Shown one piece after another: positions 1 to 64,000 of a DNA stretch of 64,000 nucleotides (within the stretch, counting starts at the first letter, position 1; every line of letters begins with the position of its first letter). Below the pieces are notes generated by a model that was not told where the DNA came from, searched no databases, and saw only the letters and a program-made list of their open reading frames with translations. This stretch comes from Moniliella sp. 'wahieum' (Eukaryota): the NCBI GenBank assembly GCA_003971905.1, contig RSEE01000049.1, positions 124,001-188,000 of the forward strand, given 5' to 3'. Position numbers and translations under genes: made by a program.

Positions 1-2779
1 TATCCAACAGCACCACCCGGTCGCACTCGGCCAAATACTGAAGCGCATGCGTCACCAGGATCACCGTCTTGCCCGCCCGCTTGAGCGGGAGGATGGCGTT
101 GATAAAGACGGCCTTGCCGACATGCGCATCCAGAGCCGAAAGTGGGTCGTCGAAAAAGTAAATGTCCGGGTCAAAGTACAAGGCACGAGCAATGTTCACC
201 CTCTGTTTTTGGCCGCCTGACAACGTCACACCTTTCTCACCAATCTCCGACAAGTCGCCAGCCTTGAGCATCTTCAAGTCGTTCTCCAACTCACTCACCT
301 TGATCACGTTCCAGTAGCGCACCGGATCAAACGGACGACCAAACGTAATGTTGTCCCGCAAGTGGCCGAACGGATCCAAGCTGTCTGGGGACAATAGCCA
401 ATCGCATGCGAGCCCCAAATCACCCGACCGCCCAAACGCTTCATCTCGCCAATACAGCCTTCTAGCAACGACGATTTCCCACTTCCCACAGCGCCCACAA
501 TCGCACACAGTTCCCCTCGCTTGATGCTAAGGTTGATGCCGCGCATCGCAAACGGTTCCATCTTCTCCGCCGCGGCGTCATCCGTGATTTGCGGGCCAAC
601 AGCACCCGCCATACCAGGAACGGTGGAATCCTTGCCCGCGCCGAACCGCGACTGGGCCAAGTCTTGTTCGGCCTTATCCTTCTCAGTCTCGATCTGACCT
701 TGCTTCTCGGTTGCCGGGTCGCGGCGACGGAACAAACGCGTAATCTTACCCTTCTTCTTGTCCCCCAGCTTGGGCCCATCCACCTTAGCGTGGTCCTCGG
801 CCCGAACGGTAGCCCATTGAAACGAAGCGTCTTCCAACCGGATCCCATCGGGGGAAGCCGTGTCGTACTCATTCTCGTCCTTGACCATGGGCGCCTCAAA
901 CACGGTTTGCAGACGTAAGAACGCATTGAGCGCATCGGTGGAAGAGGACAGAGCCAGCGGCGCAATCATCAGTGGCATTCGGGTCAAGTTGAACAGAGTC
1001 AAGGATGAGAAGATCTTGGCTGCATTCAACGAGTGACCCGTCAAACTGTACACGACAAAGGATACTACCGAGCCCAACACGGTGCTGGAAAATGCCACGG
1101 CGCGAGGTAGCCGAGCGCAAGAGCAGCAGCGAGCGAATGCCATGCAACTCGTTTGTCCGAATCTTGTGCAGACGGTCCAAAAAGTCTGGTTCAAACCCAA
1201 AGATCTTGACGATCCGCATCGAAGCCAGGATCTCGACAATGGCTTTGGCACGTTTGTCGGTCCACACCATGGACTGCTTCCGCGCAAACATGAGCAACAT
1301 GGCATGCATCAGCACCATGATCGCACCCAGCAGCACCGCGTACCCTGCCAGGGCCGAGTACCCAATCTGACACAAGAGGATGATCAATGCCACCACCAAC
1401 TGAATCGGGGCGGTGATGGAAATCACACACCAGTTGGCCGCAAAATCAATACGACTGACATCGGTGCTGATGTGGTTGGTCAACTTGCCTGGTGCACGAT
1501 CTTGTCCATTCATCTTGAGGCCACGAGTAAAGATGGCCGAGATGAGAGCGGCACGAATGAAAATACCGCTACCCTGGCCAGGAAGAAAAAGTGATGCTGG
1601 CAAATGGAGGCAAAAAACGACATGAGAAAGAGACCAAAGGACATCGCTACGCCCTTGCCCACAGGCGGGGAATGAAGGTGCAACTCGGGATAGCGGTGCG
1701 CAGCATAAACCTCTTGGCCAAACGAAATGATCTTCTTGAGTACCAACGTTGAAAGCAGCTGCGACATGTCCCCCATCAACCGGAACAACATCGCCAGCCA
1801 AATCTCCCACTTGAACACATCGTGCACAGCGAGAATCAAGGACGCGCGGCGGAAGCCCGAATAGTTGTCGGGGATGGGGGGGAAGCCACCGGGGGATGGG
1901 GGCGCCCTTGGGCGGCTTGGGGCGGTAGGCACCAGGCGGAGGAGGTTGGTGCCACAGTTCGGCGCGTTGGACGGGGAAAGATCCAAGGCTTTGCGTTGCC
2001 GAAGCAGTTTGCCTTGGACCAGGTAAACGGTGGACCAGCGCATGCGCGTCCATCGACTCGGCTTACGTGCGCCCGACACCACCTCCTCGTTGTACTGTGC
2101 TGCCTGGGCTACGCGCGCATCCCATCGCTCGAGCAGGCGGGGAGAGGTATTCAGCCGCGGGGCTGGTCCATGCTCCACAGATCGGTGGCTTCCAACGGCC
2201 GCCGATACCCAAGGAACATGATGGGCGTCATCCAGCCAAAGAAGATGTAGGAAAGCCAGTTGGACTGGGATATGGGCAGCTCCGGCGCATCGTCCATGCT
2301 CAGTGGGGGAGGCAAGGGAGGCTCGCGCCAGCGCCACATTTGCCACCAATGCTCCCGGAGCGGACGGAGGGTGAAGACGCGGTCGCCGGGTTGTAGGCAT
2401 AGCCGCCGTTGTTGGTCAGGATGCTTTTCAGCCGGGTCTGCCTCCACCTCGTCCGGGTCGGCTGCCCCGGTTTTGTCACAGCGGGCAAGGGGGTAAGCAT
2501 CTCGCCGCTGGTCTTGCCTTCGGTGGGCGAAGGCGTCTTGAGGTCGAAGGCAGCGGTGGGGGAGCGGTCGCGCGTGGGGGGGCGGGGGGGGGCGGGGGGG
2601 TGTCGGAAGCGGATGCATGCAGCATCCTCGCAACGACCGTGGCAGGGCAGATGGTGGGGGGGGGGGGGGGCAGGAGAGCGTCGCCCACGATACGGAGGCG
2701 AGATGCTAGGGCGAGCGCCGAGGCAGCTGCAGTTGGAATCTGTGTCTGGGAGAGGTGGAAATTGGAAATGGGAACCCAA
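1..2779 (-). CDS. YOR1: ABCC/MRP-family ABC transporter (YOR1-like), N-terminal half (TMD1+NBD1); continues beyond left edge; frameshifted, start uncertain
   Basis: ORF pieces give 'NWLSYIFFGWMTPIMFLGYRRPLEATDLW', 'GKLTNHISTDVSRIDFA', Walker A 'GAVGSGKSSLL' and 'GYCPQTAWI'. Reverse translation of 1-250 gives 'GEKGVTLSGGQKQRVNIARALYFDPDIYFFDDPLSALDAHVGKAVF' (ABC signature and Walker B). Confidence 0.9.
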
Positions 2780-4218
2780 CTAGGAACTCCCACGAGTCAT
2801 TACTGCATGGGGCAACCACGCGGCAGCAGGTCGGAGGTAAGCAGCACTGGCCCGTGCCACCCGAGGCGAACAGCGCCGAACCGAGAGCTACCGAGGGACA
2901 AAGCAGCGTGCTAAACTAATACCCTGTTCAGGCCTCCACACCGCCTCGCAGTCTCGCAGTATCCCCATTCTCGGGGCCTGCATCGCTCAGTGCAACTACA
3001 CCCTCGGCAGCCCTCAGCGTCAGCGCCTCAGCCACCACCCACCACTGTCAGCTCGTCTCGCTGGGGGCTGGGGCGGGCCGGTCTAATGCATTAATCAGCT
3101 GTTACATAGAGGGCCATGTGCTTGTCTATCAGCTTCAGGAGCTTCAGGGCCTCAGGCTAGCTTCAGACTTCACGTCACCGGTTACCGTCGGACAGTCTCT
3201 GGGTGTGGCAAGAGAAGGACACACACCTCCTGGGCCCATCCCGCCACCCCGCCACTCGCCACTCGCCACTCGCCACTCGCCACTCCGTCCGAGGACTACT
3301 CCACGAGGCATCAGTACATCAGTGCACCAGCCACCATGCATCATGCATCTGCATCAGCCCTGGGCGGGCGGAGGCGGGATCGTTTGGGGGAGCGAGAAGG
3401 CGATTGAGAGAGGCGAGTGTCCCATGCCACAGATGCTATCAGCACGCAGCGATCGTCGATGGTCGATGGCCCAGCCAGCGTCCCAGATCTCGAACGCGCG
3501 GCCTCCGCGGACGGAGATAAGGCCGAACAAGATACGGGGCCACACCAAAGCCGAGACATGCCGCCCACGTGGCGTCGGCCGCTTGGAGGGGATGCAGTTT
3601 TCAAACTTCAAGCTTCAAGCTTCACGTGAAGCTTCAAGCAGATCCCAGCGCCCAGCGGAGGCTCGATCCCACCCCACGCATCGGCAGTGCCCGCCCGTGT
3701 CTCAAGGCATCCTCAGCGTCGCCCCGGCCAGTGGGCGCTGGGCGCTGGGCGTCACTAGGTCACTACAGCGCTTCAAAGCTTCAATATTCAATTCACTCGA
3801 TCGCTGATCTCGGAGCTTCAGCGCCCTCAACACCCGCGTTTCACAATTTCACGCCTCACGGCATCATGCATCGTACATCACGCGTCACCACAATCCACAT
3901 GCCGTTGCAAGTTGCAGCACGTGTCCATATCACGTGCTCTCCATCTCACCGCCCATGCTTTCTCCCACCTGATCATCGCTGTACGCGCCGATCCAGCACT
4001 CAGCGGCTAAATGTCCACACCAAGGAATGGATGCAGGTATGGTTGAGCAGCAGACAATCTAAAGAATCAAGTGAAAAGGGGGCACAGGAGAACCAATAAG
4101 CCCCTGCGCCAATCCGCCCATCCGATCAAAGCACAGAGAGGCAACCAAGGCAGAACAACGTGGGAGGTTGATTCAGTCCAGCAAGCAACCTCCTCCGTCC
4201 AACTCGCGCCTTGTCCAT

Positions 4219-4958
4219 TTACGAGTTGTGCCACAACAGCGTTTTCAGCCCCTTCCACTTCTCCGCATTGACGTACAAGTCTGTTGACGCGTCAGTACCA
4301 AATCCTCTAATCTCTCCTCCATGCATAGGGCCAAGGAGAAAAGAGGGGGGGGGAGCAACGTACAGTCCATCGACATGACCAGTCCATTCTGCAGTGTCTG
4401 CCTCCGCGCAACAAAGTCCCACATAACCAAGGCCCAGGTCACCGCGGCAAACGTCTTGAACACCCGCGCGTCCGTAGGGATGGGCTTGGTCGCCGGCCAA
4501 TCGGGTGCGACCTTGGCGCGAGGGAGGAAGGAGGAGACAATACGAGCGGTGCAGTAGAGCACAATTTGCTCATTCACTGCATTCCGTTCCCCAAACACCA
4601 CGTAGCCCCCCAACGCACCGGCCAACAAGGCCTCCAGTTGATCTCCGCCACTCGCGCCGGTCAACGAAGGCGGCTTAGCGTACCGCCCACGCAGCGATCG
4701 CAGAAGGATCGTGGCGCCCTTGTAGAGCGCAGCAAACTTGAGTAGATTGGTGGCATGTTGCCGTGTCGCGCGGTACACGAACCGCGCCCGGTCCTGCGCC
4801 GAGCCGCGGCCAAACAGGACGGACATGACAAGCGCATGCGGGAACCGGATCTTGGCCCCATACACCGCACCATTGCGGGCTGCCTTGAGCACAGACAGGA
4901 GGCCGTGCAGCTCCGGGCGCAGGATGAGAGATGTCAGAGCAGCATGTGCATCGGACAT
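4219..4958 (-). CDS. PXMP4: Peroxisomal membrane protein 4 (PXMP4/PMP24, Tim17-like family)
   Basis: 'LSVLKAARNGAVYGAKIRFPHALVM', 'GGYVVFGERNAVNEQIVLY'. Intron 4281-4363 (GTACGT..CTGAC..CAG) restores the end 'MDYLYVNAEKWKGLKTLLWHNS*'. Confidence 0.88.
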
Positions 4959-6026
4959 GGTATGGAGGGGGCAGACTGCCTGAGGTCGGGCGAACGAGAG
5001 GTGGGGCGGGGACAGGTCGGGCAGGCCGCCAGCCGAGTCTGCAAGCTCCAAGCTTTGCCCCTCAGGCGTCACGCGTCACGCGTCACCCTGCTAGGCCGGG
5101 TGGGGCCTGTGTGGCCGGTGGGGCCTGTGTGGCCCCGGGACGAGCACTGCAGGTGTGAAAGACGGCGCCATGGGGATTAGGTAATCGGGTGGATATTGGG
5201 TACTGCTTACCGGTTGCCGGTTACTGATTGCCGGTTACATTTTGATTGGTTGCAACTGGCCCAGGCCGGCGCAGTGCGCTTCAGCTGGCACCGCACAGGG
5301 GCACTGCAGCCAGCCCTTATAATAAGCGTAATGGTTGCCTCCCTTCGTTGCTACTGTCCTTCGCTCCCCCTTCCGGGTCGCGTCCGCCGTCGCTTGCTTG
5401 CTGCTCCACTCAATACATCCTTTCCGCTGCTTTGGTCTGATACTCAGATGAGTTTCCTGACGTTTTCCCTCCTTGCGTTGTGGGGCCAAAACATAAAGCG
5501 GAGGAAAAGTACAGTGGATCTAAAAGAAATTAGAAAAGAAGCCTACGGGAAGATCTCTGCAGGAAGATCACCGTCTGATCCATAAGACGGGACGAGAACA
5601 ACCAACTCGAATCGGAAGAGAGAGCAAGGCAAAGACAAGAATTGGAAAAACGCTCACTCGTTCCCTTAAAGCGAAACCGTTCTATGCACAGCAGATGCGT
5701 GACTCTTTTTGCACTAGAAAAGAGGAAATGACAGTACTAGAGTCATAGGTTGGCTGATCTCGTACCCTTTTACAATTTGTTCGTCTCGAGTGTCTCGCTC
5801 TTTTTCCCTATTCTTCCGCTTCACGCCTATGTCCTTTGCTGTTGTTTCTTCCCCACGAACAATTCCGACATTTTTTGGCCTAGTCTTGGCTCTTGCCTCC
5901 CTCGCCTTCTCAGAGCCTCGAGTGTGATAGGTAGTGTAAGCGCTCTCCTCAACAACAGTATCTTTTACCCTATCCAGTCTGATAACACAGTCCACAATAA
6001 GGACACTGAGAGAAAAAGGACAAAGA

Positions 6027-6176
6027 GAGATGAAATCCACATATGGGCAGAGCAAAGGCGATGAAATCCACAAGGACAGAGAACAAGGAAAGGAGAGATG
6101 AAATCCACATAAGGGCAGAGAAAAGGCGATGAAATCCATATGGATGGGGAAAGAAAACGAGCGATGAAATCCACAT
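6027..6176. repeat. Minisatellite: GATGAAATCCA core x5
   Basis: Core starts at 6029, 6060, 6097, 6128 and 6163 (spacings 31, 37, 31, 35). Spacers are purine-rich and similar to each other. Confidence 0.85.
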
Positions 6177-6299
6177 GGGTACAGAACACAAAGGAGCGAG
6201 AGAGGGCGCGGAGAAAGCCTAGGCGGAGCGACCAAAAAGAAACGAAAGTGGAAGAGATAAAGGTAGGAAAACAAGTGAAATAGACACATGGGGTGGAGG

Positions 6300-8148
6300 G
6301 GGCGTTGCCTACACGGCCGACCGCGTGGATACGATGATCGGTTCGGGATCCGGAATGGGATACTCGATGCCATCGAGGACGATGGTGCGAATGGGTGCCG
6401 AGTTCGGCGACCAGCGGATGGCCGCGCCAGCTGGGTGGTGCGCGGTGGGGTGTGAAGACGATCGACGTCGAGAGAATCTTCGGCGGGGACCGATTCCGTC
6501 TCGGGAACGGGAAGCAGTGCCGGCGCGACCGGGACCGCTTCGTGCTGACGGTCCTCCTGTTTTTCCGTTTGCTTCGATCCATTCTCCACCTTGTTGGGCT
6601 TGGAGCTGGACGGCCCCGGTTTCTTGCTCTCCTTGTCCTCGGTCCCTGTTGACCAGAAAGAAGAAGCAAGCGCGACGGCGCCTCCTGCGGACGGCCAAAG
6701 ACAATGTCCGAACCAGGCATGTACTCGTACCCGGCCTTGTTGGCGTCGAGGAAAAAGTCCGGGTCGGCAGTCGCGGCGCCCTTGCGGAACTGGTCCCCAT
6801 CGAGTAACCCCAGTCCCTGCAGCGGCGGCTTGGCTTCGTCCACCTCCTTGCGCACAGCTTGCATGTGCACCCGTAGCTGTCGCAATGTGCCTGTCTGTAC
6901 GCTCGGCAACGGACGGGACGATCCATAGGTAAACGCCGACGTCTCTACATCTTCCTCCAGTAACGCCATGGGCGCCGGTACGGTGATCTGGGCAAGGCAT
7001 TGACGCGCTTGGTCTTCGTCCCACTCCGTCTGCAGCGGGTAGGCACAAACGTGACGGACAATGGCTGAGCGAACGGTACGCAGTTCCTGACGCGCCTCGA
7101 GTGCAATGCGCTCGTATTTCTGGCTGCGTTCGCTGAGCTTTTGCTGTCGCATCACCGACCGTTCTTTCTCCCGACTGACATGGTTGATGCACCACGTAGC
7201 CTGGGCAAAGGAGCACTCGAGAGTTTGGTGCAAACTGCCTTTGTGGTGCTCAGAAGCCCGTCGGGTGGGCAACTTGTGCAGCTCGACAATTGTCATGTCG
7301 GGCAAGGCAGCGACGCCAATGTTGGCCACACGAGCTTGGGCCATGATGGTAAACAAACGGCCGCTAAGAATCTTGGCCATCTGCAAAATAGGGGAGATGG
7401 TACGGGTCAATTCGTATTCGTGACCATTGAGGATCTCCTTGCCCGTGGGGATGCGCGACTTGATGCGAATGTCGACCGTCTTGGCAATCGCTTTGCGCAC
7501 ACAGGCCAGTAACTCCTGTGCGGTCTTTTTGGCCTTTTCAAGATAATCCCGGCGCATGTGCTTCTCGCGCTCCGATTCAAACAGCAGTTTCTTGCTCAGG
7601 TCCGTCAACGAGTCGAGCTGGAACTGGGCTTTCTTCTCGTGGGTGTGCCAAAGGCCTGCAATCTTCGTCGCGGGCAGAGGTTGGAAGAGCGTAGCATGGA
7701 ACTGGTCCAGCTCTTTGACCACCTCACGGCGCTCCATGGCCAAGTGCTGGAGACGAGCCTTGTCCCGCTCTGCCTGCTCAATGTGTTGCAGCAGTTGCGC
7801 CAGACAAGCGCGGGCATCGGTCTCCCTCTGTCGAGCCCGGAGCAGCTCCTGCTGTAGCTGCACTGCCCGACGTCTCTTGGCGCGCGAAAGACGCACAAGA
7901 GCGCGCTTGCCAAGGTGGGTAGTCAGTTCCTGGTGCTGCTGCTGGGACGACTGGGCCGCGATACCCATCGCGCGCAGTTCCTTCACCTGCACACACAGGC
8001 GACCACGACTGGTATAGATCGCCTCGTCAGCCCGCTCCACTTTGGCATCCAACACGCCAATGGCCTCTAGCCGCGTGCTCAGCGTCTCGTGTCGCGCGCG
8101 CCCGGCCGTAGCCAAGGCAAGAGCCGCGGTGGGGGCCAAGACGGACAT
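6300..8148 (-). CDS. Hypothetical coiled-coil protein; 3' end uncertain
   Basis: Long ORF from ATG 8148 with L/E/Q/R/K-rich helical composition over about 480 aa. The distal part changes frame and runs into low-complexity sequence. No family recognised. Confidence 0.65.
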
Positions 8149-8971
8149 GGCTCGTTAGCGAGGGGGGGGGCGGGGTGGTGTGCGGAGAGCACACCCTTCC
8201 TGTTTTGCGTGCGCCCCCACGATATACGCCCCCCACAACCGCATACCGAACGAGTGGGGCTTGGCAAGTCAATCATGATAATCAATCTTCTTCAATCTGC
8301 AGGCTTCAAGCTTCAAGCTTCATCGAATTGATCATCAGCATCACGCGCACGGGCGTGTGGGCGGCCAGGACCGCAGTGTGCGCACGGCCTGCTCCTTCAC
8401 TTCCAAGGGTCTTTCTTTCCCCTCGTTCGTTCGCGCAGAACAACAGAACGAGGTGTGACGAATGCTGAGTACACTGTGTATGCTGAGCTGGCCGTACTAC
8501 AGAGGCGCAGAGGGGCAGCGGAGCCAGAGAAGCGCATCAGTGTTCTACGGCCACGGAACTAGCCTCTCATCTGCGCACTCCGCAGTTGAACGTTGAACGT
8601 TGGGGCGGTGAGAAACTCAGCCCAGGCGCTCAGGTGGAGCGAGGAGGCTGAGCGCGCTGAGGGCCGGGACTCGTTCGTACTCAGCGCCCTCAGGGCCTCA
8701 GCCTGCGAATGTCAAATGGTGCGGTGAAGCTTGAAGGTGTTGCCTGTTGCCTGTGATATGTGACGCCAGCTGTGAGTCAGCGCAGCCCACGACAGCTCAG
8801 CTTGAACGTTCAACTTCTCACCCGCGCAGCTCAGCTCAGGTCGCTCAGGCCCACTATCGGACGGTAACCCTATCTCTTTTTCGGTAGGGTTTTGGAAGGG
8901 TCACCGGTCCGGCCGGTGAGGCGATTAAACTGCGTGCTGGGGTAAATATTAAATGCACCTCGGTTCTCAAG

Positions 8972-8999
8972 CTTCAAGCTTCAAGCTTCAAGCTTCAAG
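8972..8999. repeat. (CTTCAAG)x4 tandem 7-mer array
   Basis: Four exact units at 8972, 8979, 8986 and 8993. One example of the window-wide nnTnAnn arrays. Confidence 0.95.
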
Positions 9000-9220
9000 T
9001 CCCTTGCTCCGCCCGAAGACCGACCCCGTCCGATGTCGGTCCCATTGCACCCCTTCCTCTCGCCCCAGGTCCCGATTCACGTATCCTGTCTCGTCCAATG
9101 ATCATTGAGCGCATTGAGCGGGCTGCCTGTCACCATGTCACCACAGACGGAGACGATCGAAGGGCCTCGACGATCGCCCTCCCCCTTTAGAGGTTTTGCG
9201 TGACCCTATGGAAGAGAAGC

Positions 9221-9398
9221 AAGTCTCAGTGGAAATGGTTCCTCGCTCGGATGTCAACCACGTTCCTCCGTGTCCACACGCGCTTCCTAGGGTACGGGAC
9301 CGGATGGCGTGAGCCGGAGGGCCTGATATCCTGGCGATCCCCCTGGTCCCTTAATCTTGGTGGCGCTTCCAAGTAACCCCCGCAAGATGAACGGTTCG
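9221..9398 (+). mobile_element. Short 3'-terminal fragment of the RLE non-LTR retrotransposon found at 32.0-32.8 kb
   Basis: Near-identical to 32664-32842 (AAGTCTCAGTGGAAATGGTTCCTCGCTCG...CCCCCGCAAGATGAACGGTTCG), with scattered substitutions and a 1-nt indel. Confidence 0.85.
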
Positions 9399-10199
9399 TG
9401 TTGGCCTAGGGAGCCGGACGGGCAGAAGGATGAGGAGAAGGTGATGGATTGGAGCCAGAGTTGGGTCTGGGTACAGAGGCATCTATATAGGAGGCTGGAC
9501 TAGGCACAGGGACAGTGAGTCACACAGGAGAGAGTGCAGGGCACAGGGACAGTGACACGCAGGGACGTCAGCGTGGAAGCCGATGGAACCGAGGCGAACC
9601 TGGTCTACCGACTGGGAGCCAGAGGATCACAGTCAACACGGGCGAAGGCTTGGGTGAGGAGGCAGAATGAAGGGCGCGGGCGGTTGCTGGACGCAAGAGC
9701 CGGATGGTGTTGGTGGAGCGGGGCAGGACGGAACACAGGCCGCTGTGCAGCATGGGCGGCGTGACACGGAGCACCGACATGGTCGATGGTGGGTGAACGC
9801 AAGGGAAGAATACCGACAGGAGGCGTGCTGCGTGCTGGCTGAGTGGGGGGGGAAGCGAGATGGGCGGGTTCCCAACGGGATGTCCTCAATCTGTCGGGCC
9901 GAGCACCCCAGTCGCCGGGCCGGCTTGCACTGGGGAGCCGGATCTATCATCAGGATCAGGATCAACGAGGGTCACGTATTCAACTTTCAACGCCTGAGGC
10001 CTGCCTGGGCGCCTGAGGCCTGAGGAACCCAAGGCCGGATGTGGGTCGGTTGGCTGCGTACGTAACGGGGTACTTGAACGTTTGCTGCTCCTCGGGCTCG
10101 GCGGCCGGTTGCGCCGGGCCGCGGCAGGCGTTGGCTGCCTCGGCTGCTGTGAGTTGAGTGTGGTTCGAGCGCCACCGAGCGTCCCCACCCCCACCACCC

Positions 10200-11685
10200 A
10201 TGTCTGCTTCCAGCCGCCCCGATGCGCCTGCAGTGGACCAGGCCAGCGGCCCCCTGACAGGCGAGGCGCGTGCCAAGGCGCTTGCCCAGGCGGTGCGCTT
10301 CCTCGCCTCCCTTCGCACCCGCCCCCGCGGCTGCACTCCCGAGGCCATCGCTGAGCAGCGCGCCTTCCTCCAATCCAAGGGGCTCGATGGCGCGCTCATT
10401 GCGCAAGCCGAGATGGATGCCACCCCACCTGCGTCCATTGCCTCATCCTCCCCCTCGCCTTCCGACTCTTCTACCGCGCCCCCCCGCGACGACCCTGCTG
10501 GCTCGAATGGGCTCGATGCGGACGCCTTTGCCCAAGCCCGTGCCGCCTTTGACGACCCGCTGGCCCCGCTCCCGCTCGTCCCGCAGCGGACATACCCACG
10601 CAACGTGCTCGATCTCTACCGCGACCCACGAACAGCCAGCTCTTCCCGTGCCCTGCATACATCTCCGCAACTCATCCCTCCCAAAAGTATCCTCATGTCC
10701 TTCTTTCTCCGTCTCAGTGGCTCCGCCCTCTACGCAGTGGTGGGTGTGCTAGCTGGCTTGCTGTGGAAGGCCGCCGCGTTGCCCCGCATGGTGGCCACCA
10801 GGGATGCGCGTGCTGTGGTACTGGCCCATGCCAGAGGGCTGGCACAACGCCTCACGACGCACTCGAACGCTCTGCGCCGCAGCACGGTAGCATTCGTTGG
10901 CCACCCAGTCGGGGCCGACATTGCGCTCGAGTCGGACTGGCCCCTGGAGCGCAGTGGAATGGATGACGGCCGCCCAACTGGCCGACCCCTCAAGCCAGCG
11001 CTGAAACCCAAGCAGAAGCGAGTCAGCTTCACGGAGGATACCAAGCACCCGGCCGAATCGGAGGACCAAGCCGAGGGGCAAGAGGCTCCGTTTTCGGATG
11101 CTGAGGAAGAAGCGGAAGCAACCGAGCTGCCCCGACGGATTTGACCGCTCCGTTGCGGGATGCACTGAAGGACTTGTCGGCTGCGCTGCGACGGGACCGG
11201 GCGTTGGAGGAGGCGGTAGAGACTCCCGTTCCCCCTCTACCAGAGACAGAGGAAAGTGTGGATGTGCTCTTTTCTTCGGACGAGGAGAGCGATTCGGAGC
11301 CAGCCGACGAAGAGGAGGAGGAACTGGAATTCGACCCGTACAAGCCCACAAAGGAGGAGAAGGCAGCCCGGCGGGCTAAGAAACAGGCTCGGGTCCAAGC
11401 TACCGCTTCCGTTTCCTCGGGGACTTCTCTCCCGAGTGTGCCTGAAAACTGGCAGCGCGGCCAAGCCGCCGCAGACTTTGCTTTGGCTTTGAACCGGCTG
11501 GGACGGTCATTTGAGACGCAGCGCTTCCGTTCGTCTACCTATGCCGCTCCAACCCCCGGGGAATCGAACGAGAATAGCTCGACCGTCCCTTGGTCAAGGC
11601 GGAAATTCGCAGCTTTAAAGGATTGCTCCTGCGCCGCCGGAACTTCCCTGCCATCCGGACCGGTGTGTCGACGTCGACATCGTGA
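10200..11685 (+). CDS. Pex14_N-domain peroxin, PEX33/Pex14-17-like; frameshifted
   Basis: N-terminal 'ARAKALAQAVRFLAS...QRAFLQSKGLDGALIAQA' (Pex14_N pattern), one hydrophobic segment, and C-terminal 'AEIRSFKGLLLRRRNFP' ending at TGA 11683-11685, matching the EIRSxKGxLL..FP motif of fungal Pex14/Pex33. Confidence 0.75.
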
Positions 11686-12829
11686 ACTTGATCCATCCCT
11701 CCGTCTTCTCATGTGTGGTGTGAGATCATTTAGTAATAGTGTATCCCTGACCGCGTCCGATCCTGTTTTCATTTTGGTCCAACGCTTCCGTTCTAAGCCA
11801 GTTAGGCGTTGATGCTGATGGTATAGAAGGGGTGGGAGAGATGGGGCTCTGCGCCCGGGACTGCGCATCTTTGTTCTGCTTCAGCCGCTTTGCCAACAGG
11901 CGCCTGAGCCCATCCCAGTCGTCAGACGCCCGCAGAAATGCGAAACGTCAACATACTGGCGAGCTAGCTGAATGGCAGCCTCCTTGCGTCAACGTAACGT
12001 TGTTTCTCGATTCTGCCGATCTGGTTATCTCTGGCTCGCATCCCCATGGACTGAAAATGATTGCAGCTCATACACATGGCCCAAGGAAAACAATGGCCAG
12101 CCTCAACAGCCTCGTTGGTTCAACCAACATGTGGGTTGTTGGTTGTGGGTTGAACTTCAACGTCGAATGTTGAATGCGCCTGCCACTTCGAAAATGGCAA
12201 TATCTCGCACAGGTATCGTCATATCTCCCTTCCACATCGCTCTCCCATCGCAACATACAAAGTCACCCAAGCATCGCATGCAATCTATGCCGATGCGTAG
12301 TAAGACGGGAACGGCCTCCACGGGGCCAACACAAGGAAAGAGGGGTAGTATTAGCTCCAAGCTCGAGGGAAGCTTGTGGTTGATAAGAACAGTAGGCAGG
12401 CGATCACCCGCCCTAGAGCGTCCACGCGCTGCCGCGGCCCGAGATGCGAGAAGGCAATGCGGGCGCAGGGAGGCGGTGTGATGGTGGTGGCGGGGGGCGG
12501 CGGACTGGACGGAGGGCGAGGGCGGAACCAGCGGCGGGCTGGACAGGACATGCGGGAGTACTGATGTACTGATGCAGCCCCGTGCGCAACCGGTGCCAAG
12601 GGCGGCGCCTGGGGGGCAGTGTGTGACTGCCTCTCCAGTAGGGTTGTTCATGGAGATGGCGTGCTATCAACACTCTCGCCGTGCCATGCGAACACCGCAC
12701 ACTCTCCCACTGCCCGCCGCCCGCCCGCGCGGAGAAGAGTGGAAACTTGCAAAATTGGAGCCCGGTGCGATGAGCACGGCGCGAGTGTCGTGTGCCTCCC
12801 CCATGCGGGGTGTGCGTCGAGCGACGGCG

Positions 12830-12836
12830 TATAAAA
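12830..12836 (+). promoter_or_regulatory. TATA box of MET6
   Basis: TATAAAA about 65 nt upstream of ATG 12898, followed by a pyrimidine-rich leader. Confidence 0.6.
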
Positions 12837-12897
12837 TGCAAGAAGGAATGCCACCCGTTCTTCCCCCCCCCCCCCCAACCTTTTCCCCTCCGGTATC

Positions 12898-15270
12898 ATG
12901 GGTAAGTGTCTTCGGTCCCGCTCCAGGCTGTCCTGGGAACCCTGACTGACTTTGCGTGTTTCCAGCTCCTCCACTGTTCTTGGTTTCCCCCGCATTGGCC
13001 CGCAGCGCGAGGTCAAGAAGGCTCTCGAGGCCTTCTGGGGCGGCAAGATCCCAGTCGAAGAGCTCCTCAAGGTTGCCAAGGAGCAGCGCCTGCTCACTTA
13101 TGAAATCATCAAGAACCAGGGCGTGGATCTGATCCCCACTGGCACCTTCTCGCTCTATGACCATGTCTTGGACAACTCGCTTGTGTTCAACGTGATCCCT
13201 GAGGCGTATGCCAAGTCGGGCCTCAACCCCCTCGACACGTACTTCGCGTTGGCTCGCGGTCACCAGAAGGGCGATGTCGACCTGCCTGCCACGGAGATGC
13301 GCAAGTGGTTTGACAGCAACTACCACTACCTTGTCCCCGAGTTTACTCCCTCGACCGACTTCAAGCTCAACGACCTCAAGCCCTTGAACGACTTCGTCGA
13401 GGCCAAGGAAGCTGGCTACAATGCGCGCCCCGTGCTGCTCGGCCCCATCACCTTCCTCTACCTCGGTAAGGCTGGGGAAGGGTGCCCCGGAAGACTTCAA
13501 GCCTTGAGCCTGCTCCCCAAGCTCATTCCTGTCTATGCCGAGCTCCTGAAGAAGCTTGGCGCCGCGGGTGCCTCTTGGGTTCAGATTGACGAGCCTGTGC
13601 TTGTCACGGACGACGCTGCGGCCCTTGCGGACGCCTTCAAGCAGGTCTACACGGAGCTTAACAAGGCTGTTCCGGAAGTCAACCTGATGCTCACCACCTA
13701 CTTTGGTCGCTTGACTCGAACATCAGCTTTGTCAAGGACCTGCCCATTGCCGGTCTCCACATTGACCTTGACCGTGCTCCCCAGCAGCTTGAGTCGGTCG
13801 TTGAGGCTGTTGCGCCTACCAAGATTGGCCTCTCGCTTGGTCTCGTTTCGGGCCGTAACATTTGGAAGACCGACCTGGCCGCGGCGCTCGAGAAGGCCAA
13901 GTACGCTGTGGAGAAGCTTGGCTCGGACCGTGTTGTTGTAGCCAGCTCATCGTCGCTCCTTCACACTCCCATCACCATTGCCAATGAGAAGAAGCTCTCG
14001 CCCGAGGTGCTTGACTGGTTCTCTTTTGCCACTGAGAAGGCTGGCGAAGTGGCCACGCTTGCCCAGGCTCTCGCCAACCCCAAGGCGGCTGAGGCTGCGT
14101 TGGCCAAGAACGCCACCTCGATCAAGGCGCGTCGCGACTACGAGAAGAACTCGGACCCCGCTGTCCGCGAGCGCCTGGCCGCCATCAAGCCCGCCGACCT
14201 CGAGCGCAAGTCGCCCTTCACTACGCGTGCGGCGCTGCAGAAGAAGCATCTCAACCTCCCTCTCTTCCCCACTACCACCATCGGCTCCTTCCCTCAGACG
14301 AAGGAGATTCGTCAAGTGCGTGCCAAGTTCAACAAGGGCGAGGTGACCCAGGAGCAGTACGACCAGTTCCTGGAGAATGAGATCAAGGATGTGGTTGAGC
14401 GTCAGGAGAAGCTGGGTCTTGACGTGCTCGTCCACGGTGAGCCGGAGCGCAACGACATGGTCCAGTACTTCGGTGAGCTTCTCGATGGCTTTGCCTTCAC
14501 CCAGAATGGTTGGGTTCAGAGCTTTGGCTCGCGCTACGTGCGTCCGCCTATTGTCGTGGGCGATGTGTCGCGCCCCAAGGCCATGACGGTGCGCTGGTCA
14601 GTCTTTGCCCAGAGCGTGACCAAGAAGACGATGAAGGGGATGCTCACTGGGCCGGTTACCATCCTCAACTGGTCTTTCCCCCGTGCCGATGTGGGCAAGG
14701 ACGTGCAAGCGCTCCAGATTGCTCTCGCCCTGCGTGACGAGGTGGCCGACTTGCAAAAGGCGGGCATCAAGGCCATCCAGGTGGACGAGCCGGCCATCCG
14801 TGAGGGTCTTCCTCTCCGTCATGCCGACTGGCAGGCCTACCTCCGCTGGGCCGTGGACTCGTTCAAGCTCGCCACGGCGGTCGCAGACGATGATGTCAAC
14901 ACGGCGTCGCACTTCTGCTACTCGGACTTTGCCAACCCGGCCGTGATGCAGGCGATGATTGACCTGGACGCGGACATGCTCTCGATTGAGAATGCCAAGG
15001 CCGGTGCCAAGTACCTCAACGTCTGGAAGTCGATCCACTACCCCAACGAGATTGGCCCCGGTGTGTTTGACATCCACTCGCCTCGTGTGCCGTCGAAGGA
15101 GGAGATGCTCCAACGGATCAAGGAGAATGCCCTGTTCCTCCCCCGAGCAGCTTTGGGTCAACCCCGACTGTGGTCTCAAGACGCGTACCTGGCCCGAGTG
15201 CGAGGCGCAGCTGGCCAACATGGTCGCGGCCGCCAAGGAGGCCCGCGCTCTGTTTGCCGACAAGAAGTAA
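12898..15270 (+). CDS. MET6: Cobalamin-independent methionine synthase
   Basis: '[24 protein letters not shown]', '[12 protein letters not shown]', '[11 protein letters not shown]', '[18 protein letters not shown]', 'HFCYSDF', '[11 protein letters not shown]'. Intron follows the ATG (GTAAGT..CAG 12965). Indels near 13715 and 15140. Confidence 0.97.
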
Positions 15271-16135
15271 GCGGCTCGCTTCGGTTTTCCTTTCCCCTTG
15301 TACAGGCTACTTCAACATAGTAGCCGTCCTAGGGCGTGCTCAACGCATCGCCCACGCTGGACACTACCAACCCTCCACTGGCTGCATGCCATGGGGGGAC
15401 CTACACCAATATTGACCCACACCCGACTTGTACTGTTCAACACCATATTTGTAAGATGATTCAACATCCTGTATGAATACAACTGCATTCGTGCCCCCCT
15501 CTTGTGCTTGGGTTTGAATGGACAAGGCGAGAGAGATCATAGAATCGGTCGAGATGCCCTCTGCTTCCAAAACGTATGCGGTGTCAGCTGTGAGGTGTGC
15601 GACTTTGCCTCCTCGTGCATGATGCGGCCTGCACCACATCATGTGGCAGAGCGGTGGGCAACATCACCGTGTATCTCTAGTGTGGGACCTTCGCTGCCCT
15701 GAACCGTATGCGCTTGGCTTCGTCTTGCTACTGTTTTCGCTCCAATATGCTCATCGCTTATCGTTCGCCTTCAAGGTATACGATGAGGAAGTGCTTCCGC
15801 TTGTGGTCCCCAAGCAGCAGGTGCCCATTCGGTGCAAGTGGGGGCCGAGCGCAGGGTCTGGCACTCGTTCCGCGAGAAAGGGCGGAAGAGGGCGACTTTT
15901 GAACGTTGCAAATCTGCGAGGCGGAGTCGACTGATGGGGGCGTATATGCGCTGCAGCCTATTAATGCCGCCGCGTGAGCCGGCCTGATTGATAGCGGCCC
16001 AGTATAGGCCTGGCTCTACGATCTAACTACTACTCGACGCGTCTCCCCGCCTTCCACCGCAACCACCACCACCACGCCTCCTCTTGCGCCGCTGCCCCCC
16101 TTGTCCAGATCGCATCCCGGGGGGCGCTGCTCGCC

Positions 16136-19100
16136 ATGGTGCGTCTGCCGTCCTGCGTACGCCACCACTGCACGCCTGCCCCGCTGACTCTGCCCCTCGC
16201 CCACCAGTCGTCGCTCAACGTCAGGGACGCACTCTCCTACCTCGACCTGGTCAAGGTCCACTTTGCACACCATCCCACCATCTACAACCAGTTCCTCGAC
16301 ATTATGAAGGACTTCAAGAGCCAGGCCATCGACACCCCCGACGTTATCCAGCGCGTCTCCTCCCTCTTCCAGGGCCATGCCTCGCTCATCCAGGGCTTCA
16401 ACACCTTTCTCCCACCGGGCTACCACATCGACTGCTCCCACGACACGCGCCTTGTCACCCTCACTACTCCCGCTGGCACCACCACCGTCCAGGGGGGGCA
16501 GACAAGCGCCAGCACTCGTAACGGCATCGCTCCACCCGTCTCGACCGTGCATACAACTACCCCTGACCCATCCGTTGGCCCCGCGCGAGTCTCCCCGGTC
16601 CCACTTCCACACGACATGGCTGTGCCGCACCGGACCGAGACTATATTTTATTCCCACCATCCCCAGCCTCCTTCCAACTCTGTCCGATACAACGCTACGC
16701 CACCCCCTGTGCCTGGCGCAACTGCGACCAATAGTGGAAACTTTTCACCTGATCGTACGTCCCCTCGGCTCTCTTTTCTTCGCTAATATGAATATTGTCC
16801 CCACCTGAACTGTCGCATCTGTCGCTCCCGACGTAACTACACCACCCACTTCACAAGAGGACCCCAAAGGGCCACTTGAATTCAACAGAGCGATCAATTA
16901 TGTCAACAAGATCAAACAGCGCTTCAATGAGGCCCCCGACACGTACAAACGGTTTCTTGAAATCCTCCAATCGTACCAACGCGGTACCCGTGCCATCCAC
17001 GTTGTCTACGCCGAAGTCACCATGTTATTCGAAAACAACAGAGACTTACTGGACGAGTTTCACCAGTTCTTGCCTGAAACTGATACTTCCATCGGTGCCG
17101 GCGCTGACCCGGAGGGGGCATCAACAGCGGAGCCTGAATTGTTTGGGGCCGCCATGTCTGGATCCCCGATGCCAGTGACCCAATCAGTGACCCAAACTAT
17201 TCCCCTCTACCCGACTTCAGAAGTGGTCCGGCTCCAACCTGCCGGAGGACAGAAAAAGCGCACGGCTCCCGGCCCAGCACTTGCTCCAGATGATGTTCCT
17301 TCCGCCAAGCCCCGGGCCAAGCGGGCCAAATCGATCCACCGCGATCCTACAAAAGAAGCCACTTATTCCGTCCCTTATCCTTCCCTCACTCCTCCCGAGG
17401 AGCCCGTCTATGCGCCCGCAGCAGATGTTACTTGGTACCCCGCAGAGGCAATCTTTGGCGTTCGATCGGACCCTCCCAGGGAGCCCGAGGAGAATATGTT
17501 GACCTCATTAGGAGGAATCGCGCTCTTTGATCGGATCAAGCGGTACATTGATTCCAAGCCTCGCTACAGCGAATTTCTGAAGCTGCTTCAACTGTTTTCG
17601 TCGGATGTGATCGATACACCATTGTTGCTAAATCAGGCGGCACTGGTTATTGGGGGCAACGCTGAGCTGTTTGGCCTCTTTTACCAGATGGTTGGCTTTG
17701 ACCAAGGGAATGATGGCTGGCTCACTGCCCACCCGCCTGTATTGGCCAACATTCCTGCCCAACAGAGGGACCAGCTCCATCCAAGTCGGTATAAATCCTA
17801 CGGGCCTTCTTACCGTCGCCTTCCACGTTTCGAGTCGAACCTTTCTTGCAGTGGACGGGACGCACTTTGCTGGTCCGTGCTCAACAACTCGTTCCTGAGC
17901 ACCCCACAGTTCTCCTCCGAGTCGGACGGATTTGTGCATCACGAGACGAACATATATGAACGTGCTCTCTTTCGCTCCGAGGAGGAACGGCACGAATTTG
18001 ATCATCACCTGGAGCTCAACTCGCGTACCATTGAGTTGCTCACGCCCATCGTACAACGGATCAAAGCAATGTCTGCCACGGAAAAAGACGCTTTCCGTCT
18101 TCCTTCCGACTTGGGTACCGCCAGCCCGACGATCCATGAACGTGCAGTGAAGAAGGTGTATGGCCGGGACGCTGGGCTGGAGGTCTTGGCTGCCATGGCC
18201 GATGCTCCGGCGGGTACGCTCCCGATCGTTCTAGGCCGGCTGCAGAAGACGGACGATGCATGGCGGGCACGGCAGCAAGACTGGAACAAGATCTGGCGTG
18301 AAGTCGATGGCCGCAACTTTTACAAAAGTTTGGATCTCGAGGGTGCTTCCTTTAAAAGCAACGACAAGCGTGCCACCACCGGCAAAGCATTTGTCGCGGA
18401 AATCGTGGCCGAACGTGCTCGACAGGTAACAGCAACAGAACGTTTACAAGCTCTCGCCCTCCCAGCCCCGGGTCCCGGGGCAGGCACCACCCCGTGCGCA
18501 TGGCCCTGTTACCAACATGCCGTCAAGATGAAAGACAAAGCCATATTTGGTGACGTTATCAAGATGTGCATCTCCCATTTGGATCGCGCCACAAGTTACA
18601 GCAAATCTGACATGGAACGAATCGAGTCGTTCATCCGTTCTTTTGGCCCTCTCCTGTTCGGACTGGACCCGGCTGATATCGATGCGTGGACTACGCCCCT
18701 CCGGATGGAAAGGAAGTGGATCAAGAGGTGCAGGGGAAAAGGCTTGACGATGAGGCCGACCCGAATGTAAGGGTAGATGGAGATGGCGCTTTCCCTCCCC
18801 AAACAAGGAAGAGTGGTGGATGCACAGACCGTCAATTCTCGAGACGGGAACTCATCCATCGACTCCTGGATGCAACTTCGTCCATTTTCCCAACCACCAA
18901 CCCCCAGTACAAATGCGGATCTGCCTATGGGCATTGACTCACTCTCCTTCTACGCCAATACGCAACTGTTTGTTTTTGTCAAATTGTTTGAGACGGTCTA
19001 CACTCGCTTGGCAATGCTCAAGGGGGCAGCCGAGGCACGAGTGCAAGCATACCCTTCCATGCAACGGATGAACCCGGTGGCTGTCGCCCTGGGCTGCAGG

Positions 19101-20116
19101 ACCCTTCCACGGGCCCAGGCGCCGTGGTGGGGGCACTGGCATATGCCGCGCAGGAGAATCCGGACAAAGTGGGTGGTCTGTTCCTCCATCCACGACACTA
19201 CTACGGCACAATGTTGGAGATGTGCGAGCGACTATTTGACGGCGAGTTGGACCAGTCCTCGTTTGAGGAGGCAGCACGGTTCATGTTTGGCATCCAAGCC
19301 TACCCGATCTTTACAATGGACAAGCTTATGAGCAGGTTGGTTAAGGCGGTGCGTGGGAAACCTCCTTTGTATTCTCCAGCACAACAATCGCGACAAACTA
19401 ACATTGCCTTCAGATGCACAACCTAGTCACGGACCAACCTTCGCTTGCGCTCATTGACCATGCTGGTCCCGCCCATGCTCGAACTCGAGCGGCGGCCGCG
19501 GCTGTGCGCGCTGCACCCCAAAGCGAGCAGGCAACGGTGGAGTGGTACCGCAGCCACATTGATCAACGTATGGCCTCGGAAGAGCTCCTTGCGACCGATG
19601 AGAATCTGTTCCGGATCGTATGGGACCCAACGGCTCACCTGCTCACCCTCCAGCTCTTGGGCCAGGACGAGCTGACTCTGCCGCAAGAAGCCACGTCGGT
19701 GCGCAACAAGTATCTCTACTACCTGGCCGCCTATGCCTCGTGGTATCCAACCGAGGGTCTGCCTCGACCTGCCACTGCGCGCGTCTTAGCCCGCAACCTG
19801 GCGCACGTTGGACAGCCCCCCTCCCATTGGTCCGCCACGCTGGAAAACGTAGAATCCAGGGCGCAGGTATCCGATGCGGCGGTCCTCTTCTCCCCTGCAT
19901 GGCATCCAGGGACATCTCGACCCGCACGTGCTCCGCCTTGTCTTTGATCAAGGTCGGGACGATGTCATGGTTCGCCGCTGTTTCCCGTCCGAACACGAGG
20001 CCAGTCAAAGAAGCTTGCACCTGGGTCGGACGCGCAAGGAGGCTCGGTTGATTGCACTTCTGGCGCAACGTATGGATTCTGTCCCTTCCGGCTCGGGTGC
20101 CCGTGCCCATGTCTGA
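16136..20116 (+). CDS. SIN3: Sin3-family transcriptional corepressor (PAH1-3, HDAC-interaction domain, C-terminal domain)
   Basis: PAH1 'LNVRDALSYLDLVKVHF...YNQFLDIMKDFKSQAIDTPDVIQRVSSLF', PAH2 'EFNRAINYVNKIKQRF', HID 'YGPSYRRLP...CSGRDALCWSVLN', 'NFYKSLD', 'AYPIFTMDKL'. Introns and indels present. Confidence 0.95.
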
Positions 20117-20398
20117 CAGTGTTCGCCCCCGCCCCCTCGCCTCGCCTCGCCCCCTCTCCTTCCTGGCTTCCTGGCGTCGTACATCACTGTGTCTACTTCG
20201 ACGGGAGGCCCTTCTGATTTCGTTGACCTTACCCCAAGGGTGGCCCCGTTTTCGATTCCAAGTTATAGTTGTTGTACAAAACCCTTGTGGTTGTAGCCTA
20301 ACGAGATGGAACAGATGGCTCTTGATTGAATTCAAGTCGTAGGTGCTAGGGATGGAAGCATATGCGTAGAATATACAAAACGGGATGGATCTCACATG

Positions 20399-22074
20399 TC
20401 AAAGATGAGGCGGAGCCAAGTCCTTGTTGAGGTAGGAATACAAGTCCGAGGTGAGGAACTCAGAGGGCTTGGGCTTCCGTACCTGGTCAGAGAGATACTT
20501 GCGTGCCAACTCAACCGCCTTGGGATCCAATCCTTTCAACTTGCCCGCTTCCTCTGCAAGCAGCTGGTCAACAAACTCGGGCGTGACCTTCTTGCCCTCG
20601 GCCGTTGTGACACCGTGGTACACCCACGACCACAGCCCTACGCGCGAGATTTCCGCCGTAGCCGCATCCTCCATCATGTAGTTGATCGGTACACACCCTT
20701 GCCCTTGACCCAGTTGGCGCAGTAGCCCAGCAGCGCCGACACGTTGGCCCGAGCACCGCCCTCGGTCACTTGGCCCGGGACCGACGGGTTCAAGAGATCC
20801 TGAGCAGTGACTGTGACCTCTTCCCGGCGGACATAGTACTGGTTAGGACCCAGCATGTGCTCATTAAAGATCTCGAGTGCAATTGGGACGAGAGCCGGGT
20901 GGGCTACCCAGGTACCATCGTGGCCAGCGGTCACTTCACGAAGCTTGTCGGCCCGGACCTTGTTCATGGCAATCTCGTTGGCCTGTGGGTTGTCCTTGAT
21001 GGGGATCTGGGCCGCCATACCTCCAATGGCAGCCACGCCGCGCTTGTGGCACGTCTGAATTAGTAGGTTGACGTAGGCTTGCATAAAGGGCACCGTCATT
21101 GTCACCTCGGCACGGTCGGGCAAGATCTTGTCAGCCTGGAAGCGCTGTCGCTTGATAAATGAAAAGATGTAGTCCACCGGCCACAGTTGAGTCCCGAGCT
21201 GTGCTCACGCAACTCGTAGATAATCTCATCCATCTGGAACGCAGCCGTGATGGTCTCGATCAACACAGTGCCACGAATGGTGCCACGCGGGATGCGAGGT
21301 AGTCCTGGGCGACATTGAAAATGTCATTCCACAGGCGCGCTTCGAGGTGGTGCTCATCTTGGGAAGGTAAAAGTAGGGTCCAAATCCAGTGCGGACAAGC
21401 TCCTTGGCATTGTGGAAAAAGTACAAGGCAAAGTCAAAAATCCCGCCCGACACCGACTGACCATCGATCACCACATTGTCCTCGTTGAGATGCCAGCCGC
21501 GGGGACGAACAATCAAAGTGGCTGTCTGACCGGCCGGCTTGAGCTTGTATGCCTTACCGTTGGATGCAGTAAAGTCAATCTTGCGGAAGATGGCGTCGCG
21601 CATGTTGACCTGCCCATCGAGGTTGTTACCCCACGTGGGGGAGTTGGAGTCTTCAAAGTCAGCCATGTAAGTGTAGGCCCCCGAGTTGAGTGCGTTGATC
21701 ACCATCTTGCGGTCCACAGGACCCGTGATCTCCACCCGCGGTCGCGCAGACCAGCAGCGGGAGGGGCCGCACGCCAAGTCGGGTCCTCCCGAATGTACTT
21801 GGTCTCTGGCAAGAAGTCAAGAGGCACGCCGGCATCGAGTTGCAGCTGCCGCACCTCGCGCGCCTTGAGCAACTTCTGGCGTGTTGGCTCAAAGGTGCGA
21901 TGGAGGATGGCGAGGAATGAAAGCGCCTCGGGAGTCAGGATATCCTTGTGCAGACCCTCGACCGGGCCTGAGTGACGGGCAAGGAGAAGGTGTCAGTCAC
22001 ACGTCTCCCAGTGCGCATTGTTGAAGGCAGGGATGAAAAAGACATACAAGAACGCGAATGCCGTCGGTGGACAT
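20399..22074 (-). CDS. MLS1: Malate synthase A (glyoxylate cycle)
   Basis: '[21 protein letters not shown]...MADFEDS', 'IVRPRGWH', 'GPYFYLPKM', 'DYIFSFIK', '[11 protein letters not shown]', '[11 protein letters not shown]'. Intron 21968-22047; ends '..LAPPHL*'; TATATATA at 22167-22174. Confidence 0.97.
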
Positions 22075-23341
22075 GGTGGCTAAGCTGACAGTGTGGTGTG
22101 AGCCTAGAGGGGGTGGGGATAGGAGCTGAGGATGAAGATGCTGGATGTGGGGGGGCTGGGGCGGGCTATATATACACCAGTGGCGGAGGTTGCGTCACCA
22201 GCGCATCAGCCTGGGGCGTCTGGCCAACCAGCTGGGGTGGTAGTGGTATCGCTTTGTGCGGGGGGCCCGGCTGGCGCCGTGCCTGCCGCATCCGACAACA
22301 TTTCACTTTTACCCCACCGCGATGACGGAGGTCTAGACGAGCAGCCAACACTGGCCCGGTGCTGCGGGCGGTTTGTCCGCTACGCCCGAATCCGTTTCCT
22401 CCGCCGGAGCGGGGATTTTGAAATGTGCAGCTTCGCTCGGACCAGCCCCGGTCACCGTGTCACAGATCACCGCCACGGTCAGCGTTGCAGTCACCGAACG
22501 CCGTGCAATGCATGCCAAAATACATAGTGGGCCGCGGGTGTGCTCTTGTACTGGCACCAGCCTGCGTAGGCCCAGCGCCAGTCTGGCGAGCGGTTCGGCT
22601 CCGCCTCCCGTCTCGGCTCCAGCCTGCTCCCGCTTGCCCGCCGCGGCGGCTGGGGAAGCCGGCGGCTTGGAGCGCTTAGAAAACCCAAGCGTTATTAGCG
22701 CCGCTGATTAATTGGCGGCGGATGGGATTGAAAACATTACCTACTTGTTCATTAGTTGCAATTTAAAATGTAACCCTTGATCACGTTACGCGTTACGCCT
22801 TAGTCGTTAATCGATAATCAGCTTAATCATCACGAGGAGACACCCGGGCCTACGGCCCGGTCAGCTGGGGCTTCGCCCCAGCTGGGTACTTGGTCGCCAC
22901 CTTAGCCACCCTTCCCCGGTCCACCATTCCACGCTGGAACCCTTCCACGCTGGAAAGTCGAAATAATATCACCGATGCTTGCTGCTGGGTGGCTGGGAAC
23001 GTGGCACCGGTCGGCACGTGTCTATGACGTAAAAGATGCACGGCGGATCAATTTTGCGTATGACATAGGGGTGTTCTCCCTCTCGCGTCCATGTCACGTC
23101 ACGCTACATGCCACACCCGAGCGCGCTTCGGCACGCGTGCAACCGTTGCCCTTTCTGCTAAGGCGTAGCGCTTAGCGCTTACAGACCGCCGCGCATCCAA
23201 TGCTACGCTATTGTATGGACGCGAAACAGCACTACCGATTCCCAGCGGCTACTAGAGGACACACCAAACACATGCCAAAGGAGGATATTCTTGCAGTATG
23301 GAGCTGCTGGTACAGGTAACAGTACAGGTATTGGCATCGCC

Positions 23342-23676
<335 letters not shown>

Positions 23677-24314
23677 TCAGATGTCGATGAATTTAGAAAT
23701 GCAGCGAAACAAGAGAGAAGGCATACTTTGTCAGTGAGAAGATCAAAGAGGTGGATGAAGGAAAACAACAGTTGGGACCCCAACCCGCCCGCTTTTATAT
23801 CAGTCCTCTCTGACGCGTTGAATATGAGACCGCTCCTAGTGTGGTATCGACCAATCATCATGCATCATCGATCGTCGATCATCAATTAATGAACAGGATT
23901 GTGTCTGAGATCTGACACCCAGAAGGGGCTGCGTCAGCTGGGTCCTGCTGCGTCTCGTTTCCCGACTTGTGAACGTTGTGAACGTGGTATGAGGCCATGA
24001 GGCCTATGAGGCTGGGGGATGCCCATGTTCGTTCACACGTTCACAAAACAAGAGAAAGCGATGGCATCCACATTTCAACCCTGCAACATTTCAATAGTGT
24101 ATCTTCGTTGTCGGTGGTGATGATTCTGTTGGACTCAAGCAGGCGAGCGCGTTGTGAACGTACGGAAGGCAGATTGTATGTTGCGCTTGCTCGCCCTTGG
24201 CTTGCGGCTGTTTGGCACCCGCATGCCCCTCTCCCGAAGATATATATAGCACCTTTGCGTGAGGTTGCAGCCACCCCTTTCCGTTATCGCATTGCTCCCC
24301 GCTTTACTCGCATC

Positions 24315-24805
<491 letters not shown>

Positions 24806-25384
24806 AAGGTCTTCGTCCTCCCTTTCTCTTCCCTGTACAACTACTGTTTCAATCATGTGCTGCACCGACCAATATACTATTTACTTAATGGCATCCATCG
24901 TCTGCATTCGGTACATGTATAGCGCTGCCTTCATCTTGAAGGATGGATTGATGCTGAGATCTGAGAGAATACTGAAGATGTTGACGGCATATGCTTCAAT
25001 GTGGCTCCCGTAGCCACGGGCGATTGATTACAAGATTTGCTCTTGTCACTACACTGACCTGTGCCGTCCTCACAATCTCCAGCGACTAGCGAACCCCCAG
25101 GGAGGGCGTCACAACATGGGGAATGAGATGGTTTTAACGGATCTATAACAACAAAACGACATTAACGTCGTTGGTTGCTGAGTCAATGAGGGCGATAACC
25201 TACGAATGCGAGCTGCAGTTACTACTACTTACGCGTACACATCCAGGTAGGAGGTTACCACGAAGTTTACTTCGAGTTCAACGTCAACAGTTACCGGTTA
25301 ACGTTTAACATTCATCTTGAGCAGCTGGCCATACCTTCATAGACTCACAACACCATGAACGTTGACCGTCGAACAGAATTGCTA

Positions 25385-25959
<575 letters not shown>

Positions 25960-26361
25960 GTTGAGAGAGTTGAAGTTAAGGAAAAAGCGGGAGAGAAGGT
26001 GGGAGAGGTTGGTAAGGCACTGACAGCAAGAGGTCCCGACCACGTATATATGTCGACCCCTCTGGCGCAAGCCACGAGCTTGGGTGAACGGTCCGGTTGA
26101 TCCAAGGCGCTAGGCGAGAGGCAGTTTTGATGCGCACCATAATGTTCTGGCCTATGTAACCGCAATTTAGGTACGCTACCAACCCTAACGGAGGTGGTGT
26201 TTTGGTGCGCACTAAATTGTTTGCTCCCCGCCCCTTGGGCGGCCGGAGCGAAGTCAAGGCCTGTATATAACGCGTGTCGGTGTCCCAAGCTCTTTGCCCA
26301 ACCACCTCCATCCCACCACCTGTGCACCCGCCTACCCCCACTTCCTCTAGTTCTCTCAAAC

Positions 26362-26858
26362 ATGCCTCCCAAGTCTGTCGCATCTAAGGCTCCCCACAGC
26401 ACGGGTGGCAAGGCTCCTGCCAGCGCGTCCAAGACGACTGCTGCCAAGAAGACGTCCAAGTCGCCTGTTGAGGGCGGCAAGAAGAAGGCGCGCACCGTGC
26501 GCAAGGAGACCTACTCGACCTACATCTACCGTGTCCTTAAGCAGGTTCACCCTGAACTGGTTACTCCAACAAGGCCATGGCTATTCTCAACTCGTTTGTG
26601 TCTGACATTTTCGGTATGTTGCCCTGCTTTGAACTTGCTGCTCCATTATTCTCTTCTGTTGCACTTTCACTAACTTGCCTCTTGCCTATTTTCAGAGCGC
26701 ATCGCTACCGAGGCATCTAAGCTCGCGTCTTACAACAAGAAGTCCACCATTTCCTCGCGGAAATTCAGACGGCTGTGCGCCTCATCCCCGGTGAGCTCAG
26801 CAAGCACGCTATCTCTGAGGGCACCAAGTCCGTCACCAAGTTCTCCAGCACCAAGTAA
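26362..26858 (+). CDS. HTB1: Histone H2B
   Basis: '[11 protein letters not shown]...[18 protein letters not shown]', intron 26614-26695, '[22 protein letters not shown]', '[18 protein letters not shown]'. Confidence 0.97.
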
Positions 26859-27417
26859 GCTGGTCCAGATCTCTGGGTACCTTGTAGACATATTGTATCA
26901 TTATGCCCACGCATCTGAAGAGGGTCGGGGTGTAGGAAACCAGATAGATAAAGGGGAAAAGGGAGAGTGAGTGTGCAAGTGATTTGTAGAAGAAAACAGC
27001 TCGTCTGAAATGTACCAGTGTGGTCGGTGTCGATCAGTAAGCCTGATGAAAATGGTGTGGACCTACCGCTATCGCATAGTCTGGCTAAGGCGTCGACGCA
27101 AACGGCTGTGATCGAAAGCAAGTAGGCAGTAGTTTAATTCATCAAGGAATCACTATTGCTCAATATGCCTGTGTGCGAGAAGTGTGGATGCGGAATACAC
27201 TCGAGCTCCCTACTATCTAGCTGAGCGCCAATGTTTTCCTCCTCCAACAGATATGCGTACTGGCCGATGAATGTTTGCAGCGCGACGCCTATTGCACTTT
27301 CACGTAGTGTCCGGGAAGGGAATTATAATCAGCTTGCTCAAACTTCAACGCCAACGGGAAATGCCTTATGCGAAAGAAGAGTAGAAATTCTCTCGAAATC
27401 AGAGCTTCTCTGGCGTT

Positions 27418-28960
27418 TTACTGGGCGGGGGCCTTGAGGAAAGACCGAGTAGTACCACCGAGCATACTCGGGGGAAGAAGGGTCGAGCCAGGGGGTGGCT
27501 GAGGGATCGCCTCATACCCCGTCCCCGGGGCCGAGGGAGCCGAGCCAGAGAGAGGCTGGCTGGCCCGCCGCCGGGGCAGAAGCGTTGGTCGGAGGCTGGG
27601 ATGGGCCAGCGGGTGATGGGGCCTGGGCAGCGGGAGGTTGTGCGGTCGCTTGGGTAGCACTACCGGTGCAGAGGGAACAACAATCTGGTCAAAGCGAGTA
27701 CGGGCCTGGACGAAGTGCTGATTCAGCCCGCGCAGGTCATTCAACCGGACTTGGTATTCTCCGCCAACTGGGCCACTTGCGGAGAGATCGCCAAGGCCTG
27801 CTGATACAGACCTTGAAGCTCTTCGTTATCGGCCAGGTTCTCCGGGAGACCTTGACCTGCCTTGACTCGTGTCTCAAGGGCCATCAGCTTCTCGACTAGT
27901 GCGTCAACTGTCTGAGATGCAGCAAACACTTGTCCCTCCATCGCCGCTTCTTGTGCTTTGTCCTGAGCGAAGGCTCAGGAATCACTTCCTACAGTCCTGT
28001 TAGTATAAATGCAAAACCCAGAATGCAGAGGAAGAGCGTGTACAAACCAAATGGTTAACCGGCACAATTCCAATCTCTCCCCGTAGCTCAGCCTTCCACC
28101 AATGCTCGTACACCGTATTCAACACCCGCAGTACATCCCCCGCACGGAATCCCAGCTCGCCCTGCTCACTGGGGATAAAGTCGTACAAGGCACGGACTTT
28201 TTTAACTGTCTGTGCCTCGGGAGCAGGCGCGGCCACAGGCGCAGGCGCCGAGGGAAGGAGGAGGTAAGAGGGGTGGACTGACGGGGCGGAGGCGGAGGCA
28301 GTAGGGGCTGATGGTTCCGAAGAAAAATTGGCCCTGCCTGACCGTTCTGAGCGGCCACCCTGGTCATTAAGGGACAGCGCCAAGACACGTTGCAGTTCCT
28401 CCTCCTCCTTCTCGGACGCCGTTTTGGGTGGCGGCTCCTTTTTCTCTTCAAACTCGTAGTCTGTTCAAGGTCAGTTGGGGACACACAGTGCACAACCCAA
28501 GGAGAAAGTGCGTACGTTCGGCCTTGAGTTCCTCGTACGTTTCTTGCATGATGGCTCCTGCTCCGTGCCTGCCGCATCCTGTGCGGAGGAGTCATGTCTT
28601 GGGCCCAGGTGCGGATGAGACCCAGGATACGTTTGCGCACCACGTCGTGTACGCTCGCCCGATCGTGTACCATGCGAACCAGCTGGGTGCAAAATGCACG
28701 GCTAGAGAGCTCCGGGTAAATTACCGAGGGGGTCACATTCTTTCCGAGCGCATCCGCCAATGAAAGAGAGAAGAGTTGCACATTCGCACTCCGATGGGCC
28801 AGACGGCGAATCAAGGCATCGATCACTTGACGTGCGCCAGTCTCGCGCTGACTGCTCACGGGTCGCAGATTTGCAGGTTCAAGTCCCAATTTTCAGAAGT
28901 TAGGTTCTCATCGGTTGCCTTGGCAACCTGCTCGTCGTAGGGATTGGCAGCACGGAACAT
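27418..28960 (-). CDS. HSE1: ESCRT-0 subunit Hse1/STAM (VHS-UIM-SH3)
   Basis: 'MFRAANPYDEQVAKATDENLTSENWDLNLQICD' (VHS), 'EEEELQRVLALSL' (UIM), 'VRALYDFIPSEQGELGFRAGDVLRVLNTVYEHWWKAELRGEIGIVPVN' (SH3). 3' end approximate. Confidence 0.93.
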
Positions 28961-29419
28961 GGCGGGGAGGAGGTGGGTTGGTGGCGGCAATGAGGCTGGC
29001 CGGGTTGCGACTCATCTGAGTTCGGCGTACAGGTGCATCGGGGCCGCGCCCCTGATGACGTAATCCACCATAGGTCGAGAGAGGTTCCTTTGATATGGAC
29101 AAGTCAATCCGCGCGTATTAGGGACGCAGCGTGACGCGTGACTGTCCCAAGCCCGTCTTCATCTATTTGACCACCAGTCTGCCCTGGGATCGTAGGCCCA
29201 ATGCTTCATAGACTCCCTATCTCTCTCTGTTGTTTGAAAATGTCGAAGGTGTGCACAGCGCTATCCTTTATCTTTGCAGCAGTTAATAAATAGTATCCAC
29301 AGCTTACTGGATCCTTCTCTGTGTTACGGATTCGGTGTGAATATATACGGCAAACCTTGTTGGAAGTTATGAGAGGCCCACAGAAAGATGCTTAGAACGA
29401 ACGCTGATCGTTGAATATT

Positions 29420-31221
29420 GAATCAAGCGTGGGAAGGTGATATATATGTAGAAGACACGGGCAGAGCACTTGGTGTTCCTTTCTCATCCGAGGACCTCCT
29501 GCAGCCAGCAGCCAAATCAAACATATCCCCAGTTCCAGGAAAGGATGGGAGAGAGACGATGCGGGGCCGGGCGTGCTGTCGGGTCCTTATCCAGACAAAG
29601 ATCGACAAAGTTGCACATTGTCCGTGGGAAAGGGGGGACAGGCGGGTGCCGGCTCATGCACAATTCGTTGCAGTAAGTCTAGGATGCTCCACGGTCCGTT
29701 CGGACACTCTTCCTCGGCGGGGGGGTAGGAACCGGCATGATGTGATGCCTCTTCGTCCGGATGAGGAGCCCCGTTTCTCTCAAAAGCCTTGAGGGCCGGG
29801 GGAAGCATGGGGTGGGCCATCCGGTGGCGGCGGGCGTGCCGGTGGTAGGGGAGTGAAGGAAGGCCACCTGGTCCTCTTCCTTCTCTCGCCCGGGGCCAGG
29901 GGTTACGAATAGGTGTAGGGAGTGGCTTGCTCCGCTCCCGAACTGTTGTGTTCTGGCGAGGTTGGGAAGGGATGCGCCCAGCTCAGGCAACGCGGGGGAG
30001 GGGGTGCAAGGAGAGGTCTAACAAGTCTCCGTTCGTCTTCTACCTCTTCCTCCTTGAATGGCATGCGTCCCAACGCTACTTCCATCAACGTTAGACCAGA
30101 GACCATACGTCGGATGTAATGGTGTAGGGGGCCTTGAATTCGTTCGGGCTGTTCGGCGATTTATCAAAAAGAATGAAGAGAAAAAGGAAGGTTAGTGCAG
30201 AATTCCGGGAGAGAAAAGGCACGTACACTCATATAGGTACTCGTCCCTACAAAGGTATCGGCGACAGAGCTGGTTAATTCCTTCGATACACGAAGTCGCA
30301 GAGCTTGACTTCGCCCCGCCACGAAAGGAGAATATTGGACGGCTTGATGTCTAATAATGATCAGCCTAAATGATCGGAGAAGAAGGCAAAAGAAACATAC
30401 ACGGTGAATGATGCGATGTTTGTCGTAAAGATAGATCATTCCCTTGAGAGCCGAAAGAATGACCTTTGCAGCTGCAGCGGGTGGAAGTGGGTTGGCCTTT
30501 CTCGTCTGCGTCGGAGCGGAGTAAGGGTGGGAAAGGTAAGCTTCCGATGGAAGAGGAAGGACCACGCCAGGTGCGGATGCACTACACGATCCAAGGAACC
30601 TGGATGTAAAATTCAATCACCAGACAAATGTAGGGCGCATGCAGCAGCGAGCCAAAACACCCTACAATCTCGGGCGCACGACAGTGCTGGAGGACCTTGA
30701 GCTCAACAGGGCTTGCTTGCGCACTGAAGGCTTGGCGTCCACCACCAACGTCTGCGTGCCATCATCCCGCTCGGCGATGACGAACCTGCCAAGGTCGGCG
30801 TCAGCGTATGTATCCCATGCAATAGCAAGGAGGAGGGGGGGTGTTTCATACCAATGCTACAGTACCGCTGTCATGCCCAAGTCCGCCACAAAGTCCAGTC
30901 CGTAGTAGAGCAAGGGGCCATCAAGCGCCTGGGAGCACGAGCCTTCGGATGTAAACGAGAAGCTGCGCTCACAGGGCTCTTGAGCTGAAGAGGAATTGCG
31001 GTATTTACCTTCTTGTCATCAGGGGAGTGGTTGTCAGAGGCAGTGCCGGACGAGGTAGAAGGGTTCTGCGGTTGACTAAACTTAGCCGAGAGGGAGGTAC
31101 TGGCGGGGGATGTCTCTAGTGTAACGGGAAGTTGCAGTCCTTTGAAGTTCCTCTTTCTCCGTCCCCGCGGTGGGTCGATATGAGTCTCGCCCAAGGGGGG
31201 GGAGGTGCGTGTGCGCTTCAT
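29420..31221 (-). CDS. STE7: MAP kinase kinase, Ste7/Fuz7 type; many frame breaks, 3' end approximate
   Basis: Docking motif 'RRKRNFKGLQL', 'VDAKPSVRKQ', 'YLYDKHRIIHR|DIKPSNILL', 'VKLCDF', 'SSVADTFVGTSTYMSPERI', 'SILDLLQRIVHEPAP'. Confidence 0.88.
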
Positions 31222-31480
31222 GCTGGAGCAATTGGTATCGGGGGCAGAACGAGAAGATGGTGGCAGGAGAAAGTGGCTTAGGTGGTCCGTTGGTGGGTGT
31301 CAAGGTGCCTCTTTGCTACCGCGGCGAACCGGCCAGGGGCCAATTGATTTTTCCCGCATGCGGCTACGTACACTATGCGGACAGCGCTTTATGGTAATGC
31401 GCGCATGAATATGAATGCTTGACCGGCGGCCTGATCGAGGCCTGATTAACTGAGTACTGATTGGCCTACTGATCGGTTTG

Positions 31481-31630
31481 ATCTCCTGTCCCGGCTTTCT
31501 GTAGACCGAGGCCCGGGCAACCGCCCTGCGACACGCTAGCGAAAGGCCGATAGTGAGTGTTGGCGGGTGTGCTCTACTAATATTGCGTGTATTTCTGCCT
31601 GTCGTTTGTGTGCGGGACGAGATAGTTTTC
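31481..31630 (+). ncRNA. Candidate structured non-coding RNA (family not recognised)
   Basis: Ends pair (ATCTC+GTCCCG 31481-31493 with CGGGAC+GAGAT 31613-31623). Internal GTAGA/TCTAC helix, CGG-GCAA-CCG tetraloop hairpin, CGACAC/GTGTTG helix, then TTTT. Folded by eye only. Confidence 0.25.
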
Positions 31631-32009
31631 TAACCCCAGGTGTGCTTGCCTCTCCCTCCCCCTTGTCTCTTCCCTGTCCTCACATAACTACCAGGACACC
31701 AGGCGCACCCATATTCGTGCAGTTTTTTCTCGTCGTATACGCGATGTACTAGCGTGCATCACGCACCACTTGTGCCGATCACAGCAAGCAGCCTTCAATT
31801 CTTCATCTACAGCAGAGAGAGCGCATTTTGTGAACGCTCACTGGTGCCGACTCGCGCGACATCTGATTTGGACTGAGCGAATGGCGATAGTTACCCTCGC
31901 CACTGTCATCGGCATTGCCGTAAATGAGCCGGCAATTAACATGGGTGTGCTCACATTGACGCAGGAGAATAAAAAAGGGGGATGAGATGGGTGGAGGTGG
32001 GGCTTTATA

Positions 32010-32842
32010 GATGGTCGCCATGTGGTTGAGCACAGCAACCCGCTGAGCCACAACTGGCTCTCCGCCATTCCATCCGTCCCGTACCTCAAGCTCTCTGACC
32101 AGCAGGTCCAGGTTGGTCTCCAGCTCCGCACGCTGTGCCGCACCACGCGCAGCATGTGCAAGTGCGGCGTCATGTCCTCGCTGGAACACATCATGTCCTG
32201 CACCCGCACCCAGGCCAAGTTTGGTGCGTTGCATGAGGCAGTGCGGGAGCCCATTCTCCAGCTCCTACGCTCCATCCCCGACACCCACGTCCACAAAGAA
32301 CCTATGGTGGAGGAAGAGGATGGGACGAGGCGCGGACGGAAGGCACAGCGCACCGACTACCGCGTGATGGGGCCCGGAGCACTGGGAGGAACCGGAATGG
32401 AGGTAGACCACACGCTGCGCGACACGGGATCGCAGGAGGCGCAGAGCGCGTACCGGCGGGTGGTGCATGAGAGCACTGCGTCGCCTTTGGAACGCCGGGA
32501 GAAGGAACTGCTTCGGCTGCTTGAACAAGCAGAATGCGACAAGAACGCCAAGTACCAGGGACGCACTCAAGAACCGTTTTTCCCCCTGGTTTTGACGACG
32601 CGAGGATACTACGGCACCAAGACGGCGGGCAAGTTGTTTGCGCATTGGAAGGAGTTGGCTACTAAGTCTCAGTGGAAATGGTTCCTCGCTCGTATGTCAA
32701 CCACGTTCCTCCGTGTCCACACGCGCTTCCTAGGGTACGGGACCGGATGGCGAGAGCCGGAGGGTCCTGATATCCTGGCAATCCCCCTGGTTCCTTGACC
32801 TTAGTGGCGCTTCCAAACAACCCCCGCAAGATGAACGGTTCG
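32010..32842 (+). mobile_element. 5'-truncated RLE-type non-LTR retrotransposon (CRE/Cnl1/MoTeR-like): zinc knuckle + restriction-like endonuclease C-terminus
   Basis: ORF 32022-32798: 'WLSAIP..LKLSD..VQVGLQLR', CCHC 'CKC..EHIMSC', 'LHEAV', 'RTDY..EVDHT..KNAKY..FFPLVLTTRG'. No RT domain upstream; the 3' end is duplicated at 9221-9398. Confidence 0.8.
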
Positions 32843-32962
32843 GTTTAGACGTAGCGTTCCCCCTGTCCCAGCCTTAAGCTCTGTCAATGGAATGCACACA
32901 ATATGGGCAGTAAGTTCATTATCAGCGCCAGGCTCGCCCGAACATTCACACGTTCACTGGGG

Positions 32963-34090
32963 TCACCGCCTGTTGCATCCACTGGTAGACATGATCAAAA
33001 CTGATGTCATGGCCCGCGTCAAAGAGATGGTTTTTTCCAGGCCATTCCTCATAGCGCACCTTGAACCCCAGCGAACGAGCCAGCTCTTCAAACTTCTGGC
33101 TCTGGCGAACCGGTACTGCATCATCAGCATCGCATGCAGGATGAACATCTCGAGTGTGCCCCCTGAGGCTGATCCGACTACAGCTTTGATGTCGGAGGCA
33201 TGCGAACGCAGGTGATCATACGTGTTTATCTTGGAAAGCCAATGCCTTTGCTCCGCCTTGTCTGGACAAACAGCAGAGTATGGATGTTACCCTTCCCCTG
33301 GCTCCAGGGGTAGAAGGCATTCCGGGTGAAGAGAGGATCAGCCATCGATTTTTCAGGATGGCTGTTAAAAATCACTTCCCCTTTGGATCTGAATAGGTCT
33401 CCATGACCGGGTCCAGAGAGGGGGGGAGGTGCCCTCCGAAGGGGGTCTGGGACTCTGACCAGAAAGGGTCCCCAAAATTGACGGCCGGGTAGATCGGGAT
33501 TGTGCCCCGAATCCGAGCGAGATAAGGATGTGCCTTGGGGTCTGAAATATGCAGCGTCGGAAGTGCTCCGAGCGAAACAGCGAGAGCGTAGAAGCCGCCC
33601 ATCGAGTTGCCCATCACAGCAACCCGATCCAGCTCCAGCTTGACCTGGATTTCCTTCTTTTCCAGCTCGGCTTGCAGCGAATCAACCGCCCACTTGAACG
33701 CATCCGCTACGTCTTCCATTTGGGACGCGAAATGAACTTGCGGGCACAAGCTGGGTCAGGTTAGCGAATGATTCAAGCATGTAGGAGCCAGTCTCGTACC
33801 GATAATCCGGGTAGACGCCGACAAAAGGGACTTTGTTCGGTCCTTCCAGCAAGTGCTGGTACACCTCGGTCCGGCCGCCTTGAATTCCGCCTCCTCCATG
33901 GATCCAAAAGCAGACGGGAAGAGAGCCACGTTGTTTGAGCACCTCTTTCGCAGCAGGGATAGTAGGAATAAAACCTCGATGGGCAAATCCAGACCACTCG
34001 CGTGCTTGTACGTGAAGGTGTACTTGTCCTGGGCGTCCAGGGCGAGTCGCGGGTTGCGAATACAAACGCAGGCTGATCGGTGCTGGACAT
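32963..34090 (-). CDS. Alpha/beta-hydrolase (HSL-like esterase/lipase)
   Basis: 'WIHGGGG', 'YPDYR', nucleophile elbow 'GNSMGG', 'MFILH.DADDAVPVRQS', 'WPGKNHLFD', stop at 32963. Indels and introns present. Confidence 0.85.
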
Positions 34091-34543
34091 GTGAGTGCGG
34101 ATGGATGGAGGTGGGAGGGAAGAGCGCGCGAGAACGACACAGGGTGGCTGTATCTAAAGCGCAGGCTCGATCTTGAGGCAGTAATCGAGGCAATGTATAG
34201 ATACCTTGACTATTAGTAACCCCTCGGTACATATATGCACGTGACTTCAAGCTTCGCTCGCTCTTCAAGCTCCACGCTGTAAGCGCCTTGGAGCTGCTGT
34301 TGGCGCTGGCCGCCGGTGATCGACGATCGGAGAGTGCCCGCCAGTGCAAGCTCCAAGGAGCTTTATCACCTGGTGTTTATTTCAAAATCCACGCAGCGGA
34401 ATGAACTGATTACGGCATTGCTCTTATTCCGCCTGGAGTTCGGTGTCACGGCATGGCTTCTTGCCACAGCGGGTTGCATCCTGGCCACCATCGCACTCTT
34501 GGGCCTGGAGAGCCCGTCTCGCGTCTCCATACCCTTCAGCAAC

Positions 34544-37500
34544 ATGTCGGACGAGGAGCGCGCTGCTGCTCCTGAAAAGGAGCCACTCGACTCTCCCCTC
34601 CCTTCAGACAGCGAGGAGAGGGCGAAGATTTGACCCACGACCGCCCCACTAACAATGCCGAGGGTAATGACTCGTCTGAGGAGGAGGACGAGGACGAGGA
34701 AGCTGCCCGTGAGGTCGCAGAAGGCTTCATTGTGGACGAAGATGAAGAAGGGGACGAAGAAGAACGGCGTCGCCGTCATCGCGAGCGCAAGCGCAAGAAG
34801 CGTCGCGAAGAGGAGGACGAAGCCCTGGACGCCGACGATTTGGATTTGGTTGCTGAGAACACGGGCCACCCGCGCCAGGATGCGGTACGTTTCTCCCCCT
34901 TTTTGCAAGCGCGATCTTCTGACACGTTGGTGCAGCACAAACTCAAACGCTTCCGTCGTGGCTCCCGCGAGCCTTCATCCCGCCCTACTGACTTGGCGCG
35001 CATGTTTGACGATGACGATGACGAGGAGGTGCCGAGCATGGCTGATGCGATCAACGCCGGTCTCAACACTTCTTCCAACCGCGGAAACGCGGCCCGGCCC
35101 GTCGAGTACGCCGACGAAGATGACATGGATGATTTCATTGACGATGATGATGATGAGTTGGACGGGCTCGACGAGGATGAACGAGAGGCTCGTCGCCAAG
35201 AGCTGAAGGAACAGAAGCGTCGGCAGAAGGCCGCTGGTCGCGCTCTTGGAATGGACCCGGCCGGGGGGCTTCGACCGTGAGTCCTGGGAGATCATCCATG
35301 ACGTGTTTGGTCGCGGGGACGATACGACTGGGCCCTGGAGCCCGAGGATGAGGAGCTGGTGGAGGAGGACGGCTCCAAGAACAGGTCTCATTCAAGGATG
35401 TGCGTACTTTCCTCTCATTCCCACTGCCTGGGACAGCTATTGACTGTGTGTTCGTGCAGGTATTTGAGCCCGCCCAGATCGAAGCAAAGATGCTCACTGA
35501 TCGGGATGAGACAATTCGCAAGCTTGACTACCCCGAGCGCATCCAGCTTGCTCTTCCACAAGACATTGCCACCGTGTTGTTGAGTGCCACCCTGGACGAC
35601 GAGCAGTTGAAGATTGCGGCCAATTGGGCTAGCACTCGTATTTCTTCCCGTACCAACAAGACTTTCGTTCAGGAGGATGGTTCGTGGTGGTCGCTCTATG
35701 ACCATTGGCTTGCTTGCGTCAAGCTTATGCTCGGCTATATTCTTAACGAGCATCTCGAGCCAACCTACCTCTTCAGCATCAAGTTTGACGAGCTAGAGTA
35801 CAAGTCGCCCGATACTGGCGACCAGCCCATCCTTTTCCTCAACCTGATTGAGCTGCAGACGCTGTCCGGGTTGGCACTTCAATTCCGCGTGCTCGCACAC
35901 AAGAAGGCCGGGCTGCGCAAAACGTTTGAGAAGGTTATTTCCATCCACGAGATAACCGATGTGGACGAGGTGGACCTATCCTCGTCGGAGGAGGGACGGG
36001 AGTTCCTCAACGTACTCGACTCGGCTCAGAGCTTGGAGGAGGTATCTGACCTCTCCGAATGGGTGGCAATGCAACACGGGAACCGGCTGCGCGAGGCAGA
36101 GGCAGCCCAGCGGTTGCGTGATGCGGAGAATGCGGATCTCCTGGACGCGTTCAATGAGTTCCAGTTGAGCGGGACAACTCAGTCGTTCAAGCGCTCAAGC
36201 TTGGTAGGGGAGTATGATCGTCTGAAGAACAGTGTGATCAGTAACTTTGCTGGCCGCTTTGGTTTGAGCGTCGACCAGATTGCAGCCAACCTGGCTGCGC
36301 CTTCGCGCTTGCACTTTACCGACGACGACGTGATGCCTCCGACCACAGTAGCTGCCGAGTATACTCAGGAGGGCAGTGCTTTCCCCACGGCTGCCTTGGC
36401 TCTGGCGTGCGCGCGGCAGCTGCTTATCCACGAACTGAGCAAGCATCCGCTGATCAAACGTGTCGTTCGTACCTGGTTCAAGAAGTTCACCGAGGTGAGC
36501 GTTCAACCAACCGAGCGCGGCCTCCACAAGATCGACCCGCAGCACCCTTATTTCAACTTCAAGTTCCTGACCCCAAGCCAATCGAGGAGTTCAGCCATCC
36601 TGCTCCGATCACGCCTCCTCCCCCGCGGACGGGAGACACAAACAACCTGCTGTGCCTATCCCTTCTCCTGTGCAATTCCTCTTGATCCTTCAAGCGCAGG
36701 AGGAAACTCTCATTAAGGCTTCCATTGGCCTGTCCAAGAGCAAAGCGACGAGCTGATCGATACGATCTCGTCAGCTTGGGTGAGCGATGGTGTGAGCAAC
36801 GTGTCGCAGCAGTGGAACGACCTCCGGCGCGAAATTGTTGCCAAGGCTGTGAATGACTACTTGCTTCCAATGGGGCGAGTGTGGGTGTTGAATGGCTGCG
36901 CGAAGAATGCCGCGCGTACATTGCCCGTCATGTATCCACCATCTTGGACACACGAACTCAGGTTGCCTCCTACCGTTCTACCAGCATGAATGCCCGCGCC
37001 CAACGCGAGGTGGAGGCTGATCCCGACGTTAATCCCGATGTTCCCATGGTTATGGCCGTAACCAACGGGGCGGGGACGCAAAAAGATCCAGTTCGTGTTG
37101 TTGTGCTTGACTCCCTCGGTCGGATGCGCCGGACGGTGCAGTTTGACAACCTTCGTCCTCCTCGTCCTATTTCGGAGGAGGCATTTGGCACGATCTCCCG
37201 CAAGCCCGAAGCTGACCCTCGCGCCGAGTTTGTCGAATTGATCAAGGAGTTCCAGCCGGACGTGATCGTGGTCAACGGCACCTCACCACGGGCCATCATG
37301 CTCCTGCATCAAGTGCAGGAAATTGCCCTTTCTGTCCAAAATGACCTGGTGGCAGCAAACGAATACGAGACGGAGGAGGACAAAGCCCTAGCGACAATCG
37401 ATGTCATTTCGGTATTCGACGATGTGGCGGTTGTATCAGCACAGTGCCCGTGCCGCCGAGGAATTCCCTGAGCTTCCCGTTCTTGCTCGGTACGCCATCG

Positions 37501-39657
37501 GGCTGGCGCGGTACACCCAATCCTGTGCTAGAATACGCAGCCCTTGAGGGCGATGACCTAACTGCGATTCGGCTGTACGAGCACCAATACCTTGTTCCCC
37601 AAGCCTTACTGGAGAAGTACCTGGTCAACACCTTGATCGCCTCGATCATGTACGTGGGTGTGAACGTGAACCGGGCAGTGCAGGACCAGTATTATCAGCA
37701 TCTGCTGCAGTACATCCCCGGTTTCGGCCCCCGCAAGGCTACAGGCTTCATCCACGACATCAACGCCCGCCTGGAGGGATCGGTGGTCAACCGTGCCTCT
37801 CTCCTAAGCGAATCCATCCTGGGCCCTACGTGTGGCAAAACGCAGCTTCATTCCTGCGCATCCCGCGGGACGAAGAGGTGCTCGACGATATGGACAGTGC
37901 CGACCCTACCAAAGGTCCGGATGTGCTGGATAGCACCCGCGTTCACCCGAGGACTACGATTTCCCACGCAAGATGGCTGCGGATGCGCTTGAGCTGGAGG
38001 ACCAGGATTTGGAGAACCAACACCCTTCTGAGGCTTGTCGTCTTCTGATGATGCGCGAGGATGGTAAGGACAAACTTAAGGCGCTGGACATCGAGTCGTA
38101 TGCCCAGATGTTGGAGCAGGTGCGTGGACTGCACAAACTCAACACGCTCTACCTGTCTCGCTCAGAGCTCATCAAACCTTACGCCGAACGACGGGATCCA
38201 TTCCTTCTCCCACGGCAGACCAAGGGTTTACCATGTTTACCGGCGAAACGCGGAAGACGATTGATGCCGAATTGGTTGTGCCGTCCGGATCGTCCGGATC
38301 GTGGACAAGGTCCGTGCGTCGGGGGATCAATCGGGACAGGATAACTTGCCTTTCCTCTTGGTCCGTCTTGACAGCGGGATCGAAGGCAAGATCTTCGCCC
38401 CCTATGCCATACCCAACTGGGAGGAGCACTCGCGGGTGCGTCTGGCAGGCTCATTCAGTGTGAACCAGACCATCGACGCGATGATCATCCAGTTTGATCC
38501 GGTCACCGCACCGTTGAGCTGACGGCCGACCCAAGCCACTTTATTGGGGGCGATGTGGTCCATCGTGCGACAGCGAAGGATCCCCAATACTTTGACGAGT
38601 CACGTCAGGTCCAAGCTGACGGGACGACGCGGTTCGTCGCGCCCGGCAGCAGGGCAGTGTGGTGCGCATGATCAAGCATCCCAACTTCCATCATGTCAAG
38701 GCGGGCAAGGCAGAGGAGATGTTGGCGAACGAGCCGGATGGCGCAGTTATCATCCGTCCCAGTTCGCGTGGGTCAGACCACTTGGCAGTGACCTGGCGCG
38801 TGTATCCCGGAGTGTACCAGCACATTGACGTGAAGGAGTTGGACAAGGACGAGTACGCTCTCGGGCGTCGTCTTGTGGTGGGGGTGAGGTGTACTCGGAC
38901 TTGGATGAGTTGATTGTGGGGCACATTGACCCTATGTTCCGCAAGGTTCAGGAATTGGTGCACCACGACAAGTTCAAGGGAGAAGAGGACGAGCTGAACA
39001 AATACCTGTTCAACTACTGCCAAGCTAACCCTCAGAAATCGCAGTATGGGTTTGCGATCGACCGCAAGCACCCTGGGTACTTTAAGCTGCTCTTTAAGGA
39101 GCGTGCCGAAAAGAACGTGTTGGCCTGGCCGGTCAAGGTCCTTCCCAACGCCTTCGTTCTGCGCGACTCCAAATCTCCCGACGTCATCTCGCTTTGTAAC
39201 GCCTTCAAGTCGCTTTACATGGGCGTTGGCCTGAACTATCCTGGCGGGCGCACTCCCGCGTGGGGGGACGCACACCCGCTTATGGCGGCCGAACCCCAGC
39301 CTGGGGGCGGACCCCCGCGTACGGGGCAGCTCGCAGCGCTGTGCCATGGCCGGAGGGGCCACTCCACTGGCTGGCGGTCGCACACCTTATGGGGGGGCTA
39401 TGGCGGCATGGGGGGCCGTGGACCCGTTCCGCTTCGTACGCCCCTGTCGGTGGCTCGGGGGCAGCGGCTCCCAGCCCCAACCCCTATGCTCGCCGCGCTC
39501 CTGGTCCGCCGCCGCCACCGCCAGGTATGGGCCCAGGGGCTACCCCCAACGTCCGCCGATGGGGTACAATGCGCCTCCCCCTGGTCCGCCGCCCGGCCCC
39601 CCTCCGGGTCCGCCTCCTGGCCCGCCTCCCAGTCGGCCCAGTGGAGGTAAGCGATAG
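34544..39657 (+). CDS. SPT6: Transcription elongation factor / histone chaperone Spt6
   Basis: Acidic N-terminus 'DSSEEEDEDEEAAREVAEGFIVDEDEE', 'VFEPAQIEAKMLTDRDETIRKLDYPERIQ', 'YIPGFGPRKA' (HhH), 'LDSTRVHP', SH2 'RMIKHPNFH...IIRPSSRGSDHLAVTWRV'. Several indels. Confidence 0.96.
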
Positions 39658-39863
39658 AGGTTCGATGAAGTTAAGTGTTGGAAGGGCATGTTCCGTATCA
39701 AAAGAAAAACGTATACTATTCTGCCAGGATTGTTGTATCGCCGGAGCTATTAGTAGTGTGTATCCAACCGCCTTGAGATCCCGCGCAAACGCATTAGGAA
39801 GGAGCATTAGTCGTCATATCGGGTCGCACGCCATCCAAGCTTCAAGCTCAAGTGGTACTAGCC

Positions 39864-41088
39864 TTAGAGCTTGACCAATTTAGCCTGGAGCCAGACGCGG
39901 TACATCCGCTTCCGCTCTTTGCGGTTGACGAGCATTCGCCTGTCTTCAGCAGTTGGAGCGTGCGGTACAAGACGGGTCCGGTCAGCGGTTTGTAGGAAGC
40001 CGCCTCGTCCTCGGTTGCCGCTTCAGGCGGCTGGGCTTTGAATATGGACAGCAGCTCAGCCCGCTCAAAGAAGTAGACTGCATCCATAGCACAGTCAGTA
40101 GGGGTGGCACTGAATCGTACCATGCATGGATCATCCAACATACCTCGCGTCCCGTCGCCACGAACGTAGAAGTTATCCGCCAGAAGACGGTTCTTTTGAA
40201 CCGCAGTTGAGGAAGATCATACCGACCATAATCACGGAAAAGCACTTTTCCCCCTGGTTTAAGCAGCGTGGTGACATTGCGTGCTGCTGCCTCCCACTCG
40301 TCTGGGTGCAGTGCCGACAGGACAAAATGAGCACCACCACGTCCACGAGCCAGCCTCAAGACCAGGGGGAGCACAGCCCTTGTCCTGTCCTCCGGATCGG
40401 TCGCTGACAGATCCCATACATCGGCGTAGCACGAGCCCATATGGTCGGCCTTGTACACCTCCGACTTGCGAACGACTTCGATCGCCTCGGACGAGTAGTC
40501 GTACCCAAACAGCTTGAGATCAGGATTGCTATTGTCCCGGTACAGTGGAAGCAAGGTATCCCCGGCCCCGCACCCAATCTCTACCACAGTCCGAGGGCCA
40601 CTCTGACTCACAACGTTAGTGCCGCCCTTTCAAGTGATGACAGACTCACTCCTTGTTTCGCTGCCTCTTCCAGCTCACCAAACTCCGACGCGAGCCATTT
40701 GCGGTTTTTGAAAAAGTGCTCGGCATGGCTGGCGTAGAACTGGTTCCAGTATCCCGCTGGGTCGGCATGGTACTTCTCTGGTCATCGCCTAGTCAGCCAA
40801 GCCAATCGAACAAAAGTGAGCAAGACAAGGAAGACGCACCGGCATCTTCTTTCTCGACGGCCGTCAGCGCTTGGGCATCCAACTTGGCCTGGATTTCCTC
40901 CATGTAATCCGGCGGGGGCTGGACGTGGTCCCACGCATTGTGTTCCCCACAGCCTCGTCGCTATCATCCTTAAGCAGGCGGGTGCCAAACACATGCTCTC
41001 CACTCTTCTGGAGGATGGCTTGAGCCTCGGTTTCCGTCTTGGGCCGCTCGGTGCGTGAGGAGGCGGCTGTGTCAGGTGTCGAGCTCAT
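39864..41088 (-). CDS. TRM140: tRNA m3C methyltransferase (Trm140/METTL2 family)
   Basis: 'FGTRLL', 'YWNQFYASHAEHFFKNRKWLASEF', 'VVEIGCGAGDT', 'LKPGGKVLFRDYGRYDLPQLRFK', 'DRRMLVNRKERKRMYRVWLQAK'. Confidence 0.9.
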
Positions 41089-41547
41089 TTGGGAGATAGG
41101 TGATGGGGAGTCTTTCGGAGTGCGCTTCGGTTTTTCTTTTTTTCCCTCTGACGAAGACGACGAGCTTGAAGCTTGAAGATGACAAGAACTTGAAATTGCA
41201 GTGTGTGTGGTGTGGGTAAACGGTGGCCGCCCTCTGCACCATCAGAGGTCTACCGATCAGACGGATCAATTCCAGCTCTCTAGCTCCTAGCCAGGTTACT
41301 ACACACATGCCGTGACACTGCCGATAATGGCAGCTGGATCGGCAGCACACAATGCATACTTAGAGAGAAGAGACATTATGTATAGGAAAGAAGACCATCT
41401 CTGTAACATGTGTAAGAGGCGCCAATTAAACGCTGTTGTTTCACAGCGGGCGTTTCGAGTGCCATAACGCATAATAATGGCCGGTAACCGGTAACACCGC
41501 CAGAACGGAGCCAGAAGGGTATGATCCCATCTTGCACCATTCACACT

Positions 41548-44275
41548 TCACGCATGGCCTGCCATCATTCGGGCAACTTCGTCACTTGTACCGTCGGCCC
41601 GGGTCTCGGTGACCAGGGCGCTTCCTAAGGTCCAGCCCACAGGGCGACCCATGGCTTCATCGGAGCGGTCCAGGAGGAGCTCAAGATCCTGTTTACTCAA
41701 CTCGCGACTTTGCTCGTCATCCGTATCCAAGCGTACCAAGTCGCGGACTTCAGTACTCTTGGAGAAGGCAGTCCAATTCAACAGACGACGCTTGGAGATG
41801 ACCAACTCCTCCAGCCGACGCTTGGACTGGGCAGAGTTGAGGATTCGCTGTTCAATCGTACTGGCCGCAGCAAGACGGAATACCAAAACTGGCTTGGTCT
41901 GGCCGATCCGATGCGCCCGATCCTGGGCCTGGGCGTCCACGGCAGGGTTCCAGTCACTATCATAGAAGATAACCGTATCGGCGGAAGCAAGGTTGATGCC
42001 CAATCCGCCCGCTCGAGTCGAAAGGATGAAGATGCCCCCCCTGCGCCTTGGGACTGTTAAACGCCTCCATTTGTTCCCGTCGCTCTAAACCCGAAGTATT
42101 GCCGTCGATACGGCAAGGCGGCTCCCCAAACTCATCCTCGATCCAGATAGAGAGAAGGTCCATCTGAGTCGTAAATTCAGAAGATCAGGACGCGGTGTCC
42201 GCGGTCCAAAAGCATATGAAGCAAGCGAGAGAGCAGGCCCATTTTCCCACTGGCCGTAAAATTTCCTTCATTTGAAGCGTGCCGGACTCGTCATGCGGCC
42301 AATGGAGGAGGAATGGATGGTTGCAAATCTTGCGCAGCTGCATCACCAAGTTGTCCAGATGCAATGACCGTACCTCTTTCAGTGCTTCTTTGACCGCCGA
42401 AATGTCAGACTCGCGGAAGCCGTGAGCCGCTGGATTTGGCGGCCCAGGCACAGGCTGAGACCGCTTTGCGAGGAAGGAGAGGTCGTTGTCGCCTGTTCGT
42501 CAAAGGAATAATCGAGCGCTTTTTGTGCAGCCTTCCTCCGTGGACGCAACGCATGGCGGTAGGCGATTGTCGTTCCTGCTTCCGCTTTATCTTCCTCCTC
42601 GCTCTCGGCTAGAGGGGTAAGAGTCTCCTTGTGTTCCGGTGCATCAATGTAAGACATAATCGCTACCGCCTGCTTCTCACTTAGCCCCGTCTTGAGTTGC
42701 ACCAGGAGATTGCGCAGCGTGCCATTAATCGCTGCATTGTACAAATCCGCCTGGGCCGGGGTGATGCGGGCATACAGCAAATACTCCTTTTTCGGCGGGA
42801 GGCTGCGTTCGACATCCGTCTTGAGCCGCCGCAGCATGAACGGCTTAAGAATGGCATGAAGCTGGCTTACCATCTGTTTGGTCTGGACCAAGCTCATGCT
42901 TTTCTTTTTCTTCCGAGTCTGGGAGGTGTTGTTCGCATCCTGAAAATCAAACCATTCTTCGAACGTGTTGAGATCGTCAAAGATGTCTGGAAGGATGAAG
43001 TTGAGCAGTGACCAGAGCTCCGTCAGGTTGTTCTGCAATGAGAAGTCAGCTGAGAGAAGACGTAAAAGAAGGAGGGGGTGCACACACCTGCAGAGGCGTG
43101 CCGGTCAAGATGAGGCGCTGACTTGTCTGATATTTTTTCAGTACTTGGGTCAACTTGGAGTTGTAATTTTTGAGCCTTTGGGCCTCGTCCACCACAATGT
43201 AAGTCCAGGGGTACTGCTGCAACCCGGCAGAGTCTTGTAGGATCATCTGATACGAGGTGATCAACGGGGAAATTGACAGCTCCGGGCGTTGGGTTACTTC
43301 TTGATGGTTGCGGCTGTTGGAAGAAGAGATGTTCAGCACGAAGCTTTGCACGTGTGCCCGCCGAGCCATGGTACACGATGGAGGGGATGTCGGGGGTAAA
43401 GCGTTGGAATTCCGAATGCCAGTTGTAGATCGTGCTCAGCGGGGCAACAACCAAGAAAGGGCCCCAAACCCCGTGAGCGCGCAAGTGAGCAAAGAAGGAG
43501 ATGGTTTGCAACGTCTTTCCTAGACCCATCTCGTCCGCCAAGATTCCGTTTAGGCCATTCTCATATAAGGACACGAGCCACGCCACCCCTTCCAATTGGT
43601 AATTGCGCAGCGCGCCCGTAACCAGCGCAGGTTGGACCAGCGCCTCCTCATCCGGCGCTGAAGGAACAGATTCCTCCGTTTTGACAGCGACAGGCTGATC
43701 CTTACTTCCCTTGCCCCGCTTGCTTCGTCTGAAGGATGCATCTTCGCTGCCCCCTTTGGCAAGATCTTCCTCGTTCAAATAATCGCTGACACGAAGGTCG
43801 GGACGTCTGCGCTTGCGCGTAGAACGAGTGGTAGGGGCAGGGCGTGCAGAGCTTGCCTCCTCCGCCTCCGTCTTGGCGCGGGCAGGAGCAGCGCGGGGCC
43901 GCGCCGCCCGTTCTTTAGCCATCCGCTCCCCCATGATCTTGGCGTAAATACCCGAACGCGCCAAGAGCGCATTGAGCTTCTTCATGCGCATCTCTTTTTC
44001 CTAAACAAGTCTAGTCAGCATCAACATTCAATACAAAAATGAGACATTATGGAAGCGCACCCTTCGCTCTTCCTCATCCTCATCCGTGTCCTCTTCCTTT
44101 TCTTCGTCCTTCTCATCCGCTCCAACCTTCTCTGTGGAAGGCTTGGGCGGTCGATCTCCATGTCGACCGCGTCGTCGGCAGAAGTGTCGGCCTTCGCGGG
44201 ACTGGCGGTGGTGCGGGGAGAAGGAGAGACGGTCTTATCAGGGTCGACGGAGGTGCTGCGTGTGAGTGTGGACAT
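41548..44275 (-). CDS. IRC5: SNF2-family chromatin remodeller, LSH/HELLS/DDM1/Irc5 subfamily
   Basis: '[45 protein letters not shown]', '[11 protein letters not shown]', '[13 protein letters not shown]', '[11 protein letters not shown]', '[12 protein letters not shown]', '[34 protein letters not shown]'. Confidence 0.88.
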
Positions 44276-45567
44276 GGGCCTGGCAGCGATTCTCGCAGTG
44301 GTGGGATGAAGCTTGAAGGTTGAGACTGACCGTGCATGCAGCCGAAATGTCCCTCGTCGGCGTTCAGCGGCTCAGCCGTGAGGCTCACGCGTTCAACGTT
44401 AAGTTTAACGTTCAACGTTCAACCTGAAAGAAACCCTCGCAGTGTGTACTCAAAGCCCCCAGCACCTGGGCACTGTGCGTGCGGGACGTTTGCGCGACGC
44501 GTCTGGGCCAGCGTGACGCGTGATTGGTAGTTGCATCGCGTCGCGGGTATCATCGATCATCGATCATCGATCATCGACATCCCTCCGAGCTGGCGTCCTC
44601 TTCAAGTTTCAAGCTGCCTCCAGGTCCTGGTCCCTCGCTTCGCCGGCACTCGGTTACGTACGCGGACTTGCTCCACACGTGACGTGTGATATCTCACGTG
44701 ATATGTGATCGCGTTGCGAAGCTATCAGAAGGCGGTGTGGGCTGGTACGGGGCCCCGGGGACGCCCGAGTGGCTTGTCCAGGCGATCAGAGACTCAGCAT
44801 GAGGCACTTTCTGGCACGCCACTTGGCGAGAAGCAATGGTTAATGGGCCGCCAGGCTACGTCAGCATCAGATCTAAGATTCCAAGAGTAAACACTGGCCA
44901 GCTGAGAGGCAGAGGCTGTGCCTCCGCACGAGCAGGCTTCTCAGCGCCAGCATTGAGAATTCAGATCAACAGCCCACATTCGATGGGCGAACAAGTACTG
45001 GTTCGGATGTGCCGTCGATGTGTGTGCTCGAAGATCGATGAGGCCGACGAGGGCCCGACCCCAAACCCAGGCCTTTGCAGGCTTACAAGAGGTAAGGCCA
45101 TCCGACTCAGTCGGTCCACCCGCAGCGTCACAGAGAACCCGACACACAGCTTATCTCTATGTTCCAATCTCTATATGGCCCACTTCTGCTACAAGCTGCC
45201 ACAGAGGGCCATTAATCATTCATCATCATGATCCATCCGCTCGCATCGTGCGAATCGTCATCATCTCTCTTTTTCGTCCCCGTCAACGTCAACCAGGTTG
45301 CCCCACACTAGTGAGTACGCGGCCATATTGCGCACCAAGAACAACATCATCCACACACACACGCACACACCACCAGCGGACAGATGATGACTGTGTGGAA
45401 TGCTACACTGGTATAAAAGGTTCTCCTTCAAGTTGACACTCCCTTTTATTTTCCTCAGACCTCTGGTCACCTACAACCCTCTCCTACACCAACCCTTCTC
45501 ACCTCACACCCTTCAACAACCTCCTTGGTTGTGTTGCACCCAACTCGCCAACAACCACGACAAAGAC

Positions 45568-46667
45568 ATGGGAAAACAAAACCGCCAGAACGCCAACAGC
45601 CAACAGGTCGAGTCCACGGTGATTCCCAAACAGGTATGGCAATAGCCTAGCTCCCATTGCCCCTCTACGCTTTATCTAACTCCCAATCCCTTTCTTCATC
45701 CTTTCTTCTTCAGGCCGGTGGTGTTTTGTTCCAGTCGGCTGAGCCTGTGCTGGCTGCGACTGCAAAGCAGGTACGCTTGCCCCACGTGACGTCCAAACCA
45801 TGGACGCGCGAGGCCTGGGAGCGTGCCAAGCCATGGGTGATGGAACAGCGACAAAAGCTGGAAGATCGTCATTGGACCCAAGCAGATCCTTTGCGCACCG
45901 AGCTGTTTGCGTTGCGAAAACCTGCGTCGTCTTCCGCCGACACGGAAGATGGGTACATTTACATTCACATGCCGCGTAAATGGATTGACTTTATTCGCTC
46001 TGGCAAGACCGACGAGGACCTTGCAACGGAGGAAGCAGCCAAGGGTCACCGCCACCAGCGTGTCCAGCACAGGCGTCATGCGCCTTCGTACGAGATGGCT
46101 TCTTCGGAGATTTGGCCCGTCCGAGTGGAGCAGTCGGAGGAGCACCCCGCCACTGTAGTGCTCGATACCGACGAGGCATTGGAGAACATGCTGTACCTTC
46201 TTATGTGTCTTCAACCTGGTCTGGTCCGTCTGCACGCCGAGCGCACCAATGTCGTCCAGCCGCTCACGAAGCAGGTCGACGTGCATCGGGAAGACGATGC
46301 TCCTTCTATCCGGATTCGCGCCATGGTCGCCGACCAGGAGTCGTATGTCCGCCTCCTCCCACCTAGCTACTGGGTCAAACGCAATGCTCAGCAACTGCTC
46401 ACCATCTTGGGCCAACGGGAGTACGAGGCAACGTTAGCGGCAAGTCAGGACCCCGCCCGTTCCACTCAACGCACAGTGACCAACGTCACGGACCGTGCGT
46501 GGGAAGAGCATTGCCGTCCGAGCCCAAGAACAAGAAAAGAGTCAAGAAAGCACAACGCCCTTCGGCGGCGATGCAGGATGCTGCCCTGCTTGCCTCTCCC
46601 GCCGCTTGACCAGCTCCGACTCTCATACCTCACACAGTACTCGTGCGCCCTCATCTCGCTCTTCTGA
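45568..46667 (+). CDS. Hypothetical protein (orphan); 3' end uncertain
   Basis: TATAAAA 45412-45418, C/A-rich leader, ATG 45568, GTATGG..CTAAC..CAG intron (about 45634-45713) splicing into a 336-aa ORF. No family recognised. Confidence 0.6.
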
Positions 46668-47439
46668 TTTTGGCTATCTCTCTTCGGTATTACGACAGAG
46701 AGTGGCACAAGGTGAACTATTTACAATGCTGTGGCTTCCCAAGTCACAATCCAAATCCCCTGTTCTGATGCTCCCACGAACCTCTTCTTCTCCAAAAGAA
46801 GTACGACCACACAACGGACTGTGCATTGATTTCTTTTCCAAAACATATACTACTGCAGTGTGTATAGCAGAGATTACTTGATGGTTTACCCCACCTTATT
46901 GATTTTTGAGATATGTAAGACAAAGTTTTTGAGCTGCGCTCCATCAGGAAACCCCCCGAAAGAAAACTTACGCCGCTCCGCCTCTCATCATGCCGGTTCG
47001 CCCCAATAACCGTACTCACGAGCGAGCAATAGGCCCAGAGGCGCAAGAGGAGGTACCGATTACCTGTCCATATGTAACTACGCCTACCCACTCTCACCAC
47101 CGTCCGTTCGGTTGCCACAAAGCCATCCATAAAATATCCATACTAAAGTACAGTGCCTGTTGGCAGCGAGCGGGGAGCAGAGGCACAAGCCTTAGTAAGT
47201 AATGCAACAGTGAGCAGTGGCACGATCCAGGGCAAGTCTTTTCAGGAGAGGGTGAAGAGTGGGGCCAGTTATACAAGTTATACAGGGGGAATAGTAGCAG
47301 TATAGTACAGAGCAGAAGCCGACAAGCCCGGCCGCGGTGGTGAGGGTGCCAGAGCGAAGGAGAGGAGTGTGGGCGCTTGGCATACTCGTCTTGTGTGGAA
47401 TCGACGGCACAGACACACTTCTGCGAACAGGAACGAGCT

Positions 47440-50400
47440 TATTCAGTGTGGTGCACTCGGTGCCAACCCGAGCAGATCCATCGCGGGTTGCAAGCCGTCG
47501 GCAGTGGACGTGCCAACTGCAGCTCCGGGAGCTGCAGGCCTACCAATGGCAGGAAAAGGGTACCCCTTTGCATCCCGTTCATCCCGTTCATTCCCATCAG
47601 CTGGTTCATCGGGGAGGCCCAGGGGGAAGAAAGTCCAGTACCTGGTACAGCCTGCAGCGCCGTAGACACTGGCCCTGTCCCCGCTCGCCTGCCCGAGTGC
47701 GGAAGAGGCAGCAGCATCCCCGTCCCTACCCAGCACCACCACCACTACAGCCTCCACCAGGACTGGGCGCGCCAAACACGCCTGGCACATGACCCTGCGC
47801 ATGCAGACTCACATCCAACAAGAATCCCAGTCCCCACGCATCAGCGGCTCGTACGCCGCAGACCGCGGTGGTGGGCTGGGCAGGGCAAAGTCCGATGCAG
47901 GCGCTGGCGGCGCTGATGGCGGCACTGATGGCGGGGGCGGGGCAGTAGGCACGCCGACGGTCCAGTGGCCGAGGCGCGAGGGGCCAAAATGGCCCGGTGG
48001 AGGTACGGTGCTGCAGAGTAGGAGCGATCGGGCAGCGGCGGGCTGCATAGCCAGGTGCTGGGTAGTGTTTAGGGGGCGAGGGGTGAGGGATGCCACTCCC
48101 ACTCCCACTCCCACTCCCACTCCCCGCGACGGGAGGGGGAGGGAGCGGTCGCGTGGTCACATTGGGCGCTGAACCGGGACGAAGGGTGGTGGGGTTTGCG
48201 TGTGCTGTTGGTGCTGGTGTTGGTGCAGCTGCGGAGGGACCGCGGTGCTTAGTTTACTCCGGTCGGCCGGAGCAGGGGCACGGTGGCGCTTTTTGATCAC
48301 GTCCGTCTTCATGCTCAGTGGTCGGTTGTGCTGGTGCAGTTTGTAAAACAGGCCACAGGCGTTGCACAGCGGATGACCTTGCGGGTCGCGGCGCCAGAGC
48401 GGCGTCTTGATCGTGTGGCAGTTGGAACAGTGCATCCCGGCTTGGTCTTTGTTCGTGCCGTCTCCACTGGGAGCACTGGAAGCAGGGGGGACAGCCAAAC
48501 TCGCTCGTCGACTGGGGGCACGGTGCGGGCAACCGGTGCGCTCGCGCTCGTGCCTGTTCCCGCGCCCGTGCTCGCACCCGCTCCATCAACTAGGCACTGC
48601 CTTGATTTCGTCCGGCGTGCCTGGCACCGATGCTGGACCCGAACCAATGGGACCAGAGGAAAAAGGGCGCAAAGCGGGACGGATCGTGCGACTGCGATTT
48701 GGCCGCCAGACAGCCCGGGCCAGACCGGACCGCTTCCCCTGCTCCCGAGCCATTGGCGGTCCCGGTGGAGAGCGTCTGACGTCCTTCGCTCCAGCTCAAA
48801 GCAGGGAGGGGGGAAGCGTCAGAACGAGCGCGTCGGTGTTGCCGTTGATGAACATGTTCATCAAGGCTTGCATCTCCCCTCCTGCTGACACGGGACGCTC
48901 AGGGGGACTGGGGCGCGAAAGTGTTGCTTTGGTATACAAGAACCCGTTCTCCTCGGTAGCTTTGTGGGCCGGTGGGGGTGCAGATGCCTGCTCCCCTGGG
49001 GAGGAAGGATGAGCCAACGCATCAAACAAAGCCGTCGGGGCCGCATCGGGCGGAGTGGCTTTCTCGGCCTGGACACACGCCGGATCCGGGGCAGGAAGCG
49101 CAAAGTCAAATGCCGGAGCAACTGTGGTGCAAGTCGAGGTAACTGCATCGCGTTCGTTTCCTTCCGCCTCGGCCTCGAGGTAAGTGGGCCAGCGACTCAA
49201 TCCCCTGGCTACCCGTTCGTCGGGCGAAGCACCCGTCCTAGCGCGCGAGGGGGGGTGCTGCCCCGCTGTAGCTCCCCTCTTTCAGGCAGGCACAGCCAAC
49301 GTGAACTTGCTCTTGGACCGAGCCCGCGCAATCCATCTTCCTCAACTTGGCTGGCGGCGCAGGGCCGCGCGAAAGGGACGTTGGTCGCGCATCTTGTGAT
49401 CAAAGCTGGTTTTGCGCACCATGCGAGGCAGAAACCCGTACTCGGGATCCTGGTTCCCGTCGCGCCCACATAATCCCCCAGCCCCGCCACGCTGCCCAAC
49501 ATGCACGCTGGCGCGCCCAGGGCTTGGGCAGGGCCCATGCCCAACTCTTCCAACGTCCACTCGGCCATCGGCTCCAGCCCCGGTAAGCGGCGCTGCGCTG
49601 CCTCTCCCCTCTGTCTCTGTCTCTGTCTCCGCCGAGACGAGGCCGAGGCCAGTGTCAGTTGCGACTGCGCCGCAGCAGCTGTGGCCAACTGGGCTGCTGC
49701 TGCCGAGACGGCTGCTTCCCACTCGGGCGTGTTAGGGTCCAAGCCTTGAGCCGCTGCCGCGCGCGCGGCTGCAGTGGCCAAGGTAGCGCAGCAACAGCGG
49801 TGCCAGCAGAGGTGGCAGCAGCGGTGGTAGGCGCCTCCGTTACCGCACCTGGCCAAGCCCTCGTCCTGGGGCGAGAATAGGAAGGGGCAAACAAATCGAT
49901 GTGCACGGCGGCACGAAAGCGTTTGCTGAGCAGTTCATGCCGCCTTGCTCGGTCCCGCTCTTGCGTGGGATCGAGAGCGGGGCCGGAGACGGGCGGGGGC
50001 GGTCGAGGTAGGTGAGATAGCTGGATCCGACCCTCCTACCTGCTTGTCCTCTGCCACGTTGTCCAGCCCCCTTCCGCGAGGAAGAAGGGATGGCGGTATC
50101 ATACATCGCGGCCAAGTTGGTGGGATGGCGAGCGCGGGAGATGGAGCAGGCGGCACGGGTGCCACGCCAGTCCATTGTGGATACACTACGGGAACGAGAG
50201 CGGGACGTGGACGTGGTCCGCCATTCCATCGTCTCCTCTTGGGCCGCGGGTGGGCCCGGGGTCAAAGGGAGGCTGTTAGAGACGGAAAACGTTACTCCTA
50301 CCCCGCGTGGAGAAGGAGCAGGCAAGGAGCAAGAGCAGGAGCAAGACCAACGCAGGAGGGGTGGGTGGCATGGGATTGCTCCCTGGACCGGGGCGGCACT

Positions 50401-51735
50401 GGACACGCTCTGTGTGTCGCGAGCGGTGCGAAGGCTACGGCCCCGCTCTGGCTCGTCCGTGATCGAGGTTAGGGCGACAGGCGAAGCTACCGCCCTGGTC
50501 CCTATTGGGCCCTTGGGATGCCCAGCGCCAGCGGGCGAGAACGCCGAGGAGTCGGGCATGTTCGTGTATGAGCCGTCTGGCCTGGGACTAGGTCCAGGAA
50601 AAGATAGATCCCTAGAATCATGAATGGAGGCGATTGAATTCCCTCGTTGAGAACTGGTCTTGACTTGCGCAGAGACATCATCATGCGCCAGTCAAGTTCT
50701 GCTGGTGCGCGGAAGCAAATGTCAGTGTCCATGTTTCGGGGCGTGATCGAGGATTCCAGCCAAAGGAAATCCAACAATAGTGCATACTCCATTCGGCTCT
50801 TGTTGGCCAGTTGAGACTTTGGTGAGCGTACAAGCGCCACACCTGTAGGTAGTGTATCGTCGCGTGTCATCTGTTCAATGTCCTCCTCCTCATCCAGTCC
50901 CTCCAGTAGCTCAAGAGCGTCCGAGACAGTGCCCCCAGCACCTGAAATGACCGCCCCTCTCCCCCAGAGAGCTGGACTGTAGGGCCCGACGCCAAGGCAG
51001 GCTGCGATGCAGGGAGACCATCGCCGATGGAGCGGGGGCGTCGTCGTGGAGGAAGACCGCTCGCGGGTGCAGTAGGGGAGGGAGCCCACGCAGCCAAGGC
51101 AGCCGCCAAAGCGTCATGAGGCAACGCGGCCCAATTGACTGTTTGTCCCGCCCACTCAGGCAGGGCGGGGTCGATGTCTCCCCCTGTGCGGCCGAGGGGG
51201 GCAGGCGGGTAGGGGGAAAGAGGGCTACGGACGGGGAGGCAATGCCCGATTGGCGTACTGGCCTGGGGCGGATAGGCGATGCAAGTGTGCGCGGCGAGCC
51301 CGGGTTCGCCACGTGGAGGCACGTCGGCGGGTGCACCGGTGGTACTGGCTGTGCCAGGGGACGTCTCTGCCTCGGCGAAGGCGAGCCAAAGCCCATTCCC
51401 TACCCATGCCCATGCTCGATGGCGTTGGGATGCGGCGGCAGTACGGGACTGAGGAGCAGGTACGGCCGATGCGCCGGGGTGTGGCCGGGAAGACGGGGCG
51501 CAAGCATCTGCATGTTGCGGCGCATCGCTTGGGCAGCCGCGGCGGCCGCCCAAGCGGGGTTGGAGTAGGGCGAGGCGACACCGGGTTGCTGCGGGAGGAG
51601 CTGTGGGTGGGCGTGCTGGGCGGTGGCTGGGCAGCGGCTGGGAGGGCGATAGCAGCCGAGGCGTTGTGGCTGGAGGAGGGCCGCGATCGCTGCCGCCGCG
51701 GCGGAGGCAGATGAAGTTTGGGGTGGAGCATCCAT
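47440..51735 (-). CDS. areA: AreA/Nit2/Gat1-type nitrogen-regulatory GATA transcription factor; heavily frameshifted, 3' end approximate
   Basis: Zn finger '[50 protein letters not shown]' (about 48280-48430), DUF1752-like '[28 protein letters not shown]', 'MVRKTSFDH'. TATA-like CTATATA at 51830-51836. Confidence 0.88.
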
Positions 51736-54700
51736 GCCGGGCGGCGACGACGACTGGGGGGGGGGGGGACACAGAGACGAGGGGCGGAGGGCAGGGGCGA
51801 AGGAGTGCAGAGCGGTGGTGGAGGCGGAGTATATAGTGGGCACGTATATTGATTGCACGGCCAAGTCGGCTGCCCCCCGGGGCGGGGCCCTTCTGCTCCG
51901 CTGTGCGCTCGGGCTCACTGCCGCAAGCTGCGACGCAGCGCTCCGGCTGTGTCCTCGCCTCAGCAGCCTGGAGCGCTGGGCAACTGCGGGGACTGAGCAC
52001 CAGTGTATCCATCAGATCCCAGAGGACGCGAATGAGTGGGCGCACTCAGTCCCAGGACACCTCGCTTGGGTCAGACTCCGTCAGAGTATGCGTACTCAAT
52101 GAGTACATCCCTCGGCCACATCATCCATCGGCTGCATCATGCTCCTCCTGAGTGGAGTAGCCCAGCAAGTTCACTTGATCATGCACCATGCATCATGCAC
52201 CATGCACCACTCCCACCCCCACGCTGATGCATGACGGTGACGCGTGACGTCCCTGACATGTGGCATGCGCCTGGGAGTGACAGGTAGCTGTGACGTGTGG
52301 CATGCTGGCCGGAGCTTATTCTAAGCGCTATCTGCCCACGCATCAACAAAGTCACCGATTCTGCTGCTGGGTACGCGTGATTGGTGGGCTTGCCCTGGGG
52401 TACGGCCCTGGCAAGGCCTAGCGAAGCCCAAGCAAGGTCTGGCGTCGCCAGCGGGGCTGCAGCCGAGATCCGATTGATATCTTCCAGTATTCAACGTTCC
52501 AATTCTGCTGGATGAACGTTCATTGAACGATCAAGGCCTCAAGCCGCTCAGCCTGAGCGGCTCATCGCTCAGTGTATTCAATGCGGTCAATAGTTTTGGC
52601 ACGGCCCATGGAGTGTTCCTGCCTGTTCCTTATTTTCCTCCCTCACGCGGTACCCAAGCCGGGGCAAGCAAACGCAAGAAAGATTCCTGGGCCAGCAACG
52701 CGTTAGGTACGGCATGTCCCAGAGCAAACCGATTGGTGCCCAACGCGCCCAACTCGCGTCCTTTGTTTCAGCACACATACATGTGGGTCTACCGTGTGCG
52801 GGGAGGGGGGCGAGGAGGGAGAGAGAGAGACAAGATCCGGGGAAACATAACCAGGAACTGCTCTGCCTTTTTACCACTCAGACCACACCGCTCCTTGAGG
52901 AGACCTCTCTCCTTCTTTTGCCCCACGGGCCCATATGTGTGCCTTTCTTCGCGGAGAGCTCGTTTATTTGGGATCTTCTTCGGGCTGTCTGGAAGGGGTG
53001 TAACATGTAACAGGTTGCTGTACTGAATATACTGATGAATGAGGCCTGAGGGCCCGAAGCTATGTAGGAATCCGAGTGGAACACTGTCCTCTATGTGCCC
53101 TCCCAGGCCCTCCCATGTACGCCAGCCGTCACAACGCCGGCAACTGGGCAGACCCGTGATCGAGGCTTCCGGGGCGGGCGATTGAAAAAACTGCCATCGA
53201 CATGCTCAGCCTGAGTGCTGAGACTCAGCAAAGTGGACTGCATGGTGGTACTTACGTCTCTCTTCAGAGTGCTACACGTGGTCAGAGCTAATTGCGACAT
53301 CGAAGCCTAGACCGTGGATTGTCGAGAAAAGAAAACAGGGTGGGGGGCAGGGGACCACAGAGGCCGCTACGCGTTCAATACCATGGGGTTTGCTGGGGTG
53401 TCTCAAGCGTCAAGTCCGAGTCTCCTTCAATTATTTTGGGGACATATAATTTTTGTCTTTTCTTCGGGCTCGCTTCCGGTCCAGCCGCTCTGGCTCCCTC
53501 TGGCCGGGTGCCAAGCCCACCATCCCTGTCTTTTCTATACCTAACCCCCTTTGTAGAAGAACGTTTGATGGTCTGGAGGCTTTGACGTTCTTCCCCCCTT
53601 TGATTCAAAACATATACGAAGATCTCCTCGGGCAACAGGGGAGTTCTTCCGCATCATCTCCCGTCGTTGATGAGATGAAAACCGTCCATCCTGCATGATC
53701 ATGCTTTGAAGCGTTCGTCGATCTGTTGTGTCCTCCCGACGTGAATATGATGAACACATATACCTGGGTGGGGGTTACCTATCCCCCCTATCCGTCTCAA
53801 CTCCATTTACTGTATTATGCATCAGGAATTAAAGCGTCGATCTCGGCGAGCACATCTTCTAGAGTCGAATCTCCACTCCATGGAGCGAAGCAGATATAGC
53901 GAATTTGAATATTCGTCCCAGCACAGTATACCGCTAAAGTACACGGTGTCCTTGAAAAGGAATACCATTAGATTCTGATGGGATGTCCTCCCCTTTTCGC
54001 GCACTTTGATCCCAAGACTCATCCCGCGACAAGCGTCACCGCCCACGCACAACTAAAAGTTCCACCAGGACCTTGAACCTCTGTCCTCGAATCCAGTCCG
54101 TGTGGTCCCATTCGATGTATAATATCCGCACTTGCGCAGGCTTTGTTGAGGAAGAAAACTGAGTATCTTCGATCCATAATATTCCCTGCGCCAGCCAGTA
54201 TGGTAATGCCTGTCGTTCGTCCGTGCAAGTACGCGGTGACAAGGCGTCTCTGCCCCAGCTTCTCCTCCGGGTGCAAACCTTTTCTCACCTCGGCCGCGCT
54301 GCGAGGAAGACAGCCAGCCGGCCTGCCTGTCGGACGCTCTCTGGTAGCAGGGAGCACACCACTTCCCGCTCCCACCTGGAGCAAACCTATACAACTGTGG
54401 GTGGCGGTACCACATATCTACCCTCGCAAAGAAAGATGACGATGCGGGGCGTACGGTGCAGCATGGTGGTGAAGCTGCGGTGGCACACACGCAGCGGTGA
54501 AAGCAGTGTTTTACACAGTGCGAGATCCCCAACTGAGGGGGGAGAAGAACAAACACCAGAGGGCTTGATCAAAAGATGTTTCGTCTTCAACAAAGCCAGT
54601 ACCTCAACTCCACCTAGACGAGGGGGCAGATCCTTCCCCCTGCCTTGCCTGGAAGGACAGAGTGACAACATATCAACGTACTGATCAACTACAAGCAAAT

Positions 54701-55256
54701 GGACGCAACGGTCATGTACAACGTCTCGTCCTTTTGTCTAGTTGAAACCCTCCCCCTCCAGCACCCCCTCTGAACTGTTCGGCTGTCGTGAGTGGGAGGT
54801 ACTTTGTCGTGTATGATGCCAGAAGCCTGTTTCTATATCTAGATGGGATGACGAAGGAGGAAATACCCATTGCCGCACTATAGTATGCAATCTGTAGTTG
54901 TCTCTCGCAAGGATAGGCATGAGAAGAGGCCCATCTTGATGCATGTTGGGGAAGAGGATGCATCAGCCTGATCTGTGTGACATGTGACTAGATGGCTCTT
55001 CTCTCCATACTACCATGGCTGCATCTTTTTCAGGCGCCGAAGCAGGAAGGAAGCTGGAAGCGAGATGGAGCGTGAGAGCAAAGTTAGGTGACGCGCGTGA
55101 CGGGGGGGGCGACATGTGGGTAGCCGGTGATTTGGCGATGGCCCGCCAGCATGAAACGTTCAAGCGGTGTTCGGCTCCCAGGGTTAGGTGAGCGCCGGGA
55201 GTATGCAAGGGCATGCATGCATGCATGCACATGCGCGGTGTGCGGCGGGGGGAGCA

Positions 55257-55304
55257 TGTGACATGTGACATGTGACATGTGATGCATGATGCATGATGCT
55301 GATG
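55257..55304. repeat. In-register 7-mer array (TGTGACA)x3-TGTGATG-(CATGATG)x2
   Basis: Units at 55257, 55264, 55271, 55278, 55285 and 55292, preceded by (GCAT)n at 55211-55228. Confidence 0.95.
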
Positions 55305-55667
55305 CATGTGCGGCTGGCTGCTGTGGGGCGTGTGGCGAGGGTGCTAGTGTGGTGCACTCGTGGCGCCGCCCGGCTGCACGCACGGGGGCGCATCCGCATG
55401 TGGCACAGGGCGCCCGCCAGGGGGCAGTGTGTTGCCCGGTTTGTTCTGGCGGAACAGGTGGTGCTGACTTGGAGCTGGGAGACTCAGGCTGTCGGGAGCT
55501 CCCTATTCCATCCCGAGCACCGAGCAGTCAGGCGACGGGTGATCGGTGAGGCTCACTAGCTGCACTGGCCGCGGGTCCAGGGTTCTGCGCCGTATCACCG
55601 GTGCCAACGTGACTTGGCCAGGCACTTCCACTCCCCCTCGTCGCCCCTCGTCCCCCGGGTGCCGAGG

Positions 55668-58600
55668 ATGCCCGCTGCGCTCCCGCCGGCGCTGCCCACC
55701 CCACGCCCTCGCCCTCGCTCTCGCCCACCCCCAGCTCCACCGCCCTCCCCGAGCCCTGGCCGCTGGACTCGGCCGAGAGAGAGAGGACGATGCGTCGGAT
55801 CGTCACCAGGAAGCGTCCGCACCCGCGCCCGCACCCGCGCCCGCACCCGCGCCGCACCGCGCCCGCCACCTCCACCAGCCCCCAGCCCCCGCCCGTTCTC
55901 CTGCCCGCCCCAAACCCCTCTCCCCGCCCGCAGTGCCGCCCACCACGCCCACCATCCGTCTCCCTCCGTCTCGAGTGCGTCTCTCGATGGCTCCCATCCA
56001 GCATCTCCCGTCAAGCCCAAGAGCACCCTTCCCCCCCCACCACCGCCATCGCCGCCTCTACGGCGACCGCATCGTCTCCCACAAGATCACCCACCACCGC
56101 CCCCTGCCCCCTGCGCCTCGCCCTAAGCACCCAACAGAGGAGATTTCGCCCGTACCTTCCGTCGACACACCCGTCTCGCCCCCGCCACAGGCGCCTCTGC
56201 CTCCGACGTGCCCCGACCGGGCTCAGAAGACGCGTCTACTACTCTCTCCGCTCCCGTGACTGCCGACCCCGCCTCCTTGGGCGCCACGCTAAGCGCAGAT
56301 CTGGTCCGTGCTAAGAAACGAGGCTGAGATGGCATGGAATGAGGACCTTCATCTTGTTCCGCGCGAACAGATCATCTTTTGGCTCGGGCGTCCGGCCCTT
56401 GCCACTGGCCTACCGAGGCTGAGGTTTTCGGCGGCCCGACGAGCTTACATGGACCACTTTGACTTTACCAACAAGAGCGTTGACGCCGCTTTACGGATGC
56501 TCTGCGGCAAGCTACTAGTTCGGGCAGAAACCCAAGTACTCGACCGGGTCTTGGATGCCTTTGCCCACCGTTTCTACGAATGCAACCAGCCCCCTGGCCA
56601 ACGGGCTGTACCATTCTCCCGCTCTTGTACACCATTTGGCGTACACGTCTTGTTGCTCAACACCGATCTCCATGTGGCCGATATGGGGCACGCGACTCGT
56701 GCGCAGTTTGTACACAATACTCTCCACACCCTGCGTTCTGAAGAAGAAGATGGTCTTTCCCTTTTCTCAGCACGCAGTAGCACACCTGACCCGCCCTTTG
56801 GTGCTCCTGAGCCCTGCTGCCTCCATATCTACCACTTTCCCCCATCACGCTCATGGTGCACCCCCCTTGTCCCCCAATCTTCCAGGCGGAAGCCCACGCA
56901 AGCCACGCCGCCGCCCATTTACTCGCCCTTCGACACACGGCTCGGCTGACTTGGCTGTCGATGCCTTCGACCCTGTTTGGACGGGCGAAATGGAGAGCAT
57001 GCTCAAGGCACGTACCCCCCCCCCCTCCTCTCCCTGCGATGAAATTCAATTAACATCCTCTCCAGGAAACCTACTCCGCTGTTCGAGCAGAGCAAATTCG
57101 GCTCCCCTCCTGGAGTGGGGAGGCACTGGGAGGACTCCATCCAAATCCTGGAGGGAGCAAACGCGATGTGCGCCGGGCAGCATCCGTGGCCTTCCAGCCC
57201 TACTGTCTCCCTCGAGCGCCTCTCCACTGCGGTTCAATGAACCTATTCTCTCTCCATTGGCCGGTGGCGCGGCCAATGGGACAGAACAGTCCACGCGGCC
57301 TTCTGCACCCGTCGGGTTCGCCTCTTCCCTCAGCCAGACCATCATCCCTGAGGGACAAACTTCGCGTCAGCGAGAGCCTAGCAACCTCACTGACGTAAGA
57401 GAGGATGAGGAGGAGGCGCCTTCTTCCCCGACAAAAGCGGCCACACAACCCCCGCTGCCTCCTTCTGACTTACCCATCCAAGGTCCTGCACCAATTTTGG
57501 AATCCGATTTGGCCCTGGTAGGTCCTCCCTGGGCCAAAGAAGGGATGCTACACGCAAGCAGTTCACTGAACCGGATGGCGCCCCGTGCCAAGGATAAGTC
57601 TTGGTTGGAAGTCTTCGCTGTGGTGCATGATCCTGGCATGATCTCTCTCTTCCGTTTTGACTCTTCTTCCTCTTCCTCGGGAAAGCTGTTGGAGGAGGGA
57701 ATTGGGCCCTTAACGCCCACCAGGTGGGACAGGTGCCTTTACAACATGCTATCGCCCATGCACTTCCTCCTCCAGGATACAGTCGTTCCCGGCCCCACGT
57801 GGTTAGCCTTCACCTCGCGAGCGGTGCCGTGCTTTACTTCGAGACGTCCCATGAAGGCTTGGTTGGAGAATGGTGCGGTCGATGAACTACTGGGCCGCCC
57901 GTACCTCGCTGTTCTCACTGTCGAGCCTGTGACAAGCCTCGACTTTGGTTGGAAGTTTCCCGAGCAATCCTCCTCATCGCAGTCCCCCTCAGGCTCAGGC
58001 TCAGGCTCAGGATCGGGGTCCAGCTTAGACCGAACCTTTGCCCCTACCTCCGCTCCTGATTCCACCTTGGCCTCCACTCCATTGGGAAAACGCCCGTCCT
58101 CACCCTCACGCTTGCTCGCCCCTTAGTCCAAGCGAGGGCCACCTCCCTGGAAGTGTGCGTGCAGTGTCCGATGCAGGCAGCTCTGCCTCTTTGAATGCTC
58201 TCACTCGTCCTTCGACCTCGGGAACTGGTCATACCTCCTTCCAAACCTCTGAACCTTCAACAGGCTCGCCAAACCAAGACGAACGCCGCGCCTTTCCTAC
58301 GGGCAAGGAGCTAAAGAACTCGCTTCATCGTGGCCCCTCCCACGACGTTATACGCTCTACGTTTTCTGGCCAGATGCCCTCTCCTGTGGCGCGGCGTGGC
58401 TTGGCGGGTCTCGGCAAGGCCCTGCTTGGTCTCGGAGCTAAAGTTTCCAGTGGCCGACCGGCCCATGGACTCGACGTGCGGCACGGACGTGCTGGCTGGC
58501 GCTCTGCATCGCCCAACGAGATGACCAAGTTCCCTTACGAGCGCGACTTTATTGGGACCTGGGTACCTCCCACAGCCCATGCGCATCTCGACTTTCTCCG

Positions 58601-59017
58601 AGTCGCAACAGCTGAACGCGTTGCAGGACACTGTGATGCGTACCGAGGTCTTTTGGCACAACATCAAGCTGTGCGAAGCCGGATGGTGGCGCGCTACCAT
58701 CCCAGGGGGAACAATGCCGCCCTGCCAAGGCCAACGGGACCCGCAAGCAACATTACCTTCTCGACGAACTGAGCAAGTACCGTAACTACGTCACCGTTCT
58801 CCGTGTCGCCCGGGACAAACGCGCGCGGCTGCGCCGCAAACCAGATGGAACGATTGTCGATCCGCTGGTGGAACCGGTGAACGGTACTTTGGACTTTGCT
58901 TCTGCTTCTGCGTCTGCTTCTGCGTCTGCTTCTGCGTCTGCTTCCCTTCCTCGTCCCACTCTTGCTCAGCCTCCTCATCCTTCTTTCCGTGGCTTGCCCC
59001 TAACCCCTAACCCCTAA
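55668..59017 (+). CDS. SYT1: Sec7 + PH domain ARF guanine-nucleotide exchange factor (Syt1-like); start uncertain
   Basis: 'YMDHFDFTNKSVDAALRMLCGKLLVRAETQVLDRVLDAFAHRFYECN', 'LLLNTDLHVAD', 'LALVGPPWAKEGML', 'KDKSWLEVFAVV', 'YLLDELSKYRNYV'. Last frame stops at TAA 59015-59017. Confidence 0.85.
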
Positions 59018-59021
59018 CCCC
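58997..59021. repeat. (CCCCTAA)x3 telomere-like interstitial repeat
   Basis: CCCCTAACCCCTAACCCCTAACCCC read directly; overlaps the SYT1 stop codon. Confidence 0.8.
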
Positions 59022-59985
59022 TCATCCATCTGTCCCCTGTCAGCTTATGGCCCCTGCGTCCGGGCCTAGCTCCGTTTGTTTATATCTTGCTGTGCCTGTC
59101 CATCTTTTATGCACTGCTTGTATCATCTCTTGGGGAGAGAATGTGGTACGCTGTGCTTCTTCTCTCCTTTCTTCTCCTCCCCTGTTCTTCCTGTGTGTAG
59201 GCAGAAACACTGTCCGGAAAGCGGTGTGGCGGTAAGGTAAAGTGACAACCCGGATGCGCAGGCGTCCCAGGTCAGGATCTACGATCATACCCTTCTCCCC
59301 TTTTCAGCAGTCTCTCATTCACCCCACCATCGTCAGCGTCGTTTGCATAGTGATGCTAGCTAGCCCTGATATACGCCTTTATAGGCCCCTCCCTGCCTTG
59401 TCTATGCTTGGACCATTGCCCTTGTATTCGTACGCACGCCTGTATCGAAGGCCGATCGTGGGTTTAGCCATGGACGGGACGCGGGCAGAGGGGAGATGTT
59501 CAACGTCTTCAACATCCAGTGTCCACCTTGGCACTCGCCGGCGCTGCAACCAACACCAGCCAACGCCGCCCTCCCGCCCGCGCCTGGGCTGCTGTGCTCG
59601 CCAGCCCAGCGCCCTGGTGCTGCGCCCGCTGCGCTCCGCGCCACGTCGTGTGGTGCGCCCCGCCCTGCACAGGGGCTGTGTGTTACGTCACCCGCTGGAG
59701 CATCACGCACCCAGCGTCACCCGTCAGATGTTCAGATCTCAGAGCTGGGAGCTGCGGCGCTTCAAGAAGCAGCCGGGCGGGACACAGCCCCTGTGCTGTT
59801 CTTTCCCCTGTCCCCTTCCCGCTCGCGTCTGGCCGCCATGGACCATCCATCGCTGCCGGCGGGGTTGCGCTGGCAGTACACGCTGAGGTGCCTGCCGTCT
59901 CTGCGCCACCTCCTCCGCGTCCGCTTTCCCACCCCGCCGCCACCCTCACCCTCTGCCCCGCTCCTTGTCCCCAGCTCAGCCAACC

Positions 59986-60596
59986 ATGGTACGTGCTTCT
60001 CCGTCGGTCGCAACGCACTGCTGACCCTGCCTCCACCCAGTCCTCCGGTGTCAAGGTGAACCCGTCGTGCCTCGAGGCCTTCCAGACGCTCAAGCTGGGC
60101 AAGAAGCTCAAGTACATTGTCTCAAGCTGTCGGACGAAACACTGAGATTGTGGTGGCCAAGACGTCGGAATCGGGCGACTACGACGAGTTCTTGGCGGAG
60201 CTGCCGCCGCAGGACTGCCGGTACGCCGTGTACGACCTCGAGTTTGAGAAGAGCGGAGAGGCAAGCGGAACAAGCTCTGCTTTTCTCTTGGTCCCCCGAC
60301 GAGTCCAAGATCAAGCAGAAAATGGTCTACGCTTCCTCCAAGGACGCCATTCGCAAGTCGCTCGTCGGCATCTCGACTGAGATCCAGGGCACTGACTTCT
60401 CCGAAGTCTCGTATGACACGGGTACGTTCCCTGCCCTTTCCCCCTGCCTTTCCCTTCCGCCTGCCTTCCCCCTTTCCCTGCCTTTTCCCCTGCCTGTTCC
60501 TATCCGCTTTCCTCTTGGCTCTGCCGGTGTACTCTACTAACCTCCCTGTCCTTCCGTCCTTCTGCAGTCCTGGACAAGGCTTCCCGCGGGTACTAA
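59986..60596 (+). CDS. COF1: Cofilin / actin-depolymerising factor
   Basis: ATG + intron 59989-60040, 'SSGVKVNPSCLEAFQTLKLGKKLKYIV', 'CRYAVYDLEFEK', 'WSPDESKIKQKMVYASSKDAIRKSLVGI..EIQGTDFSEV', second intron 60422-60567, 'VLDKASRGY*'. Confidence 0.96.
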
Positions 60597-61074
60597 GCTA
60601 GACTCTGGAGGAGTTGGTTCCCGCAAGGGACCTGACCTCTCGCGTGTCTCTCTGCTCGGGACTTGTAGTGCTGAGGCGTGCCATGACCCAATGACCATCG
60701 TACTCCTTCCGTTATCATCGCATCGTACCCCACCCTACTCCTACACACTCTAGCTGCGAGAGAGTAGGGTGGTTGCCTAGGCATGTGCTACAGGTGCGGT
60801 GGGTACCCTTCCACTTGTGTAGACGCTCGCCTGGCTAGCTTGCCCACCCAGTAGTCCAGGTGGATGGGAAGAACGAAACCATCATTTCGAAGTACCAAAC
60901 GGAAGAAGAACATCTACAAGTCACTGTGAGCAGTAGTGAAGTCACTCGAGTAGGCAGGGGGGGGGGGGTCGATAATCAGTACCGGTTCTATTGTTCGAGG
61001 TCCACAAAAGACAAGGAGGTGGCAAGAAAAGTGGAGGTGGTCGCCTGGGGAGAAAGGAGCGTCTAGGCCGAGGC

Positions 61075-61451
61075 CTAGACGGGGGATACATTGGCCCCCT
61101 TGGAGGCAAAGTACTCATCGAGCAGGGCAAAAAATTGGCGCTTGTCGCGGTAGCTCAAGGGGGAAAAGGCGATCGGATGATGCTCATCCAGCGACTGGCT
61201 AGGCGAAAAGGTGCGAACGGGAGCAAAGAAGAAGAGGAGCTGGGGGACGGAGAAGGTAGGGCGGAGGGGGTTGTCAATCCGTTCTCATTGTTCATCCGCG
61301 GTGGTGGCAACTGTGGCTTGGCACTCGACGGGAGAGGCGGGCTGCGGCTCCCGAGCGAGCTGGAGGCGGAGGAGGTGCACCACCCCGTGCAGGAGGAGGA
61401 GGAGGGCATTGCCCGCGTCTCTCGAGGGAGGGAGGGACGACTATGGCTCAT
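61075..61451 (-). CDS. Small hypothetical Ser/Pro-rich protein
   Basis: S/P-rich ORF from 'MSHSRPSLP' that, after one indel in a homopolymer, continues into the protein-like 'LSYRDKRQFFALLDEYFASKGANVSPV*'. Confidence 0.4.
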
Positions 61452-62237
61452 CCCACTGGCACCCCCAGCAGGCGGGGGAGGAAGACGGTGTCGCACACTG
61501 CTCCCCCCTGGGTATACTCTTCCCCCAGCTCGTCATTGTGACTTTGGCTCTGCGTCTGTTCCCACCGCACATTTTCCCCCCGCCACGCGCCACCGGTCTT
61601 TGACCCCCATCCCGTGCGCCCCCGTTTGCTGTTCGGCATACTTGGCTCGCTGGTGAAAAAAAAAGGTCAGTTCAACCTCCTTGCAATCCAACACACACGT
61701 CTCAAAGGCTCCGCTGCGTCACGCACCACTGCTTCGCTGGCCCCGGCAAACTTGGATTTGACCCCGGACATTGTTCAAGGGATGATGCAGATGGTGGGTA
61801 AGAGGGTGAGTCGAGTGCCCTGAGCTCCTCGGGACTGCGCCTCAGTGGCGTGAACGTTGAACGTTCGGCGTTGTTGGGCTGAACGTGGAGGACGTAACAC
61901 GTTATAAAGTCGCTCTCTGCGCTCGCGCCGCTAAGGCTGGATCGGATGATAGGGTCCTGCGATCCGCAGTCACTAGCTTTACTAGTTACTATTAGTTACT
62001 AGTTACTTGCTACTGTGCCTTTGTACTTTCTGCATTTGGCGCGCTCATCGACATCCCATGCCGCTTAATTTCTGAAACCAAATGACTGAAACTCCACAAG
62101 CACGTTTCCTTTCCAAATGCGCGGCCGTATTGACGCTAGACCAATCCACGAGGTACAAGCATAAGAGATGGAAGGAAAACTGAGAAATGGCCCCGCTTCC
62201 AGTGTGTAAAATAGAACGATGGAGACGGTGGCATTAA

Positions 62238-62336
62238 GGGCTCATGGTGTAGTGGTATCATGCCTCTTTCGGGACTTTCCCGAGCTGGATTCAGTTCGAA
62301 TAGAGGTGGTCGTGGGTTCAATTCCCGCTGAGCCCC
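62238..62336 (+). tRNA. tRNA-Pro(CGG) with 27-nt intron
   Basis: Acceptor GGGCTCA/TGAGCCC, D-arm TGGTGTAGTGGTATCA, anticodon stem CCTCT/AGAGG with CGG at 62270-62272, intron 62274-62300 after position 37, T-loop GGTTCAATTCC, TTTT terminator just downstream. Confidence 0.93.
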
Positions 62337-62758
62337 CTTTTGGTATATCTTTTTGATCGAAGGCTGATCGATCATCATGCCCTATCGACATGTTGGACAC
62401 ACGGCTTATCATCGCTCGGTATATAGGAATGTCCAGTGGCAGGGGCCGGAGGCCTCTGGTTTTAGCCTGGTCTGTTGGGGATGTCTTTGCCCGATGCCTT
62501 GCCCCCGCCTCTAATTCATTGGGCGCGAGCTGTGAGGAAAACATGAGCGAACCTAGAAGGCGATAAACGTGCCTCCTCAGTTTGTCACTCCGCAAGTTCA
62601 GCCAATGCTTTGAAGATCTAATCCTGCTATATCACGCCTCTCAGGGCAACGTTCCACATAGCTGCCCCCAGTAGGGAAACGCGCTTCATTAGACCTACTG
62701 TTTGGGTAACTCCCAGCTCGCCGTCGCCCTCTTCGAATCTATATACCACTCGTTGCTC

Positions 62759-63776
62759 CTATCTCATTCGTTGCCCGCCATCCACCGTTTGTATCATTGA
62801 CACCATATCCACCAGGGTCCAAGGTCGAGTGAAGTATTGTCCAAATACATTATGGTAGGGAAGCCCATTTCTCCAATATCGGAGTGAGCCAGGGTAGCAG
62901 GTGTCCACCTCAAGGACCCACCTGGCCTGCGGCTGAGCTACTCCAACGAAAGAAAAGCAACCCGTGCCCGAAACGTGCATGGACCGAGCCACAAGAGGCC
63001 TATTGCCAGGCCACGTGACCGTTAGATTAGCTTGCGGGAGGGGTAGAACCGAAAGCATCCTTGCTGTCCTCGAGAATGGAAGCATCCTGAGGTGCGTCCG
63101 GTTTGGTTTGGTCGTCAACAGAGGAGAGCGGAATGTATGCGGTCTCAGCAGGCGGGCGCTTTCCAAACCAGCGAACAAGGAAGTTGTCGAAACCACTTAT
63201 AGCCTTCACCCATCAATCCACAAAACACAAATAACAGCAGCCCCGCTGATGCTTCGGAAGTCACGGTGATCACCAAGAAGAGCTGGCGACAGGCATCGCT
63301 GTGGGGATGTTGAGCCCAATTCATACCCGAGACAATGACGAAGACGAGCCACCCAATAGTGCCAATAGTCCCCGCAGCATATAACTTCCTCCCAGCAAGC
63401 CCCACAATGGTAAAGATGATGCGAAGCACGTCGAGAAGCAATAGCACAATTTGTCCCCAGGTGGGATCGGAGACAGCGAAGAAATGAATCAGAACCCTCA
63501 TGGTCCAAACGAAGATCGCAGCCATACCAGCGATCACAAGCACAGCCCCACCACCTCAAGGGCCTCATTGGGCGAATGCGAGGTTGATTTGGCGCCCGCA
63601 TCCGGTGTAGACTCCGTGCTGGCGGCGGGGGGAGCGTGGTCAAAGTAGACAAAGCGGGGGGCACCGGCTGAACCATCATCAGATACGGAAGAGATGCTGC
63701 TACCAGCCTCGGCAGGTGAAGCGCGGTACACATGGACGACGGTGTTGCCGTCGAGGGGATACGGCGCAGTGGGCAT
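62759..63776 (-). CDS. Hypothetical multi-pass membrane protein; frameshifted, 3' end uncertain
   Basis: 'MPTAPYPLDGNTVVHVYR..' leading into about 4 hydrophobic segments ('LVIAGMAAIFVWTMRVLIHFF', 'IVLLLLDVLRIIFTIVGL', 'IGTIGWLVFVIVSG', 'AGLLLFVFCGL'). Confidence 0.55.
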
Positions 63777-64000
63777 GGCAGGTAGAGGGATGGCGAAGGG
63801 TGGGGAGGGATGAAGAAGGATGGGGAAGAATGCGGGATGGGAGGATGGAGGGTGGTGGCCGTAGTAAGCCAACAGCTGGAGCGAAGAGGGAAATGGAATG
63901 GATGGCGAGAGAAAGCATGCCCGAAAAGGGATGCTGCGCACGAGCGCCTGCTGCGCCGAGGGCCCCACGTGATAACACATACATCGCTTGATCGACATGA

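What the first reader, a model, noticed from the sequence alone, without database searches (positions are those of the whole stretch)
3128..62376. Window-wide intergenic arrays of 7-bp nnTnAnn units: candidate scars of an undescribed recurrent DNA cut-and-repair or transposon-footprint system
Seen: many intergenic regions hold 2-6 in-register 7-mers with T at position 3 and A (sometimes G) at position 5, usually odd palindromes. Examples: CTTCAAG (3606, 8304, 8972, 34245, 39840), CTTGAAG (41165), GTTGAAC/GTTCAAC (8585, 44410, 61856), CGTCACG/CGTGACG/CGTTACG (5067, 22784, 29130, 44512), CCTGAGG (10012), GCTTAGC (23170), GGTAACC (41483), GATCATC (44555, 62370), TGTGACA/CATGATG (55257), AGTTACT (61994). 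The sequence changes from locus to locus but the 7-bp period and T-n-A centre do not, and I did not notice them inside CDSs. Slippage would not fix both period and symmetry, and a single transcription factor would not tolerate so many sequences. Established: hAT transposases and RAG leave hairpins on flanking DNA whose opening adds palindromic (P) nucleotides, and cut-and-paste excision leaves target-site duplications. Inference: repeated insertion/excision, or repeated breakage, at a 7-bp nnTnAnn target in open chromatin would build exactly these direct and mirrored arrays. No transposase or nuclease for this is seen in the window.
Basis: partly seen in the sequence, partly recalled or inferred. 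Interest (0 to 1): 0.88.

Follow-up and report, generated by a model that had tools for sequence, protein, structure and literature searches.

The report
Palindromic 7-base repeat arrays in promoters
Short head-to-tail runs of a self-complementary 7-base unit with a fixed T-x-A centre are scattered through the non-coding DNA of this fungal genome piece far more often than chance allows, and no known mechanism fully explains them.

Summary
The window is nuclear DNA of a basidiomycete; its nearest named relatives are Ustilaginomycotina. Non-coding DNA holds 33 exact period-7 tandem arrays, against 1.95±1.25 in dinucleotide shuffles. Nineteen of the window's 38 such arrays have a unit that is an odd palindrome, and all 19 carry T at position 3 and A at position 5 (xyTNAy'x'). 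No shuffle produced one. Remove this class and the period-7 peak disappears. Other palindrome centres (AnT, CnG, GnC), periods 5, 6, 8 and 9, and single-copy TNA palindromes show no excess. So the anomaly is a unit-specific tendency to duplicate in 7-bp steps, not a favoured motif.

"nnTnAnn" is too loose, because the arms are always complementary. Only 1 of 19 non-palindromic arrays has any T.A. The window holds no transposase, no TIR element and no element flanked by such a duplication.

My best reading, at low confidence, is in-situ tandem duplication of a two-fold-symmetric, hairpin-capable 7-bp site in promoter-containing spacers. Regulatory site arrays and 7-bp target-site-duplication scars (precedent: Galileo) remain live rivals. 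Nine literature searches found no description. Strain and genome-wide comparisons could not be run.

The parts
3308..3356 (.). Imperfect array of CATCATG-type units (exact core 3335-3349, 2.1 copies)
   Evidence: TRF period 7, 6.9 copies, 74% matches; exact run and palindromic rotation
3599..3639 (.). TTTCAAA followed in phase by CTTCAAG x2.7, then a 5-base interruption that creates a perfect palindrome, then one more CTTCAAG
   Evidence: TRF 3600-3639
5060..5086 (.). CCTCAGG followed in phase by CGTCACG x3.0; about 100 nt upstream of the first ATG (4958) of the Tim17-family gene
8290..8322 (.). CTTCAAG array (exact 8303-8322, 2.9 copies), 149 nt from the 5' end of the minus-strand ORF 5968-8154
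8585..8602 (.). GTTGAAC x2.6
8967..8999 (.). CTTCAAG x4.7, the purest long array
   Evidence: as single-stranded DNA it folds with a T-N-A triloop, z = -4.7
9992..10025 (.). CCTGAGG array (exact 10011-10025, 2.1 copies; TRF 5.1 imperfect copies)
22784..22802 (.). CGTTACG x2.1-2.7, followed by decaying units that keep T3/A5
23166..23181 (.). GCTTAGC x2.3
23856..23883 (.). Imperfect CATCATG / GATCATC units in the spacer between the divergent histone H4 and H3 genes
   Evidence: TRF 23864-23883
29129..29142 (.). CGTGACG x2.0
41163..41178 (.). CTTGAAG x2.3
41481..41495 (.). GGTAACC x2.1
44390..44423 (.). GTTCAAC array (exact 44407-44423), 36 nt from the 5' end of the SNF2-family ORF
44549..44581 (.). 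GATCATC x4.1-4.9
52221..52249 (.). Imperfect CGTGACG-type array (TRF 4.4 copies, 75% matches)
52999..53012 (.). TGTAACA x2.0; the only array inside a segment that my map scores weakly as coding
55255..55308 (.). (TGTGACA)x4 running in phase, through the hybrid unit TGTGATG, into (CATGATG)x2.9; about 260-290 nt upstream of the Sec7-domain gene
61851..61865 (.). GTTGAAC x2.1
61979..62007 (.). AGTTACT array (exact 61993-62007, 2.1 copies)

Best explanation
The arrays are products of a DNA-level, in-situ tandem-duplication process, not imported sequence and not sites of one binding protein.

The substrate is a two-fold-symmetric 7-bp site. It has three complementary arm pairs of any sequence around a free central base, and the innermost pair is always T.A/A.T. 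Such a unit and its arrays are self-complementary. They can form a mini-hairpin or cruciform whose tip is the T-N-A triplet.

I infer that this structure, or the symmetric and easily opened duplex, is acted on by a dimeric or structure-specific activity with fixed geometry. Each event adds exactly 7 bp, for example by cuts 7 bp apart followed by fill-in and end joining, or by mis-processing of a looped-out 7-nt hairpin. Each product renews the substrate, so arrays grow to 2-5 copies and then decay from their edges.

Shown: the statistics, the symmetry rule, the 7-bp specificity, the lack of single-copy enrichment, and the location in non-coding spacers that contain gene 5' ends.

Inferred: that a hairpin or cruciform intermediate and a protein with a T/A requirement are involved, and what that protein is.
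For: 1. Only tandem copies are in excess. In non-coding DNA, T.A-centred odd palindromes with an in-phase neighbour of the same class number 33 against 0.5+-1.1. Isolated ones number 84 against 79.3+-8.7. The unit therefore duplicates more readily; it is not a motif kept for its own sake.
2. The rule is structural. Arms are complementary in 19 of 19 arrays while their sequence varies; 10 arm dinucleotides are used.
3. The step is fixed at 7. 34 T.A palindromes with arms >=4 exist outside the arrays, yet 0 of the 7 exact period-9 arrays in the window is palindromic. After removing the 18 TNA arrays, the excess over shuffles falls smoothly with period: 21, 13, 6.7 and 4.9 for periods 6-9.
4. Units of different sequence abut in phase: TTTCAAA|CTTCAAG, CCTCAGG|CGTCACG, and TGTGACA...TGTGATG...CATGATG. 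Arms change in complementary pairs.
5. As single strands, the six palindromic arrays tested fold into hairpins whose loop is T-N-A (z = -4.7, -2.9, -2.3, -1.4, -1.3, -1.2). Three non-palindromic period-7 arrays do not fold better than shuffles.
6. No mobile-element features were found in the window.
7. The flanks of the CTTCAAG arrays are not homologous, so the arrays are not carried by a dispersed element (family D1).
Against: - Hairpin stability alone does not explain the data. C.G- and G.C-centred palindromes are about as common or commoner as single copies (137 and 120, against 84) but give 0-2 in-phase pairs. Longer arms should fold better, yet period 9 is absent.
- The fold z-scores are modest for four of the six arrays.
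- No enzyme with this geometry and T/A requirement is known to me, and none is encoded in the window.
- Some units recur at several loci (CTTCAAG type: four arrays plus single copies; GTTSAAC: three arrays; CGTNACG: three arrays). That fits a functional motif better than a blind mutational process.
- All 19 arrays lie in spacers that hold a gene 5' end, which selection on promoters would also predict.
- All of this rests on one 64-kb window.
Confidence: 0.35

Rival explanations
1. The arrays are cis-regulatory. They would be homotypic clusters of palindromic sites for dimeric DNA-binding proteins, or for general nucleosome-excluding factors. They would arise by tandem duplication and be kept by selection in promoters.
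For: - All 19 palindromic arrays lie in spacers that contain at least one predicted gene 5' end, 36-1174 nt from it. None lies in the six 3'-3' spacers, which total 3.8 kb (and my gene list).
- The same units recur upstream of several unrelated housekeeping genes.
- The divergent H4-H3 spacer has a clearly organised layout. Two direct 9-mers and their two inverted copies flank a triple repeat at 23967-24045. Promoters here evidently do hold ordered repeated motifs.
- One unit contains the hexamer that I recall as the fungal cell-cycle box.
- Non-palindromic arrays also look like factor sites, for example the telomere-like CCCCTAA x3.7 at 58997.
Against: - Single-copy xyTNAy'x' sites are not enriched in non-coding DNA (84 vs 79.3). 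Real binding motifs usually are.
- No known protein family would read ten different arm sequences while always demanding T.A next to the dyad.
- Other palindromic hexamers and heptamers never form arrays (0-2 in-phase pairs for the three other centre classes).
- The absence from 3'-3' spacers is not significant (about 2.5 expected, my arithmetic).
- Distances to gene starts are widely scattered.
Confidence: 0.25
2. The arrays would be target-site duplications left by repeated insertion and clean excision of a cut-and-paste transposon that makes 7-bp staggered cuts at a symmetric T-N-A-centred target in open chromatin. A transposase-derived nuclease doing the same is a variant. Hairpin opening could add the palindromic bases.
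For: - A real precedent exists. Galileo (P superfamily) makes 7-bp duplications at an odd-palindromic consensus inside a 15-bp palindromic motif that may form a stem-loop (abstract and passages read).
- hAT, MULE and Transib transposases form hairpins on flanking DNA. These are opened by host enzymes and joined with footprints (passages read).
- The fixed 7-bp step, the two-fold symmetry and the invariant T/A all fit an enzyme with fixed geometry.
- In-phase pairs of different palindromic units sharing the central base are what symmetric hairpin opening of a non-palindromic site would give (my inference).
Against: - The window shows no transposase domain (300 of 302 ORFs of >=95 codons scanned).
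- It shows no TIR element.
- It shows no insert with inverted ends between two copies of a candidate duplication: 0 real cases among 473 pairs.
- A target preference gives a statistical consensus, not exact complementarity of variable arms in 19 of 19 arrays. Non-palindromic nnTnAnn arrays are nearly absent (1 of 19).
- Galileo's consensus has A at position 3 and T at position 5 and is one fixed sequence. Hermes uses 8 bp.
- The arrays are pure, with no remnants of element ends.
- Only 2 of about 12 arrays have the partner unit that the simple hairpin model predicts.
- About one array per 3.4 kb would require thousands of fixed, clean insertion-excision cycles in a lineage that shows no element here.
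Confidence: 0.2
3. The pattern is chance, base composition, or an assembly or sequencing artefact.
For: No reads were available, so misassembly cannot be excluded directly. Part of the general excess of short tandem duplications at all periods is ordinary.
Against: - 18 arrays against 0 in 100 dinucleotide shuffles.
- 19 of 19 arrays have T3/A5.
- The arrays are short (14-54 bp), differ in sequence and sit in unique flanks. That is not how collapsed or chimeric assemblies look.
Confidence: 0.02

Closest known systems
Hairpin-forming CNG trinucleotide repeats (recalled from general knowledge, not from a call)
   Same: The unit is an odd palindrome: complementary outer bases around a free centre. 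The array is self-complementary with one mismatch per unit and can form slipped hairpins, which are held to drive unit-wise length change.
   Different: The unit here is 7 bases, not 3. The innermost pair must be T.A. Copy numbers are low (2-5). Many different arm sequences occur. Many separate arrays are scattered over the non-coding spacers of this one window (19 in 64 kb). G/C-centred analogues do not expand here.
Galileo / P-superfamily DNA transposons: 7-bp target-site duplications at a palindromic target motif (PMC4168063, abstract and passages read)
   Same: A 7-bp step, an odd-palindromic site and a possible stem-loop at the target.
   Different: Galileo has one fixed consensus with A3/T5 and AT-rich surroundings. 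Its elements are present and flank the duplications. It is described in Drosophila. Here the arms vary, the centre is T3/A5, no element is present, and copies are stacked up to five deep.
hAT / MULE / Transib / RAG excision with hairpins on flanking DNA and palindromic (P) additions (PMC5499845 and PMC10368747, passages read)
   Same: This is a known way to create short palindromes of arbitrary sequence at a break. Target patterns are symmetric, with T and A at mirror positions (Hermes nTnnnnAn).
   Different: These elements make 8-bp or 8-10-bp duplications and leave irregular footprints rather than pure arrays. By my inference, the Hermes geometry predicts A-n-T, not T-n-A.
Bacterial intergenic heptamer direct repeats, e.g. 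TAACTGA arrays in Beggiatoaceae (PMC4679880, seen only as a search listing and the start of the abstract)
   Same: Tandem 7-bp units, two to several copies, in many intergenic regions of one genome.
   Different: A single fixed, non-palindromic unit, in bacteria, with a proposed post-transcriptional role.
Tandem repeats in yeast promoters that tune nucleosome occupancy and expression (recalled, not from a call)
   Same: Short, length-variable tandem repeats concentrated in promoter DNA.
   Different: Those are mostly AT-rich and have no symmetry rule or fixed period.

Membership tests
Transposon target-site duplication / excision footprints | Elements of the family, with terminal inverted repeats and a transposase, exist and are flanked by the same duplication | tested here: not met
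   Within the window only: no transposase domain in 300 of 302 ORFs of >=95 codons, no TIR element, and 0 real cases among 473 candidate pairs. The rest of the genome could not be tested.
Transposon target-site duplication / excision footprints | The duplicated target follows a statistical consensus; bases outside the consensus are free | tested here: not met
   Arms are exactly complementary in 19 of 19 T.A arrays. Only 1 of 19 non-palindromic arrays has any T.A.
Transposon target-site duplication / excision footprints | A fixed duplication length set by the stagger of the cuts | tested here: met
   The class has period 7 only. Periods 6, 8 and 9 have 2 of 62, 0 of 7 and 0 of 7 palindromic arrays.
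Ordinary micro/minisatellite made by unit-blind replication slippage | Head-to-tail copies whose abundance falls smoothly with unit length and does not depend on unit sequence | tested here: not met
   There is a peak at period 7, due entirely to one sequence class: 18 of 33 non-coding arrays, against 0 in 100 shuffles.
Ordinary micro/minisatellite made by unit-blind replication slippage | Copy number varies among individuals or strains | not testable with these tools
   No second strain, reads or related fungal genome could be reached.
Hairpin/cruciform-forming repeats | The array is self-complementary and folds better than composition-matched shuffles | tested here: inconclusive
   Six arrays were folded. 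z = -4.7, -2.9 and -2.3 for three, but only -1.2 to -1.4 for the other three. The non-palindromic controls do not fold.
Hairpin/cruciform-forming repeats | The tendency to expand rises with hairpin stability (G/C pairs, longer arms) | tested here: not met
   C.G- and G.C-centred palindromes give no arrays. No palindromic period-9 arrays exist despite 34 seeds.
Transcription-factor binding-site cluster | The motif is also enriched as single copies in regulatory DNA | tested here: not met
   Isolated T.A palindromes number 84 against 79.3+-8.7 in non-coding DNA.
Transcription-factor binding-site cluster | Located in promoters and conserved across related species | tested here: inconclusive
   19 of 19 arrays lie in spacers with a gene 5' end, but the contrast with 3'-3' spacers is not significant. 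Conservation could not be tested.

The most novel reading that the evidence does not exclude
This fungus has an undescribed, recurrently acting DNA cut-and-repair activity. It would be a two-fold-symmetric or hairpin-forming nuclease, possibly a domesticated transposase. It would attack T-N-A dyads in open promoter DNA, and its repair would add exactly 7 bp of self-complementary sequence each time. The genome would thus write its own palindromic heptamer arrays, which may then be co-opted as promoter elements.
Probability: 0.18. Interest if true: 0.9.

Novelty: new variant of a known kind. Interest (0 to 1): 0.62.

Why it matters
If the pattern holds genome-wide, it is a clean natural signature: a fixed period, a strict symmetry rule and one invariant base pair. 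It points to a specific molecular step that makes short tandem duplications in promoter DNA.

Such signatures are rare. They can expose a new repair or nuclease activity, explain how promoter repeats originate, and supply fast-evolving markers.

Three questions become directly testable. Does DNA secondary structure drive repeat birth in vivo? Does an unknown enzyme do so? Or does a hidden transposon?

If the arrays instead prove to be conserved binding sites, they would define an unusual promoter grammar for this little-studied fungal lineage.

Tried and rejected
1. Chance or composition was rejected by order-2 and order-3 Markov simulations and by dinucleotide shuffles.

2. A general preference for palindromes was rejected. 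The A.T-, C.G- and G.C-centred classes are at expectation, and periods 5, 6, 8 and 9 are not enriched for palindromic units. Period 5 shows at most a mild T-N-A trend: 6 arrays, by my reading.

3. Arrays carried by a dispersed element were rejected. The flanks of the CTTCAAG arrays are not homologous.

4. The inverted pair 22784/23158 (I8) as ends of an element was rejected. It has no flanking duplication, and by my estimate 10-mer inverted matches within 3 kb are expected by chance.

5. I tested for a strand rule on the central base relative to the nearest gene. The sense strand would then carry TGA or TAA, so three copies would place stops in all three frames. The result was 13 of 19 arrays, which is not significant (my count).

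6. Promoter versus 3'-3' spacers gave 0 arrays in 3.8 kb against about 2.5 expected, which is not significant.

7. The simple symmetric hairpin-opening model predicts a partner unit beside every array. Only about 2 of 12 arrays fit it.

8. Rfam gave no family for the arrays at gathering threshold. It also gave none for the 190-bp repeat at E<=1.

9. Nine literature searches (the last two for background) found no description of such arrays. Searches, which used the unit sequences themselves, returned one unrelated plant paper and nothing. Subscription-only papers are outside the library.

10. Not done: related fungal genomes, strains and reads.

11. The first script returned no answer. I reran it in lighter form.

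Full report
WHAT THE WINDOW IS

The window has 58% G+C. Its ORFs are short and interrupted, and they encode eukaryotic housekeeping proteins:
- an ABC transporter and a Tim17-family protein
- cobalamin-independent methionine synthase and malate synthase
- Sin3, SPT6 and an SNF2-family ATPase
- histones H3 and H4
- a VHS/SH3 protein, a GATA factor, a Sec7-domain protein and cofilin

The Sin3 fragment finds its best named relatives among Ustilaginomycotina (Thecaphora, Malassezia, Pseudozyma, Tilletia, Jaminaea) at 38-48% identity. Other Basidiomycota score lower. The sequence is therefore nuclear DNA of a basidiomycete fungus with no close sequenced relative in that search.

I built a rough coding map from codon usage trained on six Pfam-confirmed ORFs. 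It% of the window coding and agrees with the Pfam hits.

CHECKING THE OBSERVATION

All 20 coordinates in the finding hold the stated 7-mer.

Exact tandem arrays of at least two copies at period 7:
- Whole window: 38, against 3.4±1.45 in order-2 Markov simulations.
- The 28.9 kb of non-coding DNA: 33, against 1.95±1.25 (maximum 6) in 100 dinucleotide-preserving shuffles.

The other periods in non-coding DNA are also above their shuffles:

| Period | Observed | Shuffle mean |
|---|---|---|
| 6 | 28 | 6.7 |
| 7 | 33 | 1.95 |
| 8 | 7 | 0.28 |
| 9 | 5 | 0.09 |

So this DNA is generally rich in short tandem duplications, but the absolute excess peaks at 7. Tandem Repeats Finder gives the same picture, with 32 of 121 rows at period 7 (my count).

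THE SHARPER RULE

Nineteen of the 38 exact period-7 arrays have a unit that, in one rotation, is an odd palindrome. Chance is about 0.12 per array. All 19 have T at position 3 and A at position 5, i.e. xyTNAy'x'.
- In non-coding DNA there are 18 such arrays; no shuffle in 100 produced one.
- T.A-centred units are about 19% of odd-palindromic 7-mers in simulated non-coding DNA. Nineteen of 19 is therefore about 1e-14 by my arithmetic.
- The arms vary freely. Ten of the 16 possible arm dinucleotides occur, and the central base can be any of the four.
- Only one of the 19 non-palindromic arrays has any T.A in phase. The rule is "complementary arms plus T.A", not "nnTnAnn".
- Removing the 18 arrays leaves excesses of 21, 13, 6.7 and 4.9 for periods 6 to 9. 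That is a smooth decline, so the period-7 peak is this one class.

WHAT IS AND IS NOT ENRICHED

Counts of odd-palindromic 7-mers by centre type, whole window:

| Centre | Observed | Expected |
|---|---|---|
| T.A | 246 | 165±10 |
| A.T | 186 | 173 |
| C.G | 334 | 319 |
| G.C | 308 | 331 |

- Distances between T.A palindromes peak at 7, 14 and 21 (21, 9 and 8 pairs). The other classes show no such peaks.
- In non-coding DNA, isolated T.A palindromes are at expectation (84 vs 79.3±8.7). Those with an in-phase neighbour of the same class number 33 against 0.5.
- Coding DNA shows nothing unusual.
- Thirty-four T.A palindromes with arms of four or more lie outside the arrays, yet none of the period-9 arrays is palindromic.

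The anomaly is therefore a strong, unit-specific tendency to exist as 7-bp tandem copies.

ANATOMY

- Copy numbers run from 2.0 to 4.7 for exact runs, and up to about 7 for imperfect ones.
- Array edges carry decayed copies that keep T-N-A and the proximal arm.
- Units of different sequence abut in phase: TTTCAAA then CTTCAAG; CCTCAGG then CGTCACG; and (TGTGACA)n, one hybrid unit TGTGATG, then (CATGATG)n. Where units change, the arms change in complementary pairs.
- One array is interrupted by five bases that create a perfect 16-bp palindrome.
- As single strands, the arrays are predicted to fold into hairpins of 5-6-bp helices separated by the unpaired central base, with a T-N-A triloop at the tip. 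z-scores against shuffles are -4.7 to -1.2 for the six arrays tested. Three non-palindromic arrays do not fold.

LOCATION

- Eighteen of the 19 arrays are in DNA my map calls non-coding. The other sits in a weakly scored segment with no Pfam hit.
- All 19 lie in spacers that contain at least one predicted gene 5' end, 36 to 1174 nt from it. None lies in the six 3'-3' spacers. Those total only 3.8 kb, so about 2.5 arrays would be expected and the contrast is not significant (my arithmetic).
- The array next to the Tim17-family gene lies about 100 nt upstream of its first ATG.

The window gives it no direct support:
- No transposase, reverse transcriptase or nuclease domain in 300 of the 302 ORFs of at least 95 codons.
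- No convincing terminal-inverted-repeat element.
- No insert with inverted ends between two copies of a candidate 7-bp duplication. The only three "hits" among 89 palindromic pairs were the arrays themselves, and there were none among 384 non-palindromic nnTnAnn pairs.
- Array flanks are not homologous.

A target preference would give a statistical consensus. It would not give exact complementarity of variable arms.

The hAT example does not fit. Hermes makes 8-bp duplications at nTnnnnAn. By my inference from that geometry, its flank hairpins would be A-n-T centred.

Galileo, of the P superfamily, makes 7-bp duplications at an odd-palindromic consensus inside a 15-bp palindromic motif that may form a stem-loop. 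That consensus is a single fixed sequence with A3/T5. hAT, MULE and Transib enzymes do leave hairpins on flanking DNA, which host enzymes open. I keep this model as a live rival at about 0.2.

THE OTHER EXPLANATIONS

Unit-blind slippage is excluded by the sequence specificity.

Hairpin-stabilised slippage explains the complementarity, the purity and the absence of single-copy enrichment. It does not explain why G/C-centred palindromes never expand, or why 7 is preferred over 9.

A T-N-A centre combines two weak pairs with a pyrimidine-purine step. That may make it the easiest dyad to open or kink. This is my rationalisation, not a tested result.

Regulatory site arrays explain the promoter location, the recurrence of a few units at several loci, and the clearly organised repeats in the H4-H3 spacer. 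They do not explain one invariant pair across ten arm sequences, or the lack of single-copy enrichment.

THE READING I COMMIT TO

At confidence 0.35, I read the arrays as in-situ tandem duplications of a two-fold-symmetric, hairpin-capable 7-bp site. An activity of fixed geometry that needs T.A pairs beside the dyad would make them, and each product would renew the substrate.

NOVELTY AND LIMITS

Nine searches of the paper library found no description of such arrays. The nearest items were bacterial heptamer repeats, seen as listings only. The library lacks most subscription journals.

I could not examine other parts of this genome, other strains, related fungi or reads.

The pattern is a new variant of a known kind: short tandem repeats and hairpin-forming repeats. 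Its mechanism is open.

Noticed in passing
window 62238-62336 (+): A tRNA gene, apparently with an intron. Rfam scores it 49.3 bits (gathering score 29), but ARAGORN found no tRNA anywhere in the window.
   Followed up: partly
window 9221-9409 and 32664-32853: A dispersed repeat of about 190 bp in two copies, roughly 93% identical, with sharp boundaries and no inverted ends or flanking duplication. Rfam gives no match at E<=1. The second copy overlaps the 3' end of ORF 31986-32795.
   Followed up: partly
window 58997-59022: An interstitial telomere-like heptamer array, CCCCTAA x3.7, between the Sec7-domain gene and the cofilin gene. It is the only non-palindromic period-7 array with a T.A in phase.
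   Followed up: no
window 23967-24045: The spacer between the divergent histone H4 and H3 genes holds a symmetric layout. Two direct TTGTGAACG units and two inverted CGTTCACA units flank a triple TATGAGGCC repeat. A further TTGTGAACG lies at about 24153, and a CCAAT box lies beside the heptamer units at 23852.
   Followed up: partly
window 2565-2607, 2652-2674 and 8153-8185: Long G runs (up to about 25 G) sit immediately upstream of the 5' ends of two minus-strand genes: the ABC transporter and ORF 5968-8154. They read as C runs on the sense strand.
   Followed up: no
window 6009-6199: A tandem repeat of 31-35 / 68 bp built around GATGAAATCCACAT lies inside or next to the 3' part of the large minus-strand ORF 5968-8154, which has no Pfam family. 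A weak relative of the unit lies in the H4-H3 spacer at 24047-24085.
   Followed up: no
window 12946-15317: The methionine synthase gene is spread over three overlapping ORFs in different frames (12946-13938, 13662-15317, 14959-15267). Either it has short introns or the assembly has frameshifts there.
   Followed up: no
window 48000-52000: A stretch with 65% G+C and many overlapping long ORFs on both strands contains a GATA zinc-finger exon (48160-48585, minus strand). It is probably one long, low-complexity regulatory gene.
   Followed up: no
window 3131-3166, 9103-9143, 22923-22955: Non-coding DNA also holds many two- to four-copy tandem duplications of 8-16-bp units that are not palindromic. 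The background rate of short tandem duplication is high at all periods here.
   Followed up: partly

Follow-up and report, generated by a model that had tools for sequence, protein, structure and literature searches.

The non-coding DNA of the window, by which the whole 64-kb stretch analysed here is meant, follows one rule: at a site xy-TNA-zw seven bases are added, five as a direct copy and two as an inverted copy. The array at 55257-55304 is the only place in the window where both products of this rule occur, in several copies each, on one founder. With moderate confidence, we read it as a stack of +7-bp scars laid down at this founder by repeated insertion and excision of a cut-and-paste element with a 7-bp target duplication. 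While hairpin footprints as such are already known, a near-deterministic 7-bp scar which iterates into tandem arrays is new as judged by a literature search, in which no description of iterated heptamer scars was found.

If this reading holds true, the locus adds a two-sided record from one founder, in which both repair products of one inferred 7-bp target lie side by side, and both edges of the target together with the 2-nt offset of hairpin opening would be fixed from sequence alone. The scars of transposon excision would then have a testable route to seed and extend microsatellites in non-coding DNA, as a mutational signature that, at about 2 per kb of spacer in the window, is dense enough to shape promoters.

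The compound array and its surroundings

The window is ordinary eukaryotic gene space, with MetE, Sin3, SPT6, SNF2, Sec7, an ABC transporter and a tRNA. The tRNA match (62238-62336, 99 nt, Rfam RF00005, 49.3 bits; no call by ARAGORN in bacterial mode) probably bears an intron, in agreement with a eukaryotic genome. Tandem repeats of 31-68 bp with a GATGAAATCCACAT core are found at 6009-6199 in a 727-aa open frame on the minus strand (5965-8148), which has no Pfam match. A metagenome scan with the 523-aa frame downstream of the array retrieved 52 pattern matches, none encoding a relative of the query, and an exact 24-mer from the array flank gave 0 matches. The features needed for the argument are as follows.

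25289..25309: compound chain AG-TTA-CCGG-TTA-ACGT-TTA-AC with GGTTAAC as hybrid unit, flanked by two palindromic spacers that differ
54976..54989: independent single scar TG-TGA-CATG-TGA-CT, 270 bp upstream of the array
55211..55229: tetranucleotide repeat (GCAT)4.8, 26 bp upstream of the array
55255..55256: CA, by which the periodicity of array A extends 2 nt further left than 55257
55257..55277: array A, (TGTGACA)3, units TG-TGA-CA with spacer CATG; left-type product of the founder
55278..55284: founder or hybrid unit TGTGATG (TG-TGA-TG), non-palindromic, single copy
55285..55298: array B, (CATGATG)2, units CA-TGA-TG with spacer TGCA; right-type product
55299..55304: CTGATG, 6 nt, a B unit minus one A (spacer TGC, not TGCA)
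55305..55308: CATG, partial unit by which the periodicity of array B goes 4 nt past the last TGATG
55546..58126, plus strand: open frames of a Sec7-domain protein (Pfam PF01369, E 4.4e-17, in 56308-56949), the first of them about 240 bp downstream of the array

The stretch 55257-55304 reads (TGTGACA)3-TGTGATG-(CATGATG)2-CTGATG. The structure (TGTGACA)3-TGTGATG-(CATGATG)2 put forward in the original prediction is borne out with matching coordinates, the arrays being longer than it had stated: Tandem Repeats Finder reports period 7 with 4.0 copies and 100% matches for 55255-55282, and period 7 with 4.3 copies, 91% matches and 8% indels for 55280-55308. Written in the register of the TNA core, the locus is TG-TGA-(CATG-TGA)3-(TGCA-TGA)2-TGC-TGA-TGCA-TG, which is one unbroken TGA lattice with zero offset between the two arrays, along which CATG gives way to TGCA as the 4-nt palindromic spacer at the founder. 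As these two spacers differ at all four positions, neither array is a simple mutant of the other. The arrays had been described as palindromic, which is true of the 3-nt arms of the units and does not extend to the centre base, a G in 7/7 units.

The inverted dinucleotide CA of array A is the reverse complement of the left flank TG of the founder, and the CA of array B is the reverse complement of its right flank TG. Starting from the founder TG-TGA-TG, the left product is TG-TGA-CATG-TGA-TG and the right product TG-TGA-TGCA-TGA-TG; as one palindromic-arm unit is gained per event, on the side of that event, and the founder is kept, repetition gives (TGTGACA)n-TGTGATG-(CATGATG)m. The outer flanks, TG and TG, match the prediction of the rule. 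The founder itself is present once, with no exact tandem duplicate at the array. The 6-nt unit CTGATG can stem either from a later 1-nt deletion or from an imprecise join.

The periodicity overshoots the boundaries of the minimal model by 2 nt on the left and 4 nt on the right, which suggests a prior CATG-rich context or slippage; the (GCAT)4.8 repeat shows that the local sequence is already CATG-rich. At 54976-54989, left flank TG and spacer CATG are as in the array, the right flank is different and there is no flank homology to the array; a left flank TG has yielded a spacer CATG again at an unrelated site. The chain at 25289-25309 is the only other compound chain in the window, in which the right outer flank obeys the rule and the left outer flank does so in 1 of 2 nt.

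The +7 rule in non-coding DNA

Perfect heptamer arrays of at least two copies number 38 in the 64-kb window, compared with 7 for period 8 and 7 for period 9. Palindromic 3-nt arms are present, in some rotation, in 19 of the 38, when 11% would be expected for random heptamers, and all 19 have the form nnTnAnn, i.e. xyT-n-Ay'x'. The other 19 arrays are non-palindromic, an example being CGCCACT with 5.1 copies. An interstitial, telomere-like (CCCCTAA)3.7 array at 58997-59022 stands outside the palindromic TNA class; exact duplications of non-palindromic nnTNAnn heptamers are found only 2 times, both within this CCCCTAA array.

Adjacent nnTnAnn units had been predicted to obey a mirror rule at their junctions, whereby each unit begins with the reverse complement of the 3 nt that end the preceding one, more often than by chance. 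This is the case for 62 of 162 adjacent pairs, while 200 dinucleotide-preserving shuffles average 7.6 (sd 2.7, max 17); among control lattices in the real sequence, mirrored junctions amount to 9 of 106 for nnAnTnn, 24 of 419 for nnGnCnn and 11 of 354 for nnCnGnn. Across the 62 mirrored junctions the centre base is identical in 51 and complementary in 6, so that units are copied directly and are not reflected whole. At the array itself this direct copying of the centre applies to all seven units. The proposed inverted copying at each end is retained in a shorter form: only 2 nt are inverted, since what looks like a third mirrored base belongs to the T-N-A core, as its T or its A, and the other 5 nt are direct copies.

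The rule exists in two types. The left type adds y'x'+xyTNA, which results in xyTNA·y'x'xy·TNAzw, and the right type adds TNAzw+w'z', which results in xyTNA·zww'z'·TNAzw. A search for any pentamer followed by the reverse complement of its last 2 nt and by the same pentamer, made without presupposing TNA, gave 96 events when both strands were counted, 8.5±2.7 being expected; 69 of them carry T at pentamer position 1 and 73 carry A at position 3. Merging by locus leaves 48 TNA chains with 62 links; same-centre TNA-palindrome-TNA links number 51 against 2.3 expected, and the palindromic spacers are even and 4 nt long throughout the TNA chains of the window. The flank rule is followed by 27 of the 31 isolated events (8 of the left type only, 12 of the right type only and 7 of both, the latter being already palindromic targets), and 4 fail it, with 2.05 expected by chance.

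The filler between two TNAzw copies separated by 2 nt is the exact reverse complement of the last 2 nt in 64 of 79 events. Four of the remaining 15 belong to the CCCCTAA array, and most of the other 11, as read by eye, are one base off, as old scars would be; 6+1 products are absent among these 15.

With respect to location, long open frames, taken as stop-free stretches of 150 codons or more, make up 69.6% of the window and include 1480 of its 2445 TNA sites, yet contain only 7 of 46 rule-obeying links. The scars avoid coding sequence: the other 39 links lie in the approximately 19 kb outside long open frames, at a density of about 2 per kb of spacer. The chains hold 14 links beyond the first, while 1.04 repeat hits are expected when 46 events are placed at random on the 965 non-coding TNA sites; palindromic products are therefore preferred as targets, or slippage lengthens them. 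The 3-kb spacer 52200-55300 contains 8 TNA chains, and like clusters are seen at 3.0-5.1, 8.3-10.0, 22.7-25.4 and 44.3-44.9 kb; this local clustering suggests hot spots such as open promoter regions.

Other product classes were counted in the same window. The +3 product (TNATNA), in which both overhangs are lost, shows no excess (38 against 35.6), +11 products number 0, and an in-place flip of the terminal dinucleotide is seen in 2 cases against 0.11 expected. At TNA sites the +8 class has 9 members against 0.04 expected, and full 7+2+7 (+9) products number 3 against 0.03, all 3 also being exact 9-mer tandem duplications. As the Tandem Repeats Finder table has exact 8- or 9-mer tandem duplications at the positions of at least 5 of these twelve events, the +8 and +9 classes were dropped as support for a full 7-bp target. 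The 8-bp units have the form xy-TNA-z-y'x' and occur at 9128-9143, 12558-12574, 24030-24045, 23988-24012 and other sites, for example as TGTCACCA, GTACTGAT and CGTTCACA; at least 4 of 9 coincide with exact 8-mer tandem duplications in that table. At 3617-3634 an 18-bp perfect palindrome, AAGCTTCACGTGAAGCTT, links a (CTTCAAG) array to its mirror image; the T-N-A centre changes there from C to G (TCA-CG-TGA), whereas copies at other places are direct. A hairpin opened at a distance from its tip may have left this palindrome as a long P-nucleotide tract.

Proposed excision scars and competing explanations

In the mechanism we favour, each scar would correspond to one insertion and excision of an element which duplicates the 7-bp target xyTNAzw. 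On excision, both flanks would be sealed as exact-junction hairpins, a host nuclease would open each hairpin 2 nt off its tip to leave 4-nt self-complementary 3' overhangs, namely zww'z' on the left flank and y'x'xy on the right flank, and end joining would retain one overhang and clip the other. Opening 2 nt off the tip with one overhang kept leads to a 2-nt inverted copy, a 2-nt loss on the other flank and a net gain of seven bases, and the inverted dinucleotide, which always lies directly against the bases that it mirrors, bears the mark of P nucleotides left by hairpin opening. The absence of +11 products fits this scheme, since 3' overhangs cannot be filled in. A palindromic target would be left with two identical cohesive overhangs, whose joining would create a perfect tandem copy and would favour the growth of arrays.

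The length proposed for the target comes from the two alternative products. The left type mirrors xy, which places the flank terminus at x, and the right type mirrors zw, which places it at w; provided that a single sort of event makes both, the duplicated target would be the 7-bp xyTNAzw, one copy of which has been trimmed by 2 nt, while the direct repeat seen at the scars is 5 nt. As both products sit on one site at 55257-55304, the hybrid unit TGTGATG (55278-55284) would be the target duplicated at each event and would mark both of its edges.

The original prediction of a founder whose ends were copied by hairpin opening is thus partly supported, right in substance and overstated: TGTGATG behaves as a founder with flanks that seeded both arrays, and the junctions carry short inverted copies as expected from hairpin opening. 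The accompanying argument that slippage does not reflect a unit bears on the first unit on each side; any tandem copy of a palindromic-arm unit creates ACA/TGT or ATG/CAT junctions automatically, which limits the argument to those first units. Later copies in both arrays may come from slippage, further copies of palindromic units by ordinary slippage or by more excision cycles being indistinguishable at this array.

Several observations count against the element model. With strict criteria, elements with terminal inverted repeats and a 7-bp duplication have 0 candidates in the 64-kb window, so that we infer the agent; 6 candidates obtained with relaxed criteria were all artefacts of CTTCAAG arrays, and the motif CTCACTG/CAGTGAG, present 8 and 4 times in the window, occurs without element structure. 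The scar density outside open frames is very high for transposon footprints, and the near-uniform scar class contrasts with the heterogeneous footprints published, although a single genome reveals only the stereotyped class. The missing excess of the +3 product also counts against the model, as does the absence of a +9 join from the array, which might be expected at this founder because xy and zw are both TG and the overhangs share 2 nt, and the overshoot of the periodicity by 2 nt and 4 nt.

The only dispersed repeat of the window, two direct copies of 178 bp at 9221-9398 and 32664-32842 (identity about 95%, a single 1-nt indel, no match to Rfam at the gathering score), contains no 7-nt indels and is uninformative as an internal before-and-after comparison. 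Three other schemes were rejected: spacers contributed by Tc1-like element termini (TA-CATG-TA scars), as the spacers vary with the flanks; a hAT-type odd-palindrome model, as the palindromes are even; and an in-place flip, seen in only two cases.

The alternative that survives best, which we consider rather unlikely, is that the same 5+2 scar is made by another agent, a transposon-independent or domesticated nuclease or break repair acting at non-coding T-N-A, with no element entering or leaving. It would account for the lack of an element in the 64-kb window and for a very high scar density with a near-deterministic outcome, unlike the heterogeneous transposon footprints described in the sections of PMC4423477 and PMC5873905 used here. 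On the other hand, five directly copied bases need a staggered target duplication, which is natural to strand transfer by an element; we did not succeed in deriving the product from a simple break and hairpins without target duplication; and elements with 7-bp duplications exist in basidiomycetes (PMC12730594, in part).

Doubtful to a similar degree is a self-reinforcing form of DNA writing, in which a T-N-A-recognising activity, possibly a domesticated hairpin-forming transposase with no mobile element left, would add a flank-built 7-bp unit and thereby make a palindromic, cohesive-ended and preferred next substrate. The origin and growth of short tandem repeats would then lie with cycles of an enzyme and not with polymerase slippage, and the array would be a record of both first steps.

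An element with a 5-bp duplication, Transib-like, with TNAzw or xyTNA as the target and 2 P nucleotides from one flank only, is improbable as the source. The direct and inverted stretches observed, of 5 and 2 nt, respectively, would fit it, and Transib/RAG combines exact-junction hairpins with a duplication of 5 bp (compare PMC5499845). The TNA, however, would then occupy one end of the target only, an asymmetric arrangement for a symmetric T-N-A core, and P nucleotides would in every case have to stem from the end away from TNA, none from the end that carries it. The founder would furthermore need two 5-bp registers, TGTGA and TGATG, both of which are covered by one 7-bp target with 2-nt clipping.

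It is just as improbable that two ordinary slippage microsatellites merely abut and that their palindromic look is incidental. Heptamers can expand in this DNA, as the 19 non-palindromic arrays demonstrate, partial units at both ends of the locus are typical of slippage, and the (GCAT)4.8 repeat is only 26 bp away. Such an origin would nevertheless leave unexplained why all 19 palindromic-arm units are nnTnAnn, why the inverted dinucleotide matches the flank in 27 of the 31 single events, why both arrays share one TGA lattice without offset and how CATG and TGCA, with no simple mutation between them, came to adjoin. Neither does the strand have unusual hairpin potential: the DNA fold of 55250-55315 has -13 kcal/mol (z -1.2; 23 of 200 shuffles fold as well), by which a structure-driven origin of the array was also discarded.

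Finally, a selected cis-regulatory array of repeated binding sites upstream of the Sec7-domain gene is hardly credible in spite of the distance of about 240 bp to the open frame, as units of many unrelated sequences obey the rule in all spacers of the window, and what they have in common is a construction rule rather than a motif.

Comparison with known systems

Excision via flank hairpins with palindromic P-nucleotide footprints is known in fungi, as stated in the consulted parts of PMC5873905 and PMC5499845, and a close parallel to the excision scars favoured here is given by Ac/Ds and other hAT elements, for which the Coen hairpin model has been applied in plants, budding yeast and Candida albicans (PMC5873905, in part). 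Common to both are P-nucleotide palindromes and small flank deletions at the empty donor site and, if the target here is indeed 7 bp, a retained duplication; flank hairpins opened by host nucleases followed by non-homologous end joining are as proposed here. In Ac/Ds footprints the palindrome has the complement of the element-adjoining base at its centre and is odd in length, whereas the palindromes of the window are even, zw/w'z' (CATG, TGCA), so that this feature of hAT footprints is lacking. Ac/Ds furthermore leaves many kinds of footprint, 28 among 128 in Candida albicans according to the part of PMC5873905 drawn on, and footprints in rice are perfect in 8 of 94 cases, with mean deletions of 18 bp and mean fillers of 13 bp (PMC4423477, in part); in the window, a single kind prevails, in two orientations. 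Ac/Ds has a target of 8 bp; that of the window, by our deduction, is 7 bp, which would suit hAT7 (PMC12730594, in part) and not canonical hAT elements, and iteration into tandem arrays, as seen here, is not described in the sections of PMC5873905 used.

Basidiomycete elements with 7-bp target duplications are hAT7 of rust fungi and Kyakuja of Laccaria (PMC12730594, in part). The likeness consists of the 7-bp duplication and the same fungal phylum, and hAT7 clusters with Ac/Tam3-type hATs, which are users of flank hairpins. The consulted portion of PMC12730594 reports no scars or arrays for either group, and the likeness is one of duplication length. A member of the hAT7 or Kyakuja group was not detected in the 64-kb window, nor was any other mobile element with the same target duplication as the scars.

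V(D)J coding joints and Transib/RAG are characterized by exact-junction hairpins with 2-nt P nucleotides. They resemble the scars in the even palindromes at the joint and in a hairpin opened about 2 nt off the tip with a 4-nt 3' overhang. They differ in that Transib/RAG-like elements make 5-bp duplications, the target here being deduced as 7 bp (direct repeat 5 nt), and in that V(D)J coding joints vary and receive N additions. No Transib/RAG-like element or transposase is seen in the window. The hairpin chemistry common to these transposases is summarised in PMC5499845 (in part).

With ordinary heptanucleotide microsatellites the array shares head-to-tail 7-bp units in few copies in non-coding DNA. 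It departs from them by the constraint of the unit to xyT-n-Ay'x', by first units that are built from the flank with a 2-nt inverted copy and by the arrangement of two types around a hybrid founder. The unconstrained unit with direct copies only, as expected from slippage, is contradicted by the nnTnAnn form of all 19 of 19 palindromic-arm arrays, the later palindromic copies being compatible with slippage. Exact tandem duplicates of a non-palindromic target, as in perfect footprints, are restricted to the two in the CCCCTAA array. What the window does share with hairpin footprints is the inverted copy of the flank terminus, evident in 64 of 79 fillers, in 27 of 31 events and in the CA on both sides of the founder, and with the Transib/RAG group the even P-nucleotide palindromes.
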